DNA from: a virus
Lineage: Duplodnaviria; Heunggongvirae; Uroviricota; Caudoviricetes
Virus record (IMG/VR): IMGVR_UViG_3300031998_000001
Location: 301,064 to 365,063 of that record
DNA: 64,000 nucleotides
Reading direction: 5' to 3' (one strand)
Part shown: positions 1 to 64,000 of the stretch, piece after piece
How positions within the stretch are numbered: the first letter of the stretch is position 1
Layout of the letters: every line of letters begins with the position of its first letter
Program-made: the position numbers and the translations under genes
Notes under the pieces: generated by a model
Seen by the model: only the letters and a program-made list of their open reading frames with translations
Told to the model about the DNA's origin: nothing
Database searches by the model: none

Positions 1-405
1 AGGTCGCACAACAGGGAACTGTTCTTTGCCCTTGCGGTCAAGATGCTTGCCGTGGCGAAGATGAGAGGTTTAAGGCTCATTATGGAAAACCCGTGGGCTG
101 AACAGACATTCCTCAAGGCTAACTTCGTGATGCCCCCTACGCTTGTCGATATGGACAGGAGCAAGAGGGGGGACTACTTCACCAAGCCTACGGCATACTG
201 GTACATAAACTGCGAGCCGACGCACGGCATATCATACCAGAAGTCAAAGATACACAAGACGCACGACAGCACGAGGGGCAGCGGAACTGCTGGGATATGC
301 TCGGAGGAGCGGTCTATGATTAGCCCAGACTACGCCCGCAACTTCATCTGCGACTTCGTGCTCGGCATAAAGCAGAAGGGAATATCATTCGACAGACTGT
401 TTTAA
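1..405 (+). CDS. 5'-truncated phage protein, possibly DNA cytosine methyltransferase-like
   Basis: Open frame from base 1. ENPW (ENV/ENP-like motif), KPTAYW and C-terminal ERSMISP resemble phage C5-MTase-like proteins. Confidence 0.45.
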   Translation, partial: RSHNRELFFALAVKMLAVAKMRGLRLIMENPWAEQTFLKANFVMPPTLVDMDRSKRGDYFTKPTAYWYINCEPTHGISYQKSKIHKTHDSTRGSGTAGICSEERSMISPDYARNFICDFVLGIKQKGISFDRLF

Positions 406-416
406 AGACAAGATAT

Positions 417-1601
417 ATGGAAAACAATATCACACCAATCGAAACAAAATTCTGGAAGCCGTCGGTGACTTCGCAGTTCAGGATATGCCCAGTGCCGTTC
501 CACTTCGACACATACAGGGGATGCCAGTACGGTTGCCTGTACTGCTTTGCACGCGACTTCATCCAGTTCACAAGGAGAAACAGGGAAGGAAGCGAGCAAC
601 ATCAGGCGTTCCTCGAAGGCAACTTCCCGAAAGGACTTGAACGATGGATAGAAAGGACGATGGATTCCGACTACAACTACGACAGGGCGGAGGAAGTGGC
701 GTTCAAGGAAAGGATACCAGTGAAGATAGGCGCGACGGCAGACCCGTTCCCGCTGATAGAAAAGACAGCCCTCATAACGCACGACTGCCTGCGGGCATTC
801 GACAAGTACGACTACCCAGTCCAGATTTCAACGAAGAACCCAGAGGTGTTCCTCGAATACGCAAGCGAGTTCGTCAACTCCAACATAGCACTGAATGTAA
901 GTTGCAGTTTCTGTGACGATGACATTGCAAGGAAGATAGAAACTGGTGCAATATCACCGACAAGAAGATTCGAGGCTATAAGGAAACTCTCCGAAATGGG
1001 CTTCAGGATTACGGTCAGGATACAGCCGTTCATACTTCCGTATTCGAGCGATGTCGCCGAACGCTTCATAAGCACGCTGAAAGACTGCGGTGCGTGGGGA
1101 TTCCAGACGGAAGGCTTGAAGATAAGGGTAGTTCTTCCAGACAACGAACACCTCCTCTACGAGAAGATAGGTGATACGCTCGGCTTCGACATCATAGGCG
1201 ACTTCAAGGCAAAGGGGACGAAGGAAAGCGGCGACAGGGTTTACTGCGAGGACGACAAGCGGGCTATGCTCGCCAGATACACCGAACTGTCTAAAAAGTT
1301 CGGGATAAAGTTCTTTAACGCCGACAACCTCATCGACAAGGCATACGGAGACGGATGCGAATGCTGTGGCACGGAATTTTTGAGAGACCACAAGATATGG
1401 GGCGGAAGTTCGCGGGCGAGGATTATGGGCTATGACGAAAGTATGAACTCGGAGGAACTCGGCAAATGTCTCATCAACTTCACGCGGTCGCAGGCGAACG
1501 CAAGGAATACCATAAGGGAAGCAAGCGACGAATACTTCAGGCAGGAATTGAAGAGGCAGTGGAACGAAAACTTTGAACGGAACAGCAAGAAACTTTTTTA
1601 A
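417..1601 (+). CDS. Radical SAM protein (spore photoproduct lyase-like family)
   Basis: DTYRGCQYGCLYC gives CxxxCxxC; also GATADPF, ISTKNP and a C-terminal CECCG. Confidence 0.85.
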   Translation: MENNITPIETKFWKPSVTSQFRICPVPFHFDTYRGCQYGCLYCFARDFIQFTRRNREGSEQHQAFLEGNFPKGLERWIERTMDSDYNYDRAEEVAFKERIPVKIGATADPFPLIEKTALITHDCLRAFDKYDYPVQISTKNPEVFLEYASEFVNSNIALNVSCSFCDDDIARKIETGAISPTRRFEAIRKLSEMGFRITVRIQPFILPYSSDVAERFISTLKDCGAWGFQTEGLKIRVVLPDNEHLLYEKIGDTLGFDIIGDFKAKGTKESGDRVYCEDDKRAMLARYTELSKKFGIKFFNADNLIDKAYGDGCECCGTEFLRDHKIWGGSSRARIMGYDESMNSEELGKCLINFTRSQANARNTIREASDEYFRQELKRQWNENFERNSKKLF

Positions 1602-1617
1602 CACAGGAGAAGCAAGT

Positions 1618-2202
1618 ATGAGTACAAATGCAAAGGAACTGCTCGGAAACTTCATAAAGGAGGCGGAGGACGAGGCGAAACTGCAAACCGAACTCGAAGC
1701 CGAATGGAACGAATACGAAAGCAGGAAGCAGGAGGGTGCATACGACTTGGTGAAGCGTATGTTTACAAACAGCGATGAGGTGTGGTACGACATCACGGAC
1801 TACGAGAAAACAAAGCAGTCGTTTATGATAAACCGCATATTCTCAATCCAGTACCCCGTAAGCGCAAACAATATGAACGCACTAAAGGCTAACCCTCTCG
1901 GCATAGTGGAAACTTGGCGACGGGTGGCACGGGCTTGGAAGAGAACTCCGCAATGGGTGTTTACAAAGGCGGAGAAAGCGGAGGCGACCAACCCGCTTAA
2001 AAAATTCAGCGAGGAAACGCTCCGATACTATATGACGGAACACTGGTGCGGGGAAAGGGAAATGCTCGAACAGTACAACCTTAACGGTGACGAGTTCCTT
2101 GAAGAACTCAAATATATCGAGGATTATGTTACGGGCAACAAGAGTGCCATAAAGGAAAAGAAACTGAAAAGGAGGAAAGGGAAGAACAATGGACATAACT
2201 GA
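1618..2202 (+). CDS. Hypothetical protein, possibly clamp-loader small subunit (T4 gp62-like)
   Basis: FMINRIFS...ANNMN...WVFTK resembles gp62 homologs; start moved to the ATG at 1618. Confidence 0.4.
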   Translation: MSTNAKELLGNFIKEAEDEAKLQTELEAEWNEYESRKQEGAYDLVKRMFTNSDEVWYDITDYEKTKQSFMINRIFSIQYPVSANNMNALKANPLGIVETWRRVARAWKRTPQWVFTKAEKAEATNPLKKFSEETLRYYMTEHWCGEREMLEQYNLNGDEFLEELKYIEDYVTGNKSAIKEKKLKRRKGKNNGHN

Positions 2203-2866
2203 AATCAACAGTTCGATATGCTCGCTCGTACACGACATAGAGATACCGCTCGATGTGAAAGGTTCTATGGCGGACGCGGAAATGTACAGGCTCACAAGGG
2301 ACGAGGCGGTGACTATGTTCTCGCCAGAATACCTCAAGTTCCTGCTTGCCGACAGGAGAAGGGTGCTCTATGCGGTGGCTGTGAAACACAACAAGGACGG
2401 GGAACTTTTCTGCCTTGACGACAACATATACAGGGCTTTCAACTTCGTGGAGATTGCGCTCGCGCTCGATGTGTTCCCGAACCTTAACTCCGTGTCGTTC
2501 ACCACGACACCTCTCCCAGAGAACACGGACAGCATACTTACATTCACGGACGATGCCAATCCCGCACTCAACGCGAAGGTCGGAGTGTCCGCGCTCGGCA
2601 TAAGGCTTCGCGACTGGTTTGACGAAAAGGCGACGGACGAAATCAACAGGCAGGTATTCATACACAACGACAAGTTCAACAACGCGATGACGAAGGACAA
2701 CCTCATACTCATCAACCAGTTCGGAAGCCTGCTCGACATTTGTGCAAGCGCATACGCCTCTCTCGGCAGGAACACCGAGAACAGCACTATGCCCCTGTTC
2801 GACACCGTGCCGAAGGCTCTCGCCAGCACACCGACATTCATATTCACGGACTTCCTCGAAATATAG
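2189..2866 (+). CDS. Hypothetical protein
   Basis: 225-aa ORF in operon with phage-like codon usage. Confidence 0.7.
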   Translation: MDITEINSSICSLVHDIEIPLDVKGSMADAEMYRLTRDEAVTMFSPEYLKFLLADRRRVLYAVAVKHNKDGELFCLDDNIYRAFNFVEIALALDVFPNLNSVSFTTTPLPENTDSILTFTDDANPALNAKVGVSALGIRLRDWFDEKATDEINRQVFIHNDKFNNAMTKDNLILINQFGSLLDICASAYASLGRNTENSTMPLFDTVPKALASTPTFIFTDFLEI

Positions 2867-2892
2867 CAATAAATAGCCAATATATAAGCAAG

Positions 2893-4422
2893 ATGATAAC
2901 GGTCGAAATAGGAGAAAACAAGAAGCGTATGCTCATAACCAACTGCACGGAAAGCGAGTACAACCAGTTGAAGATGGACTATACGCGCAAGGCGGAAGGA
3001 TACAAGTTCAGCCCCCTCTACAAGAAGAAGATATGGGACGGCAACATAGAGTTCATATCTGGGGCAAGCCTCCCGATAGGGAGTTACGAATACCTGCGCT
3101 CGATATGCGAGAAGCACAAGTTTGAATTGAAGTTGAACGGGGTGGAGAACCTCTGGGACAACGAGATAACGCTCGAAAGTTTCAGGGCTTGGTGCGAAAG
3201 GTTCTTCGCGGACGGGATTATGCCCCGCGACTACCAGATTGAGGCAGCCTTCAACATATTGAAGTACAGGCTCTCGATAAGCGAACTCACCACTGGTGGC
3301 GGAAAGACGCTCGTGTGCTTTATGGTATTTGCGTACCTGTTCGATACGAAGAAGGTCAGCGGGAAAGTCCTTATGATAGTGCCGTCCGTGCAACTCGTGC
3401 TACAGGGCATAAAGGACTTCAAGGAATACAACAGCGAGAAACTCCCGATAAAGGTCGGGGGAGTGTGCGGAGGTCAGAAACTCAAGGGGGACGAGAACAT
3501 AATAATCGGCACATACCAGTCGCTCGTCATCAAGGTCAACGAAGGCTCTGACCTGTTCGGGAAAACCTCGATAGTGGTCGTGGACGAAACCCACAAGTTG
3601 CCAGCGAAGAGCATAAAGACCGTTATGGAGCAACTGTGGCACTGCGACTACCGATTCGGCGTGACGGGAACTCTCCCGAAGGAAAAGTCGGCGGAGTATC
3701 TAACCCTGCTCGAATACTTGGGTCCGAAAGTGACGGACATAAAGGCGAAGCAGTTGCAGGAACTCGGCTACATATCGTCCTGCAAGATAACCCAACTCAC
3801 GCTCGACTACGCGACGGACGAGGCGAAGGCGAACCTCGGCAACGCGATAAAGTACCTGCGCGGGGTAAAGAAGGGTGCGGAGGCACTCGCGCTCGAACGC
3901 AACTTCGTCATAGAAAACGAAAAGCGTTTCAACTTCATAATGAAACTCATAGGGAAATGCACGAAGAATACGCTCGTGCTGTTCCACCACATCGAATACG
4001 GCAAGCGGATGTACGAGAGGCTCAAGGATATTATGCCCGAAAGGAACATATACTACATAGACGGTGCGACCGCAAAGGAGACGAGGGAGAAAATCATAGC
4101 CGAGATGAACAGGGCTAACGACGGCTCTCTGCTCGTCGCGTCATACCAGACATTGAGCACTGGCGTATCGTGCAACCAGATTTCCAATGTGATGTTCACC
4201 GAGAGTTACAAGAGCCTCTTTATGGTAATCCAGTCCATAGGTCGTGCATTGAGGTTGAAGGACAAGGAGGATGCCGAAAAGAACAAGGCTACAATCATAG
4301 ACATAGTGGACGACCTGCGCTACGGCTCTGTGTCCAACTACACCTATGTCCACGCGATTGAGAGGAGAAGGCTCTACAAGCAGTACGAGTATCCGTTCAC
4401 GGTAAAGAACATAAAGTTCTGA
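2893..4422 (+). CDS. uvsW: UvsW-like SF2 DNA helicase
   Basis: YKFSPLYKKKIWDG, PRDYQ, TTGGGKT, VDETH, GVTGT, STGVS and QSIGRALR motifs. Confidence 0.9.
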   Translation: MITVEIGENKKRMLITNCTESEYNQLKMDYTRKAEGYKFSPLYKKKIWDGNIEFISGASLPIGSYEYLRSICEKHKFELKLNGVENLWDNEITLESFRAWCERFFADGIMPRDYQIEAAFNILKYRLSISELTTGGGKTLVCFMVFAYLFDTKKVSGKVLMIVPSVQLVLQGIKDFKEYNSEKLPIKVGGVCGGQKLKGDENIIIGTYQSLVIKVNEGSDLFGKTSIVVVDETHKLPAKSIKTVMEQLWHCDYRFGVTGTLPKEKSAEYLTLLEYLGPKVTDIKAKQLQELGYISSCKITQLTLDYATDEAKANLGNAIKYLRGVKKGAEALALERNFVIENEKRFNFIMKLIGKCTKNTLVLFHHIEYGKRMYERLKDIMPERNIYYIDGATAKETREKIIAEMNRANDGSLLVASYQTLSTGVSCNQISNVMFTESYKSLFMVIQSIGRALRLKDKEDAEKNKATIIDIVDDLRYGSVSNYTYVHAIERRRLYKQYEYPFTVKNIKF

Positions 4423-4459
4423 TGCCACACAATATATAAATAAGTTATATATAAGCGAA

Positions 4460-4690
4460 ATGAAAGCGAGAAAAAAGGAAATATCACTTCCGCTGTGCTA
4501 CCTGAACATCAGCGAAGCGGAGCAGAAGAAGGCGCAGAAATTCATCAGGGAGCGGATGAAATCCGAGGGAATTTCGCTCCAAGACTTCTCGTTTTCGTTC
4601 GACGACACTTCGGGAATAGGCGTGGGAATATCCATTACATTCACGAAAACAGGTGAAACACAGGACATTACGGACTACGGAAGGTGGTAG
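4460..4690 (+). CDS. Small hypothetical protein
   Basis: 76-aa ORF downstream of TATAAATA at 4435. Confidence 0.6.
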   Translation: MKARKKEISLPLCYLNISEAEQKKAQKFIRERMKSEGISLQDFSFSFDDTSGIGVGISITFTKTGETQDITDYGRW

Positions 4691-4711
4691 TGAAAAAAAA
4701 TGAAAATTTTT

Positions 4712-4740
4712 CTGAACTTTATTGGGAAACCCAATATATT
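4712..4740 (+). promoter_or_regulatory. Phage promoter (CTGAAC-N15-AATATATT) at the head of the tRNA/CRISPR island
   Basis: Same motif and spacing as the copies at 11194, 20995, 23374, 25694, 49570 and 51739. Confidence 0.6.
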
Positions 4741-4920
4741 AGTAGTGAAGAAAGATTGGTCGGAACGACAAGCCAAGCAAAGCACAAGAGGTGAAATCGG
4801 GAAGCCAGTCCGAAATCGACAGAAGGTCTTTGAAATGTTGACACAGCCCAAAAATACAGGAAACCGCTTCGGAGCGCAAAGTGCTTCAACGGGTGCAACG
4901 GAGAGGCTTCCTTTAGACAA

Positions 4921-5025
4921 GTACGGGTGGCAGAGTGGCTGATTGCGCCGCTCTTTGCTCGCCGAAAGGCAAGCGGGGGCGGTATGGGCGCAAGCCCATC
5001 GGAGGTTCAAATCCTTCTCCGTGCT
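4921..5025 (+). ncRNA. tRNA-like RNA (type II body) with the anticodon arm replaced by a long GAAA-capped hairpin
   Basis: Acceptor GTACGGG/TCCGTGC, D arm GCAGAGTGGCTGATTGC, variable arm ATGGGC-GCAA-GCCCAT, T arm GGAGG-TTCAAAT-CCTTC; no 7-nt anticodon loop. Confidence 0.75.
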
Positions 5026-5093
5026 CACTTTTTCAATTTTTCATTTTTTTCATTTTTTCATAGATTGGTTTTATTTTGTGAAGGGCGTATCAA

Positions 5094-5337
5094 ACGGTTC
5101 AATAAAATTTAATAGATTTTATAAACAACCAATAAACCCAACAACGCCTATTGCATTATGGTTGCCTTAAACCATAAGCGTATAAATAATAAGGCGAACG
5201 AACAATAGGCAGCCGTACTGCCGAATTTAAGCCTGTGGACTGCCCGACTATGGATGACCGTTCAGCAATGAACCTAAAAAGTAGTGGCAGGATGAAGCAG
5301 GAAGGAGAAACTGATTTATTAGGTTTTTCCATACGGT
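5094..5337 (+). mobile_element. Non-autonomous IS607/TnpB-type element carrying omegaRNA-like copy 1 (5205-5337)
   Basis: ACGGT at both ends. It splits the inverted repeat AAGGGCGTATC (5081) / GATACGCCCTT (5341). The right part is shared with three other copies. Confidence 0.55.
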
Positions 5338-5358
5338 AGCGATACGCCCTTTAAAGGA

Positions 5359-5440
5359 GGGAGAGTCGCGTAGTGGCAATCGCACCTGACTGTAAATCAG
5401 GCGGGGCAACCCTTCGGAGGTTCGAGTCCTCCCTCTCCCA
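5359..5440 (+). tRNA. tRNA-Tyr(GTA)
   Basis: Cloverleaf with anticodon loop CTGTAAA and a long variable arm. Confidence 0.93.
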
Positions 5441-5575
5441 CGATTTGATTTTGTTTTGTGTGTAGAGGTGCTGTCGGACGACGACATTGCTCGCACAGCA
5501 CCTTTTTGGTTTTTAGGATTATATTTTTCATTTTATATTATTTTTTAATCTTCACACCTGTCGTTCCGACAGGTG

Positions 5576-5665
5576 GTCATCTTCTTCCAACGGCAGGAAA
5601 CCACCCCCGATGCCGAGCAGTCGGATAAAGGGGAGGAAATGCGGGTTCGATTCCCGCAGGTGGCA
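5576..5665 (+). ncRNA. tRNA-Glu-like RNA with an expanded anticodon arm
   Basis: Acceptor GTCATCT/AGGTGGC, D arm TTCC-AACGGCA-GGAA, T arm identical to tRNA-Glu at 9761; ~22-nt structured insert in place of the anticodon loop. Confidence 0.7.
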
Positions 5666-5695
5666 CAAACTTTTTAGATGTCAAGTAGGAGTATA

Positions 5696-5985
5696 ACGGG
5701 CTATGGTGAATTGCACTGAATCAAGAAAGCATAAAAAATCCAACAACAATGTCAAATAACAGGGTGTCTGCCTCTTAAAAGTTTCTTGAGCCGAAGGACA
5801 CCGTATGCGATGAAACCGTACGCCCAATGTACTCTGAAACTCGTCAAGTCAAACGCAAACGGGCTGGCAGGGCGGTGAGATGCACTGAATCAAGAAAAGA
5901 ATAATGGTACATACAGCAAGGGTGTCTGCCTCTTTAAAAGTTTTCTTGAGCCGAAGGACACCGAAGGCATCGAACCGCAAGCCTT
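5696..5985 (+). repeat. Tandem duplication of a ~130-nt pseudoknotted RNA motif (cores 5705-5803 and 5874-5963)
   Basis: Both copies read GGTGA..TGCACTGAATCAAGAAA-(variable)-AGGGTGTCTGCCTCT..AAAAG-TTTCTTGAGCCGAAGGACACCG. Confidence 0.8.
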
Positions 5986-6162
5986 ATCCGTAACACCAAG
6001 CACCCCCCTCACACCAGATTTCCGAAGTTACAAATTCGCTGTCTGGACGCGGTGGTGCGAAAAGTCAAGCGCAAAGTACAAGCGTGTACCAGTGGAACTC
6101 TGGCGTTCCGCAGAAATGCGGGGAATAAGCAAAGGCGGTACGATAACCCGCCCAACCCACCA

Positions 6163-6239
6163 CGCACCGTAGCATAATACTGGCAGTGCAAGGACGCTAA
6201 ACCCGTCCTGAAGTCCTCGTTCGAGTCGGGGCGGTGCGG
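6163..6239 (+). tRNA. Atypical tRNA (6-bp anticodon stem, loop CTAAACC, nominal AAA anticodon)
   Basis: Acceptor CGCACCG/CGGTGCG and T arm CCTCG-TTCGAGT-CGGGG; identity uncertain. Confidence 0.6.
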
Positions 6240-6245
6240 CAATAT

Positions 6246-6321
6246 TGCGGGGTAGAGCAGTTGGTAGTTCGTCAGGCTCATAACCTGAAGGTCGGCGGTT
6301 CGAGTCCGCCCCCCGCTACCA
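6246..6321 (+). tRNA. tRNA-Met(CAT), initiator-like
   Basis: Loop CTCATAA, 1:72 mismatch, encoded CCA. Confidence 0.9.
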
Positions 6322-6585
6322 TCTTATAACATTTTGGTAGAAAACCACCCAGACACGAAGAGTTAAATACCCGTGGAAGTCGGGCGCGTGTCGCCAGCAA
6401 CGGCACGCGGAGCGGGTGGTTATTAAAGAGCGCAACCGTTTTTAATTTCATAAAATTTCCGCCACCCTACGGGTTATCGTGGCGGTTTTTACACAAACGC
6501 ACATTGCCGACAACAGGTTTCGGACAAAATTTCCGAAGCGGAAGGCAATGTCGGAAACTGGATATAAGCAAATTACACATATCGT

Positions 6586-7146
6586 ATTGTTGTGGCATAC
6601 CGTATTACGGGTGCTGACAACTTTGCAGCGTGGAGGTGCAAGGCACTGGAAATTGTTGTGGCATACCGTATTACGGGTGCTGACAACTTCGGAGACAGCC
6701 ATTCGCAGATACCGTAATTGTTGTGGCATACCGTATTACGGGTGCTGACAACATATTATACAATTTCAATATATTGTGAATTATTGTTGTGGCATACCGT
6801 ATTACGGGTGCTGACAACACTCCCTGCTCACCACATACGAACATTACGATTGTTGTGGCATACCGTATTACGGGTGCTGACAACCATCAATGAATTGCTG
6901 AAAGTCTATTGTTTATTGTTGTGGCATACCGTATTACGGGTGCTGACAACTGCAAGAGCGACAAGTGGAATGATGAAATTGTTGTGGCATACCGCAGGGC
7001 GGATGCCGACAACTACCATAGGCGAGCAAATCTGGAAGTTATGGATTGTTGTGGCATACCGTATTACGGGTGCTGACAACATATACCTTTGCCGCTCGTT
7101 CAACAGTCAAATTGTTGTGGCATACCGTATTACGAGTACTGACAAC
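6586..7146 (+). CRISPR. CRISPR array 1: 9 repeats (36 bp ATTGTTGTGGCATACCGTATTACGGGTGCTGACAAC) and 8 spacers of 27-31 bp
   Basis: Repeats start at 6586, 6652, 6717, 6783, 6849, 6915, 6978 (variant), 7045 and 7111; the ends match the Cas-lambda repeat style ATTGTTGT...ACAAC. Confidence 0.98.
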
Positions 7147-7433
7147 CGAGGTGAAACGATATATCCTCGCGGGGCATCTGGGTCGAGCCGACTTGTTCGG
7201 CTTAACGAGAACGGCAGACAGCGTTCCAGCCCCGAAATCTCCCGATAGGGGGAAGCGCGTTGTGCGCAAACCATAAGACAGGTCTGCTCCCCAATCTGGA
7301 AAGGGGCTTTAAACGGAGACCAGCATCAGACGGACGGTAGGGCATCTGGTGAAACTTACAGCACGCCCCCAATTCGCAGGGGGAACTTTGCCATCGGCTC
7401 GCTGTGGTCGCGGTGCTCCGATTATCTACAAGT

Positions 7434-7469
7434 ATTGTTGTGGCATACCGTATCACGGGTGCTGACAAC
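7434..7469 (+). CRISPR. Orphan CRISPR repeat
   Basis: One mismatch to the consensus (TATCACGG), 287 bp after array 1. Confidence 0.9.
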
Positions 7470-7620
7470 TTACTTACGACCAAGGTCGATGTTGCCTTTC
7501 TTAAACCCGATTGCTTCGGGGAGTTGCCGTGAATAATGCAGTGGCTATGTTTCCGCAAAACGCACGGCGAGCCAAGAAATCAGTGGGATGGCAACACTCG
7601 CCTTAAATTATGAAAGCATA

Positions 7621-7694
7621 CTTCCCGTAGCCCAACTGGATAGAGCGTCTGCCCCCGGAGCAGAAGGCTGATGGTTCGAGTCCATTCGGGAAGA
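7621..7694 (+). tRNA. tRNA-Arg(CCG)
   Basis: Cloverleaf with loop CCCCGGA (C33 is atypical). Confidence 0.85.
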
Positions 7695-7736
7695 CACAGG
7701 CACGAAAGAACAATAACATAATATAACTTTTTGAAT

Positions 7737-7949
7737 ATGAACTGGAAGAAATGGACAGCAATCGGCATCACCGTAGCGGTGGTCGCAACAGGCATAATCC
7801 TTCACCTCGTACAGCCGACAATAAGTTTCGCTTGGACTGAACTTATGTGCGCCTGCGCATTCATAGCGGGTGGCGTATCGGGCTATCTCATCAAGGGCAA
7901 GATGCCAAATGACGGGAACAAGTACCAGTCGGTAGAGGGAAAGGAATAG
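7737..7949 (+). CDS. Small two-TM membrane protein inside the tRNA cluster
   Basis: Two hydrophobic segments and a basic N-terminus. Confidence 0.65.
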   Translation: MNWKKWTAIGITVAVVATGIILHLVQPTISFAWTELMCACAFIAGGVSGYLIKGKMPNDGNKYQSVEGKE

Positions 7950-8010
7950 GACAAAAAAAAAAGGACACCACCTCTGCGCATCGGGCGCGGAGGTCGGGTG
8001 TGCATATAAC

Positions 8011-8084
8011 GGTGTCTGTGGCGCAACTGGTAGCGCAGTGGATTGTGGTTCCAAAGGTTGCGAGTTCGAGCCTCGCCAGACACC
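8011..8084 (+). tRNA. tRNA-His(GTG)
   Basis: G-1/C73 pair, loop TTGTGGT. Confidence 0.93.
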
Positions 8085-8095
8085 CATTATCACAC

Positions 8096-8224
8096 GGAAG
8101 CATTGGATGGAAGTGCAAGTACCTACTGGGAACTTCCTGAAAGCGCAAGCAAAGTCGAGGTCTAACGGTACTTATGACCGAGGTAATGGCGGGGCGTTGG
8201 TTCGAGTCCAACACAATGTTTCCA
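8096..8224 (+). ncRNA. tRNA-like structured RNA (10-bp terminal stem plus T arm)
   Basis: GGAAGCATTG/CAATGTTTCC and GTTGG-TTCGAGT-CCAAC. Confidence 0.5.
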
Positions 8225-8231
8225 TTTACAC

Positions 8232-8318
8232 GGAGAGTTGCAGGAGTGGTAACTGGTCAGATTGCTAATCTGAAGCCCGCCTCTGGCGGCAGGGGTCCGA
8301 ATCCCTTACTCTCCGCCA
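8232..8318 (+). tRNA. tRNA-Ser(GCT)
   Basis: Loop TTGCTAA, long variable arm, GCCA end. Confidence 0.9.
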
Positions 8319-8485
8319 AGCAACATATTGTCGGGTAGTCGCGAATATCTTGGCGGTATGGTCGGAAAGAAGTGAATGCGATGCGATTGCGCAAGACCAT
8401 TGCGTTTAGAGTTCAAATCTCCTCTATGGTCTAACAAGGTCATATAGTTTAGTCTGGTTAAAACATTCTGACGCTTTTTTAAATC

Positions 8486-8557
8486 GCGGGAGTAGTTCAG
8501 TGGTAGAACATCGGCTTCCCAAGCCGAGGGTCGCGGGTTCGAGTCCCGTTTCCCGCT
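8486..8557 (+). tRNA. tRNA-Gly(CCC)
   Basis: Loop TTCCCAA, canonical cloverleaf. Confidence 0.93.
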
Positions 8558-8633
8558 CAACACATAGGCTGTGGACAAGGTGGGCGAAAGTATTTTTTCC
8601 ATAGTTTTACACCAACGCCCGCCTTTTCCTAAA

Positions 8634-8711
8634 CGCATTGGAGAGATAGAGGACTTGCCTTCTAAACAAGCAGTACGGGGGAACTTGCATCCGACCTCCG
8701 TTTCAATGCGG
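8634..8711 (+). pseudogene. Degenerate tRNA-Arg(TCT)-like element
   Basis: CGCATTG/CAATGCG acceptor and CTTG-CCTTCTAAA-CAAG arm; D and T arms are abnormal. Confidence 0.4.
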
Positions 8712-8790
8712 TAGAACTCCGCTCCCGTGACAGCGACGAATGATGCAATAGCGGTTCACGGGATACCTCAAGAAACTTCATTTTTCAAAA

Positions 8791-8863
8791 GCCACAATAG
8801 TTCAACTGGTAGAACGGCGGTATCGTAAACCGCAGGTTGCTGGTTCAATTCCTGCTTGTGGCT
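8791..8863 (+). tRNA. tRNA-Thr(CGT)
   Basis: Loop ATCGTAA. Confidence 0.9.
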
Positions 8864-9059
8864 CAACAATTTCGGGGGCTTGCAACGCTGCCACTGCGGG
8901 TGGAAGCCAGCGACAAGAACTTGTGTGAAGCCGAAACGCAGTCCTTCGGGAGAGGGGCGAAGGGGCAAGCGAGATGTGTCCCACTTTTTTAAAGTAACAG
9001 GCTTTAATAAATATTTATCATTCCCGAAAGGCTGTGCGGAACAGCCTCTCGGCTTTTAC

Positions 9060-9132
9060 GGGGATTTAGTTCAGTTGGTAGAACATCTGGTTCGCAATCA
9101 GAAGGTCGCGGGTTCGACTCCCGCAATCTCCA
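9060..9132 (+). tRNA. tRNA-Ala(CGC)
   Basis: Loop TTCGCAA and G3:U70 pair. Confidence 0.92.
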
Positions 9133-9138
9133 CACGGA

Positions 9139-9210
9139 TGGGCGATAGTGTAATTGGTAACACAACGGTCTCTGAAGCCGTTATAGCAGGTTCGAGTCCT
9201 GCTCGCCCAA
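9139..9210 (+). tRNA. tRNA-Gln(CTG)
   Basis: Loop CTCTGAA and U1-A72 pair. Confidence 0.92.
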
Positions 9211-9367
9211 CGACAAAAATCAATCATCTGTAGATTACATACTGTTTTTAGTTGTAATTGAAGCGACCGCCGTGAGGCGGACGCAGGCTGGCGGTTGGAT
9301 AATGACGCGTAAAGGCGGTTGTGAAAGCCAACGGAAAGCACTACATCGTTAAGTGCCAGCCACCATA

Positions 9368-9503
9368 ATAGGCAGCCGTACTGCCGAATACAAGCCTGTG
9401 GAGAACCCAACCGTGGATGACCGTTGCGTAAGCAACCTAAAAAGCGGTGGTTCTGCGAAGCAGGAAGGAAATGCCTAAATTTCATTAGGTTTCTCCATAC
9501 GGT
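9368..9503 (+). ncRNA. TnpB omegaRNA-like cassette, copy 2
   Basis: ATAGGCAGCCGTACTGCC...GAAGCAGGAA...CCATACGGT, shared by four copies. Confidence 0.65.
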
Positions 9504-9760
9504 ATGACAGCCTCTAACCGTAGCACATTACAAAACAAACGCTGTCATTACATAAATGGTCAGAGGCATAACGCCGAGCGCAGGTATGGTATGCGTTCAA
9601 GTCGCAGTCACGGAAGCCCCAGATAAAAATGGGAGGTGCTTGCGGTCAAGCGAGTGGTCAGCGGGCTTGCACTCGGTGTGGCAACAATGGTCGTTTCCGA
9701 ACTTACGACCATTCAAAAAGATAAGGTAGTGGCTTGGGAGGGAAAAGAAACTCTCGATAC

Positions 9761-9832
9761 GCTCCTTTCGTCTAACGGTCAGGACGCGAGATTCTCAATC
9801 TCGTAATGCGGGTTCGATTCCCGCAGGGAGTA
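9761..9832 (+). tRNA. tRNA-Glu(CTC)
   Basis: Loop TTCTCAA. Confidence 0.92.
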
Positions 9833-10039
9833 CAATGGCGAACACACGACAATCCAAACTGAAGGGGAACTGGAAAACCCTCGCTCCGAGATAACATCAG
9901 CGCAGAGAGGTTGGTGAGGCAACCGTAAAAGTAATCCTGTGTGCAAGCAAGAAGGAAGTTCGGGTTCAAGTCCCGATGAGGATTATTGTTGAAGAGGGAT
10001 ATGATTCAACCATAGCACTTATGGTGCTGTGCAAGGGTT

Positions 10040-10175
10040 ATAGGCAGCCGTACTGCCGAATACAAGCCTGTGGAGAACCCAACCGTGGATGACCGTTGCC
10101 TATGCAACCTAAAAAGCGGTGGTTCTGCGAAGCAGGAAGGAAATGCCTAAATTTCATTAGGTTTTTCCATACGGT
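10040..10175 (+). ncRNA. TnpB omegaRNA-like cassette, copy 3
   Basis: Nearly identical to copy 2 but with a different 3' flank. Confidence 0.65.
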
Positions 10176-10213
10176 ATCACTACTCGCGGTGGATGTGGAA
10201 ATAACCGCGATTT

Positions 10214-10287
10214 GGTCAGTTGGTGAAGTTGGTTATCATACCTGCCTGTCACGCAGGTGTTCACGAGTTCGAGTCTCGTACTGACCG
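10214..10287 (+). tRNA. tRNA-Asp(GTC)
   Basis: Loop CTGTCAC. Confidence 0.92.
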
Positions 10288-10446
10288 CAGACAAAGACAA
10301 AGAACGAGAGGACTTGTATGACTTGCAAATGTCACGGACTCAAACAAGAAAAGTTTATAGGCTATTAGAGGATGACTGTTTCTTTAATTTGTTTTCTTGT
10401 ACTGAAGGTCATCACTGCCGTGCCACCAAGCCGTGCAAGTCCAAAT

Positions 10447-10520
10447 GGTGCGTTAGTTCAGTTGGTTAGAATGCCAGCCTGTCACGCTGGAGGTCGCGGG
10501 TTCGAGTCCCGCACGCACCG
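10447..10520 (+). tRNA. tRNA-Asp(GTC), second divergent copy
   Basis: Loop CTGTCAC. Confidence 0.93.
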
Positions 10521-10555
10521 CAATAATCTGGATATAGGCAAATTACACATATCAT

Positions 10556-10780
10556 ATTGTTGTGGCATACCGTATCACGGGTGCTGACAATCAGGGGAAA
10601 GAGGTTCTGAACATTGATGAGATTGTTGTGGCATACCGTATTACGGGTGCTGACAACGGAAGTACGCGGAGTTCGCTCAATATGATGATTGTTGTGGCAT
10701 ACCGTATTACGGGTGCTGACAACGAACTACCAAAAGGCGGCAAAATGATAATTGTTGTGGCATACCGCAGGACGGATGCC
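10556..10780 (+). CRISPR. CRISPR array 2: 4 repeats (last one a truncated variant) and 3 spacers (30, 30, 27 bp)
   Basis: Repeats at 10556, 10622, 10688 and 10751; flanked by tRNA-Asp and tRNA-Arg. Confidence 0.97.
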
Positions 10781-10788
10781 ATCATACT

Positions 10789-10860
10789 GGCTTGATAGTT
10801 CAATGGATAGAACGGCGGTTTCCTAAACCGTAGATTCGGGTTCGATTCCCGGTCGGGCTA
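10789..10860 (+). tRNA. tRNA-Arg(CCT)
   Basis: Loop TTCCTAA. Confidence 0.9.
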
Positions 10861-10952
10861 CAAAAAATCCGCTTTCAAACTTGCGCACGCCTTTATGTCG
10901 GCTAAACGGGTGTTATGCGCAAGTCCCTGAAACGGGGCTTGCAAACGACTAC

Positions 10953-11023
10953 ACAGGTGTAGTTTAATGGTAGAATGGTGGTCTCCAAAACCATAGGTGA
11001 GGGTTCGATTCCTTCCACCTGTG
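10953..11023 (+). tRNA. tRNA-Trp(CCA)
   Basis: Loop CTCCAAA. Confidence 0.92.
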
Positions 11024-11193
11024 CAACAAAGCCCGCCGAAATGTGCGCACGAGTAGGCGGGAGCGTACCTATCCGAAGCAAACCGCAGTCCCCCAACAAA
11101 TATACACACTGCGGCTGTAAAGTTCGGACAGCGAATCGTATGTGTCGCTGGAAGTTCGGTGGCTCTTCGGTTTTATAAGCCACCACTTTTTTT

Positions 11194-11236
11194 CTGAAAT
11201 TCCTATTTATTAACTATATATTAGTGTTGGAAAGGA
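11194..11236 (+). promoter_or_regulatory. Phage promoter CTGAAA-N15-TATATATT upstream of the protease/Cas-lambda operon
   Basis: About 45 bp nearly identical to 51739-51780. Confidence 0.7.
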
Positions 11237-11255
11237 AACATTAAAGCGACAGGCT

Positions 11256-11768
11256 ATGTCAACAAAGATAAAAGTAACATTGGGATTGTTCAGCAAGGCT
11301 GACGACCGCATCTACACAAAGGACAGCATAGAGATGGCTGTCAAGTCATTCAACGAAAGGATAGAGGAAAACGGCTTCGTAACTGGAAGCCTCCGACACG
11401 GAAGCGAAGGGATACCAGTAAGCGGTTGGGAGGCGTTCACTATGCCGTCAAGGATAGAAACTTTGCTCAACGCGGAGGCACTCGAAAACGCAACGCACAA
11501 AATCACAAGTGCCAGCGCAAGCGAGGACGGAAAGAAAATCACTGGCGAGATAGAACTGCTCAACACCCCGAACGGAAGGCTCGTGAAGGATATGCTCTCG
11601 GACGGAGTGAAACTCTATATGTCGCCCCGCGTAATCATAGACGACACTGCGGACGACAGCGGCGAGAATGTCGAAAGGCTCGACAGCATAATGACATTCG
11701 ACATCACCGACACCCCGATATACGAAGACGGGGAGGAACTTGAGATAAACGCAAAATTCAACAGATAG
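11256..11768 (+). CDS. Prohead protease (T4 gp21-like) homolog, divergent
   Basis: RIY..., GSLRH, THKIT, GEIELLNTPNGRLVKDML..GVKLYMSPR and TFDI resemble the gp21/peptidase U9 pattern. Confidence 0.7.
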   Translation: MSTKIKVTLGLFSKADDRIYTKDSIEMAVKSFNERIEENGFVTGSLRHGSEGIPVSGWEAFTMPSRIETLLNAEALENATHKITSASASEDGKKITGEIELLNTPNGRLVKDMLSDGVKLYMSPRVIIDDTADDSGENVERLDSIMTFDITDTPIYEDGEELEINAKFNR

Positions 11769-11789
11769 AAATAATTAAAACAAACGGCA

Positions 11790-14186
11790 ATGGCACACAG
11801 AAAAAAGAAAGATGACGAAGCAACGCTATCGTACAAGTTCAAGGTAAAGGTCATAGAGGGCGACCTGACGGCAGACGACATAACGAAGTGTATCGCGGAA
11901 AACGCGGAGCAGGGCAACCATTTCTCCGAGTTCATACACAAGAACCTGACATCAAAGACAATAGGCGAGTTTGCAAGCCAACTTCCAGCCGAGAAGAGAC
12001 AGTTCGGCTACTACCAGTACGCAATCGGGGGCACGATGCCCGCCAAGAAGAACGCAAGCGACGAGGACAAGCCGAAGGGCGAACTCATAGACTGGTCGAA
12101 AAAGCCGTTCTATGTCCTTTTCTCGAAGGGATACAGCGCGACGCACGCGGTGAACCTGATTTTCAATGTTTACCTGAACTCCGAAGAGGGCAAGGCGTTT
12201 TCGGCAAAGAACTCGATGAACTTGTCAAAAAGCCAGTTCGCGTACAGCGGGTTCGTCCAGATTGTATGCGCCAACTACGCCTCGATGCTGGCGAACGCAC
12301 GCCCAGACAAGATAAAGTTCGAGGAGATAACCGAAGCCACCGATGACGGCACGAAGAAGATGCAGGTCGTAAGGGAGATGGCGGAAAGGTATCTGATGAA
12401 GCCAAAGAACTTCGCCAGCAGGATTGAATACCTCGAAGCAAACAACACGAAGGGCAAGTTCGACAAGACGATACAACGCCTGCGCCTGCTCCAGCCGTTC
12501 TTCGAGAAGAACGAGGAGAGCATAACCGAACTCTACTACGATTTGTCCGTCAAGGCACTTGAACACTCTGGACAATGCACATACAAGGGCGGACGCACAA
12601 TCTCCATACTGGAAATAGGCGACATAAGGATTTCACGCAAGGAAAACGCGAAGGGATACCTGCTCACAATTCCCATAAACAGGAAAAGTGTCGTGTTCGA
12701 CCTGTACGGAAGAAAGGACACGATAGGCGGGGACGGGCGCGACCTCATCGACATAATGAACACGCACGGGAGTTCGTTGCAGTTCACGGCAGACGAGAAC
12801 GACATATACCTGACGATTACAGCGACAAAGAATTTCATCAAGGAGAAGCCGACTTTCAACGAGGATACCGTTCTGGGCGGGGATGTCAACATCAAGCACT
12901 CGTACACGGTATTCAGCGCATCACCGAAGGACATTCCAGACTTCGTTAACTTCTACGAATATTTCGCGAAGGACGGCGAGATAATGAAACTCGCACCGAA
13001 GCCGATGTGGGACTACATCGTTGCCGCAGCAACGAAGTTCCTCACGATACTCCCCATAGAAACGCCAGCGATAAGCGCAACGGTATATGGGAAGAGGACG
13101 GAGGAAGGCATAAGCAGGGCTACATTCAGGGAAACGCAGAAACTCATAGCACTCGAAAAGGCAATCGAAAGGGTTATGAAGCAGGTTTTCGACAAGTACA
13201 ACGACGGCAAGCACCCGCTGGAAGCCATATACATCGGAAACGCAATAAAATACAGAAGGCTCATAAAGGGCTACCTCGCACAGAAAAAGAAATACTATTC
13301 CGCGCACAGCGAATACGACAAGGCGATGGGCTACACCGATGACGACACCGACAGGAAGGAGAATATGGACGAGAGACGCTTCGACGACTCAAAGAAGTTC
13401 AGGTACACCCCAGAGGCGCAGGCGTTGCTCGACACTATGCACACAATCGAGAAGAAGATTGTAGGATGCGTGTCCAACGCAATATCATACGCATACCACA
13501 AGTTCGATGAAAACGGCTTCAATGTGATTGCGCTCGAAAACCTGACCTCCGCCACATTCGCCAAGAAGTACAAGAGCGACAAGCCAGAGAGCATAAAGAA
13601 ACTGCTCAACTTCGACAAGTTGCTCGGCAAGACGCTCGATGAGGCGAAAGCCAGCAAGAGCATATCAAAGCACCCCAACTGGTATGAACTCGTAGCCGAT
13701 GAGAACGGATGCGTATCGGACATAAGGATAACCGACGAAGGTCAGTCCGCTACATACAGAAGTCTGGTGACCGAAACCATTATGAAGGTCTCCCACTTCG
13801 CCGAAACGAAGGACAGGTTCATAGGGCTTGCCAACTCTGGCAGGTTGCAGGTCGGACTCGTGCCGTCCCAGTACACTTCGTACATAGACTCCACCACGCA
13901 CACACTGTACGCGGTAATAGAGGACGGCAAGACCGTACTCGCACCGAAGGAGGTCGTAAGGGCTTCGCAGGAAAGGCACATAAACGGACTGAACGCGGAC
14001 TACAACAGCGCACTCAACCTGAAGTATATGATAACGGATGAGAATTTCAGGAAGACCTTCACATCCGAGACCAGCGCGGACAAGTTCGGATGGGGCAAGC
14101 CGATGTTCAGCCCGACCACCAGAAGTCAGGACGAAGTGTTCTCCGCGATAAAGAAAATCGGGGCGATAACCGTGCTGGAAGATTAG
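11790..14186 (+). CDS. cas12L: Type V CRISPR effector Cas-lambda (Cas12L)
   Basis: 798 aa. RuvC-I GGDVNIKH, RuvC-II IALENL, HFAETKDRFIGLANSG, VPSQYTS and RuvC-III VRASQERHINGLNADYNSALN match Cas-lambda; cognate-style arrays lie upstream. Confidence 0.93.
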   Translation: MAHRKKKDDEATLSYKFKVKVIEGDLTADDITKCIAENAEQGNHFSEFIHKNLTSKTIGEFASQLPAEKRQFGYYQYAIGGTMPAKKNASDEDKPKGELIDWSKKPFYVLFSKGYSATHAVNLIFNVYLNSEEGKAFSAKNSMNLSKSQFAYSGFVQIVCANYASMLANARPDKIKFEEITEATDDGTKKMQVVREMAERYLMKPKNFASRIEYLEANNTKGKFDKTIQRLRLLQPFFEKNEESITELYYDLSVKALEHSGQCTYKGGRTISILEIGDIRISRKENAKGYLLTIPINRKSVVFDLYGRKDTIGGDGRDLIDIMNTHGSSLQFTADENDIYLTITATKNFIKEKPTFNEDTVLGGDVNIKHSYTVFSASPKDIPDFVNFYEYFAKDGEIMKLAPKPMWDYIVAAATKFLTILPIETPAISATVYGKRTEEGISRATFRETQKLIALEKAIERVMKQVFDKYNDGKHPLEAIYIGNAIKYRRLIKGYLAQKKKYYSAHSEYDKAMGYTDDDTDRKENMDERRFDDSKKFRYTPEAQALLDTMHTIEKKIVGCVSNAISYAYHKFDENGFNVIALENLTSATFAKKYKSDKPESIKKLLNFDKLLGKTLDEAKASKSISKHPNWYELVADENGCVSDIRITDEGQSATYRSLVTETIMKVSHFAETKDRFIGLANSGRLQVGLVPSQYTSYIDSTTHTLYAVIEDGKTVLAPKEVVRASQERHINGLNADYNSALNLKYMITDENFRKTFTSETSADKFGWGKPMFSPTTRSQDEVFSAIKKIGAITVLED

Positions 14187-14214
14187 CGCATATTATTCTC
14201 ATATCTAAAATTGG

Positions 14215-14246
14215 AAGGACACCTGCGGACGCGGGTGTCCTTTTTT
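14215..14246 (+). terminator. Intrinsic terminator after cas12L
   Basis: AAGGACACC...GGTGTCCTTTTTT. Confidence 0.8.
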
Positions 14247-14261
14247 CTTAAAATGCCAATT

Positions 14262-14269
14262 TATAAATA
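14262..14269 (+). promoter_or_regulatory. T4-type late promoter TATAAATA (representative; also 4435, 5181, 19007, 30736, 49833, 50793, 53629, 59669, 61728 and minus strand 30639, 37406, 39733, 41379, 51725)
   Basis: Exact T4 gp55 late consensus recurring in AT-rich gaps upstream of genes on both strands. Confidence 0.75.
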
Positions 14270-14325
14270 ATATATAACTTATATTTTACTTTTCATTTTT
14301 GTTTAACTAAAAAGAGATAGACTAT

Positions 14326-15528
14326 ATGAACATCCAGCGGATTAAAATCACAAACCCCGTTGATTTTGAAGAGACCATCCTTAACATACCCGTAGAGAAG
14401 GGTGAGAAGATTTTAAGCAAAGAGCCATACGCGCTCGAACTCCTTAACAGATACCGTGGCATAAGCAGGGACGACATCAAGGCTTGTGCAGAGTTTGAGA
14501 AGTCAAGCGGAACGCAACTCCTCGACAACGCGATAGTGCAGAAGTCTGGCGACAGGTACTACTTTGAACTTTCGCCGAAGTATTCGCTCGTATCGAATGT
14601 GAAGAGCGAGAAGCACATCGACCCGTCACTGTTCGACGAGAACGCACGCTACAGGATGCCCGTCATCGTGACGAAGCAGGCTGGCGGGAAGATTGCCATA
14701 AGCACACAACACAGCCTTATGCTCTCCACGAAGAAGGAACTCATAGAGGCGAGCGCGAAGGCGAAGAAGGAGACCGCTTGGGAGTGTACGATAGAGGCGC
14801 AGGTGAACGGCGGGTATCGCGTTGACATAAACGATGTCAAGTGCTTTATGCCCGGTTCGTTCGCAATGCCGTACAAGTTGAAGGACTACTCCTCGCTTCT
14901 CGGAAAGAAACTCAATGTAGTTCCGATTTCATATTCGGCGCAGCACGACAGCATTGTCGTTTCCCACGTGGACTACCTCAAGATACTCCGCAGTGCCGAA
15001 CTCGTGCAGATTGCAGAGAACCTCGAAGCAGAACCGAACAGGCAGTACAGGGGAACGGTAACGAAGATTGGCGTGAACTACATCCTCGTCACATTCCTCA
15101 ACGCATCCTGCGCGAAGATACCGACAACCGATATGGGAGAGGAACTTACCGCAATGTTCGCCAACAACGAACTTGTGGTCGAGGAGACCGAAATCGACTT
15201 CTACATCGACACGATTATCGACACCCAGACGATTATGGCTACCCAGAACTTCCGTTCAAGGGAAATCTGGAACTCCATAAAGGAAAGCCTCAATGTCGGC
15301 ACGAAGGTTACTGGAACTATCCAGAATGTAAGCGGAAACCTCGTTTTCATCTGGCTGGACGAATATGATGTAATCACGGCTATCGCACGCTTCGAGAACC
15401 ACACATACGAAACTGGCTCGCAGATTGACCTCATCATCAAGAATGTCAATGCCGACAAGCGCATAATCGAGACTTCGGTCGCAAGCAAGCGGTATGACGA
15501 GAGGTTCGGTCGCAGGCAACAGCAGTAG
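14326..15528 (+). CDS. Ribosomal protein S1-like multi-S1-domain protein
   Basis: NGGYRVDINDVKCFMPGS...LLGKKL...IVVSH, followed by further S1-like repeats (YRGTVTKI, VGTKVTGTIQNV). Confidence 0.75.
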   Translation: MNIQRIKITNPVDFEETILNIPVEKGEKILSKEPYALELLNRYRGISRDDIKACAEFEKSSGTQLLDNAIVQKSGDRYYFELSPKYSLVSNVKSEKHIDPSLFDENARYRMPVIVTKQAGGKIAISTQHSLMLSTKKELIEASAKAKKETAWECTIEAQVNGGYRVDINDVKCFMPGSFAMPYKLKDYSSLLGKKLNVVPISYSAQHDSIVVSHVDYLKILRSAELVQIAENLEAEPNRQYRGTVTKIGVNYILVTFLNASCAKIPTTDMGEELTAMFANNELVVEETEIDFYIDTIIDTQTIMATQNFRSREIWNSIKESLNVGTKVTGTIQNVSGNLVFIWLDEYDVITAIARFENHTYETGSQIDLIIKNVNADKRIIETSVASKRYDERFGRRQQQ

Positions 15529-15691
15529 GCAGGGATATTTTTACACATCTTAATACTCGGAGGGCGGAAGCATCCCCAAATGCGCCCGCCCTCATTTTTT
15601 ATGCCGTATGGTGTTATATATAAATATTATATAATAGATTGTTATGATATACCGCATAGCGGGTATTGATAACTGGTATCTTTGCGGAATT

Positions 15692-16192
15692 ATGAAATGG
15701 AAATTCAACAGCAGGACAGGTATGATGGAACCCGAAAGGAAGTCGGGATTCAATGTGAGCGGACGGATGGGCGGAATAATGGTCGAGGACTTCGACAGGC
15801 ATATCCAGTTCCTCATACACTACGGCTCTGACGAGGTGTCGCACTGCGTGGGCTGTACGGCAAGATGCCTCAACCTGTTCGATGTGAACACCGCGAGGAG
15901 AATAGCCGACGAGATAGGGAGGGTGGCGAGAAGCCACAACACCCGCACCAAGTATTCGGACTTCAGGTATCTCGCAAGGGGTATGAAGGTCGATGAGTGC
16001 GAGGGAAACCCCAACCCGCCAGTATCGGGGATGGGCGACATAGAGTTCCCAAGCGACGGCAGACCCGGAAGCGGCGATATGCTCGAAAGACCGAGAAGAA
16101 GGAGAAGGCGCAGGCTTCCTACGGCTATCCAGCCGAAGCAAAAGACGATATTGTCGTTCGACGACTTCGTAAGGGAGAACGACTATAAATAA
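15692..16192 (+). CDS. Hypothetical protein
   Basis: ORF after TATCTTTG (Bacteroidota -7 element); C-terminal ILSFDDFVRE. Confidence 0.55.
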   Translation: MKWKFNSRTGMMEPERKSGFNVSGRMGGIMVEDFDRHIQFLIHYGSDEVSHCVGCTARCLNLFDVNTARRIADEIGRVARSHNTRTKYSDFRYLARGMKVDECEGNPNPPVSGMGDIEFPSDGRPGSGDMLERPRRRRRRRLPTAIQPKQKTILSFDDFVRENDYK

Positions 16193-16212
16193 TAACCAAA
16201 CACTACAAGAAA

Positions 16213-18255
16213 ATGGCATACACTCCGTTATTAAAGAAACTCAACAGGCAGGGAAGCACATTCTACACATTCAGCAGTGCTGCGAAGGATTTGAGCAAGT
16301 GCTTGGGCAACAGTTCGGTGCTTGAGTTCAGGTTCTCGCACTTCGCCCTCCTCAACATACCTGACATAATAAACGCCTACTCCCCGACAACGGTCGTGGC
16401 ACAGCCGACGGGGAACAAGATGGACATCACCAGCGGGGAGAGGTTCAAGTGGTGGACTAACATAGAGCACAAGAAAAAGACGAGTTATATGCTCGCGACT
16501 ATGCTCCAGAACTATGTGTTCAACTTCGAGGAGTGCCTCATTTCAAGGAGCGTCCCGACGGACACGCACAGAAGCCTTGCCGAAAGGGTGTTCTGGCACT
16601 GGATGTACCACACTGGCGCAATCTCGTGGAGAGAGGCTGTGCAGGGAAGCGAAGTCGTGCCGACACGCACAAGGCGCATAGAGGGCAACGAGGGGACGGA
16701 AGCATACAGCAGGGTGGTGCAGTATCTCGGCAACATAGACATCACGAACAATGTTGACATAAACTCGGATGCCTACACCGAACTCTACATACACACCCCA
16801 GCGGAAGCGGGCTACACCCCGAAGATACTATGGCTCAACGACAACACTGGCGAGAACGACATATTCGCGAAGGACACGACCTATGAGTGCGAGAACCGCT
16901 CGACGATATTCGGTCAGGGGGAGGAGAACCCGAACTACACTTCGGACGAGGCTGACGACAACCCAGAGGAACTCTCGTACTGCGCGATATACGATGTCAA
17001 CGGCAACGGGCAGGACGACTGCTACATAACGGAGGACAGCGACAACGAGGGCGTGTGCATAGACTTCGACGCGGAGAGTTACTGGGACATTATGAACAAC
17101 GCGAGCGTCAACACTATGGACGAGTACAATGCAAGCGGAATGGCGGACACATTCGAGTTCAACGCGGTGCTCGTGTACTACGACATAATAGACAAGGGGG
17201 ACGGGAGCAGGACAAGCAACCTCTACGGGATTATGTTCCTCGACGATGTTATTTCGGTGAACGGGGGCGAGTATGTCCAGAGATACCCGAAGTACAAGCC
17301 GACGGAGGGGGCGGTCAACGGCAACTCATACGGCTTCAAGTTGAACCTGCGCATAGACATAGAGCCGAACAAGCAGGGGATAACAACACTCGTCAACGAG
17401 TACAACACATATTCGATGGGCTTGTTCGCGGATGCCATAATGCGCATTCAGGAATGCACGAACACATTTATGCACATTCGGGACGAGCACTATGAACTCG
17501 CAAGGAAATACAATGAACTTGAAACGATAATCAAGTCCATATACAGCGTGGACGCGCTCAAGAAGAGGGTGGACGAACTCGAACGGACGATGGAGGACGC
17601 TGGCATAGCACTCTCCGACACCAACGCCATACTCGACATCATATACAACAACGGAAGGCGGATAGACGAACTCGTGGAGGGGAAACTCCCGAACAGCCTC
17701 GCTCTCGGACTTGATGTGATAAAGTCTGGCTACGGCATAGACATAGACACTGGGGACAACAAGTCCGCCCGCATAGCGTTGAAGGGGATAGGCTGGCAGC
17801 AATGCCCCGTGACGCTCGTCAACGACCAGTCGTTCGGAGTGATAGGCAAGGACAACCCGATTTCACTCGGCAACACGGAGAGGGGCGACAACAGGATAGT
17901 CGGCATAATGGTTGACGGGAACAATATGGTCAGGATACACACGGATGCCGTGGCACTCTGCCAGCACGACATAGAGGTCTATATTGACGACAGCCTTTCG
18001 AGTTGGCACAACGGTCAGACGCTCCGAATAGTGTTCCCGACACTCCCGAAGGCGACGCTCAACACGCACAGGATAAAGATATACACCGACAAGGCTTGCA
18101 GGAGCGGACACCAGACGGACGGTATGGGCTACGGTTGCGAGTGCATAGTGGTATCTGGCGAACTCGTGAACGACAACCCGATTATAGACATAACCTGCAT
18201 AGACGAAAACTTCACACTCGGCAACGACTCAATCATAGCCGATGTAATAAGATAG
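16213..18255 (+). CDS. Putative virion structural protein
   Basis: 680 aa, acidic, late promoter upstream, jumbo-phage-like N-terminus. Confidence 0.6.
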   Translation: MAYTPLLKKLNRQGSTFYTFSSAAKDLSKCLGNSSVLEFRFSHFALLNIPDIINAYSPTTVVAQPTGNKMDITSGERFKWWTNIEHKKKTSYMLATMLQNYVFNFEECLISRSVPTDTHRSLAERVFWHWMYHTGAISWREAVQGSEVVPTRTRRIEGNEGTEAYSRVVQYLGNIDITNNVDINSDAYTELYIHTPAEAGYTPKILWLNDNTGENDIFAKDTTYECENRSTIFGQGEENPNYTSDEADDNPEELSYCAIYDVNGNGQDDCYITEDSDNEGVCIDFDAESYWDIMNNASVNTMDEYNASGMADTFEFNAVLVYYDIIDKGDGSRTSNLYGIMFLDDVISVNGGEYVQRYPKYKPTEGAVNGNSYGFKLNLRIDIEPNKQGITTLVNEYNTYSMGLFADAIMRIQECTNTFMHIRDEHYELARKYNELETIIKSIYSVDALKKRVDELERTMEDAGIALSDTNAILDIIYNNGRRIDELVEGKLPNSLALGLDVIKSGYGIDIDTGDNKSARIALKGIGWQQCPVTLVNDQSFGVIGKDNPISLGNTERGDNRIVGIMVDGNNMVRIHTDAVALCQHDIEVYIDDSLSSWHNGQTLRIVFPTLPKATLNTHRIKIYTDKACRSGHQTDGMGYGCECIVVSGELVNDNPIIDITCIDENFTLGNDSIIADVIR

Positions 18256-18259
18256 GACA

Positions 18260-18988
18260 ATGGCGAACATAGTTCACATAGGGATAGACTTCAGCATAAA
18301 CTCCCCAGCGGTGTGCATAGAGACCAACGGGAACAGCATCAGGTGGTTGAGCCTCTTCAACTGCGACGGAAAGCAGTGGCAGAGACCGAACCCGACAAAG
18401 GAGTTTATGTGGCACAACAGACTCATAGGCACAGTCAGACTTGCCCCGTACATAAGGTACAAGGCGGACAACAAGACCGACTACATAGAGGAGCAGCAGC
18501 AGAAGATAAAGGACGCATATGCCCTCGCAATGCACATTGTCGAGCAGATACGGCAGACGATACCCTGCGAGGACTACGAGATAGCGACAATCTCGCTCGA
18601 AGGCTTCGCATTCGGAAGCAAGGGCAACTCGTTCATAGACCTCATTATGTACAACTCGATACTTCGGGAAAAACTATTCCACGAGTTCGGGGGGAAGGTG
18701 ATATACATCATACCGCCAGCGCAAGCGAAGAAACTCGCATACAAGGGCAACGCCAACAAGGAGGATATGATTAGGGCTTTCGTGAACTCCGAAGATGCCC
18801 TGTTGAGAAGCACGGGGCTTTGGAAACTTCTGTCGAGGGAAACGATTGACGCGAACTCCGTGAAGCCAGTTGACGACCTTGTGGACAGTTACTGGATTAT
18901 GAAGAGCGGGAAACTCGAATGGCGGATACGCAACGGGCTTGAGGAGAGGGAAGTGCCGAAGAAGAAGGCGAGGTCGAGGAAGAAATAG
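18260..18988 (+). CDS. RuvC-like Holliday junction resolvase/nuclease
   Basis: IGIDFSINSPAVC, LEGFAFGS, KGNANKEDM and PVDDLVDSY motifs. Confidence 0.85.
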   Translation: MANIVHIGIDFSINSPAVCIETNGNSIRWLSLFNCDGKQWQRPNPTKEFMWHNRLIGTVRLAPYIRYKADNKTDYIEEQQQKIKDAYALAMHIVEQIRQTIPCEDYEIATISLEGFAFGSKGNSFIDLIMYNSILREKLFHEFGGKVIYIIPPAQAKKLAYKGNANKEDMIRAFVNSEDALLRSTGLWKLLSRETIDANSVKPVDDLVDSYWIMKSGKLEWRIRNGLEEREVPKKKARSRKK

Positions 18989-19035
18989 GCTCTCGGCTCG
19001 GCAACATATAAATAAGTTATATATAGGCGACAACT

Positions 19036-19659
19036 ATGATACACATCAAAAGATTAGACGAGATGATACAGTCCAGCACGCTGAACGAAGGTGCTGGCGC
19101 GGGATACACCGTAGCGATAGACAACATCAAGTGGAACGATGTAGTCAGCGTAAGAAGAAAGGACGACAGGTACTACGAGGTTGTTCTCAACATAGCGGAA
19201 TGCGACGAGTGCAACTGGTATGTCGAGGACTACTACCATTCGATAAACGCGGAGCAGTACATTGAACTCACTGGCAACTACGACTGCCGAAAGATAGACG
19301 GCGGGACAATCACCTGCACGGTTGACGCGGATACGGTCGCATTGAAAACACAGTGCGAAGAGCCAGTCAAGGACAGCGATGTGCGCTCGTATATGTTGAG
19401 CGACATAGAGAGCACACTGAACATCTCCTGTGCTTACGGAGGCGGATGGTCGCACTCGAATCTCGGCGAGGAGTTCACCCTCAAGGGAAGCCGATACACA
19501 ATCGAGAACGGAGAAAACCACATAACCAATATGGGCGCGTGGGAATATATGGGCGTTGATGTTTCCGCAGTAACGATAAGGAGCAAGACTATGGGTCCAG
19601 CCATCGACGACTACTTCGAGAACGACGACGACTACGACGAGCAACTCGCGGATATGTAA
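19036..19659 (+). CDS. MxHI-tag family protein (putative internal head protein)
   Basis: Starts MIHIKRLDEM; late promoter at 19007. Confidence 0.65.
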   Translation: MIHIKRLDEMIQSSTLNEGAGAGYTVAIDNIKWNDVVSVRRKDDRYYEVVLNIAECDECNWYVEDYYHSINAEQYIELTGNYDCRKIDGGTITCTVDADTVALKTQCEEPVKDSDVRSYMLSDIESTLNISCAYGGGWSHSNLGEEFTLKGSRYTIENGENHITNMGAWEYMGVDVSAVTIRSKTMGPAIDDYFENDDDYDEQLADM

Positions 19660-19687
19660 ATATTGTCAAACATTAAATTATACCGAA

Positions 19688-20026
19688 ATGAAAAAGATAA
19701 CCGATTTTCTTAACAAGTGGGGGTTCGTAATCGTAATCTGCCTTATGGTTCTCATATACGCGAAGTCCTGTTCGACTGGGAGAAGCGTTGACAAGTGCAA
19801 CAAGCGTATCGACAGTATGGAGAAAGCGATTGCGACCAACGATTCCGTATTCGGCGTGGCATTGGATGAAATCGACGGCAAGTGCATAGGGAGGGATGAT
19901 ATGATTTACCTTCTCCGCACGACCGAGAACACCAAGACGCTCATAACGGAGGAACTTGTGGACAAGAAGCAACTCTCGTTGCAAGACCTCTACAACGGCA
20001 TAACCGAACTTGAGAATAAAAGATAG
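19688..20026 (+). CDS. Membrane-anchored protein
   Basis: N-terminal TM helix followed by a coiled coil. Confidence 0.6.
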   Translation: MKKITDFLNKWGFVIVICLMVLIYAKSCSTGRSVDKCNKRIDSMEKAIATNDSVFGVALDEIDGKCIGRDDMIYLLRTTENTKTLITEELVDKKQLSLQDLYNGITELENKR

Positions 20027-20032
20027 GAAGCG

Positions 20033-20800
20033 ATGGCTACGAGGATAGAAGAACTTGCATCGAACGGAACTCTCTACTACCGTGGGGACGAGTGCCTTGA
20101 AATAGCACCGTTCGACAACTACTATATGTTCACGGTCTATAAGGAAAGCCCAGATGTCAACAAGGTTGACGAGAGCGTTCCCCTCGACCTCACGCACATA
20201 GGGTTCATCTATCTCCTCTTCCCAGACGGGGAGAACGAAATCCGCATACAGAACTACACCGAAGCCAAGAATGTGGATATGGTCAACGGTCAGGTGGTGT
20301 TCAGGATTGACAAGGCTACGGCGAAGAGGATACTCGCGACTTCGGGCAGGACATTCTACATCACTACGCAGATGACGGACGGAAAGACGGCGGGCGACGA
20401 GACAGTCCTCTACACTGGCAAGTTCGTGGACTTCGCGACTGGTATGTCAAACTCCCTCACGAGCACGGTGGCTACGCTCAAGGCGACGATTAACGACCTC
20501 AAGGTCAAAATCGAGGAGGATGCACTCACATACAGCGGGCAACTCGACATAGCCAACGAGAAGATAAAGTCCCTTGAAGCGACGATAGAGGCTAACGAAA
20601 AGACCATAAGGGAACTTCAGGACACGATAGACGCATACGACAGCGATGTGGTTGACTACATAAAGGCGAACATACTCACGACCGAGTACACCAACAAGGA
20701 TGCGACAAAATTCCCAGCAACAAAAAGGGAATCCCAGTCAACCTCAACAACAACTTCATCGAGGGAAAGGGAGACGGAGGACTTCAAGGTAACAAGATAG
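20033..20800 (+). CDS. Hypothetical protein with a C-terminal coiled coil
   Basis: 255-aa ORF in operon. Confidence 0.7.
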   Translation: MATRIEELASNGTLYYRGDECLEIAPFDNYYMFTVYKESPDVNKVDESVPLDLTHIGFIYLLFPDGENEIRIQNYTEAKNVDMVNGQVVFRIDKATAKRILATSGRTFYITTQMTDGKTAGDETVLYTGKFVDFATGMSNSLTSTVATLKATINDLKVKIEEDALTYSGQLDIANEKIKSLEATIEANEKTIRELQDTIDAYDSDVVDYIKANILTTEYTNKDATKFPATKRESQSTSTTTSSRERETEDFKVTR

Positions 20801-20804
20801 CGGT

Positions 20805-20969
20805 ATGGGTTGCAACTGCGGAAAGTCAAGGAAGGTCAGCCAGCAGGCTGAAAAGGCTCTCGGCTCGGAAGCCGAAGGTAAGCGGGAGCGCACCCAGAAC
20901 ACAAAGTCAAGCAACAACAGGATGTCCAAACTCGCTATGCTCAAAAAGATATGGGAAGAAAGCAAGTAG
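20805..20969 (+). CDS. Small basic protein (MGCNCGK..., 54 aa)
   Basis: ORF below the track cutoff; fills the gap in the operon. Confidence 0.55.
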   Translation: MGCNCGKSRKVSQQAEKALGSEAEGKRERTQNTKSSNNRMSKLAMLKKIWEESK

Positions 20970-21049
20970 CCCAAGCCCGACACCGAACATTTTTCTGAAA
21001 TCCTTATCTGTTCACTATATATTAGTAGTGGAAAGGAAAGACACAACTG

Positions 21050-22969
21050 ATGGAAATGGAAGCAAAACAGCAGCAGCAGAACCGAACCCCGATATACACG
21101 AACGGCGGTGCGGAGAAGCCAGTTGAAACATTATCGCCAAAACGGATAAAGTTCCGAGACGAAGAGACACGCAAGGCGATGGAACTTCTGTCGCAGGACT
21201 ATACTGGCGTGCTCATACTCGGAGAAGGCGGTGTCGGAAAGACGGCACTTGTCGGGAACATCGCATACGCGCTCACTCTCCCGCAGGCTGGAAGCCTGTA
21301 CGGGAAGAAGGTTACAAGGGTGAAACTCGACGAGATATACAGGTTCATAAACACCCCGTTCGATGTTGACAACAGGCTCTGCGCGGTAATGAACGACATA
21401 ATGGCGGAAGGCTCGGTAGCCTTCATAGACGACATAGACTCATACACGAAGGAGAACAACCTCGACCTGCTCGTGGTCAACAACTTCGTGAAGGCTGGCG
21501 CAAAGGTGATACTCTGCGCGAACACGACATTCAAGGGGAAGTCGTACCTGAAGAACTTCGGCGAGGTGGCGATTGCCGAACTCACGGACGAGCAGACGAT
21601 GGAACTGCTCGGTGACGCGACCGAGAAGGCAGACCACCTGTTCGGCTTCGAGAAGAATGTAATCAGGAAACTCGTGGAGAGCGCAAGCAAGTACAAGTGG
21701 AAACTCAACAAGCGCACGCTCCACCAGCCCGGTTCGGCTTTCTCCCTCTACAACGCTGTAGTGGCTCACGAGAAATACGACTATGCCCTCAAGCATTTCC
21801 AAGTCCACACACAGAACTGGGTTGACACTATGGAGGAAGGCGGGGACGAGATAGACTTCAACAAACTCCTCCTCAACAAGACCAACTACAACAACGAGAT
21901 GCTCTCGAAGCATACGAGGGCTACATACGACACGACAAGGAAGAATGTCGAGGTTGACAGCATATACGAAGTCCTGCACGAGTTCACGGGCGTTAACATA
22001 AACGCGCTCAAGAGCGACAGCGTGGCGATGCTCCGCTCGCTCGGAGACGCATTGAAGTCGCAGGTGTTCGGTCAGGACGAGGTGATTGACAAACTCACGA
22101 AGAGCATAAAGCGCAACAGGCTCGGCGTGGCGAAGAAGAAGGGGGCTATGTGCAACTATATGTTCATCGGCTCTACTGGGACTGGCAAGACATTCCTCGC
22201 GAAGAAACTCGCGAAGGAACTGTACGGAAGCGAGGACAACCTGCTCCGATACGATATGAGCGAGTACAGCGACGAGATAAGCGTGAACAAACTCATCGGT
22301 GCGCCTCCGGGCTATGTCGGATACACCGAAGGCGGTATGCTCGTGAAAGACCTCGAAGCGCACCCGCAGTGCGTAATACTGTTCGACGAGGTGGAGAAGG
22401 CTCACCCAGCGATATACAACCTCCTGCTCCAACTGCTTGACGAAGGCTACATAACGGACAACACCCAGCGCAAGGCGAGCGTCAAGGACTGCGTGATAAT
22501 ACTCACATCGAACATCGGTGTCAAGTCCGCGCTCGACTACAAGTCGGTTGGCTACGGAAGCGAGGAGAAGAAGAAGCAGCAGTCGGACGATGCGCAGAAG
22601 GCAATCATAGAGAACCAACTCCACAAGCGTTTCGCGCCAGAGTTCCTCAACCGCCTCGACGGTATATGCTACTTCGAGAACTTGGGCGACGCGGAGTTCA
22701 ACCGAATATACGACCGCGAACTCAAGGCTGGCACGGAGGAGATAGCCGAACTCGGCTATACGCTCAAGACCGACAGGAAGGTTCGCGCCCTCATCGTCGA
22801 TGAGGCGAAGAAGGAAAATCTCGGTGCGAGGGCGTTGCTCCGAGTAATCCAGCAGAAACTCCTCGATGTCGTCACCAACATTATGATTGACAACGAGGGC
22901 GACAAGAGGGTGATACAGGCGACAGTCAACAAGGACAACGAAATAACCGTAAAACTTGCCAGCAAATGA
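21050..22969 (+). CDS. ClpA/ClpB-like AAA+ ATPase lacking the N-domain
   Basis: GEGGVGKT, VFGQDE, GSTGTGKT, DMSEY, KLIGAPPGYVGY, LFDEVEKAH, FAPEFLNRLD and GARAL motifs. Confidence 0.92.
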   Translation: MEMEAKQQQQNRTPIYTNGGAEKPVETLSPKRIKFRDEETRKAMELLSQDYTGVLILGEGGVGKTALVGNIAYALTLPQAGSLYGKKVTRVKLDEIYRFINTPFDVDNRLCAVMNDIMAEGSVAFIDDIDSYTKENNLDLLVVNNFVKAGAKVILCANTTFKGKSYLKNFGEVAIAELTDEQTMELLGDATEKADHLFGFEKNVIRKLVESASKYKWKLNKRTLHQPGSAFSLYNAVVAHEKYDYALKHFQVHTQNWVDTMEEGGDEIDFNKLLLNKTNYNNEMLSKHTRATYDTTRKNVEVDSIYEVLHEFTGVNINALKSDSVAMLRSLGDALKSQVFGQDEVIDKLTKSIKRNRLGVAKKKGAMCNYMFIGSTGTGKTFLAKKLAKELYGSEDNLLRYDMSEYSDEISVNKLIGAPPGYVGYTEGGMLVKDLEAHPQCVILFDEVEKAHPAIYNLLLQLLDEGYITDNTQRKASVKDCVIILTSNIGVKSALDYKSVGYGSEEKKKQQSDDAQKAIIENQLHKRFAPEFLNRLDGICYFENLGDAEFNRIYDRELKAGTEEIAELGYTLKTDRKVRALIVDEAKKENLGARALLRVIQQKLLDVVTNIMIDNEGDKRVIQATVNKDNEITVKLASK

Positions 22970-23232
22970 GAGTTTACATAAAGAACGAAACATTGCACCC
23001 CAGAAACGAAAAGTGCCTCAAAAGGCTTCTAAACAGCAAATACAAGGGGTATGAGTTTTCAACGGGGCTTCACAGCATAACGCTCGAACGGGTGGACGAA
23101 CTCAACGCGCTCGTCCGCGACATAATAGGGGAGTTCGGTCAGACAAGCATATATCCGTTCATAACCCCGTTCAACGACACTATGTGCATTTCGTTTCGGG
23201 AGATGGACATCGACACAAGGCGGTTCAAGTGA
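22966..23232 (+). CDS. Hypothetical protein
   Basis: ATGA overlap with the Clp gene. Confidence 0.6.
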   Translation: MRVYIKNETLHPRNEKCLKRLLNSKYKGYEFSTGLHSITLERVDELNALVRDIIGEFGQTSIYPFITPFNDTMCISFREMDIDTRRFK

Positions 23233-23431
23233 TATGGAAAGGAAGGATTGCAGACATCTCGGAAAACTCGCGGGGACTGGTACGGAAATGTGCCTTGCCG
23301 ACGATGATGTGTCGTTCCCGAAGTGCTCGGACAAGTGCCCGCACTATGAAAAGGCGGTTTCCGAAAGAAAAAACTGAAATCGCAATAGATAAACTATATA
23401 TTAGGAATCGAAAGGAAAAGGTTTTTGGATT

Positions 23432-24760
23432 ATGAACTTTGCATACGGCATACAGCCAAGCCTCCACCAGCCCGAAAGGAAGTTTGTCGGGAAGGCGGAC
23501 ACGGACGAATGGGAGATAATGACGGACAACGGGTGGAAGGATGTCAAGACGGTAGGCAAGACAGTCCCGTACGAAGTATGGGAGGTCTGGACTGACGGGA
23601 ACAAGTTGCTCCGCTGTGCCGACACCCACATAGTGTACGACGAAGAATGGGACGAGATATATGTCTGCAACCTCAACTCCCAGTCGAGACCAGATATGGT
23701 GCAGACGGCTGACGGGGAGGAGATGGTCGAGGTCGCGTTCAACACGCGGGAGAGGGAGAATATGTACGACATAGAGGTTGACGATGTTGACCACAGGTAT
23801 TACGCCAACGGCTTCGTCTCCCACAACAGCATATTCCTGTGCAACGATGCCACGACATTCTGCCGTATGGGGAAGAATGTCATCTACATCACCTGCGAGA
23901 TGAGCGACCGAAAAATCATAAAGCGTATCGGCGCGAATATGCTCGACATAGAACTGAAGGACTACAACCGCATCGCGTCCGACCAGCGTCTTATGTTCGA
24001 CAGGATACAGGCGTTTCGGAGCAAGCAGTTGACACCTCTCGGAAGGCTGTTCGTCAAGGAGTACCCGACAGGCTCGGCTACGGTGATAGATGTTGAGAAC
24101 TATATGAAGAAGATACAGGAGAAGCACGGGATAAAGATAGATGTCCTCGTAATCGACTATATCAACATTATGAGGAACTACCGATGTTCCGATGCCTCCA
24201 ACACATACATATACATCAAGACGCTCGCGGAGGACTTGCGCGGACTTGCGGTCAAGTATGAGATACTTGTGATAACCGCAACGCAGATTAACCGAAGCGG
24301 GTTCGACACTTCGGACATAACGGTGGCGAATATGAGCGAAAGTACGGGCTTGCTCAACACGGCAGACCAAGGCTACGGCATCATTCAGGACGCGACAATG
24401 AGGGCGGACAAGTTATACAACCTCAAGATACTCAAAATCAGGGACGGCTACGGGAAGAACCACAAGATGGTGCTCTCGATAGACTACAAGAAGATGAGGC
24501 TCGTCGAGGAAGGCACCGTATATGACGAAAACGGCGATACGGTTATGGACACGAGAGGCTCGACAAGGGAAACCGCATCGGCTACGAGGAGTTTCAACCC
24601 AGCGACAGACGGGGGCAAGACCATAGCGGAACGCTTCAACCCAAGCGACAACGGATTCGGTCTGCCGAGCGGTTCTGGCGCAGGCTCGAAGAAGCAGGAC
24701 ATTGTTACCGAAGCACCGAAGGTATCGGAGAATGTAGATATAAACAACTTGGACTTTTAG
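23432..24760 (+). CDS. C-terminal half of a gp41/DnaB replicative helicase fused to a split-intein C-fragment (aa 1-132)
   Basis: Intein blocks B (CADTH), F (MYDIEV) and G (YYANGFVSHN/S); then YITCEMS, VKEYPT, IDYINIM, TATQINRSG and SES. Confidence 0.9.
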   Translation: MNFAYGIQPSLHQPERKFVGKADTDEWEIMTDNGWKDVKTVGKTVPYEVWEVWTDGNKLLRCADTHIVYDEEWDEIYVCNLNSQSRPDMVQTADGEEMVEVAFNTRERENMYDIEVDDVDHRYYANGFVSHNSIFLCNDATTFCRMGKNVIYITCEMSDRKIIKRIGANMLDIELKDYNRIASDQRLMFDRIQAFRSKQLTPLGRLFVKEYPTGSATVIDVENYMKKIQEKHGIKIDVLVIDYINIMRNYRCSDASNTYIYIKTLAEDLRGLAVKYEILVITATQINRSGFDTSDITVANMSESTGLLNTADQGYGIIQDATMRADKLYNLKILKIRDGYGKNHKMVLSIDYKKMRLVEEGTVYDENGDTVMDTRGSTRETASATRSFNPATDGGKTIAERFNPSDNGFGLPSGSGAGSKKQDIVTEAPKVSENVDINNLDF

Positions 24761-24763
24761 GCT

Positions 24764-25135
24764 ATGGAAAGAAAGCGGGAAGGACTATGGACAAGGAAGG
24801 GAGTGCCGTTCCATACTTGGTACACGCTCAACCGCAACCCGCACGACCTCTGCCCCCCGCCTATGTCGGAGGCGGACTTCGAGAAGTTCCTGCTACGCTA
24901 TCTCGAAAAGGACTTCCTCACGACACTATCCCTGTCCGATGCGCAGACGCGGACGGAACTCCTGTGGACGATACTGTACCACTACTCGCCAGAGTTCAGG
25001 GAGGAATGGGAGGACACCAGAAGGAGAAGAAGGCAGGTCAACAAGCCGAAATGGGAAAGGAAGTTAAACATATTCACATATAAACTAAAAAGGAAAGCAA
25101 ATGGAGCATTCAAGAAATTTCAAGGAAAGGAATGA
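24764..25135 (+). CDS. Hypothetical protein
   Basis: ORF in operon. Confidence 0.6.
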   Translation: MERKREGLWTRKGVPFHTWYTLNRNPHDLCPPPMSEADFEKFLLRYLEKDFLTTLSLSDAQTRTELLWTILYHYSPEFREEWEDTRRRRRQVNKPKWERKLNIFTYKLKRKANGAFKKFQGKE

Positions 25136-25364
25136 TGTCCGCGTAGTATCAATAGAAAGGGCGGGAAGCGGATACCCGCTCGGTGACTGGCTCTATGATG
25201 TCGTGGTCGATGCCTACGGGGAAATAGAGGAACACAACGGAGTGGTGGCGAACAGGGACTTCAGGAGTTTCAAGGACTCGCTCATAAGGAGGATGAACAG
25301 GCTGAACATAGACAACGAGGCGGAAACGGAGGAAATGTTCAGGGAAGCCAACTATATGGGATAG
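25101..25364 (+). CDS. Hypothetical protein
   Basis: ORF in operon. Confidence 0.55.
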   Translation: MEHSRNFKERNDVRVVSIERAGSGYPLGDWLYDVVVDAYGEIEEHNGVVANRDFRSFKDSLIRRMNRLNIDNEAETEEMFREANYMG

Positions 25365-25411
25365 CACTCTCCGTATAAATAAGATGTTAGTAACTTTTAA
25401 ATCTAATTGAT

Positions 25412-25633
25412 ATGAACCTGAAAGATGCAATAAGCGTAGTGGAACAGGCACTCGAAATCGCACGCAAGGCTGGGGTATATACATTCGCGGACAGCGCGAT
25501 GATATATTCGGCACTCGGCACTCTCTCACAACTCAAGGAAGCGCAGGCGCAGGCGGAGGCGGGAAAGTCGGAACAGCCGAAACCAGAAGAGCCGAAGGGC
25601 GAGGAAGCACCGAAGAAAAGGAACGAAAAATAG
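25412..25633 (+). CDS. Small hypothetical protein
   Basis: TATAAATA upstream and terminator downstream. Confidence 0.6.
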   Translation: MNLKDAISVVEQALEIARKAGVYTFADSAMIYSALGTLSQLKEAQAQAEAGKSEQPKPEEPKGEEAPKKRNEK

Positions 25634-25742
25634 TCGGGTGCGTGCCAGATGACAAAAAAAGGCGGGCAAGACTCGCCTTTTTGCACATATAATCTGAAAT
25701 AAAATATTTTTTCCTATATATTGGTTATAAATAACATCTACA

Positions 25743-26327
25743 ATGGAAAAGCAAAAACTTATATTCAGGCTGCACATCCCGTTCTGGAACGAGGACGACC
25801 ATCCGTTCACGATAATCGGAAAGGACGCGGAAGAAACTCTCCCCTTTGTAACTGGCTATGTTGACGGTTCACAGGAGATAATATGGAACATAGACATCGA
25901 GACTGGCAAGGTCTTGGAATGGAACGGCAACGCCGTCTATGTGTTCGACAAACTCCGCGACAACGGGACATACGAACTCGTGATAGGCGATGATGTCGTA
26001 AGGACGCTTATGAACTATGTGCCAGACTTCTGCTGTATCGGCGAGAACGGCTATGGCGACTACATAAAACTCGATGTCGATGCCGACGGTTGCATACGCG
26101 GATGGAACAACAAGTTGAAGGACGAGTGCCTTACATTCTTCAACGCCATAACCCTCGATACGCTTGCAAGGGCTGGCGGGCTTGACGGGTGGTACGCGAT
26201 GAACTACGACCCGCACGAGGAAGGCAGGCAGTTGATAAGACCGAACCTGTTGCTCATATCGGATGACGGACAGTACAAGTGCTTGGGCGATGTAGTTGAA
26301 AACTTCTTGAAGGGGGGACGGAAATGA
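25743..26327 (+). CDS. Hypothetical phage protein
   Basis: Downstream of the CTGAAA promoter at 25694. Confidence 0.7.
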   Translation: MEKQKLIFRLHIPFWNEDDHPFTIIGKDAEETLPFVTGYVDGSQEIIWNIDIETGKVLEWNGNAVYVFDKLRDNGTYELVIGDDVVRTLMNYVPDFCCIGENGYGDYIKLDVDADGCIRGWNNKLKDECLTFFNAITLDTLARAGGLDGWYAMNYDPHEEGRQLIRPNLLLISDDGQYKCLGDVVENFLKGGRK

Positions 26328-26773
26328 TTATCTGCGGTTATCAGGGAATAGGCAAGTCAACCGTTGCGGGGCAACTATATACGATTGACCTCGAAAGCAG
26401 CAACTTCTACATTGACGGGGAGAGGGACGAGAACTGGTACAAGGTCTATGCGAACTTTGCACGGCACTTGTCCGAGCAGGGCTACATTGTGTTCACGGCA
26501 AGCCACAAGTTGTTCCGCGAATATATGAACTTACAGGGCATAGAGTTCGTGACCGTATCTCCCGCGCTCGAACTGAAGGACGAGTGGGTGGAGAAGTTGA
26601 ACCAGCGTTACCTTGCCGACAGGACGGAGAAGAACTATCGGGCGTATATGAACGCGAAGATAAGTTACGAGGACAATATAAGGGACTTGCAGTCGGAAAA
26701 GAACGCCTACATCATAAATAGTATGGACTATAAGATGTACGATGTCATTCGTGAAATCAGCGAAAGGTTTTAA
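26324..26773 (+). CDS. P-loop NTPase/kinase-like protein
   Basis: IICGYQGIGKST...IDLESS. Confidence 0.75.
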   Translation: MIICGYQGIGKSTVAGQLYTIDLESSNFYIDGERDENWYKVYANFARHLSEQGYIVFTASHKLFREYMNLQGIEFVTVSPALELKDEWVEKLNQRYLADRTEKNYRAYMNAKISYEDNIRDLQSEKNAYIINSMDYKMYDVIREISERF

Positions 26774-26829
26774 CTTATGTTTGTCGGAATAGCCATATTG
26801 TGCGCTGAAGATATTAAAATTGAATAGGA

Positions 26830-27213
26830 GTGGTACATATTAAAAGGATAAATGAAATGAACGGAATTGCAAACTTAACGGAAAGGCACAAGGAAATATA
26901 TTGCATATTGTCATCACTCGCGAAGCGAGTCGGGGACTGCCAGTTTTGCGTGTTTCCGATGGACGACCCCGACTTCACGGAAGTTGAAGACGGCACGCTT
27001 TTCATAAGCGTTGGCGGCGGTCATAACGGCGGAAGCGCGGTCGGAGGTTTCAAGGAAAACTGGGAGGAGTATTTCGATACGCTTTCAAAGTTTGTCCGTA
27101 TGGCGAGCGATAGCGGATTGCGGCTATGGATGGTCGATGCAAGCAATGACTGCCTTGACGATATGTTTACCGTTCGGTTCGGTGTTGGTGATAAAAATAG
27201 AAAGGAGCGATAA
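26830..27213 (+). CDS. MxHI-tag family protein
   Basis: Starts VVHIKRINEM (GTG start). Confidence 0.6.
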   Translation: MVHIKRINEMNGIANLTERHKEIYCILSSLAKRVGDCQFCVFPMDDPDFTEVEDGTLFISVGGGHNGGSAVGGFKENWEEYFDTLSKFVRMASDSGLRLWMVDASNDCLDDMFTVRFGVGDKNRKER

Positions 27214-27214
27214 A

Positions 27215-27808
27215 ATGCACGAATGGGGCGACCAGTGGTTCAAGGAGCACGGAGACCACCTTTACAGCGCGATTGACGCTTTGGAAAAACGCATACGCAA
27301 GTGGGCGTTGATGCCAGTATGCGGGAAGGAGAAATACGGAACCTACAGGGACGAATTTCTTTCGTTCTGGGACGGAAGCATCGGTTCGCTTTTCTGCGGT
27401 TACAGGATATGGTGGGGTGCTAACTGGTGGACGAAACTGTGGTTCAAGTTAGACCACTATCTCATCCCGTACAGGAAGTCGCAGTTCGGCTGGCTTCGCG
27501 GAGGCATTGCCGACTTCAACAGGCTCATAGGGCTTGTTCGCCTTGTCAACTGGTGGCAGGCTCGAAGGCTCAACAAGGCGTTCCAAGTGACCTGCAAGGA
27601 GTACCCCGATGTGATTGACGAACTCGTAATGGACACGGACTGCTACAGGTGCATAAAGCCGTGCCGTTGGGGTGATGTTGACGGGGAGGCGATACACCGC
27701 AAGTATTGGATACCCCTGAAGCCGAAGACCGAAACGGTAACTTTCGAGTGCAGTGGCGTTACTTGCACTGCGCAGGTCGAAGTTGAACAAGATGATGAAA
27801 CTAACTAA
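27215..27808 (+). CDS. Hypothetical Trp-rich protein
   Basis: ATG at 27215, immediately after the upstream stop. Confidence 0.65.
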   Translation: MHEWGDQWFKEHGDHLYSAIDALEKRIRKWALMPVCGKEKYGTYRDEFLSFWDGSIGSLFCGYRIWWGANWWTKLWFKLDHYLIPYRKSQFGWLRGGIADFNRLIGLVRLVNWWQARRLNKAFQVTCKEYPDVIDELVMDTDCYRCIKPCRWGDVDGEAIHRKYWIPLKPKTETVTFECSGVTCTAQVEVEQDDETN

Positions 27809-27820
27809 CCAAATAGTTAA

Positions 27821-28432
27821 ATGAGCGAAAAGAAATTTTATGCAGGGGTTGTCGATATATTCGACAAGGACATCAACGGCAACCCAGAGAAAAGTTGCGA
27901 AATGGTTATCAGCGATACTGTTCCTGAAATAACGCACGATTCGTGGTTCTTCCGCTATTATGCGAATTTTCATAAGTACGAAACACTCGATGTGTCGTCA
28001 CAGAATGAACTTATGAACGAAAGAAGAATAGATTGTTTCTGGAATATGCTCCTCAAACGGCTCGAAAAGGAAAGCACCAATGAGATTGTCGGCGATGTAT
28101 ATGAACTGGGTGAGGAGACCTTGGAAAAAATGAAAGCGATACGCGACGATGCGGAACGCGAAATGACAGCCATCAGGAATGAAATTGTGGCGTTGTCCAG
28201 AAAGCACCTTGAAATTGCGTGCAACGCCAACGGTCGGATGCGCGAACTTCTCGAAAAGGACGGTAGGGTTGTAGATGGCAGAGAACTCGTCGAAATGACG
28301 GGCGAGGTCGCGCTATTGGAGCATAGCGCAGTGGCTAATCCGAAAGTCCGTGACCTTTTTGGTCTCAAGGAACTTTGGTGGGGCAAACCGCAAAACGGCA
28401 ATTCCGATGAAAAGCAGGACAAAAACGAGTAG
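27821..28432 (+). CDS. Hypothetical protein
   Basis: ORF in operon. Confidence 0.65.
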   Translation: MSEKKFYAGVVDIFDKDINGNPEKSCEMVISDTVPEITHDSWFFRYYANFHKYETLDVSSQNELMNERRIDCFWNMLLKRLEKESTNEIVGDVYELGEETLEKMKAIRDDAEREMTAIRNEIVALSRKHLEIACNANGRMRELLEKDGRVVDGRELVEMTGEVALLEHSAVANPKVRDLFGLKELWWGKPQNGNSDEKQDKNE

Positions 28433-28434
28433 TT

Positions 28435-28944
28435 ATGCCAGCGACAATACTTGACGGGAACAGATACTTGGAGATGGAAGACGCATTGTTCAATATGTAC
28501 AATGCGATTTCCAGCCTGCGCAGGCTCGTGATACTCTGCGAGCGCGAAGGCGAGATAACATACACGGACGAGGGGCGGGGTCTGTACTCGAACCTGAACG
28601 ACCTGCAACGGGCATACCTGCACTTCGAGGAAGGGGGCATAAGGCACATATTCTCCGAAGCGGAGATAACCGCGACACCGAGAGGCGAAAATCCTATGCT
28701 CGACCAACTCATAGACGAGTATTACGAAAGGCACGGCAAGCGGATTTCCTGCGGTGAAGCCGAAGGTGTGTACGAGGGCATAGGCGAGGACTATATGGAC
28801 TTCTACAGAATATTGCGCACGGACACTGGCGATGAAGTCTGGTGCAGGCTGTGCGAGGAAATGAAAGTGATTGGCAACGAAAACGATAAAGGCGATGGCA
28901 ACAAAAAAGAACAACGGGACGCTGACACAGAAGGAGGCTTCTGA
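28435..28944 (+). CDS. Hypothetical protein
   Basis: ORF in operon. Confidence 0.65.
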   Translation: MPATILDGNRYLEMEDALFNMYNAISSLRRLVILCEREGEITYTDEGRGLYSNLNDLQRAYLHFEEGGIRHIFSEAEITATPRGENPMLDQLIDEYYERHGKRISCGEAEGVYEGIGEDYMDFYRILRTDTGDEVWCRLCEEMKVIGNENDKGDGNKKEQRDADTEGGF

Positions 28945-29383
28945 AAGGGCGTACAGGAACAACAGGAAGTACAAGGGCGAAGGTGATGAACTCGCACGGG
29001 CTATGTTCGTAAGCGGTATCCGCTACGAGCATTCAAGGCGCACGGACAAGGAAGCGTGGAAGGCAAAACTAAACAAAGTAATCGGGTTGCAGAAGGAGGC
29101 GGACAACTTCATAGACAAGTGCCACGATGCTGGCATAGACCTGTTCGAGACGACGCTCTACGAGAACTTCTCGAAGATGACGGACGACTACATTATGGAA
29201 CTCTGCGGGGGCGACAAGGAACTCTTCGACGATGTGCAGTGGTACATATTCGAGTACCTCCCGCACCTTGAGGAGAACGATGCCGAGCCGTGCAAGGAAA
29301 ACGCAATGGCGCACGATGGGGACGACAACCCGATACTTTATGATATGGACTCGCTCGCGGAGTGGATACTCGCGGGAGCATAA
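28895..29383 (+). CDS. Hypothetical protein
   Basis: ORF in operon. Confidence 0.65.
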   Translation: MATKKNNGTLTQKEASERAYRNNRKYKGEGDELARAMFVSGIRYEHSRRTDKEAWKAKLNKVIGLQKEADNFIDKCHDAGIDLFETTLYENFSKMTDDYIMELCGGDKELFDDVQWYIFEYLPHLEENDAEPCKENAMAHDGDDNPILYDMDSLAEWILAGA

Positions 29384-29394
29384 GGCGCAATGAT

Positions 29395-29682
29395 ATGGAA
29401 AAGAAACTGCTCACGGAGGAAATGTTGCTGAAGGGCGGGTTCGTCTTGCAGGAAGGCTTGGACTTCCCGTTCGACTTCACACCGCTCTATGAGCACCCCG
29501 ACACGAAGGTATATGCGATAAACTCGATGTGCGGGAACGACGGCTCGGAGGACGAACCAGTGTGGCTGTGGGGCTTCAACGACAACGGCAAGCCAGAGGG
29601 CGAGGGGACTACGCTTGACGAGTTCAACGGATTTCTTTCGGAGAACGGATGCGAAACATTAAAAACATCAGGGGAGGAATAG
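29395..29682 (+). CDS. Hypothetical protein
   Basis: ORF in operon. Confidence 0.6.
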   Translation: MEKKLLTEEMLLKGGFVLQEGLDFPFDFTPLYEHPDTKVYAINSMCGNDGSEDEPVWLWGFNDNGKPEGEGTTLDEFNGFLSENGCETLKTSGEE

Positions 29683-29899
29683 ATATGCCGATAGTACCGA
29701 GTATGAAAGATATGGGCTTCGACATTCAGCCGACCATAATATATGAGAAAGTCGGAGAGGTATGCGTGGGGAGAAAGAGACGGAAGAAAGCGCACGGCGC
29801 GGAAGCCGATACTCTTGGAAAAGAAAAGCCCGATAGGAATGAATAATAAAAAAAAAGGAACTCAACGCTCCTTTTTTTATTATTCTTATGGATGCTCCG

Positions 29900-30610
29900 T
29901 TATTCTACCTCATAACAAGAATCATTATAGAAATCATTCAATTCGTCTCCTTTTTCTCTTACCATATCAGAAATTTCATTAAAATCATTTTTGAAATCAC
30001 CAATCATCTTATTTTTGTCCGAAGGATTTAGCAAATCGCACCCATTCACCAATTTGGTATAAGTTTCTATTGCTTTTGCCACTTCATCTTTATCTAATTC
30101 AAAATCTATGATATTCCCATCTTTGTCAATAGTTGACCAACCAGTAATACGAAAATTACATCTTACCTCTCTAACCTTGATGATGTTTTCGTCATTATAT
30201 TCTGGATTATGACGAGTAATCTTATTATATGAAAAATATCCATTGTATTTTTTATGACTCTGCAAATCAAACTTATAATAATCAGGAAACGAATATGCGT
30301 TTGGTTTGGTATGACTCCATCCAGTTATACGATTTTCTTGAACAAATTTGTCAAGATAGTTGTTAAAATCAATTATTAGATTCTCATTTTTCGCTATCTT
30401 GTTTGATACGGTCGGTCTTGACATAAACCACCACCACAAGTCCATTTCATATTCAAAGGCGTGGTCGCCCGACGACCATTTATCTAATTCTTCGTGTTCA
30501 GCGGGTTCATAATAGTCATCTTTCCAATCATTATAATGGTCACCATCAAATTCATATCCGTGTGATTCTACGATATGTAAATATTCATCAAATTTCATTA
30601 TATGTGACAT
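29900..30610 (-). CDS. Low-GC MxHI-tag family protein
   Basis: Starts MSHIMKFDEY; markedly AT-rich; late promoter at 30639. Confidence 0.7.
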   Translation of the reverse strand: MSHIMKFDEYLHIVESHGYEFDGDHYNDWKDDYYEPAEHEELDKWSSGDHAFEYEMDLWWWFMSRPTVSNKIAKNENLIIDFNNYLDKFVQENRITGWSHTKPNAYSFPDYYKFDLQSHKKYNGYFSYNKITRHNPEYNDENIIKVREVRCNFRITGWSTIDKDGNIIDFELDKDEVAKAIETYTKLVNGCDLLNPSDKNKMIGDFKNDFNEISDMVREKGDELNDFYNDSCYEVE

Positions 30611-30621
30611 AGTTTCAAAAT

Positions 30622-30695
30622 TTATATTATTCTACTATTATTTATATTTTGTGCTTCCGCTGGGATTTGCTACCTTTGCCGATGAAAAGACGGAA
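30622..30695. repeat. 74-bp dual-promoter repeat, copy 1 (copy 2 at 37389-37462)
   Basis: Near-identical copies containing TATTTATA and TTTG...TACCTTTG. Confidence 0.85.
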
Positions 30696-30765
30696 GCCGA
30701 TACTGCGGACGCACCGAAAGGCAGTTCGGTGGAAATATAAATAAGTTAGTATATAACTTATCGAA

Positions 30766-31119
30766 ATGGTACACATTAGAAGAATTGATGAAATGGCTTC
30801 CCAGACACCAAAGGCAAGCGAAGTATATGATAAGGTCGTAAAAGGATGTAGTCCCTTTGAACTTTATGCAGAAAAAAATACCGATAAAAAACGAGGAAAG
30901 ATAATATTCAGACATAAATTTAGTAACGGTCACGAAACCGTTGAACTGTATTTTAGTAAAGAAACGGACGACATATATAGTTGTGTAATGTATAAGGATA
31001 TTAAAGGTCTTATGATACAACATTTTAGTAATGCAAAAACAATAAAGGACATAGATACCAAAACTTCTGATGAAGTTGCAACCGAAATAATCTACTACAT
31101 TAAAAGAGGATACTGCTAA
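30766..31119 (+). CDS. Low-GC MxHI-tag family protein
   Basis: Starts MVHIRRIDEM; late promoter at 30736. Confidence 0.65.
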   Translation: MVHIRRIDEMASQTPKASEVYDKVVKGCSPFELYAEKNTDKKRGKIIFRHKFSNGHETVELYFSKETDDIYSCVMYKDIKGLMIQHFSNAKTIKDIDTKTSDEVATEIIYYIKRGYC

Positions 31120-31141
31120 CAATTAACAACCAAAGCATATT

Positions 31142-31651
31142 ATGTCATCAAATTCAAACTACGGAATTATCCACAAGACGGACATCGTGAAGTTCCAGAG
31201 GCAGTGCCTTGCACCGTTGAGGGACGAAAAGATAGGCGAGACGCTCGAACGGGCGGCTGAACGCTATATGAAGATAAGGGCGGACATCATACTGCTCGAA
31301 GCCGAGAAGAAGGCAATAGTCTCCCATATACGCTCGTTCGAGGACTGGGAGTATTTCCTTGATGCCTTCTCGGACACCTACCAGCCAGATGTGCCATACG
31401 AGAAGTTCAACTCCGTGTCGGTGTATTCGGTCAGGGACGAGGGAGGCTACGGCAAGGATATGGTGTGCCTCGAATATGACGAGCGCGGTTGCGGGGCAAC
31501 CAAGTCGGCAAAGTGCGTGACCTTCGGGTGCTGTGCCTTTAAAGACCTGCTCGACATAGAAAGCATCATCGCCGAGCGCAAGCGGTACTATGAAACGGAC
31601 GACGGCGGAACGGACTGCTGTCGGACAATCTATTGCGGTGCGGAGGCATAA
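31142..31651 (+). CDS. Hypothetical protein
   Basis: 169-aa ORF. Confidence 0.65.
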   Translation: MSSNSNYGIIHKTDIVKFQRQCLAPLRDEKIGETLERAAERYMKIRADIILLEAEKKAIVSHIRSFEDWEYFLDAFSDTYQPDVPYEKFNSVSVYSVRDEGGYGKDMVCLEYDERGCGATKSAKCVTFGCCAFKDLLDIESIIAERKRYYETDDGGTDCCRTIYCGAEA

Positions 31652-31656
31652 AATAC

Positions 31657-31683
31657 AAAGGCGGTGTAACAACCGCCTTTTTT
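31657..31683. terminator. Bidirectional terminator
   Basis: AAAGGCGGT...ACCGCCTTTTTT between convergent genes. Confidence 0.75.
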
Positions 31684-31703
31684 AATATATAGCCTATTTA
31701 TAA

Positions 31704-34700
31704 CTATCTTCTCTCGAACACTATGCTCATACCGAAGCAGTAGTTCTTTTTCTTCTTTATGTTATAGACAAGTTTGGTGTTAAGCCCGCCCGAAGCATAT
31801 ACGCCCTTCGTAACATCGTCCGTGATGCGAAGCCCGTCCGTGTACTTGCCCGTGTCGTCCACCCCGAAGTACGAGTAGTCCTGAACTGGCGAGTATGCCG
31901 AAGCGTCCTTCACCCAGAGCGAGATGTCCTTTATCCTGTAGAGTTTTAGGAGGTTCTCGTTTATGTAGGCATCTATGTCGTCGTCTATCGTCTCCTTGTC
32001 CCCGTAACTGAAAACTTCGGCAACCCACTTCTCCATCTCTGGGCGCAGGCTCTCGTGCAACGACTTGCGGAGTATCCTCTCCCCGTTGACCGAGAATGTT
32101 ATCGCGTCTTTCTTCTCCGCAGTCGATGCGACCACATCCGTCTTGGTGAGGAAAACCGTCCTCGACCCCCTCACCGAATAGTCGAATACATCGGCTGAAA
32201 TCTCGTCTGGCAGGGAGAATTGCTTGCTCCCCAAGAAACTCTTGTGCTCCGCCATACTCGAAGTGCCGTGTACGAAACGCTCCCTTATCGTGTTTATCGT
32301 CAGCGTGTAGTAGTACGGGTCGAAGTTCGAGCCGAACACATTCACACCATACCTCGTGCCGAACGGAACTATGTTGGCAAGCGGCATAAGTTTCTTCTTC
32401 GCCACGACCGTATTGGCGGACTGGATTGTGGATGTATTCCCGCCGTTCACCCTGTGGAAGTGAAGCACAGGCAGAAGCCCGAAGCCCTCGTATTTCCAAG
32501 CGAACTCGGTATGCGCCCCGCGCGTCCTGCGGAGGAACTCCGCCTGCTTCTCATCGGCAGTGCCGAGCATATACTCTCCCGTGAAGGCATCCTTGAAATA
32601 AAGTATGTCCCTGAAAAGAGGCTCGTAGAAGCCTCCGTTGCGAACCATACGGGAAATGCTGTACCCCCTCGTCACATACTCTATGCTCTGCGACGCGATG
32701 CTCTTCGTCGGGACAAGGTAGTTGTACTTGGCGTTGATTATCCTCGGCAGGAAGTGTATGCAGTAGTTCCAGTTGCGGGACGGCTCGCCAGCACCCTCCT
32801 CGCCAGCATACACGCTCGTCCTGACCACACCGTCGTCCCCTACCTGATGGTATCTTACAGTCCCCTTCTGCTCGGTGTTGACTACGTGGAATATGTTGCT
32901 GAATATGCACCCGTCATACGAGCCGAGTATCTCCGACTTCTCGCGGTTTACGATTATGTACGAGTACCTGCTGTTGGGGGTGACGCTCGACTGTGAGCCT
33001 TCCGTAATATGCCTGCACCTGACCGTAGTGTCGCTTATCTTCCTTATGACCTTGAATATGTTTCCGTCAAGTGTCGGAATCTGGGAGTTGTATGTAACTA
33101 TGGTATTCCTCTCGTAGTCAACTATGTCCTTCATAAATGTACCGTCTGGTGCATACAAGTCGTACACTTCGTCACCTACAAGGGTGACACGCACCAGCCC
33201 GTTGCCCTCCGTACAGTATTTCCTTTCGGACTTGATGGAAGGGTAGTTGTAGAGCACAGTCCTCGTGAGTTGGAGCGCATTCGTGTATTCCACCTCGCTC
33301 CCCCATTCCCTGCGGGGGCGGAGCGTTCCGTCCTCGTCCACAACATTGTCCCTGTATGCAATCACATTCTGGACATACTTGACGACGCAGATGAACTTGA
33401 ACTTGTCATTGCGGACTATCTGCAAAGGAAGGTTGTATCTCCCATAGTCGTCGGTCGGGACGATGACCGCACTGAACCTGTATCCGTTCAAGCCGCCCGT
33501 GCTGGCGGTGCGGATGCTGTTCATATTGTTGTCGATTGCCTGCGACTCGTCCGTCTTTTCGAGTGCCTCTATCCCTATGCCGTGGAAATATGTTACGCTC
33601 GGATAGTCGTCAGTGCCGTGCGAGAATATGCTCCACCTGTCCCTGTACGAAAGGCTGTCCTCGACCGCCGTGACTTCGGCACTGTTGTCAAGAAGCCCGT
33701 ACACTGGCGCGGTGTCGCAGGAGAATATCTGCGTGAAGAAATCACCCCCGTCAACGGAAAGAAGCCTGTCCACCACGCTTCCGTCCCACCTGTTCGGAAG
33801 AATGTCCTTCTCCGTGAAGCCGAGATAAGACCAGCCCTTGTGGTAGTCCTCGCCCTTTGCGAACGGATACCTGTCCATTATGTACATCCATTCCTGCGTA
33901 AACGCCTTCGGGTCGAGGTTGTCGTTATAGACGCTCGGCGAGAAGTTGAACTCCCCGAACGCATTGTTCGGCAAGTGCCTGTACCTCTTCTCGCGGACAT
34001 TGTTGCCCTTGTACTGCTGAACCCACTTCCCGATATACGGGACTACCTTGCTGACAAGGCAACTCTCCGCATTGTAGTTCTCGTAGTACCTGTCATATTC
34101 GTTCGTTATGCTGTCCGAAGTTTCCGATGTTATGTCACCGTAAAGGGACGGGTACTCGAATGTGTCGTCAACATCTATGCCGCTGCCTCCGCCCCCGCTC
34201 GGCTTCGCCTTGAACTTTATCTCGACCTCGTATATGGCATCGTCCTGTTCAACAGGATTTATATTGTTATCGTTTATGTTGTTGTTCGGCGCATTCGTCA
34301 CCGTACACACGACCTCCGAGTTTGTAAACTCCGTATCGACTTCTATTTCGATGGGATGTTCCCCGCGTTCGTCCGAATAATGTATCGTGCCCCGCAACGG
34401 AAGCGTTGTATCGGCGTTCTCGCTGTCGGTGTCGCTGTCCTCGTCATCGCTTTCCTCGTCGCCACCGCCTTCGCCCTCGTCACCACCTTCGCCGTCGCTG
34501 TCCGCGCCACCCTCATCGTCATCGTCCGAATAGACATCGAGTTCAAGGGCAAGTTCGCCCATATCCCCGTATATCGAAACTTCCTCCGATGTATATGTGT
34601 CAAAGTCCTTCAGGGGGAAGAACGACAGCACCCCGAAGGTCGCTATAAATTGCCTATATATTGATACGCTGTCCTGCTCGACTATTATGCCCTGACCGTC

Positions 34701-36689
34701 AACAAGCACAATGTACTTCATACCGTCGGTGAAGTCGGTTATCACCCCGTCCTCGTTGACCGTTATGTCGTCAAGGCACTGGGCTATACCCGTAACCTCG
34801 CAGAAACCTCGCCCTATGTTCGCCCTTATGAAAGTCCCCTCCTTGTGGTCGAATACCGATATGTCGTCCGCGCCGACCGTTATGCTCTCGTTCTGGTTTC
34901 TCGGAGTGAACACGAAGGCATACTCCGTGTCCCCGACAACCGAGTTCACAAGTATCGGCTCGTTGTCGTCCCCGACCATAACCTCGTCGTTCTCGTCCAC
35001 CGCAGGAGTAGCCGAAGCATAGTTGACGACATCCGTTCTCCTGCGTACAAGGGTGTTGAAGGAGAATATGCCGTCGCACCCGTCGTCCGTGTCAAGCCCG
35101 CACACCACAATCTCGTATGGGTTGCAGGCACTGTTCATTGTGCTTATTATCACCCTGTTGCGGTAGCAGTACACATCAAAGCCGTCCAGTCCCATTGACC
35201 GAAATGCGTTCTTGACCATCCTTGCGAGTTTGGACTTGTCCGAGTTCCTCCCGCAGAAGTATATCCCGTCCTGCCAGCCCTCCACATAGTGGTCGTCGTC
35301 TGGAATATCATCCTTGTATGCCGTCATTATGTGTCCCACCGCCACCCCGTCGCAACGCAACTCTATGCGGACAAGCGGCGGTATGTCGCCTATGATGTCG
35401 AAGTATATCTGCTGGAAGTCCCAAGACCTCGCATTCCGTACAGCCTCGATTCTGGTTTCGTCCTCTGTGAAGCCAGCGAACTCCGCGAGGTCAACCTCCT
35501 TATCGACTATGCGTATCTTTCCGTCAACCCCGTTGTTCTCCGTATCGACCTTCCTCAACCCCAGTCGGGACTCCGCGAAGCACACGCAGGAACGGTCGGC
35601 AAGCCACTGTACCGTCCGCCCGTCCTCCGTATAGTTCACGGGAAGGCTCACTTCCCGCCCGTCGGAAATGTACCTGACTGGAACAGGCACGCCGTCCTTG
35701 TCGGACACCACCTTCCTGCCAGAAAGGAGATACTTGTCGGTGTAGAGGTAGTCGAAGTCGAGCGTAAACCTCTCAAGCCCGACCTTGTTGCAGTACAGAC
35801 CGAAGTATCTGGTGAAGCGGAACTCGTCCGCCTTCCTGTCGTTGAACAGGAACTCTATGTTGAGGACATTCGCGCAGGCGAGCCTGTGCCTCTCGAAGCC
35901 GAATGTGGTATAACTGTCGAAGTCGGTTATCGGCTCGTCAATCTCGAAGTAGTGGGGGTGCTGCATTTCCGATATGCGCTTGAACCCGCCGTTCACTATG
36001 TCGATACCGCAGTATGTCGTCTCGTGCGTCCTCTCCACGCTAACCTCAAGGGGTGTCGGGGGAAAGTCCGTCTGTGAAATGTAGTTGTGCAGGTATGTGC
36101 CGAGCGGACTCTTCCTGTCGCGGAGGTCGAAGCAGGCTACGATGTCACACCTGTCGAGTATGTCCCTCTTGAAGTCCATATCCTCCATAATGTCGTTCTC
36201 GGTATGCGTTTCCAGCCACTCCTTCATATTGAGGTACGACGGGTCGTCAATCCTGAACACGACAAAGTAGTCGGGGAACTGCTCCCCAATCCACAACGGC
36301 GCAAGCAAGCCCATCTCCTCGTCATATTCGAGGCTGTCGATATACTCGCACCCGTACCAGTACATAGTTTCGTACTGCTGGGAGTACCTGTCCTTTATGC
36401 CCATATCGGAGTATTCCTGCCCCACGACATAGGGCAACGAGTAGTCCGTGTCGGCATAGAACTTCGCCAAGTCCCTGTTGTATATCGAATCGGGGCTTAC
36501 CCGAAAGTGCTTGTACGACTCGTTTGCGAGCGTCTCGTGAGCGTTGAAACTTTCAAGCCAGATGCCTTCCCCATTGGTCATAATCCGAGCATTGGTGCTC
36601 AACTTCGGATTGGTGCGGAGAAGCCCGAAACTCGGAATGTCGTGCAACGAGTACGGGGAGCGGTCTATATCTACATATTTCTTTGTCAT
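31704..36689 (-). CDS. Large virion structural protein (1661 aa)
   Basis: Long ORF with an acidic Gly/Asp linker; TATTTATA upstream. Confidence 0.7.
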   Translation of the reverse strand: MTKKYVDIDRSPYSLHDIPSFGLLRTNPKLSTNARIMTNGEGIWLESFNAHETLANESYKHFRVSPDSIYNRDLAKFYADTDYSLPYVVGQEYSDMGIKDRYSQQYETMYWYGCEYIDSLEYDEEMGLLAPLWIGEQFPDYFVVFRIDDPSYLNMKEWLETHTENDIMEDMDFKRDILDRCDIVACFDLRDRKSPLGTYLHNYISQTDFPPTPLEVSVERTHETTYCGIDIVNGGFKRISEMQHPHYFEIDEPITDFDSYTTFGFERHRLACANVLNIEFLFNDRKADEFRFTRYFGLYCNKVGLERFTLDFDYLYTDKYLLSGRKVVSDKDGVPVPVRYISDGREVSLPVNYTEDGRTVQWLADRSCVCFAESRLGLRKVDTENNGVDGKIRIVDKEVDLAEFAGFTEDETRIEAVRNARSWDFQQIYFDIIGDIPPLVRIELRCDGVAVGHIMTAYKDDIPDDDHYVEGWQDGIYFCGRNSDKSKLARMVKNAFRSMGLDGFDVYCYRNRVIISTMNSACNPYEIVVCGLDTDDGCDGIFSFNTLVRRRTDVVNYASATPAVDENDEVMVGDDNEPILVNSVVGDTEYAFVFTPRNQNESITVGADDISVFDHKEGTFIRANIGRGFCEVTGIAQCLDDITVNEDGVITDFTDGMKYIVLVDGQGIIVEQDSVSIYRQFIATFGVLSFFPLKDFDTYTSEEVSIYGDMGELALELDVYSDDDDEGGADSDGEGGDEGEGGGDEESDDEDSDTDSENADTTLPLRGTIHYSDERGEHPIEIEVDTEFTNSEVVCTVTNAPNNNINDNNINPVEQDDAIYEVEIKFKAKPSGGGGSGIDVDDTFEYPSLYGDITSETSDSITNEYDRYYENYNAESCLVSKVVPYIGKWVQQYKGNNVREKRYRHLPNNAFGEFNFSPSVYNDNLDPKAFTQEWMYIMDRYPFAKGEDYHKGWSYLGFTEKDILPNRWDGSVVDRLLSVDGGDFFTQIFSCDTAPVYGLLDNSAEVTAVEDSLSYRDRWSIFSHGTDDYPSVTYFHGIGIEALEKTDESQAIDNNMNSIRTASTGGLNGYRFSAVIVPTDDYGRYNLPLQIVRNDKFKFICVVKYVQNVIAYRDNVVDEDGTLRPRREWGSEVEYTNALQLTRTVLYNYPSIKSERKYCTEGNGLVRVTLVGDEVYDLYAPDGTFMKDIVDYERNTIVTYNSQIPTLDGNIFKVIRKISDTTVRCRHITEGSQSSVTPNSRYSYIIVNREKSEILGSYDGCIFSNIFHVVNTEQKGTVRYHQVGDDGVVRTSVYAGEEGAGEPSRNWNYCIHFLPRIINAKYNYLVPTKSIASQSIEYVTRGYSISRMVRNGGFYEPLFRDILYFKDAFTGEYMLGTADEKQAEFLRRTRGAHTEFAWKYEGFGLLPVLHFHRVNGGNTSTIQSANTVVAKKKLMPLANIVPFGTRYGVNVFGSNFDPYYYTLTINTIRERFVHGTSSMAEHKSFLGSKQFSLPDEISADVFDYSVRGSRTVFLTKTDVVASTAEKKDAITFSVNGERILRKSLHESLRPEMEKWVAEVFSYGDKETIDDDIDAYINENLLKLYRIKDISLWVKDASAYSPVQDYSYFGVDDTGKYTDGLRITDDVTKGVYASGGLNTKLVYNIKKKKNYCFGMSIVFERR

Positions 36690-36906
36690 CGTGGAAAAAC
36701 ACTATACATTATTTATATTCGGAACGATAACGCTTGCATACAAAACAAATAAGCCCAGCAACCACTGGGCTAAATATCACAATCTTAACAAGGCATTTGC
36801 AGGAGTATGTTGATGTGTTCTGCTACCGCCTTAACCACCGCCAGCCCGACAGTGCTTGGAGGCATCTGGTCGGGCTGGGGATAGGATGTGCTACGGCATA
36901 GAGATA

Positions 36907-37377
36907 TTATATATTAGTTCCTATTCCGAGTCGCTTGGCTTCTTTGGTAATATCATTACGGATTTCGTGTTTTTCAATATAAAGGTCGAACATAAACGAT
37001 GTGAGATTACATTTACCCTGTTCAAAATCATCCAAATCTTTTGCGGACGGTTCAACAAAGTCAACATATTTGTTAGCAGTAGTAAATTTTCCAGTAACAG
37101 CCAATACTAATCTATTTTCTTGGTATGGGTCATAATACCAATCATTCATATTAAATTCGTGTCCGTGACATTGTTCATCGTTGAATTTTCTCATCAACCC
37201 CTCTAATGTGTCTGATTTTATATGCCCCATATCGAGTTCTATCGTATGCGGATTATACTCCTCTCCTCTGGTATAACTATCTTCGGCGATGATACAATCG
37301 CAACTTCTAATGATATATTCTGTTTTATCGTCAAGTGTCTGACTATTCATCTCGTTCAATTTCTTAATATGTACCAT
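36907..37377 (-). CDS. Low-GC MxHI-tag family protein
   Basis: Starts MVHIKKLNEM; late promoter at 37406. Confidence 0.65.
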   Translation of the reverse strand: MVHIKKLNEMNSQTLDDKTEYIIRSCDCIIAEDSYTRGEEYNPHTIELDMGHIKSDTLEGLMRKFNDEQCHGHEFNMNDWYYDPYQENRLVLAVTGKFTTANKYVDFVEPSAKDLDDFEQGKCNLTSFMFDLYIEKHEIRNDITKEAKRLGIGTNI

Positions 37378-37388
37378 ATTCAATTCAG

Positions 37389-37462
37389 TTATATTATTCT
37401 ACTATTATTTATATTTTGCGTTTCCGCTGGGATTTGCTACCTTTGCCGATGAAAAGATGGAA
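37389..37462. repeat. 74-bp dual-promoter repeat, copy 2
   Basis: Matches 30622-30695. Confidence 0.85.
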
Positions 37463-37507
37463 ATTTCCCCATATATTATATATAGACAACAAATAGCATT
37501 TTAAAGT

Positions 37508-37726
37508 ATGGAAGCGCAGGAAGCAAAACTTTACAGGGACGGCGAGTACATCAAGAGCCTATGCCTCATCGGGAACGAGGACGATTTTGATGAAATCACA
37601 ATCGGAGATGACGGCAAGATGGTCGTCACGACATTCGAGACGGTCAAGAAGGGAAAGGGCGATAATGTCGAGTTCGTGGACGAGATGTTCACATACGAGG
37701 GCATAACGAGGATTTCCTTCAAGTGA
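37508..37726 (+). CDS. Small hypothetical protein
   Basis: 72-aa ORF. Confidence 0.6.
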   Translation: MEAQEAKLYRDGEYIKSLCLIGNEDDFDEITIGDDGKMVVTTFETVKKGKGDNVEFVDEMFTYEGITRISFK

Positions 37727-37746
37727 GGCTCGCGTCTGGGCAAAAC

Positions 37747-37775
37747 AAAAGGGGTATGCGATGCACACCCCTTTT
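37747..37775. terminator. Bidirectional terminator after the capsid gene
   Basis: AAAAGGGGT...ACCCCTTTT. Confidence 0.75.
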
Positions 37776-37797
37776 ATAATTATGCTCTGACCGTCAA

Positions 37798-39588
37798 TTA
37801 GATGATGTCAACGCCTTCGAGTTTGATACCCAAAGTTACATACTGCAACTGTGGATTGTGACCAACCTCAACGATTGAGTAACGAGAACTCATTACCATA
37901 ACGGGACCGAATGTGAACTCCGAAGTGGTTTCCACTTTTTCTGCAAGCAGATATGGAGCAAACATCAAGCCGGGTTCGCCTTCCTTGCCCTTGCGACCAA
38001 CGAGGATACGCATATCGTCAAGTTTCATATTCGGGTCAACATAGATTGAAATTCCCGAAAGGCTACCGATTGGGTAGAGGCTCTTGTTAACACCGAGAGT
38101 GTTGCTCATCGGGTAAGGCATAAATCCTGCGCAGTCCTGCAAAACCGCACCGATTGTTCCAGATACAACTGCGAAGTTGCCCTGTCCCAAACGACCGCGA
38201 ACGTGGATTACCTGCGAAGCATAGAGTATCTTCGACATAATGCGCCTCTGGATAGTACCCATTACTTCACCGCCAGCAGTAATGTTGACTGCCTTTGCAC
38301 CTACTGTGATAGGTTCGCCGTCACGGTCGAAGCCCAACCAAATCTGTGCGGTGTCGCTTGAAGGAGTACCGTTTGTGAAGTAAGCGGAAAGTTTGCTAAC
38401 ACCAGCAACAGGAGATTCTACTTCCTCTACCTGCTTTGCGTTGATAGCACCGAGAGTAAACATCTTCTGGAGGATTTGCTTGTTGATGGTCTGTGTCAAC
38501 TCGTCAGCCAACTTCGCCTCAACCTGTGCTACTGCGTCGATACCGTAAACCTTCAAGTCCTGTACCTGTTCGCGGGTGATTGCTGCGCTTACCTTGATGG
38601 TGTCAGCCTTGTAGTCGATGTCGAACGACTTCAAACCAAGTTGTCTTGCTGGGGTTTCCTCACCGAGACCACGGCTGTATGCACGATAGTCGGTAGCAGG
38701 ATTTTCGCCCAAGAAACCGCGACCGCTGTAAGAAGCGATATGGTTCTGGAGAGCCTTTACATTTTCAACTGGTTCAAGACCGTTTGCGAAACCGATGCAC
38801 TCGAAAAGAACTGGGCTTGACTGTCCAACTTCTTCAAGTGTGTAGTCAGGAGTTTCACCTCCCTTGTAAAGTCCGTTTACAAGTTCGTAGATAGACTTTT
38901 CTGCACCTTCTCCACCGAGAACTGGGTTTTCTGAATGGTAAGCCTTTTCCATTACCCTGAATAATGGATAACCGTCAACCCTGTCAGGATACAAGAATGT
39001 CAATTCGTAATCCGTAATCTGCTCGTTGTTTTTGTCAAAGAAAGCGTACTTGCGGTTAGGGGTGAAGCGATACTTCATTTCGCCTTCGCCTTCGATAGCG
39101 AACTTCGCGTTAACCTTAATCATATAAGGAGCAGCGGTGTTCTTGCCAGTGTAGTTTGAAGTTGCAAACGGGTCACTTGGGTGGATGCGTCCGCCTTCAT
39201 ATACATAGTCAAGATACTGCTGTGTTCCGTGAGGTGTGCTCATTGGAACAACATACAAAAGGTCGAGTGCGATAGTCTGTGCGGCAATCTGCAAGCCCAA
39301 TGGAAGGGTTGAGAAAGTCTTGTCACCGCTACCTGCCAAGCCCGGTTCGTATGCTGCGCGTGTCTGTGCGCTTGGGAAAGCGATGTTACCCATACCGCCG
39401 ATGGTCATATTAGGATTAAGATGTGCGTGACCGTCAACGCTTTCGTTTAACATCTTTTCGTTCATTGAATGGAAGTAAGCGTACTTGCTCATCCAGTTCA
39501 ACTTGGTATTGTCGGTTACACCAAGAGATTCCTTGATGTGGTTAGCCCAACTCTGCTGAATCTGATTTTCGTTTAAGTTCAAATACAT
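37798..39588 (-). CDS. gp23: Major capsid protein (T4 gp23-like)
   Basis: AQTIALDL..VVPM..P.G, TREQVQDLK..GIDA, INKQIL, RGRLGQGNFAV, IYVDP, GLMFAPY and MSSRY; strongly biased codon usage. Confidence 0.9.
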   Translation of the reverse strand: MYLNLNENQIQQSWANHIKESLGVTDNTKLNWMSKYAYFHSMNEKMLNESVDGHAHLNPNMTIGGMGNIAFPSAQTRAAYEPGLAGSGDKTFSTLPLGLQIAAQTIALDLLYVVPMSTPHGTQQYLDYVYEGGRIHPSDPFATSNYTGKNTAAPYMIKVNAKFAIEGEGEMKYRFTPNRKYAFFDKNNEQITDYELTFLYPDRVDGYPLFRVMEKAYHSENPVLGGEGAEKSIYELVNGLYKGGETPDYTLEEVGQSSPVLFECIGFANGLEPVENVKALQNHIASYSGRGFLGENPATDYRAYSRGLGEETPARQLGLKSFDIDYKADTIKVSAAITREQVQDLKVYGIDAVAQVEAKLADELTQTINKQILQKMFTLGAINAKQVEEVESPVAGVSKLSAYFTNGTPSSDTAQIWLGFDRDGEPITVGAKAVNITAGGEVMGTIQRRIMSKILYASQVIHVRGRLGQGNFAVVSGTIGAVLQDCAGFMPYPMSNTLGVNKSLYPIGSLSGISIYVDPNMKLDDMRILVGRKGKEGEPGLMFAPYLLAEKVETTSEFTFGPVMVMSSRYSIVEVGHNPQLQYVTLGIKLEGVDII

Positions 39589-39898
39589 AACTTTATTATA
39601 TTCTATTATATTGCACTGTTTCGGCAAAATCAAACCTCAAGTGCCTTCCTTAAAGAAATGTATTGTTTTCGTCAACCAAGTTTTCTTCTCCTATAACTAA
39701 TGTTTAAAAACAAAACATTATTCTTTCGCTATTATTTATATTTTGACTTTTTGCACGGTTTCCCGCCTCCGAAGAAACGCCCGTCCGCCGAGCCAGAATA
39801 TTCCATAACCGCATTTTTCGACAAATGGGGCGCGGGAGGAAAAATGCAGAATGGAAACAAAACTCCCGCGCTCCAGATATTGCTTTTTATCATTCATA

Positions 39899-41290
39899 TT
39901 AAAAACCGTTTAAACTCTTTAATATTAGGCTCGCCTTTGAAAAGCACCTCGAAAACCTTGTCCCGCAACGGTCGAAGGAAAGCCTGTATCTGACTCCAGA
40001 CTTTTTTAACGCATCATACGCTTCCAGAAGGCTCGTGCCGTCGTCCAGACCAAATTCTTCCAACGACTTGGAGATGGACGCTCTGTAGGCTTCATAATCT
40101 GGAAACACTATGTTGCGCTTAATATCTTTTTTCTTTTCTATGTATTGCTGGTTGAACTCATATCCACGCCTGCCTATTTCGATTGATGCCAGAACCATAT
40201 CGGGAAGGTTCAAATGCCTAAACACGAAGTTGCCGACAAACGAACTGTAGTTCGGCTTGACCTTCAGGAACTTTATGTCGAATATGTTGCAACGCTTCTG
40301 CAAGTTAAGTTCAAGGCTGTTCCTGCACCAGTTATTATTGACAAGACGGTTGTATTTCTTTCCGTGCCCACAATCCTTGCCCCGTATATCCAAGTCCTCG
40401 GTTGCAAACATCTCGCAGCGGTAGTGCAGGCATATACGGATTAACTTCTTCGACACCTCGTATGCCTCGTGCAGACGCTTATCCGCCACATATATTTTCT
40501 TCGGGTCGGACGAATCTGTCTTGGACTTCGATAGTTGTTGTGCAATGTCGTTTATCGGCTTTACCGAAAATACACCCTGCCTTATGACATTATAATCGGC
40601 TTCGCCCTTCCAGTCAACGACTGACCATCCTATGTAGTTCGGGTTCATATCAATAGCCATAACTCGGTTTTGTATAGCGTTGTCGCGCCTGTAGTGCTCG
40701 ACCTGCGTTTCGTCGAACGACAGATATACATATTCCGAATCCAACTTGTATGTTATGGGCGTTGCCTTTGCGCACTGGAGTTCATACAGTTTCTCAAGCG
40801 TGCGCCTGCGCTTGCCGTATATGCCGATTAGATTTAGCGTATAATGGCTGTTCTTGTTAATCTGGAATGTTATTGACTGGAAATCATTGTTTATGCGGAA
40901 CTTGCGGTTGGCAAAGCAGTTCGCCTCGCCCACGACCAATAGCGGTGATAACCGTTTGTCATCAAACGCTTCCTTCGTTATCAATCCCTTGCAACGGCGG
41001 ATGAAGTTTCCACGCCCGCCGAATATGTATTTGGCATCTGGGTTGTCGGAACTCTTTATCGACTTGAAGATTGCACTCGCCTCCTGTTCCGCGCACGAAG
41101 CCATATAACTGTCCATAAGCCCGACATTATTTAACTCGAACTTTATCGCGTCCCTAATCCGCTTGCCGTTCCAGCCGCCGATGACACGGTTGTACGCGAA
41201 GCGGAGCGCGGACGAATACTGCCGCCTGCACTCACGGATAAAAGCCTTCGCTTCATCGCTCGCCTCGTATTTCAACTTCAATGTTATCAT
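39899..41290 (-). CDS. tnpB: TnpB-like RuvC protein (IS200/IS605/IS607 accessory family), no transposase nearby
   Basis: YSSALRFAYNR, FGGR, AIDMNP (RuvC-I), ATEDL (II), VKPNYSSFVG and PDMVLASIEIGRRG (III). Confidence 0.8.
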   Translation of the reverse strand: MITLKLKYEASDEAKAFIRECRRQYSSALRFAYNRVIGGWNGKRIRDAIKFELNNVGLMDSYMASCAEQEASAIFKSIKSSDNPDAKYIFGGRGNFIRRCKGLITKEAFDDKRLSPLLVVGEANCFANRKFRINNDFQSITFQINKNSHYTLNLIGIYGKRRRTLEKLYELQCAKATPITYKLDSEYVYLSFDETQVEHYRRDNAIQNRVMAIDMNPNYIGWSVVDWKGEADYNVIRQGVFSVKPINDIAQQLSKSKTDSSDPKKIYVADKRLHEAYEVSKKLIRICLHYRCEMFATEDLDIRGKDCGHGKKYNRLVNNNWCRNSLELNLQKRCNIFDIKFLKVKPNYSSFVGNFVFRHLNLPDMVLASIEIGRRGYEFNQQYIEKKKDIKRNIVFPDYEAYRASISKSLEEFGLDDGTSLLEAYDALKKSGVRYRLSFDRCGTRFSRCFSKASLILKSLNGF

Positions 41291-41396
41291 CGGCTGATAT
41301 ACATATACATTACATATTATTTATGAATTTAATTCTTGCAATGCTTTTAAACGGTTTTAATACTGTTTCGGGTCATATTATTTATATTTCGAGTTT

Positions 41397-41825
41397 TTAC
41401 ATCCTCACGGCTCGGTCGTACAAGTCATTATAGTCGCTTCGGGAAACACCGATTGTCGTACAGCGCATACCCTTCTTCGATATGTGCGATTCGAGTTTCT
41501 CCACGAACAGCACCTCGTCGTCCTCCGTGCTGTCAACAAGTATGCAGACCGTATTGAAGTCGTCTGGACTGCGCTGAATGTCATCGATAAGCCCCATAAT
41601 CTCGCTGTACCTGTCGATTATGCTGTACAGCCTGAATACCACAACGCCCGTGCTGGCGGCATACTCGGAAAGCCTGCCAGTGCATCTTATGCCGTTCCCG
41701 CCGACGACCTTCGCGATAACCTCGTCGTTGCCGTATTCCTCGCCCTCGCTGGTAACGAACACGAACTTCACGGAACTGCTCCCCGTATCCGACAGCCTTT
41801 CGTTTATCTTCCTGATGTGTATCAT
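41397..41825 (-). CDS. MxHI-tag family protein
   Basis: Starts MIHIRKINER. Confidence 0.65.
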   Translation of the reverse strand: MIHIRKINERLSDTGSSSVKFVFVTSEGEEYGNDEVIAKVVGGNGIRCTGRLSEYAASTGVVVFRLYSIIDRYSEIMGLIDDIQRSPDDFNTVCILVDSTEDDEVLFVEKLESHISKKGMRCTTIGVSRSDYNDLYDRAVRM

Positions 41826-41892
41826 TTCCTATCCTGTTATATATTGACTATAAATTGGAAGGAAAGCAGGTCGCCCCGCCTTCCCGCCGTGT

Positions 41893-44800
41893 CTATTTCT
41901 TCGTCTTGACCTGTGTCGGCTTGACTATGTTGAGTTCCTCTATCGTGCCGAGCGACTGCTTGCTGTTCTTCTTCGCCGTTGACTTGTTGATTGCGGTGGT
42001 CATAGTGGCGGAGTTGAACTGGATGAGCGACGCTGGGTTGATGTTGCTCGAAGTCTCGCCGTAGTTCGCATATACCTCTATGTCGAAACTGAACGGCTTG
42101 TCCTTGCCAAGCCAGATATCGAAACCGAGCCTGTTGGCGAGCCTTATGTTGGATATATTGAGCCTGTTGGTCGTGGAAACCTGCGAGTCGCCCATAATCC
42201 TTCCCGTCCCGCTGTCGCCCTCGCCCCAGTAGTCGGTCATACGGTACTGGAATGTGAAAGGTATGGAAACCATAGTGCCTCCCGTAATCACCTTGCTCGA
42301 ATTTCTGCTGTCGCCCTCGACCTGAATGTCCTCGTGCGTCGCGACATTCAGGAAAAGGTAACTCGTGCAGGTGTCCTTGCCGAGCAGATACCTGTCGTTG
42401 TCGTCATAGCCCATCTTGTGGACAAGCCCGACATTCCAGCCTATGCGGGTGTCACCGCTCTGCTCGATGTCGGTGTCTGGTATGTACTTTATGTAATACT
42501 CGAACGGAACTTGCTGCATTATCTTGCTGTTCGCAACGGTCTTCGCCATACTCGTGTTCGTGGATGTGTTCACATTCGCGCCTATCATAGCGGGCGCAAC
42601 CGCCAACTGCGCCGTCATAGCCATCGTATGCGGGGTTGCATTTGCGCTTGAACTGCTGTTTGAGTCAGAACTGCTGTTTGAGTTCGAGTTGCTGTTCGAG
42701 TTGCTGTTGCTGTCGGCAGAGCCTCCAAGCGTACTTGCGAGTTGAGCCTGTACCAAATTGGTCGTCTGCAACGGCAACGCCTTTATGTTCAATATCTCAA
42801 TCTCCCTGTTTCTCGGAAGCGAGAACAGATATTTGAGATAGTTGTTGACGCTGGTCGCCTTGATTGAATAGCCGCTCCCCGTAAGTCCGAGCCTCTCGTT
42901 GACCTTCTCCTTCAGTTCATCTGGGCGAAGCGAAGCGAACGGGTGGTCGGTATGCACCGCAAAATGCGAACCCTCATCATCAAAGTCGCTCACATTGCCG
43001 TAAACGACAGCATCCCCGTCACGGTTAAGCCCGTCAAATATGATAGTGGATGTCGTGACAGGGGTTTCCGACTGCTGGAACTGGACTTCGTGCGAATCGA
43101 ATACATCCGAATCGAGTTCCTCCACCGTATCGCCATAAAGGGATATGTTGTCGGAAATGTTCCTGCGACGAAGGTTGACAAACTGGTTCTTGCACTGCGC
43201 CGACTGATAGTTGGACGACGAGTTCACTCCGGGCATAATCTGCTCGTTGGCGTACAGGTTGACTGGTATCCAGTCGTACTTGTAGTATGAGTTGTAGTCG
43301 TTGTCCTTCGGGTTGTATGTCGTGGTATGCTCGTTGTCAAGCCTCCTGTTCGGCATATATGCGCGTGCCGTGCCGTCCCAGTTCTCGCTCTCGTCCACCA
43401 TAGAAGTCCTGCTCCCGTAGCACTTGCTCTGCAAGCGGAGACCAGTGTCCGCGACATTGTGTATGTTGAGCATAAAGTTCTTCGTGATAATCGCGCCCTT
43501 CTTGACATTGAGCCTGCTGACCTCATCGCTGTAACTTCCAGCATATATCTTGAGAAGCCCGTTCTCGTCAACATTATAGACATTACCGCTTTCGTCGGTG
43601 ACGGTAACTATCATCTCGCCCATAGCGTTGCCGACTATATCGAGCAGTTGGTTCACCGTGGTCTGCAACTCCGTAAGTTTCTCGAAGAGCGAAATCGGTG
43701 TCTGCTCTGGACTCATAAACCCGCTCGCAATGCTCTGCGAGGTATGCACGAATGTCATCTCGTTCGCGTAGAAACTGTCGGCTATGTGCGATATGAGACC
43801 GCGTGTCATAAGCGTCTGGTCAATCTGCAACTGGCTCTCGTCTGCGGTGTTCCCGTGAAGTATGTCGTCAACAACGCTGTTGGTGGAGAGTTCTTCGGGG
43901 AACGACATTATGAGGGAGTCCGACCAGTCGCTCACAAGCGGGTTCGACGGATAGCCAGCCTCGCTCACGCTTGCGACCTGTATCTCCACCTTCTCGCCCT
44001 TCGTAATCGGGATGTCGAGTTGGTTTATGTTCACAGCCTCGCTGTCGTTGGTGTTTATCTTGTCCCAAGTCCATATCCCGTCTGGGGACTTGCTCCTTCC
44101 GCGCAGTACGCTCTCGGTCATATTCCAGTTGCTGAACGCCCCGCTCGCCTCCTTGCCTATCTGCTCGGTGGCGTTGGCATCTCCGAGCGGGTTCAGATAC
44201 CTGTATCTTATCTTGAAGCGGATTATCGACTGCAAGCCAGTGGCATCGCTCGACTTCTCCTTCGGCATCTCCCAGAAACCGCGTATGCGGTATTTGGGCT
44301 TCACCGAGAGGAGGCTGTCGCTGTCGGCTATCGCCGAAATCTCCTTTACGGTACTGCTGTATGTGTTGACGAGGTTCTGGTACTCGGCAACCTTCGATTC
44401 GAGCAACGACTTGTCGTTCTGGCGAAGCGTATCGCTCGCATAGTTGGTCGTCTGTATCTTCGACTTCAGGGAGGCTATCGCCGAACGCTTCTCCGTTATC
44501 TGGTCTGAAAGGTTGTGCTTCTCGTCATTGAGAGCCTTTATCCTCTTCACGCTGTCAAGTTCGGTGGTCTGCTTGTTTATCTGCAAGACCTTGAAGTCCT
44601 CCTGATTGAGAACGGGCTTGTTCGGTTTCACACCCTCCGTCGAAGTCGGATACCAGTCGTTTGCATAGCCAATCATCATAGCACCGAAGTCCGCGACATA
44701 CTTCTGGTAATACTGCTGCAATGTCACGGCATTTCCGTTGCCGTCCTTCATAACGAGCGAGTTGCTGTCGAAGCCAACCCCGTCGCTCCAAGCGTCGGAC

Positions 44801-45828
44801 GGACTGTTGCTGTTGCCGTCAACCGCCTTTACGAATATGACGCACTTCTCCCCGAAGCCTACGGTAGCCTGAACCTTCATCTCGACATCCTTGTCGCTGT
44901 AAACTCGGAAGTAGCCCGCGCCCACGCGGATGCTCCTGTACCCCTCGACAAGTTGGAGGACGACGGTGTTCGTGCTCGTGTCTATGCTGGTAATCTTATA
45001 TCTCGTGTCAATCGGGTTGCTCACGACTTCGAGCATATCCCCGACCGCGAGTTTCTGGGTGTCCGTGTATGTAGCCCTGTTGTCCGTGTATGTAAGTTTG
45101 TTCAGCCTTACGAGCCTCCTGCTCGAAACTATCTCCTCCCCGTTCACAAGTTCGGTGACGGACTTGTTGGTTATTCCGAGAACATCGAAACTCCCAGTGA
45201 AGCGTCTGGAGCGCGGGGGTATGTCAACTATCTCCTCGTCGAGCACATACTTTATCCTCTCCGTTGCGATTGTGTCAAGGAACTTGTTGTAGTCGATGGC
45301 ATTGTTCCCCCTGAACATCGTGTCAAATGTATTCTTCCTCCTTTCCGAACCATCGGTCTTGAGGAGAAAACGCTTGACCATAACCCTCTCCGTGTCGTCT
45401 GGTATCTTCCCAGTGAGGTCGATGTCAACGCAGAGGAGCGGGTTGAGCATATTCTCGAAGAAGTAGTTGCTCTTCACATTGAACTCGTTTATCGTGTTGA
45501 GGCTTGTTATGGTGGGTGCTTCGCTCGGAAGGCGCATAGTCATAAGTTTGCGGTATGTACCGTCCGAAAGGCGAACCGCACTTCCGTTGGCATCCACATT
45601 GCACAACGCCTCTATGTTGTTGTTGAGACGCTCTATGCACTGGCGGAGATACCCGAAAGAAGGTATAGTGTACTTGCTTATGTTGCCGTCCTTGTCCTCC
45701 ACATTGAGGGTAACGGTGTCGGCTTCGCTTGTAACCGCCTCGTTCACCTTCGCGAAACTCTCGACCGCGTTGTTGTTGACCATCATCAACTGTTCAAGCA
45801 GACTGCTTAAATTGTTACGACTCTCCAT
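41893..45828 (-). CDS. Large virion structural protein (1311 aa)
   Basis: Long ORF with coiled coil and an SNSNSN tract; TATTTATA upstream. Confidence 0.7.
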   Translation of the reverse strand: MESRNNLSSLLEQLMMVNNNAVESFAKVNEAVTSEADTVTLNVEDKDGNISKYTIPSFGYLRQCIERLNNNIEALCNVDANGSAVRLSDGTYRKLMTMRLPSEAPTITSLNTINEFNVKSNYFFENMLNPLLCVDIDLTGKIPDDTERVMVKRFLLKTDGSERRKNTFDTMFRGNNAIDYNKFLDTIATERIKYVLDEEIVDIPPRSRRFTGSFDVLGITNKSVTELVNGEEIVSSRRLVRLNKLTYTDNRATYTDTQKLAVGDMLEVVSNPIDTRYKITSIDTSTNTVVLQLVEGYRSIRVGAGYFRVYSDKDVEMKVQATVGFGEKCVIFVKAVDGNSNSPSDAWSDGVGFDSNSLVMKDGNGNAVTLQQYYQKYVADFGAMMIGYANDWYPTSTEGVKPNKPVLNQEDFKVLQINKQTTELDSVKRIKALNDEKHNLSDQITEKRSAIASLKSKIQTTNYASDTLRQNDKSLLESKVAEYQNLVNTYSSTVKEISAIADSDSLLSVKPKYRIRGFWEMPKEKSSDATGLQSIIRFKIRYRYLNPLGDANATEQIGKEASGAFSNWNMTESVLRGRSKSPDGIWTWDKINTNDSEAVNINQLDIPITKGEKVEIQVASVSEAGYPSNPLVSDWSDSLIMSFPEELSTNSVVDDILHGNTADESQLQIDQTLMTRGLISHIADSFYANEMTFVHTSQSIASGFMSPEQTPISLFEKLTELQTTVNQLLDIVGNAMGEMIVTVTDESGNVYNVDENGLLKIYAGSYSDEVSRLNVKKGAIITKNFMLNIHNVADTGLRLQSKCYGSRTSMVDESENWDGTARAYMPNRRLDNEHTTTYNPKDNDYNSYYKYDWIPVNLYANEQIMPGVNSSSNYQSAQCKNQFVNLRRRNISDNISLYGDTVEELDSDVFDSHEVQFQQSETPVTTSTIIFDGLNRDGDAVVYGNVSDFDDEGSHFAVHTDHPFASLRPDELKEKVNERLGLTGSGYSIKATSVNNYLKYLFSLPRNREIEILNIKALPLQTTNLVQAQLASTLGGSADSNSNSNSNSNSNSSSDSNSSSSANATPHTMAMTAQLAVAPAMIGANVNTSTNTSMAKTVANSKIMQQVPFEYYIKYIPDTDIEQSGDTRIGWNVGLVHKMGYDDNDRYLLGKDTCTSYLFLNVATHEDIQVEGDSRNSSKVITGGTMVSIPFTFQYRMTDYWGEGDSGTGRIMGDSQVSTTNRLNISNIRLANRLGFDIWLGKDKPFSFDIEVYANYGETSSNINPASLIQFNSATMTTAINKSTAKKNSKQSLGTIEELNIVKPTQVKTKK

Positions 45829-46136
45829 TGAAATATATTTAAGATACTATATATTATTTATAAATAACACCGACTGGGACTTTTTTTGAAAAAAAATCAA
45901 AAAAGTTTTGGCGGTTTCAAAAATAAGCGTTTCCTTTGCAGCGGAAAATTAAAGTCAACGAAGCAAACGATGTAAACGAGGTCTGATTTGTCAATTTATA
46001 AATAGAAGTGAAGAAGTAGATTTTCAATGTTCCAATAGGTGAAGGAACTATTGTTAAAGATATAAAGTCGCTCGGCTGTGCGTTCACCTCCAGACGAAAG
46101 TCTTGGGCACAGTCGGGTGGCTTATTTTTTACTACA

Positions 46137-48125
46137 ATGTCAGACGACAGCAAAAGAATAAGCATACGAAACACCCGCACCTGCGGGCTGAACCCGAAAA
46201 CCAGACGGAACGAGGAGATATACGAGTCTGGCGACGGGCGGAAGTTCTTTGCTTCCGATATGCTTATATCAAGGTCGGACATAACCAACGGAACATACTT
46301 AATAACCAAGCAGGTAAAGAATAGCGAGAACATATGCTCGGAGAGGACGCACCACGCCAACAAGCCGGGCATAATACAATTCGCGAACAATGTAGGCTCT
46401 ATGGACTTCGGTGCGCAGAAGGACACCGACAGCATATACAGGTACAAGTGCAAGAAAGGCGAAAGCCTGCTCGACGCTTGGAGGGCGAACGCCACATACC
46501 TGTCAACGAGCACTGGCACTACCCACGAAACCCGACAGGTCATAGTTCTCGACATAGACGACAACTACACAATGGGGCAGGACGGCTTTGCCTTCGGCAC
46601 AAACACCCTGTCCGCAGTCAAGTCGAGAGTATCCGCGAAAATCTCCGAGATTGCGGACGCGGGTCTGCCCCTGCCGAGCGCAGCGAGCATAAACACGCAC
46701 AACGGTCACTACCAACTCCACTGGTATATGGACAAGCCAGTGCGGAAGACCTCGTACAAGTACGACCGCAGGAACGACCAGTGCGACGAACTCTCGGCTG
46801 GGACGGCGAGCGGGGACGGCTACATCATAGCCACCCACATCCTCAACATTATATTCGGCGGTGACATAGGCTACACGGGCTGGAGGTGCAGGAACATATA
46901 CTGCACCCACCTCGAACAGTACGCCAACTACAAGGTCTGTGATGACGGAAGGCTCGAAAGGGTGAGGAGGGGGACGGAGTTCATACAGCACGACACCCCG
47001 AAACTCTACGCCCGCATATTCACCGTGGCGACGGACGGGCGGGGCGAGAGCAGGGTTCGCGTGAACTGGGGCGGGAACGACCGCTGGGACACCATACTCG
47101 GCAAGTGGGAAGGATACTGGGCGGAGGCGGTGGCTCTCCACGAGGCGTATTCGGGAGAGCCGAAGCAAAGCGACAGAGACGCAAAGCCGACCGAAAGCAA
47201 GAGCAGGAACACGGAAAGGAAGCCGACGGAACTCTCGGACTTGGCGCGGGCACGCTCGGAGATATACGGTCGGGACTTCAGGAAGATAAGCGAGATATAC
47301 TCCACAAACAAGGTCGAGGCTATATACGGGGCGTACGCCAATGACCACATCGGACGCAACGCATACTGGATAAAGTCCCCGAAACTCGTAAGGCTTCTCG
47401 AACCAGACATAACGCAGGAGAAGGCGTACTCGATAATCAGGCAGGCATACGGAAGGCTCATAGACGCGGGGGGCGGAAAACTCAACGGCACGCAGTCGTC
47501 CGAGCCGTTCACCGATAAGGACATCAGGAAGGCGTTTGTTCAGGGCTGGAAATATGCAACGGACTGCGACATACACAGGGGCTGGACTGACGAGCAGAGG
47601 AAAAGGAGTTCGGAAGTCAACCGCATAAAATATGAATTAAGATGCCTTGCTGTATATAACTATTTGATATACAATAAGATAGACATATCAAAGGGCGTAA
47701 GTGTCCTGATGGTGAAGAAACTGTCAGGTGTATTCAGCAAGTGCGAACGGACAATAAGGAAGATGCTCAAGGAGTGCTCAATCGAAACAAGCAGGAAGCG
47801 GAGATACCGCGTATGCCAGAAAGCCACAATAGGCACAAGGCAGGCTAAATCTTATATGAGGCTGTATTCGAGCGTCAAGGCTCACCTTGACGAGAGCAAC
47901 TGCGGAAAGGACACCGCAAGGCGCACATTCGAGAGTTTCATTATGGAGGACGACACGGACTTCTGCAACAGGCGCAATATGTTCCTGTGTACCGTGTCGA
48001 ACGCATTAGCCCAGCAGGACAGTCCGAAGCCGACTGCAACGGCTTACAATATGTATGCGTGCGGGGCATACGGGTATGAAGCGGTGGCTACGGCTGGCGG
48101 ACACGCCCCTCCAGACACTCGGTAG
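46137..48125 (+). CDS. ColE2-type replicase / AEP primase-like protein
   Basis: IVLDID, LPLPS..INTHNGHYQLHW, GGDIGYTG..RN, PriCT-like GRN and a basic C-terminus. Confidence 0.65.
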   Translation: MSDDSKRISIRNTRTCGLNPKTRRNEEIYESGDGRKFFASDMLISRSDITNGTYLITKQVKNSENICSERTHHANKPGIIQFANNVGSMDFGAQKDTDSIYRYKCKKGESLLDAWRANATYLSTSTGTTHETRQVIVLDIDDNYTMGQDGFAFGTNTLSAVKSRVSAKISEIADAGLPLPSAASINTHNGHYQLHWYMDKPVRKTSYKYDRRNDQCDELSAGTASGDGYIIATHILNIIFGGDIGYTGWRCRNIYCTHLEQYANYKVCDDGRLERVRRGTEFIQHDTPKLYARIFTVATDGRGESRVRVNWGGNDRWDTILGKWEGYWAEAVALHEAYSGEPKQSDRDAKPTESKSRNTERKPTELSDLARARSEIYGRDFRKISEIYSTNKVEAIYGAYANDHIGRNAYWIKSPKLVRLLEPDITQEKAYSIIRQAYGRLIDAGGGKLNGTQSSEPFTDKDIRKAFVQGWKYATDCDIHRGWTDEQRKRSSEVNRIKYELRCLAVYNYLIYNKIDISKGVSVLMVKKLSGVFSKCERTIRKMLKECSIETSRKRRYRVCQKATIGTRQAKSYMRLYSSVKAHLDESNCGKDTARRTFESFIMEDDTDFCNRRNMFLCTVSNALAQQDSPKPTATAYNMYACGAYGYEAVATAGGHAPPDTR

Positions 48126-48901
48126 CGTCCCGCAAGGCAACCAGAAACAAAATAAATCCAGACATTGCGCCGAGAACCACCGCTCGGCTTTCGGTGTATA
48201 TGCCCGTATCGGAAAAACGCTCCCGTCCGTGCGGAAGAATGTCCAGCGCGGTGCAAAACCACGCGACTGCGGTGTAAATTTTCCGCCACGCACCGCCGAA
48301 ATTCCGCCCGACCGACATCCGCGAGCACTCCAGACCGCACAGTATGGAAACCCGTGTATGAAATATGTAGGTGGACTTGCCTGACCATAAACCTCCACCG
48401 CTACGCTGGTAGCCGTCCTACCGACTGGATACCGCTTGGGCTATAGAACTATATGCTGGCTTGGACTTTACAGCGTATGGTAGTTCCCGAACATACGCCC
48501 ATACGGTCTGCCGATACTGCCGATATGTCATCGCAGTCCCTGAAAGGCTATGTCGAAAGAGCCGATGGCTGATAATAAATAACAAATGATAAAGCGAAGC
48601 AACAGCCCTGCCCCAGACAGCGCAGGGGGCGGATTTGACGAAAAGGCGGGCGGTCGGGGCACGCGACCGTCAGGGAAGCGTGCTTCGCCCCCGCGCTTTT
48701 TGACGGGCGGGTGCAGGTAGCGACAGCGAAAGTGCTTTCCTCGGAGAGGATAAAAAGCACTTGAGCGGGAACGAAGCGTCCCGAACGACCAGCGGGAGTG
48801 AGTGGCGCAAGAGCGAAGTGGTAAGCGGACGGAAGCCGCCCGAAAGCGGAGTGGACAGACACCCGCATATAAATAACGCATATATAACTATTATTCGGAA
48901 T

Positions 48902-49573
48902 ATGGATATTGCTGGCATTCGGAAACAGGAAGACGGACTGCCCTGCTTCATAGTCGAGACAGGTCGGGAAGGGAACACGGACTTCATCGTGTTCAGGGGC
49001 GGATACGAAACACGCCACGATTACAACTGGCTCGTTGATGCCGAACAGATTGATATGTGGTTCAACGGTTCGGTGTGGCAGGACGGCATACCGAAGCAGA
49101 TGTGGGTGTCCCGCAAGCCAGTCCCGATTTCCGAAGCCGAGTATTCCTCTCTGGTCAGGGAGATACAGAAGGGCACGAGGATGCTCTCCGTGTTCAACGC
49201 GACCTGCGATGCGCTCTCGAAGAGGTACGGGAGGAATGTCGTAAAGCCAGACGAGTTTCCGTCCGACGAGGGTTGCTTCGTGTACCTGCGCAGGGATGTG
49301 CTTCCGTACCTTGTCGGCTGGGGGCTGTTCAGGGGGCGGATTACGGTAGCCGATGCGAAGGGTATGCGGTGGGACGCGGAAGCCGAGCAGTTCGCAGTCC
49401 CAGTCCATCCAGAGGGCGAAGGGGGCGTGTTCAAGTTCCTCCGACTGCCCGTGAAAGTCCCCGAAGCAATATGGGACAGGCTGTATTCGGAAGCCGAGAG
49501 GCTCATATCCGACAGGGAGGATTTTATGGAGAGATGTCGGAAGTTGGTTGAAGGTAAGAAGAGCCGTTTCTGA
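48902..49573 (+). CDS. Hypothetical protein
   Basis: ATG after an AT-rich TATAAATA leader. Confidence 0.65.
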   Translation: MDIAGIRKQEDGLPCFIVETGREGNTDFIVFRGGYETRHDYNWLVDAEQIDMWFNGSVWQDGIPKQMWVSRKPVPISEAEYSSLVREIQKGTRMLSVFNATCDALSKRYGRNVVKPDEFPSDEGCFVYLRRDVLPYLVGWGLFRGRITVADAKGMRWDAEAEQFAVPVHPEGEGGVFKFLRLPVKVPEAIWDRLYSEAERLISDREDFMERCRKLVEGKKSRF

Positions 49574-49865
49574 AATCTTCGGGGATTCCCCATATATTAT
49601 GGTTGAAAGGAAAGATTGCGATATGAACAATACGGATATGGGGCTTGAACCCTACGAGAGAATGGAGAACGGAAGGCGGAGAGGGCTTCGTGCGAGGCGA
49701 TGCACCGCCTGCCTGCCGAACAGGAACAATGTGCGCAAGTGCAAGTCGTGCCGAGATTTCCCGTACGGAGAGTGCGGTGTTACGAACCCGAAGCACCCAG
49801 CCTGCCCGAAGCACAGGTATTAGTTGCGGGTTTATAAATAATGATAGAATATATTTGAATTTGAT

Positions 49866-50321
49866 ATGATACACATCAGGAGATTGAACGAGATGGCTGA
49901 AGCCGACCAGACGCTCACCCCGATACAGCGGGAGGTGATGGCTGAACTCAAGGAGAGGTACGGCATAGATACGGGCAATATCACTTGGGGGAGCGACAAC
50001 TACTTCTGCAACGATGCCGACGGTTGCAACGGGAGCGTATATAAAAGTGAAGAGGAGGCGCGGAGGTCGATATTAAGCCCGACTGGTGACAACCACCAGA
50101 ACGCCCTTGATTTTGTTGAGGACGCAATGGGGGATGAAGAATGGATTGGCTTTCTGGAGAATTGCGGTATCAACCGCAGGACTGCGGAGAAAATCATATC
50201 GGGGGGCAACTGGAAGAAGGTCGTTGAGATTGTGGTGAAGAACGAAGGCGCAAAGTTCTTTTTGAGCACATATTCGGGCGGTACATTTGAACTCGGCAAC
50301 GGCTATATTGTTTATTTCTAA
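49866..50321 (+). CDS. MxHI-tag family protein
   Basis: Starts MIHIRRLNEM; late promoter at 49833. Confidence 0.7.
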   Translation: MIHIRRLNEMAEADQTLTPIQREVMAELKERYGIDTGNITWGSDNYFCNDADGCNGSVYKSEEEARRSILSPTGDNHQNALDFVEDAMGDEEWIGFLENCGINRRTAEKIISGGNWKKVVEIVVKNEGAKFFLSTYSGGTFELGNGYIVYF

Positions 50322-50335
50322 AAATAATAATCACG

Positions 50336-50716
50336 GTGGAAAGTTACAAGAATTACATTGGGAAGAAAACGGAGGTCGATAACCGCGTCAAGGCTATTAT
50401 GAACTGGCTCAACGAAAGACCGAAGGACGACTACATTGCGGTAAGGCAGAGCAGGACATTGTTGCAGTCCGTGTTCGAGGAGTTTATGAAGTATTGCGAC
50501 GACCTGTTCGATGCAAGGGGCGTGCTCCGCGAGGTCGCCGAGGGGCGCAGGCACTTCAGCCACGCGCAGAGGCTTATGTCCGACTACAGGGGCGACTACA
50601 AGGAGGTGGACGATGCCTTCTTCCGCTTCGAGTGTACGGACTTCTCCACTGGCATCGAGTATCCCCAGCCGTTCTATGTGAGGCGACCAGCGGAATTTCA
50701 CGGGCGCGTAATATAG
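50336..50716 (+). CDS. Hypothetical protein
   Basis: 126-aa ORF. Confidence 0.6.
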   Translation: MESYKNYIGKKTEVDNRVKAIMNWLNERPKDDYIAVRQSRTLLQSVFEEFMKYCDDLFDARGVLREVAEGRRHFSHAQRLMSDYRGDYKEVDDAFFRFECTDFSTGIEYPQPFYVRRPAEFHGRVI

Positions 50717-50835
50717 GCTGTATAGCCGATAGACGCGCTTTATAGGCTGTACAGCCGATATTTCGGTTTCCCGAAATATAAATAAGATATAATATAAATA
50801 ATATGCGGAATGTATGCGGCAAGACATTCCAGATT

Positions 50836-50981
50836 ATAGGCAGCCGTACTGCCGAATACAAGCCTGTGGAGAATCCAACAGCGGATGACCGTTGCTTATG
50901 CAACCTAAAAAGCGGTGGTTCTGTGAAGCAGGAAGGAGGAACTGGCGAAGAACATAGTTTTTCATAGGTTTTCCATACGGT
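50836..50981 (+). ncRNA. TnpB omegaRNA-like cassette, copy 4
   Basis: Same scaffold as 5205/9368/10040; TATAAATA upstream and terminator downstream. Confidence 0.65.
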
Positions 50982-51068
50982 TAAGGCTTATTTTTTATTG
51001 TCGTAAATACGGAAAAGCCCGATAGTCAATATCGGGCTTTTCCTTTTGCGTACTGTTCGGGTTTGCTC

Positions 51069-51698
51069 CTACGGTATGAACCTGCATACCCGTATGTAGT
51101 ATTCCTCTGGCTTGAAGTCGCCTTCGCCCGCGCAGTTGAGGCGGTTCATCATATCGCAGAACTCCCTGACCGTGAAGTGCCTTTTCGCCTTTTCTTCGGA
51201 CATTCCGTTCTTCATATCGCTCCTTTCCTCCCTTTTCACATAGAATCGGAAGTCCTCCTCGCGCATCCTCCCGATGTCGTCCTTGCAGTTGTTGCCCAGA
51301 TGGATTTTTACCGAGTGCAAGTCCCTGCGGAGCATATATATGCACATATTCGCCTGCGGGCGTTTCTTGCCCTCGTAGATGCGCAGGTATTTCCCCTTCA
51401 GTATGTTCTCGTTAGACCTGTTCCAAGCCTCCGTGAACTTCTCTATTGTCATCGTGCTGTTGGTCAGGCTGTCTATCTTTCCGTATTTCTTGATAATGTC
51501 GTCCAGCGTTTCCCTGCTGATGCCGTTCGTCCATTCGCCCATAAACTTCTTCTGGTCTATGCCCTCTTCCTGCGCATATCTCCTTACATCAGCCCACCAC
51601 AGTATGTACGCATCGTATATGCTCTTGCTTCCGAAGCCGAAAAGCCCTTCGTCCAGCGGCTCTCCGCAGAACTCGTCGAATGTCTTTATGTGTACCAT
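51069..51698 (-). CDS. MxHI-tag family protein
   Basis: Starts MVHIKTFDEFCGEPLDEG; late promoter at 51725. Confidence 0.7.
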   Translation of the reverse strand: MVHIKTFDEFCGEPLDEGLFGFGSKSIYDAYILWWADVRRYAQEEGIDQKKFMGEWTNGISRETLDDIIKKYGKIDSLTNSTMTIEKFTEAWNRSNENILKGKYLRIYEGKKRPQANMCIYMLRRDLHSVKIHLGNNCKDDIGRMREEDFRFYVKREERSDMKNGMSEEKAKRHFTVREFCDMMNRLNCAGEGDFKPEEYYIRVCRFIP

Positions 51699-51801
51699 AT
51701 CCAATTCAAAAATATATTCTTACTTATTTATATTTTTTCTGAAATTCCTATTTATTAACTATATATTAGTGTTGGAAAGAAAACAACAAAAGCGTAAGGA
51801 A

Positions 51802-52455
51802 ATGAAAGACGACAGAGTTAACAAAGTTTCGCACTACAACGCGCTCCCGATAGAGTGCATAGATGTAATCAAGTATTTCGACCTCCCGATAGGCAATGTA
51901 ATCAAGTATTGCTGGCGTGCAGGCTTGAAGAAGGAGGAGGGCATAAGCCAGATTGACAAGGAGATAGAGGACTTGAAGAAAGCCCAGTATTACCTCAACT
52001 GCAAGATTGCTATGCTTGAGGAGCAGAAGGCTCGCGAGGAACTGGGGCACTCCCCAGTGGCATCGACCATAGTTCAGGCGAGAACGCCATATACGAATAC
52101 GATAGACGGCAAGGGCAGGGTTACGGTGCGTATGGCGGATGCGGACGACTACAGGGAGGCGGTGAAGAACCCGTATGCGACGAACACATCCCGCGCAAGG
52201 AACGAGGGGCTTGTGTCCGCATTGATATACGGGGAGGAGATGTTTTCCGATGGAGGCGTTGCCGTGTATGACATCGGCATCATATTCGCCAAGAGCGTGG
52301 ATGAGGCGAAGGCTTACTTCGAGAAGCAGTGCGGGAAGTGGGCTGTGTGCTATTCCGACCTGAAGTTCATCGCGATGGACGGAGGCAGGGAGCATTCGCT
52401 CGCATACGAGTACGGCAATGTCGAGTTCAACCCAGACAGCGAATGGAGAGCATAA
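51802..52455 (+). CDS. DUF3310-domain protein
   Basis: VSHYN..IECIDVI..GNVIKYCWRAGLK..IEDLKKAQYYL. Confidence 0.8.
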   Translation: MKDDRVNKVSHYNALPIECIDVIKYFDLPIGNVIKYCWRAGLKKEEGISQIDKEIEDLKKAQYYLNCKIAMLEEQKAREELGHSPVASTIVQARTPYTNTIDGKGRVTVRMADADDYREAVKNPYATNTSRARNEGLVSALIYGEEMFSDGGVAVYDIGIIFAKSVDEAKAYFEKQCGKWAVCYSDLKFIAMDGGREHSLAYEYGNVEFNPDSEWRA

Positions 52456-52477
52456 ACCAGTAAAAAATCATATTGAT

Positions 52478-52708
52478 ATGGCGGTATTGACGATAGAGTA
52501 CAACGATTTCAATTCCCATTACCAAGGCTGGGAGGTGCGCGTAATGAACTCACACGGTCAGAAGTGGGACTTCCGCAGGATTGGAATTTCGGAAGAGGAT
52601 GTCCGTGCGCTTGTTAAGGGCAAGGGCAAGACGGAGGCGATAAAGGAACTTGTGCGCAGGGGTGCGCTTATGCCGTTCTACGGCGGTGATATGCACCTTG
52701 ACGATTAG
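52478..52708 (+). CDS. Hypothetical protein
   Basis: ORF in operon. Confidence 0.55.
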   Translation: MAVLTIEYNDFNSHYQGWEVRVMNSHGQKWDFRRIGISEEDVRALVKGKGKTEAIKELVRRGALMPFYGGDMHLDD

Positions 52709-52741
52709 GATGTTTAAATGTTTAATTATAAAAATAACACA

Positions 52742-53044
52742 ATGGAAAATTCAGGAAAGAAAGGTGCGGACGGAAACCGCATAATTGACGAGAAGTTGCT
52801 TCAGTTTTTCAACAACGGCGGTATGATGCGCGACGGGTATGTGATAGTGTTTGACGACCAAGAACTCAACAGGATGCTCGGTAACGGCATAATCTTCCCT
52901 ACGGAGGTTCAGGCGAGGGAGTTTGTTGCCGACCCGGTTGCAACGCCGTTTGCTGTGCGCAAGGTAAAGGTCGGGCTGGGCATACCGAACGAGGTACTTG
53001 ACGAAATGCAGGCAAAAGCCCGTGAAGCATCGAAGGAGGAATAG
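52742..53044 (+). CDS. Hypothetical protein
   Basis: ORF in operon. Confidence 0.6.
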   Translation: MENSGKKGADGNRIIDEKLLQFFNNGGMMRDGYVIVFDDQELNRMLGNGIIFPTEVQAREFVADPVATPFAVRKVKVGLGIPNEVLDEMQAKAREASKEE

Positions 53045-53046
53045 TT

Positions 53047-53556
53047 ATGCCAGCGGGATATACGCGGAAGGAGTACAAGGACACAATCGAGAAGAGGATT
53101 GAGTGGCTTCGCAAGAACCTGAAGAAAGGTGCGTTCGACACATTTGAACTTTCGATGATAGAGAGGGCACTTCGGGACAATGTTGACTTGGAGTACGGGT
53201 ACGCCTCATCGCTTGATGTCGCCGACGGGCGCGAAACTTCACAGCGTTACAAGGAGGTGGAGGCTGACAGGGGCAAGGCTCTTGCGAGGGCGTTGCAGAG
53301 GAACAAGTACAAGGACGAACTCGAATACACTGTCAACTGCGCTTTGAGCCGTTGCATAGACCCGACAAGCCCGATACCCGTGCAGGAGATACTCCGCGAG
53401 CATTTCGTACACTACCACAACTTCGTGATGAACGAAGCACTGGCGAAGGTCTATGACGCTTTCGGATGCCACGACTGCGCAGGGGCTGGCAAGTGTCCGA
53501 CTTGCAGGCACAAGGAGTTGAGGGACAAGATACTTGCGTTCCGAGAGACGCTTTGA
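53047..53556 (+). CDS. Hypothetical protein with a C-terminal Cys cluster
   Basis: CHDC...CPTC. Confidence 0.65.
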   Translation: MPAGYTRKEYKDTIEKRIEWLRKNLKKGAFDTFELSMIERALRDNVDLEYGYASSLDVADGRETSQRYKEVEADRGKALARALQRNKYKDELEYTVNCALSRCIDPTSPIPVQEILREHFVHYHNFVMNEALAKVYDAFGCHDCAGAGKCPTCRHKELRDKILAFRETL

Positions 53557-53662
53557 CAGGACTGTTTTCTTATGTTTATGTTTATACCGACACCAGCCGC
53601 TGAAACGCTCGGCTGGTGTTTTTGATTTTATAAATAAGTTATATATAATATAACTTTGAATT

Positions 53663-55188
53663 ATGAAAAACAATGGTTCGATAGGCGACAACATCAGGAG
53701 GAGTGCGAAGGTGTACGACAGCCTTATGGCGAAGGCGAGGTCGGCACGCACGGAGGCGGAGGCTGAAAAGGCTATGCGTCAGGCGGAGATATGGAGGCGT
53801 TTTACGCTTGAGCCGATGACTATGAATTACGGTTCGGACAGGCAAGGATGGGAGGGGGGGGCGAAACTCCCGACTTCTCTGGCTGTGCAGAGCCGTTTGC
53901 AATGGGAAATATGCTCATATTCCGCAAGCCCGAAGGAATTGAATATGAAGTTTCGGTTAACGGTGGCGAATGGTCAAGGGGCGTGTTCACGGTAGGCGGG
54001 GACGGCTGTACCGCAAGGACACGGACTAAAATCACAGTCGGCTGGGGCAAGGAATATGAACCAGAACTATGGTACGCTTCACAGCCCGACCATCAAGACT
54101 ACTGGGATGAAGCGGGCGTAGAACCTCCAGCACCAGACAATGTTGTTGAATGTGTTTCTCCGACAAAGAGTTTCTCGAAGGACAGGCACTATCCGTATTA
54201 CTCTTGGGCGTACAGGCTGTTCAATACATACCGCAGTTGGCAGCAGTACGAAATGAGTCAGGAAAGGTTTGGTACTTTCAGGGAGTTTATGGATTTCATT
54301 GCTTCGGATTGGACAAAGTTCAAGGAAACAGTCTTTCAATGGCGGGGATACAAGTGGGCTATGCCTATTGTGTTTGCAAGTTGGCAGGAAATGCCAGAGA
54401 GCGACGAGTACAGGCACGAGGTTGAGGGTTCGACAAGTTGTGGCTTTGTAACGCCAGTGTTTGACGATACCGTAAAGGTCTATATGCCGAGTGTATTGTC
54501 CTGTTTTGAGAATACGCTTGGTCGAGATGGTTTGCAAAAATTGAAAGAAAAATTAGCAGAGGGCATTCATAGTGGCGCGAACGATGTTTTCGGCTTGCCG
54601 ACACCTATGCCAGACAACTGGCGCAAGCCAGACGGAAGCCCCTTGCAGCCAGACGAGGAGTTGTTCGTATTCTCCGACTACTACAAGGCTCTAATCGAGT
54701 TTATGGAAACCATACCGAGCGGTCAGCGTTTCCAGATTCTCCGCAAGGTTGCGCACAGCAAGAACTTTATGAAGGATACTGGCTTGGGTTATGGCGCATA
54801 TTACAAGAATGACGCAATCGCGGATGTGCTCGCGGATGTTGACTTTGGTATGTACGGTATATGGCAGGGTCACGAAGCCGATTTGGACTGGTGCGAAAAG
54901 GAAATAGATGACAGTTTTGCATATTGGATGGTGCAATATACGCTTTATGCTATTGTTTGCCTTAATACTGGCGATGATGCTATGGCTTGGCAAATGCTTG
55001 ATGAGATTAGAGGAGATATATTTTGCATTTCTCCACATACCCCAACACAGGAGTTGTTGGCGGAACTCTGTACCAGATACGGAATTATACCAGAATGCCG
55101 TATTGACTTGCTCCTTTATGGGTATGGGCATTTGCTCAAGTCGTGTATCAGGGAATATTTCAATCCTGTGTTGCCCGAATGGAATTAG
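53663..55188 (+). CDS. Hypothetical late protein, apparently split by a -1 frameshift at G8 (53854-53861)
   Basis: ORFs 53663-53995 and 53848-55188 overlap across a G8 tract. Confidence 0.55.
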
Positions 55189-55305
55189 TGCTTTCTCGCA
55201 TATACAACAAAAGCCGTGTGAAATCCGCACGGCTTTGTTTATTTCTTTCAAATAGCCTACTTGGTCTCGATTCCGTATGAGAGTTTGTGTGTTTCCCCCG
55301 TATAG

Positions 55306-56811
55306 TCAGTCCATTGGATTATAAGTGTCCCCCTGCGGATGTCGAAGAATATCGACTGCGTGTGGTATGCGGGGTAGTAATTGCCGTTCTCGTCGCTGGC
55401 ATATATTGTCACCGAACCCAAGTGCGCCTCGATTACGAGCAGTCGTTTGATTTTTTTTCATTGCCTCCCAGTATGCGTCGTTCCACGACTTGCCGTCCCA
55501 CGTGACACCCCATCTCTCCGTTCCGTCGTCCGTGGTTATGTTTATGTCTGTGAGCGCGGTTTCGGTTATGTCCGTAGAGCCTTTGGTATTGAACATAAGG
55601 GTTATGTGGGCGGTGCGGGAACTTCCGACTGGCGACCAGCCGTCCTTCCCCTTTATATGGAGTTTCCCCTCTGCGTATGCGAGCGTGCCTTCGGTGTCCG
55701 AAGCACCCTTGCTACCGAGAGCGTTTATGGCGTTCCCGTCAAGGCTTATGCTTGTCGTGAACCTGAATCCTGCGGTGTGCTTGGCGTACCTTCCGCAGAA
55801 AGCACCGAAGCCCCCAGTCTTGTCGAGCATCGCCCTTACCGACTTGTAGTTGATTGAGCAGTATTCGGTTTTGTAGTACGGCACTTTAAGTTTTCCGTCC
55901 TCGTAATCTCCGATTTTTTCTTTATAGTCCGTTGATACGCCAGCACCAAGTATTGCCCCGTGCAGTGCTTTGAGCAGTGCCTTTTCGTCATACCCGCTCT
56001 TTTCCGTCCCGTAGGAGTATATGTGGTCTATGAAGTTCGAGTATGGCGTTGTATCGTTGAACATCATATAGAACGGAAGCAGTGCGGTGTATTCATCGTC
56101 TATGATTTCTCCGTCCTTCACCACTGGGAGCGGGAGTTTGGATATGACATAGCAAGCCTTGAAACTATCCCTGTAGTCACAGACGGGAGAATGTGCGAAG
56201 TTGTCATCCTCGTTCGGGTCGAACAGCGCGTCGCACAGCGTTGCTTCAGACGCGCCTCCGAAATTGAAGTCCCCGATGAGCATCTTTGTCAACTCCCCTA
56301 TGAACTGCGGGGTGAAAGACTCGGAGTTCTCGATGAGGAACTTCAGTATCTCCGCCACCGTATATACCTCATCGTTCAGGCATTTGTCTGGAAGCGTCTG
56401 GTCTTGGTTGAACACGGAGTTGATGACCTCCGTGAACTCCTGCGGGGAATCTTCGCCAGCCATCCCGCCCATCTCCATATCGAGGTAGTGCCTGAACATA
56501 AGGTACGCTATGCGGTGGAACATAACTTCCTTGAAGTGCTCGCACCAGTATATGCGCACCATATCAGAAGGCGGGTTGCCTATTTTGTCCCCCCAGTAGT
56601 CCGTTCCCGCTATGCCCTTTTCCATTGCGCGGGTAACACCGTCAATCGACACCCTGTAGTCCGCAGGGTATCTGAACACATCCGCATTGCCCATCCAGTC
56701 GTATCCGACAAGTTTCTGTGCCGTTTTGAGATATTCGTCCGCTTCGGCAAACGCCTTCCATACATCCTCATACCTCTCCGATATGAATGGATATTTCGTG
56801 TAACCGCTCAT
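55306..56811 (-). CDS. Hypothetical protein (501 aa)
   Basis: Long ORF with TATTTATA upstream. Confidence 0.7.
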   Translation of the reverse strand: MSGYTKYPFISERYEDVWKAFAEADEYLKTAQKLVGYDWMGNADVFRYPADYRVSIDGVTRAMEKGIAGTDYWGDKIGNPPSDMVRIYWCEHFKEVMFHRIAYLMFRHYLDMEMGGMAGEDSPQEFTEVINSVFNQDQTLPDKCLNDEVYTVAEILKFLIENSESFTPQFIGELTKMLIGDFNFGGASEATLCDALFDPNEDDNFAHSPVCDYRDSFKACYVISKLPLPVVKDGEIIDDEYTALLPFYMMFNDTTPYSNFIDHIYSYGTEKSGYDEKALLKALHGAILGAGVSTDYKEKIGDYEDGKLKVPYYKTEYCSINYKSVRAMLDKTGGFGAFCGRYAKHTAGFRFTTSISLDGNAINALGSKGASDTEGTLAYAEGKLHIKGKDGWSPVGSSRTAHITLMFNTKGSTDITETALTDINITTDDGTERWGVTWDGKSWNDAYWEAMKKNQTTARNRGALGFGDNICQRRERQLLPRIPHAVDILRHPQGDTYNPMD

Positions 56812-56958
56812 TGTCCTGTACTTATATTATGCTATATATAGCCTATCTATTATCTTATTTATACGGTCGGGCAAATCGGATGTTTTTCCTTTGTGATATA
56901 AATAACATACACTAAATTTGCAAACCCTAATTGTCTAACAAAAAAATAATAATCATAT

Positions 56959-59652
56959 ATGGACGACAACACTTATTTCAGGAGCAAAATCGCCTACGAT
57001 GTATGGGCGAAGAAGTACAAGGCTGACAGCGACAATACACCAGCGGACACATTGAAGAGATGCAACGGGGAGTTCAGGAAGGCGGAGAACCAGTGGGTTG
57101 AAAGGATAAACCGACTCATTCGCAAGCGTTCCGTGCGCTCCAAGTTAAGCCCGACATTCGGGCGCGTTATGCTTCGGGACGGACGGTACGGGACGGAATG
57201 GATGGACGGTATGTTCTCCGACTTCTCCCACCTTATGCTCGGAGGCTCTCTCGTGTCTGGTCTTGGGACGAAGCACCTCGCATCGTTGAGCAACTGCTTC
57301 GTGATAGGCTCGCCAGCCGACAACCTTTCTGGCATAAACTCGTCCGTCAACGAGATGGAGAATGTGTTTTCGCACAGGGGCGGTGTCGGGCTTGACCTGT
57401 CAACGCTCCGTCCGCAGGGTGCGCCCATCCATAACGCCGCCCGCATAAGCGAGGGTGTGGTGAGCGTGATGAAGCACAAGTACGGGGAGAGCGCGAAGTA
57501 CATCGCCCAGAACGGAAGGCGCGGTGCGCTTATGCTTATGCTCGATGTTATGCACCCAGACGCGCTTGAATTTATAAAGTGCAAGAGGGACAATGTGAGC
57601 GTGACCACAGCAAACATAAGCGTAAAACTCAACGGGGAGTTTATGCAACTCGTTACGAGGGGCAGGGAGGAAGGCGCAGGCGACGCTATGCTCGTCCAGC
57701 GTTTCCCGATTGATGCCGAACTCGGAGAGGGCGACATCGAACTGATAATGAAGCGTCTCGAAAGCGGTGAGTATGAGGCGGAGAAACTTTACGACTACAA
57801 CGGCATATATATCAAGTGTGTGTCGGCTATGAAGATTTGGGACGAACTTGTGACTGGTGCAAGGGACTGGGCTGAACCGGGTTGCCTGTTCTGGGACAAT
57901 GTGGTTTCGAGAGACCCCGCTTCGAGGTGGGACGACCTCCGTCCGATTGCAACGAACCCTTGCGGGGAGCAGCCCTTGACGGCAGGGGACACTTGCCGAC
58001 TTATGCACTATAACCTGAACACTTTCGTAAAGGAGCGTTTCTCTGCGGGCGCATACATAGACTATGACGAAATGTTCGACACATTCTACAAGGTTATGTG
58101 GCTCGGTGACGATGTGATTGAACTCGAAGTCGAGGCTATCGGGCGTATCATATCCAAACTTGAGGGCGAGGGTGACGGCGGTTCGCCGATGGCGGATTTC
58201 TGGCGCAATGTTCAGGATGTAGCCCGTTTCGGAAGGCGTGTCGGAATAGGCATATCTGGTCTTGGCGATATGTACGCCTCGCTCGGTGTCCCGTACGGAG
58301 AACCCGAAGTTACGAAGAAGGTATTTTCGACTATGCTCGAAGCACTGCTGACCGCAAGCACAGACCTTGCCGTGCTGAAGGGCGAAGCACCCTGCTTCTA
58401 TGACGACGACATAAAGCCGTTGTTCGGCTTCGGCTTCAGGAACTTCGTCCGCTCCCTCGTCGAGCGTTGCGTAAGGTTCAACACGGCTGACGATATGAAG
58501 CCCCGTGACGAGTGGGAGGAATTTGTTTCGGGAGAGTTTCCTGAACTCTGGAAGCGTATGCGTGCGGTCGGAAGGCGCAATGTGAGCGTGAACACCGTAG
58601 CACCGACAGGCACGGTTTCCCTGCTCGCTGGCATAACAAGCGGTATCGAGCCTCTGTTTATGGGCTGGTATCGCAGGAAGGTCAAACTTGACGACAACGC
58701 TACGGAGTACGACGAGATAGACCAGACGGGCAACAAGTTCAAATACTACAACATTCTGCACGAGGGCTTCGAGGACTGGATTGCATACGCGCATCCAGAC
58801 ATAGACAGGGAGAAACTCACCGATGAGGAACTCGACACATTGTTTATGGCAAGCCCGTACTACTTGCAGTCCGCCCACGACATAAGTTGGGAGCGCAGGG
58901 TTCTCACGCAGGCTATCATCCAGAAGTACATAACGAGCAGTATTTCCTCTACGGTCAACCTTCCTAACGATACGACGGCGGAAGTTGTGGACGACCTTTT
59001 CAGGACGGCGTACAAGTCTGGTTGCAAGGGCATAACGGTATATCGTGACGGAAGCCGCGAGGGTGTGCTCGTGAAGAAGGAAACCCAGAAGGCTGACACC
59101 GACGCATTGAAGGATGTCAATGCGGTCAGGAGGGAGAAGTCCCTGCAATGCGATGTGTTCCACTTCTACAACGGAAAGGAGAAGTGGGTTGCTTTCGTAG
59201 GCATACAGAACGACAGACCGTATGAGATATTCACGGGGCTTGAGGAGAAACTCCCGACGCTTCCGCCGAAAGTCACCGCTGGCAACATCGTCCGCTACAA
59301 GAGGGACGGTGCAAGTTGCTACGACTTCGAGTATTACACGGAGGACGGCGGGAAGCAGGTTGTCGAGAGCATAAACAAGACATTCAACCCAGAGTTCTGG
59401 AACTACGGCAAACTTCTTTCGGCAATGCTCCGCCACCGTATGCCTCTCGTCTATATAGTCAAGACGCTCGGTGATATGCGCTTCGAGAACGACAGCATCA
59501 ACTCTTGGCGCACTGGTGTCGTCCGTGCATTGAAGAAGTGGATAAAGGACGGCACTAAACTTGGGGAGAAATGCCCAGAGTGCGGTGAGACGCTTGTTAT
59601 GGAGAACGGTTGCAGGAGATGTCCTTCGTGTGGCTGGAGTGCCTGCGGATAA
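56959..59652 (+). CDS. nrdJ: Class II (B12-dependent) ribonucleotide reductase
   Basis: SNCFVI, GGVGLDLSTLRP, RRGALM, TNPCGEQPL, APTGT, KGITVYRDGSR and a C-terminal Zn ribbon. Confidence 0.93.
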   Translation: MDDNTYFRSKIAYDVWAKKYKADSDNTPADTLKRCNGEFRKAENQWVERINRLIRKRSVRSKLSPTFGRVMLRDGRYGTEWMDGMFSDFSHLMLGGSLVSGLGTKHLASLSNCFVIGSPADNLSGINSSVNEMENVFSHRGGVGLDLSTLRPQGAPIHNAARISEGVVSVMKHKYGESAKYIAQNGRRGALMLMLDVMHPDALEFIKCKRDNVSVTTANISVKLNGEFMQLVTRGREEGAGDAMLVQRFPIDAELGEGDIELIMKRLESGEYEAEKLYDYNGIYIKCVSAMKIWDELVTGARDWAEPGCLFWDNVVSRDPASRWDDLRPIATNPCGEQPLTAGDTCRLMHYNLNTFVKERFSAGAYIDYDEMFDTFYKVMWLGDDVIELEVEAIGRIISKLEGEGDGGSPMADFWRNVQDVARFGRRVGIGISGLGDMYASLGVPYGEPEVTKKVFSTMLEALLTASTDLAVLKGEAPCFYDDDIKPLFGFGFRNFVRSLVERCVRFNTADDMKPRDEWEEFVSGEFPELWKRMRAVGRRNVSVNTVAPTGTVSLLAGITSGIEPLFMGWYRRKVKLDDNATEYDEIDQTGNKFKYYNILHEGFEDWIAYAHPDIDREKLTDEELDTLFMASPYYLQSAHDISWERRVLTQAIIQKYITSSISSTVNLPNDTTAEVVDDLFRTAYKSGCKGITVYRDGSREGVLVKKETQKADTDALKDVNAVRREKSLQCDVFHFYNGKEKWVAFVGIQNDRPYEIFTGLEEKLPTLPPKVTAGNIVRYKRDGASCYDFEYYTEDGGKQVVESINKTFNPEFWNYGKLLSAMLRHRMPLVYIVKTLGDMRFENDSINSWRTGVVRALKKWIKDGTKLGEKCPECGETLVMENGCRRCPSCGWSACG

Positions 59653-59700
59653 TATTGAAATGCCAATTTATAAATAATATATAATAGAAGTTCGTATATA

Positions 59701-61647
59701 ATGGACAATAATATTATCAGGCTAATAGAAGCATATCTCAAAGGTGGCAACGACATCGAGTGGGTGAGGGCTGTACTTTATCGGCTCGGTATGATACCAG
59801 AGGAGATTGAGGCTGGCATAGACTACTACAAGAAGAACTTTATGCACGCTTCGGAGGAGGACATACAGAAGAAGACCAGCCCAGATTTCGCGCAGGCGGG
59901 GTTGTGTGCGGTCAAGGATAAGAAGAATAATATATCAGAGCATAGGAATATGAAGAATAATTTTAGTTTACTTGGACTTTGGAACCGTTGCAACACGGCT
60001 CGCACAAAGTTGAACGAAATGGTCGCTGAAAACGGCAAACTCGGCTATACCGCCCTCATTGCACGCGACCTTCTCGAAAACGCAATGTGCAATTTCCCGT
60101 CGGAGACACACACTATGTCGGCTCGCGCAATCGCAGGCTTTGAGGTCGATGAGAGCAGTGTCAACCCTTCGGCAAAGTACCGCATCGCAAATATAATAAT
60201 GGAAAGGCTTTCCGACCAGTGGCTCGACTGCTGCAAGGAACTCTGCGGATATATCTCCGAAAGTATGAAGAACGACAAGTGGGGCTATGTCGCCTCGCAG
60301 GTTATGGGGGTATGCGAGAGCCGTATGGACAGGGAAAAGATGTATGTAGGTCTTTACGAGCGTCTTGAAAAGGCTCTGAAGTCTGGCAACATCGAAAGGG
60401 AACTCCGTCAGGCGGCGTTTGAAAACGAGTTCTGGTCAGACGAGTGCAGGCAGGTTCTTGCCCTCTACGAGTCGGAAAAGGCTGGAAAGAAGGACAATAT
60501 CAACGAGCAGGCTAACTCGAACAATATGTGGTCGGAAATCCGTATGTTCACACCAGTTCTCGTGAACGAGAAGAACGAGCAGATTTTCAATCTCTTCGGA
60601 AAGAACTATATGGTAAGCAACGGTCGCCTTATGGAGTGCAAGGTAAGCGACGAACGCTACAACGATTGTGTTAACGGTCTTATGCTTATGCACTACAACT
60701 ACCAGAACGAGAGCCTCGACTACTACGGTGCTAACGGAAAGATTCTGGAATGGAGTTGCAAGAACGACACAATTACCTGCGGTGACGCTAACTACACAGA
60801 CCTCGGAAGCATCGCGTTGCAGGAGAAACTCGGCGCAAGCGGACTTTTCGACAGGCGCAACATCAACGACCTCAACACTCTCGTAAAGATGTTCGAGAAC
60901 AAGGAGATGGTCTATGCGCTCGACAATGTTCACTCGTTCCGCAACGATATGCTCGCGGGGGTATATCTGACAGTCCTTGCTGTTGACGAGAGCAAGCGCA
61001 TCTATGTAAATCAGGTGGATATGGGCAAGGGCATCAACGAGACCTGCTGCTTCGGCTCTGCTACGGAGGCTGTGAAGTCGTTGAAGGAAAGTATGCGCTA
61101 TGACGCAAGCAAGATACTCAACGACTGGCTTATCCGCGAGGGTGACGAGAACGCCAAGTATGCGCAGAGGAGGGAGGAACTCACCGAGCGTATCAACTAC
61201 CTCAAGGGCAAACGCTCGCAACTTGTCGAGAAGATGTCCGAACTCCCAGAGAACATTGACAACTCTCCTATTCAGGAGGCAATCGAACTTGTGGAGTGCG
61301 AACTCAAGAAGAACGAGTGCGAACTTGCAAAATGCACCTGCGCGGGCGGAACTTGCGTATGCAACACCCAGCCAGAGTGTATGTGCAAGCCTGATGACTG
61401 CGCGGTTGTAAAACTCGCTTCGACTGGCGAGGATATGTGGGTGAACGCTGCCGAGTATGCGCAGGCTGATGCCGATGCGATGCTTACGGTAATCAACCCG
61501 ACCAATCAGGTTGCAAGCGTAGTGAAGAAGAGCGACCTCGTATGGACTGTCGATACCCAGACACCGCAGGAAGTTGCAAAAGTTCCTACTGTTGCTACAT
61601 CACCAGCGACAGTAACCGCTGTAATCAACGACAGTTGTTGCAAGTAA
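59701..61647 (+). CDS. Putative head core/scaffold-type late protein
   Basis: Late promoter, coiled coil, repeated LNE/VNE/INE protease-type sites. Confidence 0.5.
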   Translation: MDNNIIRLIEAYLKGGNDIEWVRAVLYRLGMIPEEIEAGIDYYKKNFMHASEEDIQKKTSPDFAQAGLCAVKDKKNNISEHRNMKNNFSLLGLWNRCNTARTKLNEMVAENGKLGYTALIARDLLENAMCNFPSETHTMSARAIAGFEVDESSVNPSAKYRIANIIMERLSDQWLDCCKELCGYISESMKNDKWGYVASQVMGVCESRMDREKMYVGLYERLEKALKSGNIERELRQAAFENEFWSDECRQVLALYESEKAGKKDNINEQANSNNMWSEIRMFTPVLVNEKNEQIFNLFGKNYMVSNGRLMECKVSDERYNDCVNGLMLMHYNYQNESLDYYGANGKILEWSCKNDTITCGDANYTDLGSIALQEKLGASGLFDRRNINDLNTLVKMFENKEMVYALDNVHSFRNDMLAGVYLTVLAVDESKRIYVNQVDMGKGINETCCFGSATEAVKSLKESMRYDASKILNDWLIREGDENAKYAQRREELTERINYLKGKRSQLVEKMSELPENIDNSPIQEAIELVECELKKNECELAKCTCAGGTCVCNTQPECMCKPDDCAVVKLASTGEDMWVNAAEYAQADADAMLTVINPTNQVASVVKKSDLVWTVDTQTPQEVAKVPTVATSPATVTAVINDSCCK

Positions 61648-61758
61648 TGTAATTGACACAATTTGAGATTTTTCATATTACAATCGTTATTATCGGTGCG
61701 ACCTTCTCGGTCGCACTTTTTTCATTTTATAAATAATGTATATATAACATTTTTGAAT

Positions 61759-62706
61759 ATGATACACATTTACAAAACGGACGAGTTCGTGGCGTTGCTT
61801 GAAAAGGCGAACAGCAAGGGTGCTGTCTATAAGAGTTCATCTGTTGACGACATCATAAGGAAGTACACCGAGAAGGGCAGGATTAACGAGGAAACCATAA
61901 CCAAACTCATCGACATATTGAGGGATGTCCCGTATTCGCAGGACTACATTGAACTTGTGAATGGACTGCTCGAAGACAAGAGGGTGAGAAAGTTGTTCCA
62001 GCACAAACTTGAAAACGGAAAGTCAATAATCGACGCAATAGAGAATGTTGACATCGTTACCGACAAGGTGATACCCACCCAGAACGAAATCGACATATCG
62101 AAGAGCCTTGACTTCGGACTTACCAACAAGTTCGACACAATCAACAATGTGTGCAGGCGGGGGATATTGAAGGACACCCCGATAGTCGTGTTCAACGGCA
62201 AGTACATAATTGACGGACACCACAGGTGGTCGCAGATGTACTGCTTCAACCGCAAGCAGGACGAGCACGAGACGACATTCAAGGCTATAAACCTCGTGAG
62301 CAAGGCGGTCACCAACCCGATGGACATCCTCAAGATGGTTCAGACCACGATAGGCATCGACCTTGCGCCAGACAAGGAGATACCAGTGGAAACCACCGAC
62401 AAGAACGCAATGAACATTTTGAGCAACCGCTGTACGAGGGAGTTTATGGAGAAGTATTGCGACAAGAAGATAACCGACGGCTGTGTCAACGGAATGAAGA
62501 AGTACCACGAGGCTGACGGCGTGGTTGACAGGGAAAGCACAATCGACTACATTGTGCGCAACTGCGAGAGGATGAAGCAGGAGTGCAAGCCGATAAAGGG
62601 TGCGCCCTCGCGCGACATTATGCCGCAGACCGACCAAGACGACAAGATACTGCCGAGCCGTAAGAACGACGAGCCTACAATCGAGACGGCAATAGACCTT
62701 TCGTAG
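61759..62706 (+). CDS. ParB/Srx-like nuclease-domain protein with MxHI tag
   Basis: Starts MIHIYKTDEF; PTQNEI...PIVV..YIIDGHHRW. Confidence 0.7.
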   Translation: MIHIYKTDEFVALLEKANSKGAVYKSSSVDDIIRKYTEKGRINEETITKLIDILRDVPYSQDYIELVNGLLEDKRVRKLFQHKLENGKSIIDAIENVDIVTDKVIPTQNEIDISKSLDFGLTNKFDTINNVCRRGILKDTPIVVFNGKYIIDGHHRWSQMYCFNRKQDEHETTFKAINLVSKAVTNPMDILKMVQTTIGIDLAPDKEIPVETTDKNAMNILSNRCTREFMEKYCDKKITDGCVNGMKKYHEADGVVDRESTIDYIVRNCERMKQECKPIKGAPSRDIMPQTDQDDKILPSRKNDEPTIETAIDLS

Positions 62707-62780
62707 TCTTGTTCGGAGCAGGACAAATAAAAAGCGGGGCGAATGTCCCGCTTTCTTTTTTTTTTTCACACGGATGTTTA

Positions 62781-63503
62781 TCACAGGTTCGGGAACAGGT
62801 CTGGGACAAGTCTAAACTGCGTGTTGTCTATGATGTTCTTCAACCCCTGCATAAGATATTCGTTGTATATGTCCGATGCTTGGGTAATTGGTTGTGCTGG
62901 TAGTCCGAGCCAAGCCATTATCTGGTTATAGTACATTTGTGCAGACCCTTGGTCGCCTCTGCTCAATGCACACAGGACGAAGTTGAGGAGAATGCAGAAT
63001 GCGTATGCCGTGCTTTCTGAAAATGCGATTGATTCCGCTGGCACAATCATCCCGCCGTTGACCGTGATGAGTTTTCCCCGCTTGAAGTCGGTGCTGTCGC
63101 TTATATCAAGCGTTGCCGTCCTCAACTCATTGGCATCGATAGTACCGTTTACTGTGGCATCTCCTGCAAAGTGTGCGTTTCTGCCTATGTTGATGTCCTG
63201 CTCGGTAGTCAGGCTTCTGCAAGTTATATCTTCCGTTATGCTCGCATTTCCCGATACATTTATGCTTCCCCGTGCAGTCAAGTCCCCCTGCAAGGTCAGG
63301 CTGTTCTGGACTGACAGGTTTCCGCCAGCAACGATGTCGCCCTCGCTTTCAAGGGTGATGCACTTCAGGTTGTCGGTGCTTATGTCGTCCGTCTTTTTCT
63401 GGAGCGTATTTATTGCGTCCGCAAGCACGCGGAAGTTGTCGTTTATCGTTATTCGGCTTGCCGACAACTTGTCGCTTTCGAGTATTTCGTTTATCGTAAT
63501 CAT
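62781..63503 (-). CDS. Virion (baseplate/fibre-like) protein
   Basis: D.L.ASRITINDNF motif followed by beta-helix-like repeats. Confidence 0.6.
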   Translation of the reverse strand: MITINEILESDKLSASRITINDNFRVLADAINTLQKKTDDISTDNLKCITLESEGDIVAGGNLSVQNSLTLQGDLTARGSINVSGNASITEDITCRSLTTEQDINIGRNAHFAGDATVNGTIDANELRTATLDISDSTDFKRGKLITVNGGMIVPAESIAFSESTAYAFCILLNFVLCALSRGDQGSAQMYYNQIMAWLGLPAQPITQASDIYNEYLMQGLKNIIDNTQFRLVPDLFPNL

Positions 63504-63513
63504 CTTCTAACTT

Positions 63514-63840
63514 TTATATGGCTGTCACTGGGCTTACTGGTATCAGTTCGATGAGCGCAACGAGTTGCTCTTCGGTGAGTTCGGTATGCCCGACTACAAG
63601 TTTGCCTCCGCACTCGATATCCCCGTTCACCCTTATTCCTCCTGTGACGCTCATATTGTTGAGGACATCAATCCTGAAGTTCGTGTCCCCGTCCCGACCT
63701 ATGACTATTCGTGCCTCCCCGATGTTTACCGAAGCGTCAAAGTCGTTCACCGCCTTTTCAAGTGCCTTGAAGTTGTTGTTTATTGTTATTCGGCTCGCAC
63801 CGAGTCCGTCAGTGCCTTTTATTTCAGTCAAAGTAATCAT
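63514..63840 (-). CDS. Paralogous short virion protein
   Basis: Same ASRITINNNF N-terminal motif as its neighbour. Confidence 0.6.
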   Translation of the reverse strand: MITLTEIKGTDGLGASRITINNNFKALEKAVNDFDASVNIGEARIVIGRDGDTNFRIDVLNNMSVTGGIRVNGDIECGGKLVVGHTELTEEQLVALIELIPVSPVTAI

Positions 63841-63887
63841 TTTGGTATGTTTATAAATACTATATATTATTTATAAATTGCTTACAG

Positions 63888-64000
63888 ATGGGATTGTTCG
63901 ATACCATAGTGAACGCATTGGGGGGTGATGACAGCAACCTCAATCCGCAGAACAGGCTCTACAAGGGGGACAGCGCGGTTGCCACTTTCCTTCGTGGCGG
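63888..64000 (+). CDS. 3'-truncated ORF (MGLFDTIVNALGG...)
   Basis: Open to the window end after an AT-rich divergent promoter gap. Confidence 0.5.
   Translation, partial: MGLFDTIVNALGGDDSNLNPQNRLYKGDSAVATFLRG

What the first reader, a model, noticed from the sequence alone, without database searches (positions are those of the whole stretch)
4921..5025. tRNA body with the anticodon loop replaced by a ~16-bp GAAA-capped hairpin
Seen: acceptor, D, long variable and T arms are intact. The anticodon arm is instead GCCGCTCTTTGCTCGCC-GAAA-GGCAAGCGGGGGCGGT, a near-continuous helix with no anticodon. It is the first tRNA-like unit after the island promoter. Inference: the clean pairing argues for a functional non-decoding tRNA mimic rather than decay. 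Possible roles are a decoy for anticodon nucleases or tRNA-sensing defences, an aminoacyl donor (SerRS/LeuRS do not need the anticodon), or a precursor with a removable insert.
Basis: partly seen in the sequence, partly recalled or inferred. Interest (0 to 1): 0.75.

Follow-up and report, generated by a model that had tools for sequence, protein, structure and literature searches.

The report
Serine-tRNA look-alike with sealed anticodon arm
A giant cattle-gut phage carries a gene shaped like a serine transfer RNA whose codon-reading arm is 18 bases too long and is predicted to fold into a closed hairpin, so it likely cannot translate and probably acts as a stable tRNA mimic, like the long-known but unexplained tRNA-like RNAs of phages T5 and T4.

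Summary
Window 4921-5025, in a 388-kb T4-like phage, is a complete class II tRNA body. Its anticodon arm is 35 nt instead of 17 and folds as a 14-15-pair GAAA-capped hairpin (z about -3). The body is closest to tRNA-Ser(UGA) (top 3 of 120 phage tRNAs), but has U73 and U2.G71. All 6 of 8 laid runs that cover it keep the long arm. Of 12 substitutions only 1-2 break a pair, against 5 expected (P 0.008-0.047). That favours selection on shape, but no change is two-sided. No single excision restores a serine anticodon, and the insert lacks the motif of the intron-like inserts in related phages. A decoy for anticodon nucleases fits poorly, because that arm is what was lost. The design is not new: T5 RNA1 and RNA2 ('tRNA-like stable RNA with unknown functions') share it, as do 18 of 87 long tRNA bodies from viral contigs. 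Best reading: an unspliced, non-decoding tRNA mimic acting through its body and 3' end. Its partner is unknown and its expression barely shown.

The parts
4708..4742 (+). Repeated phage promoter-like motif (TTTTCTGAA-N18-TATATTAG); role inferred
   Evidence: 31 copies of the strict pattern in G000, including 11190 in front of the next ORF; the sigma-70 scan does not list it
4743..4919 (+). Leader with a boxA-like word at 4825-4835 (consensus recalled, not from a call); no substitution in run X16 up to 4896
4921..5025 (+). tRNA-Ser(UGA)-like non-decoding RNA, 105 nt, discriminator U73, no encoded CCA
4921..4927 (+). Acceptor stem 5' strand (pairs 5018-5024): G1-C72, U2.G71, A3-U70, C4-G69
4928..4947 (+). 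U8-G26 including the D arm; identical (20 of 20) to tRNA-Ser(UGA) of related phage G004
4948..4982 (+). Extended anticodon arm, 35 nt, 14 pairs, GAAA tetraloop at 4964-4967
4983..5000 (+). U44, 6-bp variable stem with 4-nt loop, C48: same layout as the G004 Ser(UGA) variable arm
5001..5017 (+). T arm with TTCAAAT loop
5576..5665 (+). Second look-alike in the island: body resembling the window's Glu tRNA (same T arm), about 19 nt extra in the anticodon arm; same phenomenon, unrelated insert
   Evidence: z -1.95

Best explanation
This is a gene with a serine-tRNA-type body and an anticodon arm 18 bases too long, which is predicted to fold as a closed hairpin, is likely processed by the host like a tRNA but not spliced, likely cannot decode, and probably acts as a stable tRNA mimic that occupies host proteins recognising the tRNA body or 3' end. 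Shown: the cloverleaf pairing, the Ser(UGA)-like D and variable arms, the 35-nt arm in all six covering runs, and mostly pair-preserving variation. Inferred: descent from the clade's Ser(UGA) gene; transcription from the motif at 4708; RNase P and 3' trimming with host CCA addition (recalled knowledge: these enzymes read the acceptor and T arms); exclusion from decoding because the arm is about 9 pairs too long. Least supported step: the partner. My pick is a sink for acceptor-end tRNA toxins of the AbiE/MenT nucleotidyltransferase kind, or for SerRS-like body readers, not anticodon nucleases. Odds: selected, unspliced mimic about 0.65; that it works by titrating a body or 3'-end binder about 0.3 overall.
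For: The three best body matches of 120 canonical phage tRNAs are all Ser(UGA) (scores 29, 28, 21; next 18, Tyr). G001 and G004 keep a normal Ser(UGA); this genome has only Ser(GCU). Six of 8 laid runs cover the unit and all keep the arm; no joint lies inside it. Of 12 distinct substitutions 1 breaks a pair in the tRNA register (expected 5.0, P 0.008) or 2 in the minimum-energy register (P 0.047). In the arm, 4960 turns C.A into U-A and 4976 turns U.G into U-A. Same design in T5 RNA1 and RNA2, annotated as stable; T4 RNAC was detected by Northern blot as a late RNA (PMC9697503, passages). MenT3 acts on tRNA 3' ends and prefers tRNA-Ser in vitro (PMC7450476, abstract), so a serine-body-specific 3'-end attacker exists in bacteria.
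Against: No two-sided compensatory change was seen, and the variants come from only 4 related runs. The better P value uses a register I chose after seeing the data; in the other register the change at 4956 (3 of 6 runs) breaks a pair. In run X16 the unit is more variable than its flanks (9 of 106 versus 3 of 266, Fisher P 0.001), which also fits relaxed constraint. No distant homologue of the arm was found. Expression evidence is one 151-nt contig of depth 4 in one RNA library, with no silent control laid. U73 and U2.G71 depart from bacterial serine identity. No host, partner or defence system was identified.
Confidence: 0.5

Rival explanations
1. Decaying tRNA-Ser gene: an insertion killed decoding and the gene now drifts; the hairpin is a by-product of the insertion and of G+C richness.
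For: The island looks eroded: 15 ARAGORN tRNAs against 39 and 45 Rfam tRNA matches in G001 and G004, with several odd units. The unit is more variable than its leader. Serine identity bases are lost. No distant homologue was found. The central 25 nt are not much more stable than shuffles (119 of 2000).
Against: Pair-breaking changes are 1-2 of 12 versus 5 expected. All four other arms remain fully paired although the acceptor sequence has diverged from Ser(UGA). No indel was listed inside the unit in any run (two gaps in the X18 contig were not displayed), while indels occur on both sides (4911, 4916, 5028).
Confidence: 0.2
2. Processing signal: the tRNA shape marks an RNase P cut that frees the 175-nt leader and opens the long island transcript; the arm content is irrelevant.
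For: First unit after the promoter-like motif; the leader is well conserved in X16; acceptor and T arms are intact. An earlier AI note (e1-5847411) proposed this for another phage; I did not test it.
Against: The downstream tRNAs carry their own processing signals. The idea does not explain retention of the Ser-type D and variable arms or the pair-improving changes in the long arm.
Confidence: 0.12
3. Precursor with an 18-nt intron, cut by an unknown nuclease and ligated by the phage's RtcB to give a decoding tRNA.
For: The genome encodes a 414-aa RtcB. Three 18-nt excisions give a 5-pair stem with a Y32-U33/R37 loop (anticodons UUG, UCG, GCG), and the last two would be unchanged in all six runs. 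Related phages carry removable-looking inserts; Lak phages have 'enigmatic' tRNA introns (10.1101/356790, passages).
Against: None of the three is a serine anticodon, and UUG becomes UGG in 3 of 6 runs. The same scan restores a fully Watson-Crick stem in 5 of 9 insert-bearing tRNAs of G001/G004, but only 4 WC + 1 G.U here, and nothing for the second unit. The 46-50-nt insert motif is absent from the whole genome. No tRNA splicing endonuclease domain. G001 and G004 have such inserts without RtcB. The one RNA contig is unspliced.
Confidence: 0.1
4. Serine-charged donor for non-ribosomal chemistry (cell-wall, lipid or peptide modification).
For: The variable arm has the serine layout; SerRS ignores the anticodon.
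Against: G73 and G2-C71 are lost. No class II synthetase core in the genome. I did not search for aminoacyl transferases, so no acceptor enzyme is known.
Confidence: 0.08

Closest known systems
Phage T5 RNA1 and RNA2 (NC_005859 misc_RNA T5s03, T5s06: 'tRNA-like stable RNA with unknown functions')
   Same: Inside a phage tRNA cluster; acceptor, D and T arms kept; anticodon arm replaced by a long stem-loop; a further hairpin in the variable position (folds, annotation).
   Different: No sequence match. T5 arms are longer (RNAs of 144 and 125 nt versus 105). This one has a Ser(UGA) body and a nearly continuous GAAA-capped helix. Stability and abundance are stated for T5 but not shown here.
Phage T4 RNAC and RNAD (species 1 and 2 RNAs)
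   Same: Small stable RNAs of unknown role from the tRNA region (PMC3014915 and PMC9697503, passages); RNAC folds with a T arm, a hairpin and a long arm.
   Different: The predicted RNAC fold shows no standard D arm, and RNAD shows no ordinary cloverleaf; no sequence match.
Bacterial and phage tRNA-Ser(UGA), class II (Rfam RF00005)
   Same: D arm identical to the G004 gene, G26.U44, 6-bp variable stem, G1-C72.
   Different: No 7-nt anticodon loop, 18 extra bases, U73, U2.G71.
Intron-like inserts in tRNA genes of Lak and related huge phages (10.1101/356790)
   Same: Extra sequence in the anticodon arm of a huge gut phage's tRNA gene.
   Different: Inserts in G001/G004 are 46-50 nt, share a motif, and often excise in silico to a perfect tRNA. 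This one is 18 nt, lacks the motif and does not. Table S6 of the Lak preprint (intron sequences) could not be opened, so no direct comparison with Lak introns was made.
Allo-tRNAs (review PMC7609411, passages)
   Same: Serine-type body without a serine anticodon; some irregular forms are translation-inactive.
   Different: Allo-tRNAs have 8/4 or 9/3 acceptor branches and an anticodon loop; this has 7/5 (8/5 if -1:73 pairs) and no loop.

Membership tests
Canonical tRNA-Ser | Cloverleaf with acceptor, D and T arms | tested here: met
Canonical tRNA-Ser | Long variable arm in serine layout | tested here: met
   same layout as G004 Ser(UGA)
Canonical tRNA-Ser | 5-bp anticodon stem with 7-nt loop and serine anticodon | tested here: not met
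   35-nt arm; no excision gives a Ser anticodon in a canonical loop
Canonical tRNA-Ser | G73 and G2-C71 | tested here: not met
   U73, U2.G71; identity set
T5/T4-type tRNA-like stable RNAs (a descriptive class, not a sequence family) | Lies in a phage tRNA cluster | tested here: met
T5/T4-type tRNA-like stable RNAs (a descriptive class, not a sequence family) | tRNA body with the anticodon arm replaced by a longer stem-loop | tested here: met
T5/T4-type tRNA-like stable RNAs (a descriptive class, not a sequence family) | Accumulates as a discrete stable RNA in infection | tested here: inconclusive
   one unspliced 151-nt contig, depth 4, in RNA run X18; contigs show no ends or strand; X19 and X20 do not cover it
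T5/T4-type tRNA-like stable RNAs (a descriptive class, not a sequence family) | Sequence homology to T5 RNA1/2 or T4 RNAC/D | tested here: not met
   no T5 or T4 record among 4 short hits
Intron-containing phage tRNA (Lak type) | Excision restores a canonical tRNA matching the body | tested here: not met
   positive control 5 of 9
Intron-containing phage tRNA (Lak type) | Shared insert motif of related phages | tested here: not met
   0 matches in G000, 6 in the G001/G004 loci
Intron-containing phage tRNA (Lak type) | Spliced RNA observed | tested here: inconclusive
   no joint in 3 RNA runs, only one of which covers the unit
Allo-tRNA | 12-bp acceptor branch as 8/4 or 9/3 | tested here: not met
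   7/5; definition
C4-like tRNA-shaped antisense RNA | Arm complementary to a phage transcript | tested here: not met
   longest match 12 nt, equal to the mode of 60 shuffles; host targets not testable

The most novel reading that the evidence does not exclude
An 18-nt mini-intron is cut out between positions 33 and 34 and the halves are joined by the phage's RtcB, giving a serine-charged tRNA with an arginine anticodon (GCG): a splice-activated miscoding tRNA. The loop so formed keeps C32, U33, the anticodon and a purine at 37 in all six runs.
Probability: 0.04. Interest if true: 0.85.

Novelty: new member of a known kind. Interest (0 to 1): 0.33.

Why it matters
tRNA-like stable RNAs of T4 and T5 are still described as of unknown function. 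The viral-contig scan shows many unrelated examples (69 clusters of long tRNA bodies under one D-loop pattern), and standard tRNA callers missed this one. It is a short, nearly minimal case with a clear serine origin and natural variants, so it is a convenient construct to ask what such RNAs do. If they titrate tRNA-directed defence toxins at the 3' end, that would be a counter-defence by RNA distinct from the known rescue by resistant decoding tRNAs. As it stands it adds a member, not a mechanism.

Tried and rejected
Homologue searches that found no relative of the arm: exact 27-nt pattern in viral contigs, 0; Ser-type D loop with long spacer, 23 loci, none alike; anticodon-stem pattern in metagenome contigs, 119 stretches from 28 of 64 parts, none a tRNA-like homologue; promoter pattern, 0; variable-arm/T-arm pattern, 3 loci, all ordinary tRNAs; DNA search of 31 of 34 requested records, only D-arm or T-arm pieces; annotated phages, short hits only. 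These tools may leave out records very near the window's genome. Synteny: none of 89 UvsW loci has a tRNA island beside the gene (3 scattered ARAGORN calls), so 'a normal tRNA at the same place in relatives' could not be tested. The two closest UvsW relatives (73-75%) came without accessions. Recoding or suppressor role: rejected; read-through after TAG or TGA is about as short as after TAA (medians 14, 19.5, 11 codons). Overlapping ORFs 4700-4942(+) and 4675-5028(-): rejected; 1-base insertions at 4911 or 4916 are listed in 5 of 6 covering runs. Antisense target in the phage genome: none above chance. No second copy in the genome. Phage enzymes not found: CCA-adding head domain, class II synthetase core (51), splicing endonuclease (52), Ro/TROVE (78). 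The Rnl1 search rang in no control and is uninformative (77). The genome is 93% complete by CheckV. A C-CGA-AA word at the hairpin tip could be a remnant Ser(CGA) anticodon, which would suit this phage's C34-rich tRNA set and TCG use (25% of Ser codons); I left it unclaimed because C-GAAA-G loops are common and U33 is missing. RNA runs X19 and X20 have no cover on the unit, which proves nothing. Literature: nine answered searches showed no paper on this RNA or on a function for the class in the held library, judged mostly from listings; one search was on tRNA toxins.

Full report
Setting. The window is part of a single 387,654-base virus record, 93% complete by CheckV. It has UvsW helicase and clamp-loader genes of T4-like type and the standard genetic code. 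The best-holding sequencing runs are bovine gut metagenomes. The host was not established; a Bacteroidales host is my inference from a Prevotella phage Lak match at 5200-5304 and a UvsW relative on a Rikenellaceae-binned contig. All 15 tRNAs that ARAGORN finds in the genome lie in one island at 5359-11024.

Observation. Bases 4921-5025 form a full cloverleaf: acceptor stem 7 of 7 pairs, D arm, a 6-pair variable stem and a T arm. Rfam scores the stretch as tRNA at 34.1 bits in E-value mode. Between G26 and U44 lie 35 bases instead of 17. They fold into 14 pairs with three G.U, one bulge, one C.A mismatch and a GAAA loop (z -3.06). A motif repeated 31 times in the genome sits at 4708-4742, and this is the first tRNA-like unit behind it in my parse.

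Origin. Leaving out the anticodon arm, I scored the body against 120 of 128 ARAGORN tRNAs from the window, G001, G002, G004, G005, T4 and T5 (8 dropped because the anticodon could not be placed). The top three are all Ser(UGA). Positions 8-26 equal the G004 gene at 20 of 20, and the variable arm has the same layout. In an earlier scan selected on this D-loop motif, a rough anticodon read-out gave TGA or GCT in 101 of 120 matches. G001 and G004 keep a normal Ser(UGA); this genome has only Ser(GCU). Descent from Ser(UGA) is therefore likely but inferred, as the islands are not syntenic. The acceptor end has moved away from serine identity: U73 and U2.G71, where bacteria mostly keep G2-C71 and G73 counts in vivo (PMC9976931, passages).

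Variation. I laid 8 of the 20 listed runs; 6 cover the unit. X5 and X6 are identical in it; X11, X12, X16 and X18 give 12 distinct substitutions. Two substitutions and two gaps of the X18 contig were not displayed. With the lower arm in the tRNA register, 1 of 12 breaks a pair (expected 5.0 for random places with the same transition share, P 0.008). In the minimum-energy register 2 do (P 0.047). The first register was chosen after seeing the data, and the folding ensemble favours the second at the disputed base (pair 4956-4975, probability 0.74). Two of the three arm changes improve pairing in both registers. No pair changes on both sides. X16 differs at 9 of 106 bases in the unit but 3 of 266 outside (P 0.001): sequence is free while shape mostly holds. 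I read this as moderate evidence of selection on structure.

Is it an intron? Related huge phages carry 46-50-nt inserts in tRNA genes. A single-deletion scan restores a fully Watson-Crick stem and canonical loop in 5 of 9 of them, four at position 28/29. The same scan here gives three 18-nt solutions with anticodons UUG, UCG or GCG, none serine; UUG is UGG in 3 of 6 runs. The relatives' insert motif has no match in this genome. The phage encodes RtcB but no splicing endonuclease domain, and G001 and G004 have inserts without RtcB (0 of 5 records). The only RNA-library contig over the unit (X18, 4877-5023, depth 4) holds the arm unspliced; it could be precursor or DNA.

How unusual? Not very. 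Earlier AI notes pointed to T5; I checked. T5 RNA1 and RNA2 are annotated 'tRNA-like stable RNA with unknown functions' and fold as tRNA bodies with a long arm in the anticodon position. T4 RNAC and RNAD are of unknown role (PMC3014915, PMC9697503, passages). One degenerate pattern for class II bodies with a long middle returned 118 stretches from 45 of 64 parts of the viral collection: 99 distinct sequences, 87 whole bodies, 69 clusters. Of the 87, 18 have a first arm of at least 8 pairs and 24 bases plus a second hairpin, by thresholds I set. Others have normal anticodon arms with very long variable arms, so not all 87 are non-decoding. None is a sequence relative of this arm. The island itself holds a second case at 5576-5665.

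Mechanism. The parts kept are those read by processing enzymes and body-reading proteins; the part replaced is the one read by the ribosome and by anticodon nucleases. From established knowledge (recalled): RNase P and the CCA enzyme read the acceptor and T arms, and tRNA scaffolds with inserts in the anticodon arm are processed and stable. I expect a mature RNA of about 108 nt that cannot decode. Known rescue from PARIS is by a resistant decoding tRNA-Lys with changes in the anticodon stem-loop (PMC11455837, passages), which this RNA cannot supply. Toxins that act at the 3' end fit better: MenT3 extends the CCA end of uncharged tRNA and prefers tRNA-Ser (PMC7450476, abstract), and the abortive-infection toxin AbiEii is of the same superfamily (10.64898/2026.01.19.700257, abstract). 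A serine-shaped, possibly poorly charged RNA would be a natural sink for such enzymes. This last step is a hypothesis with no direct evidence here.

Verdict. A real feature, probably selected, and a new member of a known but unexplained class. Confidence 0.5 in the stated mechanism; rivals are decay 0.2, processing signal 0.12, intron 0.1 and aminoacyl donor 0.08. Interest 0.33. Other papers seen: PMC7609411 (passages); all remaining titles only as search listings.

Noticed in passing
L352:3480-3598, 5847-5966, 5982-6100; L353:330-447, 452-568; L354 (reverse strand) 1479-1597, 4988-5110, 6375-6502, 7682-7798: Related huge phages G001 and G004 have tRNA genes with 46-50-nt inserts, most sharing a small hairpin followed by a CAGCAA-like word. 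Four excise in silico at position 28/29 of the anticodon stem to a perfect arm (Asp, Pro, Lys, Ile). Neither genome has RtcB; the G001 pair 5847-6100 has no insert match among annotated phages. Possibly more interesting than the finding itself.
   Followed up: partly
L357:3983-4177 and 7877-8094 (G005:C68): tRNA genes with a second tRNA-like unit nested in the anticodon loop, as described for Lak tRNA-Thr.
   Followed up: no
window 5576-5665: Glu-like tRNA body with about 19 extra bases forming a hairpin in the anticodon arm; no clean excision.
   Followed up: partly
window about 9850-9985; L352:11835-11978; L354 reverse 1017-1157; L357:590-723: A 134-144-nt tRNA-like RNA with long central arms seems to recur across the clade (by eye; not aligned).
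   Followed up: no
window 6163-6240, 8096-8223, 8634-8710: Further odd units: a 'Phe(AAA)' call with a 6-pair anticodon stem; a 128-nt unit with a 10-pair closing stem and a T arm; a degenerate unit with a TCT anticodon-like loop.
   Followed up: no
window 6585-7150, 7435-7470, 10555-10790: CRISPR-like arrays with a 36-nt repeat and 27-31-nt spacers interleaved with the tRNAs (14 repeats). The 11 spacers tested match nothing of note in G000 or the fetched loci; cas genes were not searched.
   Followed up: partly
window about 5204-5345, 9367-9505, 10040-10175: Three similar non-coding units; the first scores 32.3 bits to RAGATH-18, below the 44.9 cut-off, and matches Lak phages at 85% over 105 nt.
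   Followed up: no
G000:C1:179717-180961 (L476:9718-10962): Phage-encoded RtcB RNA ligase, 414 aa, directly behind a copy of the promoter-like motif at 179650.
   Followed up: partly
window 5359-11024: The tRNA set is skewed to C34 anticodons (9 of 15) in a 49% G+C genome, and lacks Cys, Leu, Lys, Ile, Val, Pro and Asn calls.
   Followed up: no
L428/L132, L143, L389, L457, L460, L432: Unrelated viral contigs with serine-like bodies and extended anticodon arms of the same design.
   Followed up: partly

What the first reader, a model, noticed from the sequence alone, without database searches (positions are those of the whole stretch)
5205..50981. Four stand-alone TnpB omegaRNA-like cassettes, each with a different guide: a possible domesticated multi-guide system
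Seen: a 133-146-nt element occurs at 5205, 9368, 10040 and 50836, with no tnpB attached. Its stems covary between copies (CTGCC/GGCAG vs AGAACC/GGTTCT; GTTCA/TGAAC vs GTTGC/GCAAC), which points to selection on RNA structure. The loop of the 5' hairpin GGCAG-CCGTA-CTGCC is complementary to the terminal TACGG, and homology stops right after TACGGT. The 3' flanks all differ: AGCGATACGCCC, ATGACAGCCTCT, ATCACTACTCGC and TAAGGCTTATTT. Known: TnpB omegaRNAs derive from the IS right end and close with a pseudoknot just before the guide. Inference: copies 2-4 lack a left end, and they sit in the tRNA transcript or behind TATAAATA. They look like expressed guides for a TnpB acting in trans, a second RNA-guided system beside Cas-lambda.
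Basis: partly seen in the sequence, partly recalled or inferred. Interest (0 to 1): 0.82.

Follow-up and report, generated by a model that had tools for sequence, protein, structure and literature searches.

The report
Gene-less TnpB guide RNAs in phage
A giant gut phage carries four leftover guide-RNA modules from a jumping gene that lost their nuclease gene; they likely borrow the nuclease from four intact copies elsewhere in the genome and would cut sister phages lacking the insertion, which makes them selfish leftovers rather than a new immune system.

Summary
Observation confirmed; interpretation half right. The four 132-145-nt repeats are TnpB omegaRNA scaffolds: the 388-kb phage holds four more copies, each ending an intact tnpB ORF (IS607-like, GG ends, no serine tnpA). 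Structure and pseudoknot covary across 29 copies. But they are deletion derivatives, not a domesticated guide set. Copy 1 keeps a left end; copy 4 keeps the parent's promoter and 5' leader; copy 3 keeps two left-end bases after GGG. Copy 3's guide is the flank of its insertion site: a sister-phage contig lacks the insert and rejoins at the GG, and the interrupted motif is whole in other phages. No credible outside target was found. Unusual: copies 2-3 have no left end, gene-less copies favour tRNA clusters (8 of 10 vs 7 of 27), vary between strains, and a distant phage without detectable tnpB has one at the copy-3 site with two compensatory pair changes. Most likely they persist as guide-only homing passengers using TnpB in trans (inferred, untested). 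Gene-less omegaRNA elements are in print (PATEs), and this scan noted a similar relic in another phage genome.

The parts
5083..5085 (+). GGG directly before the left end of copy 1; predicted TAM and GG core
   Evidence: same position as GGG before the left ends of the four full copies
5086..5204 (+). left end of copy 1, TATAAATA motif (5181-5188) and about 14 nt of tnpB tail
   Evidence: 70% over 97 nt to the left end of full copy b; left-end HMM E 0.017 among ten upstream regions; tail similarity
5205..5336 (+). omegaRNA scaffold, copy 1 (2-4 differences in 99 columns from full copies b and d)
   Evidence: RAGATH-18 32.3 bits, below the gathering score 44.9, at 5232-5303
5337..5356 (+). predicted guide of copy 1; tRNA-Tyr starts at 5359
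   Evidence: position after the GG end; no target found
9368..9502 (+). omegaRNA scaffold, copy 2; no left end detected
   Evidence: also present in relative L043 and run X16
9503..9522 (+). predicted guide of copy 2
   Evidence: position; empty site not found; one probably chance 20-nt match in L111
9991..10037 (+). 5' half of a conserved non-coding motif interrupted by copy 3, ending in GGG (predicted TAM)
   Evidence: AAGAG and AAGG shared with uninterrupted motifs in L034-L036, L038
10038..10039 (+). two bases (TT), probable remnant of the left end
   Evidence: left ends of full copies d and e start GG then TT; inference
10040..10174 (+). omegaRNA scaffold, copy 3
   Evidence: absent from X16 record 11 and X14 record 6
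10175..10213 (+). guide of copy 3 = 3' half of the interrupted motif; tRNA-Asp starts at 10214
   Evidence: 84% mean column identity in five rows
50761..50835 (+). upstream part of copy 4: weak left-end likeness, two TATAAATA motifs, 5' leader of a full element
   Evidence: X16 record 2 matches 50791-50830 (4 differences) inside sequence like full copy b; left-end score expected 0.15 times by chance
50836..50980 (+). omegaRNA scaffold, copy 4
50981..51000 (+). predicted guide of copy 4
   Evidence: position; X16 record 1 joins 50760 to 50999 and lacks 18 of these bases (one contig, depth 2.5)
51011..51043 (+). terminator-like hairpin after copy 4 (may serve the convergent genes)
11790..14186 (+). 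Cas-lambda relative beside CRISPR arrays; considered as partner, not part of the element
   Evidence: E 9e-98 to Cas-lambda2, 3e-79 to Cas-lambda
39899..41290 (-). uncharacterised 463-aa ORF of another repeated element; considered as partner, not part
   Evidence: no Pfam, NCBIfam or PDB match; its 3' end has no scaffold

Best explanation
The four repeats are intact omegaRNA scaffolds left when IS607-like tnpB elements lost their gene, and they likely persist as guide-only passengers: TnpB from the four intact copies would load them and cut the matching empty site in co-infecting sister phages, so that repair would copy the short cassette. Shown: identity with the 3' ends of four intact tnpB genes, conserved fold and pseudoknot, deletion anatomy of copies 1 and 4, an empty copy-3 site in a sister phage, strain-variable presence. 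Inferred: transcription from the tRNA cluster or the element's own TATAAATA promoter, loading of the copy 2-4 scaffold variant by this genome's TnpB, a GGG TAM, cleavage, and spread by homing without transposase.
For: Four tnpB ORFs of 414-422 aa end in the scaffold, keep the three RuvC acidic motifs and pass NF040570 (297-302 bits, cut-off 100). Across 29 copies 97.6% of cells pair, 21 of 35 pairs change on both sides, 0 of 500 shuffles reach this, and the pseudoknot has a CG-to-AU swap in 5 rows. The ten gene-less rows break 0-2 of 35 pairs each, like the tnpB rows (0-3). Empty copy-3 allele: X16 record 11 runs 9060-10023, 11 letters, then 10173-10472. The motif is uninterrupted in 4 of 6 loci. 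A phage with 47% capsid identity has a gene-less copy at the same motif, 88 of 99 columns identical to copy 3, and no TnpB by three searches; against copy 2 it has two double-compensatory changes among 9 differences (simulated P 0.003). No serine transposase in the genome and no left end on copies 2-3, so transposition cannot explain current spread. IS607 TnpB works equally with omegaRNA in trans (10.1101/2023.11.20.567912, fig. S10C legend).
Against: No expression, binding or cleavage was shown; RNA-library contigs hold scaffold pieces only weakly (X19 151 nt at depth 2 with the copy-3 flank; X21 157 nt) and may be DNA. Copies 2-4 differ from the genome's own tnpB-linked scaffolds at 17-33 of 99 columns, so cross-loading is unproven. 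The compensatory changes in the distant copy may predate gene loss, and the count of broken pairs alone is not significant (P 0.14). That phage has no detectable TnpB, so the RNA would have no partner there unless co-infected. The X16 empty allele is one contig, has 11 letters where an exact excision gives 12, and its TAM could not be read. Empty sites for copies 1 and 2 were not found; the copy-4 joint removes most of the guide too. No tnpB-bearing allele was seen at the sites of copies 2-4.
Confidence: 0.6

Rival explanations
1. Inert relics: the copies are recent deletion remnants or ordinary mini-elements that survive in non-coding tRNA spacers only because they are harmless; the fold is inherited, not selected.
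For: Copies 2-4 and the L043 copies differ by only 1-9 of 99 columns, too few to test selection; single broken pairs occur in 5 of 7 rows of that group. Gene-less scaffolds are common by-products: L007 (tnpA start fused to tnpB tail), L026 (left end plus tail), L010 (same 3' flank as tnpB-bearing L020), and 13 of 14 loci of one bacterial MAG have no tnpB hit. This genome also holds an internally deleted copy of another element. Sister strains have lost copy 3 with its motif (X14).
Against: Every gene-less copy keeps the 5' hairpin and the terminal pseudoknot partner, with deletions stopping at or just before the hairpin. Two compensatory double changes in the distant gene-less copy. Same site occupied in phages with 47% capsid identity while close sisters are empty.
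Confidence: 0.25
2. Domesticated multi-guide system: the phage keeps several expressed guides for a trans-acting TnpB or Cas-lambda to attack host or unrelated phage DNA.
For: Different flanks, intact folds, position in the tRNA/CRISPR region, TATAAATA before copies 1 and 4 (87 + 39 such motifs in the genome against 7.6 expected per strand). One perfect 20-nt match to the copy-2 guide with GGG upstream in phage contig L111.
Against: Copy-3 guide is the flank of its own insertion site; the tnpB-bearing copies also have different flanks, so flank variety is expected of any such element. Copy number varies between strains. L111 encodes a helicase whose 55 phage matches infect Proteobacteria and shares no other DNA or spacer match with this phage. 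No nuclease-dead or specialised partner: all four TnpBs keep the catalytic motifs.
Confidence: 0.08
3. The short cassette is itself the mobile unit and is copied to new places near tRNA ends by gene conversion or an RNA-derived route, not by repeated insertion and deletion of full elements.
For: Seven gene-less rows group together apart from the genome's own full copies (support 86/59, with one long-branch tnpB row inside). All start within a few bases of the same point. L043 and X6 carry an extra copy 4 nt after tRNA-Gln.
Against: Copy 3 sits after GGG + TT and its flank is the target, as for a true IS607-type insertion; copy 4 carries the parent's leader; a tnpB-bearing element with the same stem variant exists (L041, 11-16 differences), so a lost parent subfamily explains the grouping.
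Confidence: 0.07

Closest known systems
IS607-family tnpB elements and their omegaRNA (CboIStron/CboTnpB; 10.1101/2023.11.20.567912, passages seen)
   Same: GG core at both ends, G-rich TAM (TGGG there, GGG inferred here), scaffold ending in CGG, terminal pseudoknot, guide from the 3' flank, activity in trans; a relative (L011) has a MerR-HTH/resolvase tnpA next to the same tnpB.
   Different: No group I intron, no serine tnpA in this genome; proteins score below the NF038280 IS607_TnpB cut-off (162-175 vs 350); four of eight copies have no gene; host is a jumbo phage.
RAGATH-18-derived reRNA of IS607 TnpB (PMC11061315, passages and section 10 seen; Rfam RF03064)
   Same: Core of copy 1 aligns to the whole RAGATH-18 model (E 0.0036); TnpB d matches PDB 8IAZ at E 3e-50.
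   Different: Score 32.3 is below the gathering score 44.9; copies 2 and 3 were not listed; scaffold is about 135-145 nt rather than 187.
PATE / gene-less IS200/IS605 mini-elements that carry omegaRNA (10.1101/2023.03.14.532601, passages seen)
   Same: No protein gene, omegaRNA retained, proposed to be used in trans by TnpB from other elements; copy 1, L026 and the bacterial MAG copies fit.
   Different: PATEs keep both ends for TnpA; copies 2 and 3 have no detectable left end, are IS607-like, and sit in a phage tRNA cluster.
Phage homing endonucleases and intronless homing (review PMC13565253, passages seen)
   Same: Works like it, by inference: cut the co-infecting genome that lacks the insert, repair from the carrier.
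   Different: Specificity would come from an RNA in the insert and the nuclease from another locus; not demonstrated.
TldR and other domesticated TnpB systems (10.1101/2023.11.30.569447, search listing and abstract start only)
   Same: TnpB-derived guide RNA in a phage.
   Different: No nuclease-dead partner, no fixed outside target, elements still look mobile and strain-variable.

Membership tests
TnpB omegaRNA | Scaffold forms the 3' end/right end of a tnpB element | tested here: met
   4 of 8 genome copies end a tnpB ORF
TnpB omegaRNA | Conserved fold with pseudoknot closing just before the guide | tested here: met
   21 of 35 pairs covary; pseudoknot 99.3% paired with one covarying pair
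TnpB omegaRNA | Guide equals the flank of the insertion site | tested here: met
   copy 3 only and full copy a by frame; not found for copies 1 and 2, unclear for 4
TnpB omegaRNA | Expressed, bound by TnpB, directs cleavage | not testable with these tools
   only weak RNA-library contigs
IS607 family | GG dinucleotide at both element boundaries, G-rich target | tested here: met
   copy e ends GA and lies at the assembly break
IS607 family | Serine-recombinase tnpA | tested here: inconclusive
   absent from this genome (record 93% complete); present beside a 68%-identical tnpB in L011
IS607 family | TnpB passes NF038280 IS607_TnpB cut-off | tested here: not met
   162-175 bits vs 350; also below NF038281 (342-356 vs 425)
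RAGATH-18 (RF03064) | Score at or above gathering threshold | tested here: not met
   32.3 vs 44.9 bits for copy 1; no hit
PATE/MITE with omegaRNA | Both element ends, no ORF | tested here: inconclusive
   met for copy 1, partial for copy 4, not met for copies 2 and 3
Domesticated multi-guide system | Guides match targets other than the insertion site | tested here: not met
   own genome, fetched loci, viral scans for copies 1-2; host genome not searched, copy 4 not scanned in collections
Domesticated multi-guide system | Fixed loci and a dedicated, non-mobile partner protein | tested here: not met
   presence varies between strains; the four TnpBs lie in element ends at unrelated sites

The most novel reading that the evidence does not exclude
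End-less, gene-less omegaRNA cassettes of about 140 nt are a minimal RNA-only homing parasite of jumbo phages: embedded in tRNA transcripts that supply their expression and ends, they hijack any compatible TnpB in the cell, cut sister phages at conserved non-coding sites, and so cross between phage genera without nuclease gene, transposase or left end, doubling as a weapon in phage-phage competition.
Probability: 0.25. Interest if true: 0.75.

Novelty: new variant of a known kind. Interest (0 to 1): 0.42.

Why it matters
Gene-less elements that carry an omegaRNA are known, so the basic object is not new. If the end-less copies are kept by homing in trans, they are about the smallest possible RNA-guided selfish element and a natural case of one TnpB serving several separate guides, a step often invoked on the way to CRISPR-like systems. 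The set also gives a compact IS607-like TnpB with eight natural guides, an inferred GGG TAM and real empty alleles, so the idea can be tested directly in E. coli.

Tried and rejected
Rfam at gathering level: tRNAs only; loci: tRNAs only, so the motif interrupted by copy 3 has no Rfam name. Empty site of copy 2: upstream pattern 0 hits, downstream pattern 1 unrelated hit. Guide scans: copy 1, 2 loci, both ending by 18 nt; copy 2, 18 loci, 17 without a full match, L111 followed up and set aside as probably chance; my rough chance estimate is about 0.3% per guide, so it stays unexplained. Cas-lambda spacers (11 extracted) match neither the element nor L111's record. Partner 39899-41290 rejected: own ends, no scaffold; Atlas gave only hypothetical clusters. 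A probability line printed (no change in invariant columns) does not apply, since 3 of 16 changes fall in such columns; not used. Missing cover of copy 1 or 2 in X6 and X14 is not taken as absence. Eight of 25 genome-collection hits are chance matches without scaffold. No complex or structure prediction was run.
Full report
Setting. The window is 301064-365063 of a 387,654-bp virus record, 93% complete by the tool's estimate, with a Gp23-type capsid gene, 15 tRNA genes, CRISPR arrays and a Cas-lambda relative. Runs holding the region are mostly bovine, goat and other gut metagenomes. The host was not determined; a Bacteroidota host is my inference from Cas-lambda and from a related element in Prevotella phage Lak-C1.

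Observation. The four copies are real and at the stated places. Each folds better than shuffles (z -2.3 to -3.3). The stem swaps and the loop/terminus complementarity are as described.

Identity. The genome holds eight distinct copies by BLAST, nhmmer and a covariance model (one is split across the record's ends, so its 3' flank rests on that join). Four (genome 86720, 196024, 379394, 387523; a, b, d, e) overlap the end of tnpB ORFs of 414-422 aa that pass NF040570 and keep the three RuvC acidic motifs. So the repeat is the omegaRNA/right end of a tnpB element, and the cognate protein is encoded four times. The family is IS607-like: ends at GG, a serine-resolvase tnpA beside a 68%-identical tnpB in L011, a sub-threshold RAGATH-18 match. 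The proteins do not reach the NCBIfam IS607_TnpB cut-off, so I file it as IS607-like. No serine tnpA was found in this genome; a Y1 tnpA fragment of the other family lies at genome 375844-376107.

Structure. In 29 copies from this and other phages (chosen by me from full-length hits, leaving out exact duplicates, partial and very divergent ones) a six-helix model with the terminal pseudoknot gives 97.6% paired cells and 21 of 35 pairs with double changes, above all 500 shuffles and all slid controls. The pseudoknot itself covaries in 5 rows. The model came from these sequences and the rows are related, so this shows the fold of the family, not selection on the gene-less copies.

Anatomy of the four copies. 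Copy 1 is a two-ended mini-element of about 250 bp: GGG, a left end like that of copy b, TATAAATA, a few bases of tnpB tail, and a scaffold 2-4 changes from b and d. Copy 4 is preceded by TATAAATA and a leader that matches, in run X16, sequence flanked by b-like element DNA: a promoter-to-omegaRNA deletion. Copies 2 and 3 have no left-end signal within 400 nt. Copy 3 follows GGG + TT, as the left ends of d and e begin.

Guides. Copy 3's 3' flank is half of a conserved non-coding motif. Of 6 loci found with the flank pattern, 4 hold the motif uninterrupted, with AAGG just before it, and 2 are one distant phage with a gene-less scaffold in the same place. In run X16 a 1444-nt contig carries copy 2, runs to 10023, has 11 other letters and resumes at the GG at 10173: an empty allele, one letter short of an exact excision, letters not shown. 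X14 lacks the whole motif with copy 3; X6 and relative L043 have copy 3. For full copy a, removal at the GG restores a 281-codon frame; for b and d the test was not informative. For copy 4, one low-depth X16 contig joins 50760 to 50999, removing promoter, scaffold and most of the guide, which is not a clean empty site. For copies 1 and 2 no empty site was found. Searches for other targets found none in the own genome or with GG in fetched loci apart from the scan hits themselves. One viral contig matches all 20 nt of the copy-2 guide after GGG, but its helicase resembles those of proteobacterial phages and nothing else is shared; I treat it as probably chance. Host genomes were not searched.

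Distribution. The scaffold pattern hit 27 viral loci. Gene-less copies occur in L007, L010, L015/L032, L025 and L026; L030 is partial and was left out. Counting distinct events, including this genome and L043's extra copy, 8 of 10 gene-less and 7 of 27 tnpB-bearing copies lie within 400 nt of a tRNA gene (distances; Fisher P 0.006; my grouping, events not independent, one locus truncated). Strains differ: L043 (98.7% over 2.9 kb) and X6 have an extra gene-less copy beside tRNA-Gln. Copies 2-4 and these relatives group together, 17-33 columns from the genome's own full copies and 11-16 from tnpB-bearing L041 (weak support). G001, 96% complete, capsid 47% identical, has one scaffold and no TnpB by three searches. 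Its copy has two double-compensatory changes among 9 differences from copy 2 (simulated P 0.003; broken pairs alone P 0.14); they could predate gene loss. In bacterial genomes, 14 of 25 hits come from one MAG with a related scaffold, 13 of them without a tnpB hit, so gene-less omegaRNA elements are not rare.

Expression. RNA-library contigs X19 (151 nt, depth 2, with the copy-3 5' flank) and X21 (157 nt) hold scaffold pieces. Contigs cannot show strand or ends and DNA can be present: a weak hint only.

Mechanism. Shown: what the repeats are, their fold, deletion anatomy for copies 1 and 4, guide = insertion flank for copy 3, strain variation. Inferred: full elements inserted at GGG, lost tnpB (and in copies 2-3 the left end), and the remaining RNA is transcribed with the tRNA cluster or from the element's promoter, loaded by TnpB from a, b, d or e, and directs cutting of empty alleles in co-infecting sisters, with repair copying the cassette. 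Self-cutting would be avoided because the resident site reads CGG, not GGG, before the guide, as reported for CboTnpB (passage). I give this 0.6, inert relics 0.25, domestication 0.08, direct copying of the short form 0.07.

Prior knowledge. Meers et al. (10.1101/2023.03.14.532601, passages) state that PATE elements often encode omegaRNAs that need TnpB in trans. Zedaveinyte et al. (10.1101/2023.11.20.567912, passages) give the GG core, TGGG TAM, pseudoknot and in-trans activity for IS607. Ren et al. (PMC11061315, passages and section 10) describe RAGATH-18 reRNA. Nety et al. (PMC10278001, passages) show 5' processing by TnpB. A review (PMC13565253, passages) frames OMEGA systems as homing endonucleases. 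Six full-text searches listed no paper on end-less omegaRNA cassettes in phage tRNA clusters; I read only listings for most hits, subscription papers are not in the library, and bioRxiv supplements, which may list such elements, were not seen. TATAAATA as a T4-type late promoter is recalled, not tested.

Verdict. Real feature, correctly recognised as omegaRNA, but best read as deletion derivatives of a selfish element, some possibly still homing, not as a second defence system. New variant of a known kind; interest 0.42.

Noticed in passing
window 9991-10213; L034:1050-1122, L035:1460-1536, L036, L038: A conserved non-coding motif of about 70 nt, shared by phages of very different size and often near tRNAs, has no Rfam match; copy 3 interrupts it.
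   Followed up: partly
window 9286-9365: Structured RNA directly before copy 2, closing stem followed by ACCA like a tRNA end, with a compensatory pair change in L043; not called by ARAGORN or Rfam.
   Followed up: partly
window 39899-41290 (-); genome 206096-207484 and 84257-84577: A second repeated element with a 463-aa ORF that looks TnpB-like by eye but has no Pfam, NCBIfam or PDB match; two full copies (87%) and one internally deleted copy.
   Followed up: partly
window 6586-7469, 10556-10779, 11790-14186: Cas-lambda relative with CRISPR repeats split into two arrays and a lone repeat, interleaved with tRNA genes; sister runs show rearrangement at the lone repeat.
   Followed up: no
L111:301-322 (G004): Perfect 20-nt match to the copy-2 guide after GGG, in a helicase gene of an apparently proteobacterial phage; probably chance, unexplained.
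   Followed up: yes
genome 239193-240377 and 375844-376107 (-): A fifth, divergent TnpB (38% to d) without this scaffold, and a Y1 tnpA fragment.
   Followed up: partly
L010 (scaffold 2433-2576) with L019, L020: In this lineage an 11-nt repeat occurs both before the tnpB start and before the scaffold, and L010 reads as the deletion between them: a possible route for clean gene loss.
   Followed up: partly
L069-L093 (contigs DYQK01...): One bacterial MAG holds at least 14 loci with a related scaffold ending in TTCAC, nearly all without tnpB.
   Followed up: no
window 4921-5025; L015: tRNA-like genes with long inserts, missed by ARAGORN (Rfam tRNA 34.1 bits; similar ones in L015).
   Followed up: no
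genome 1-127 and 387530-387654: The record starts and ends inside one scaffold copy, so the assembly may have broken or been joined at this repeat.
   Followed up: partly
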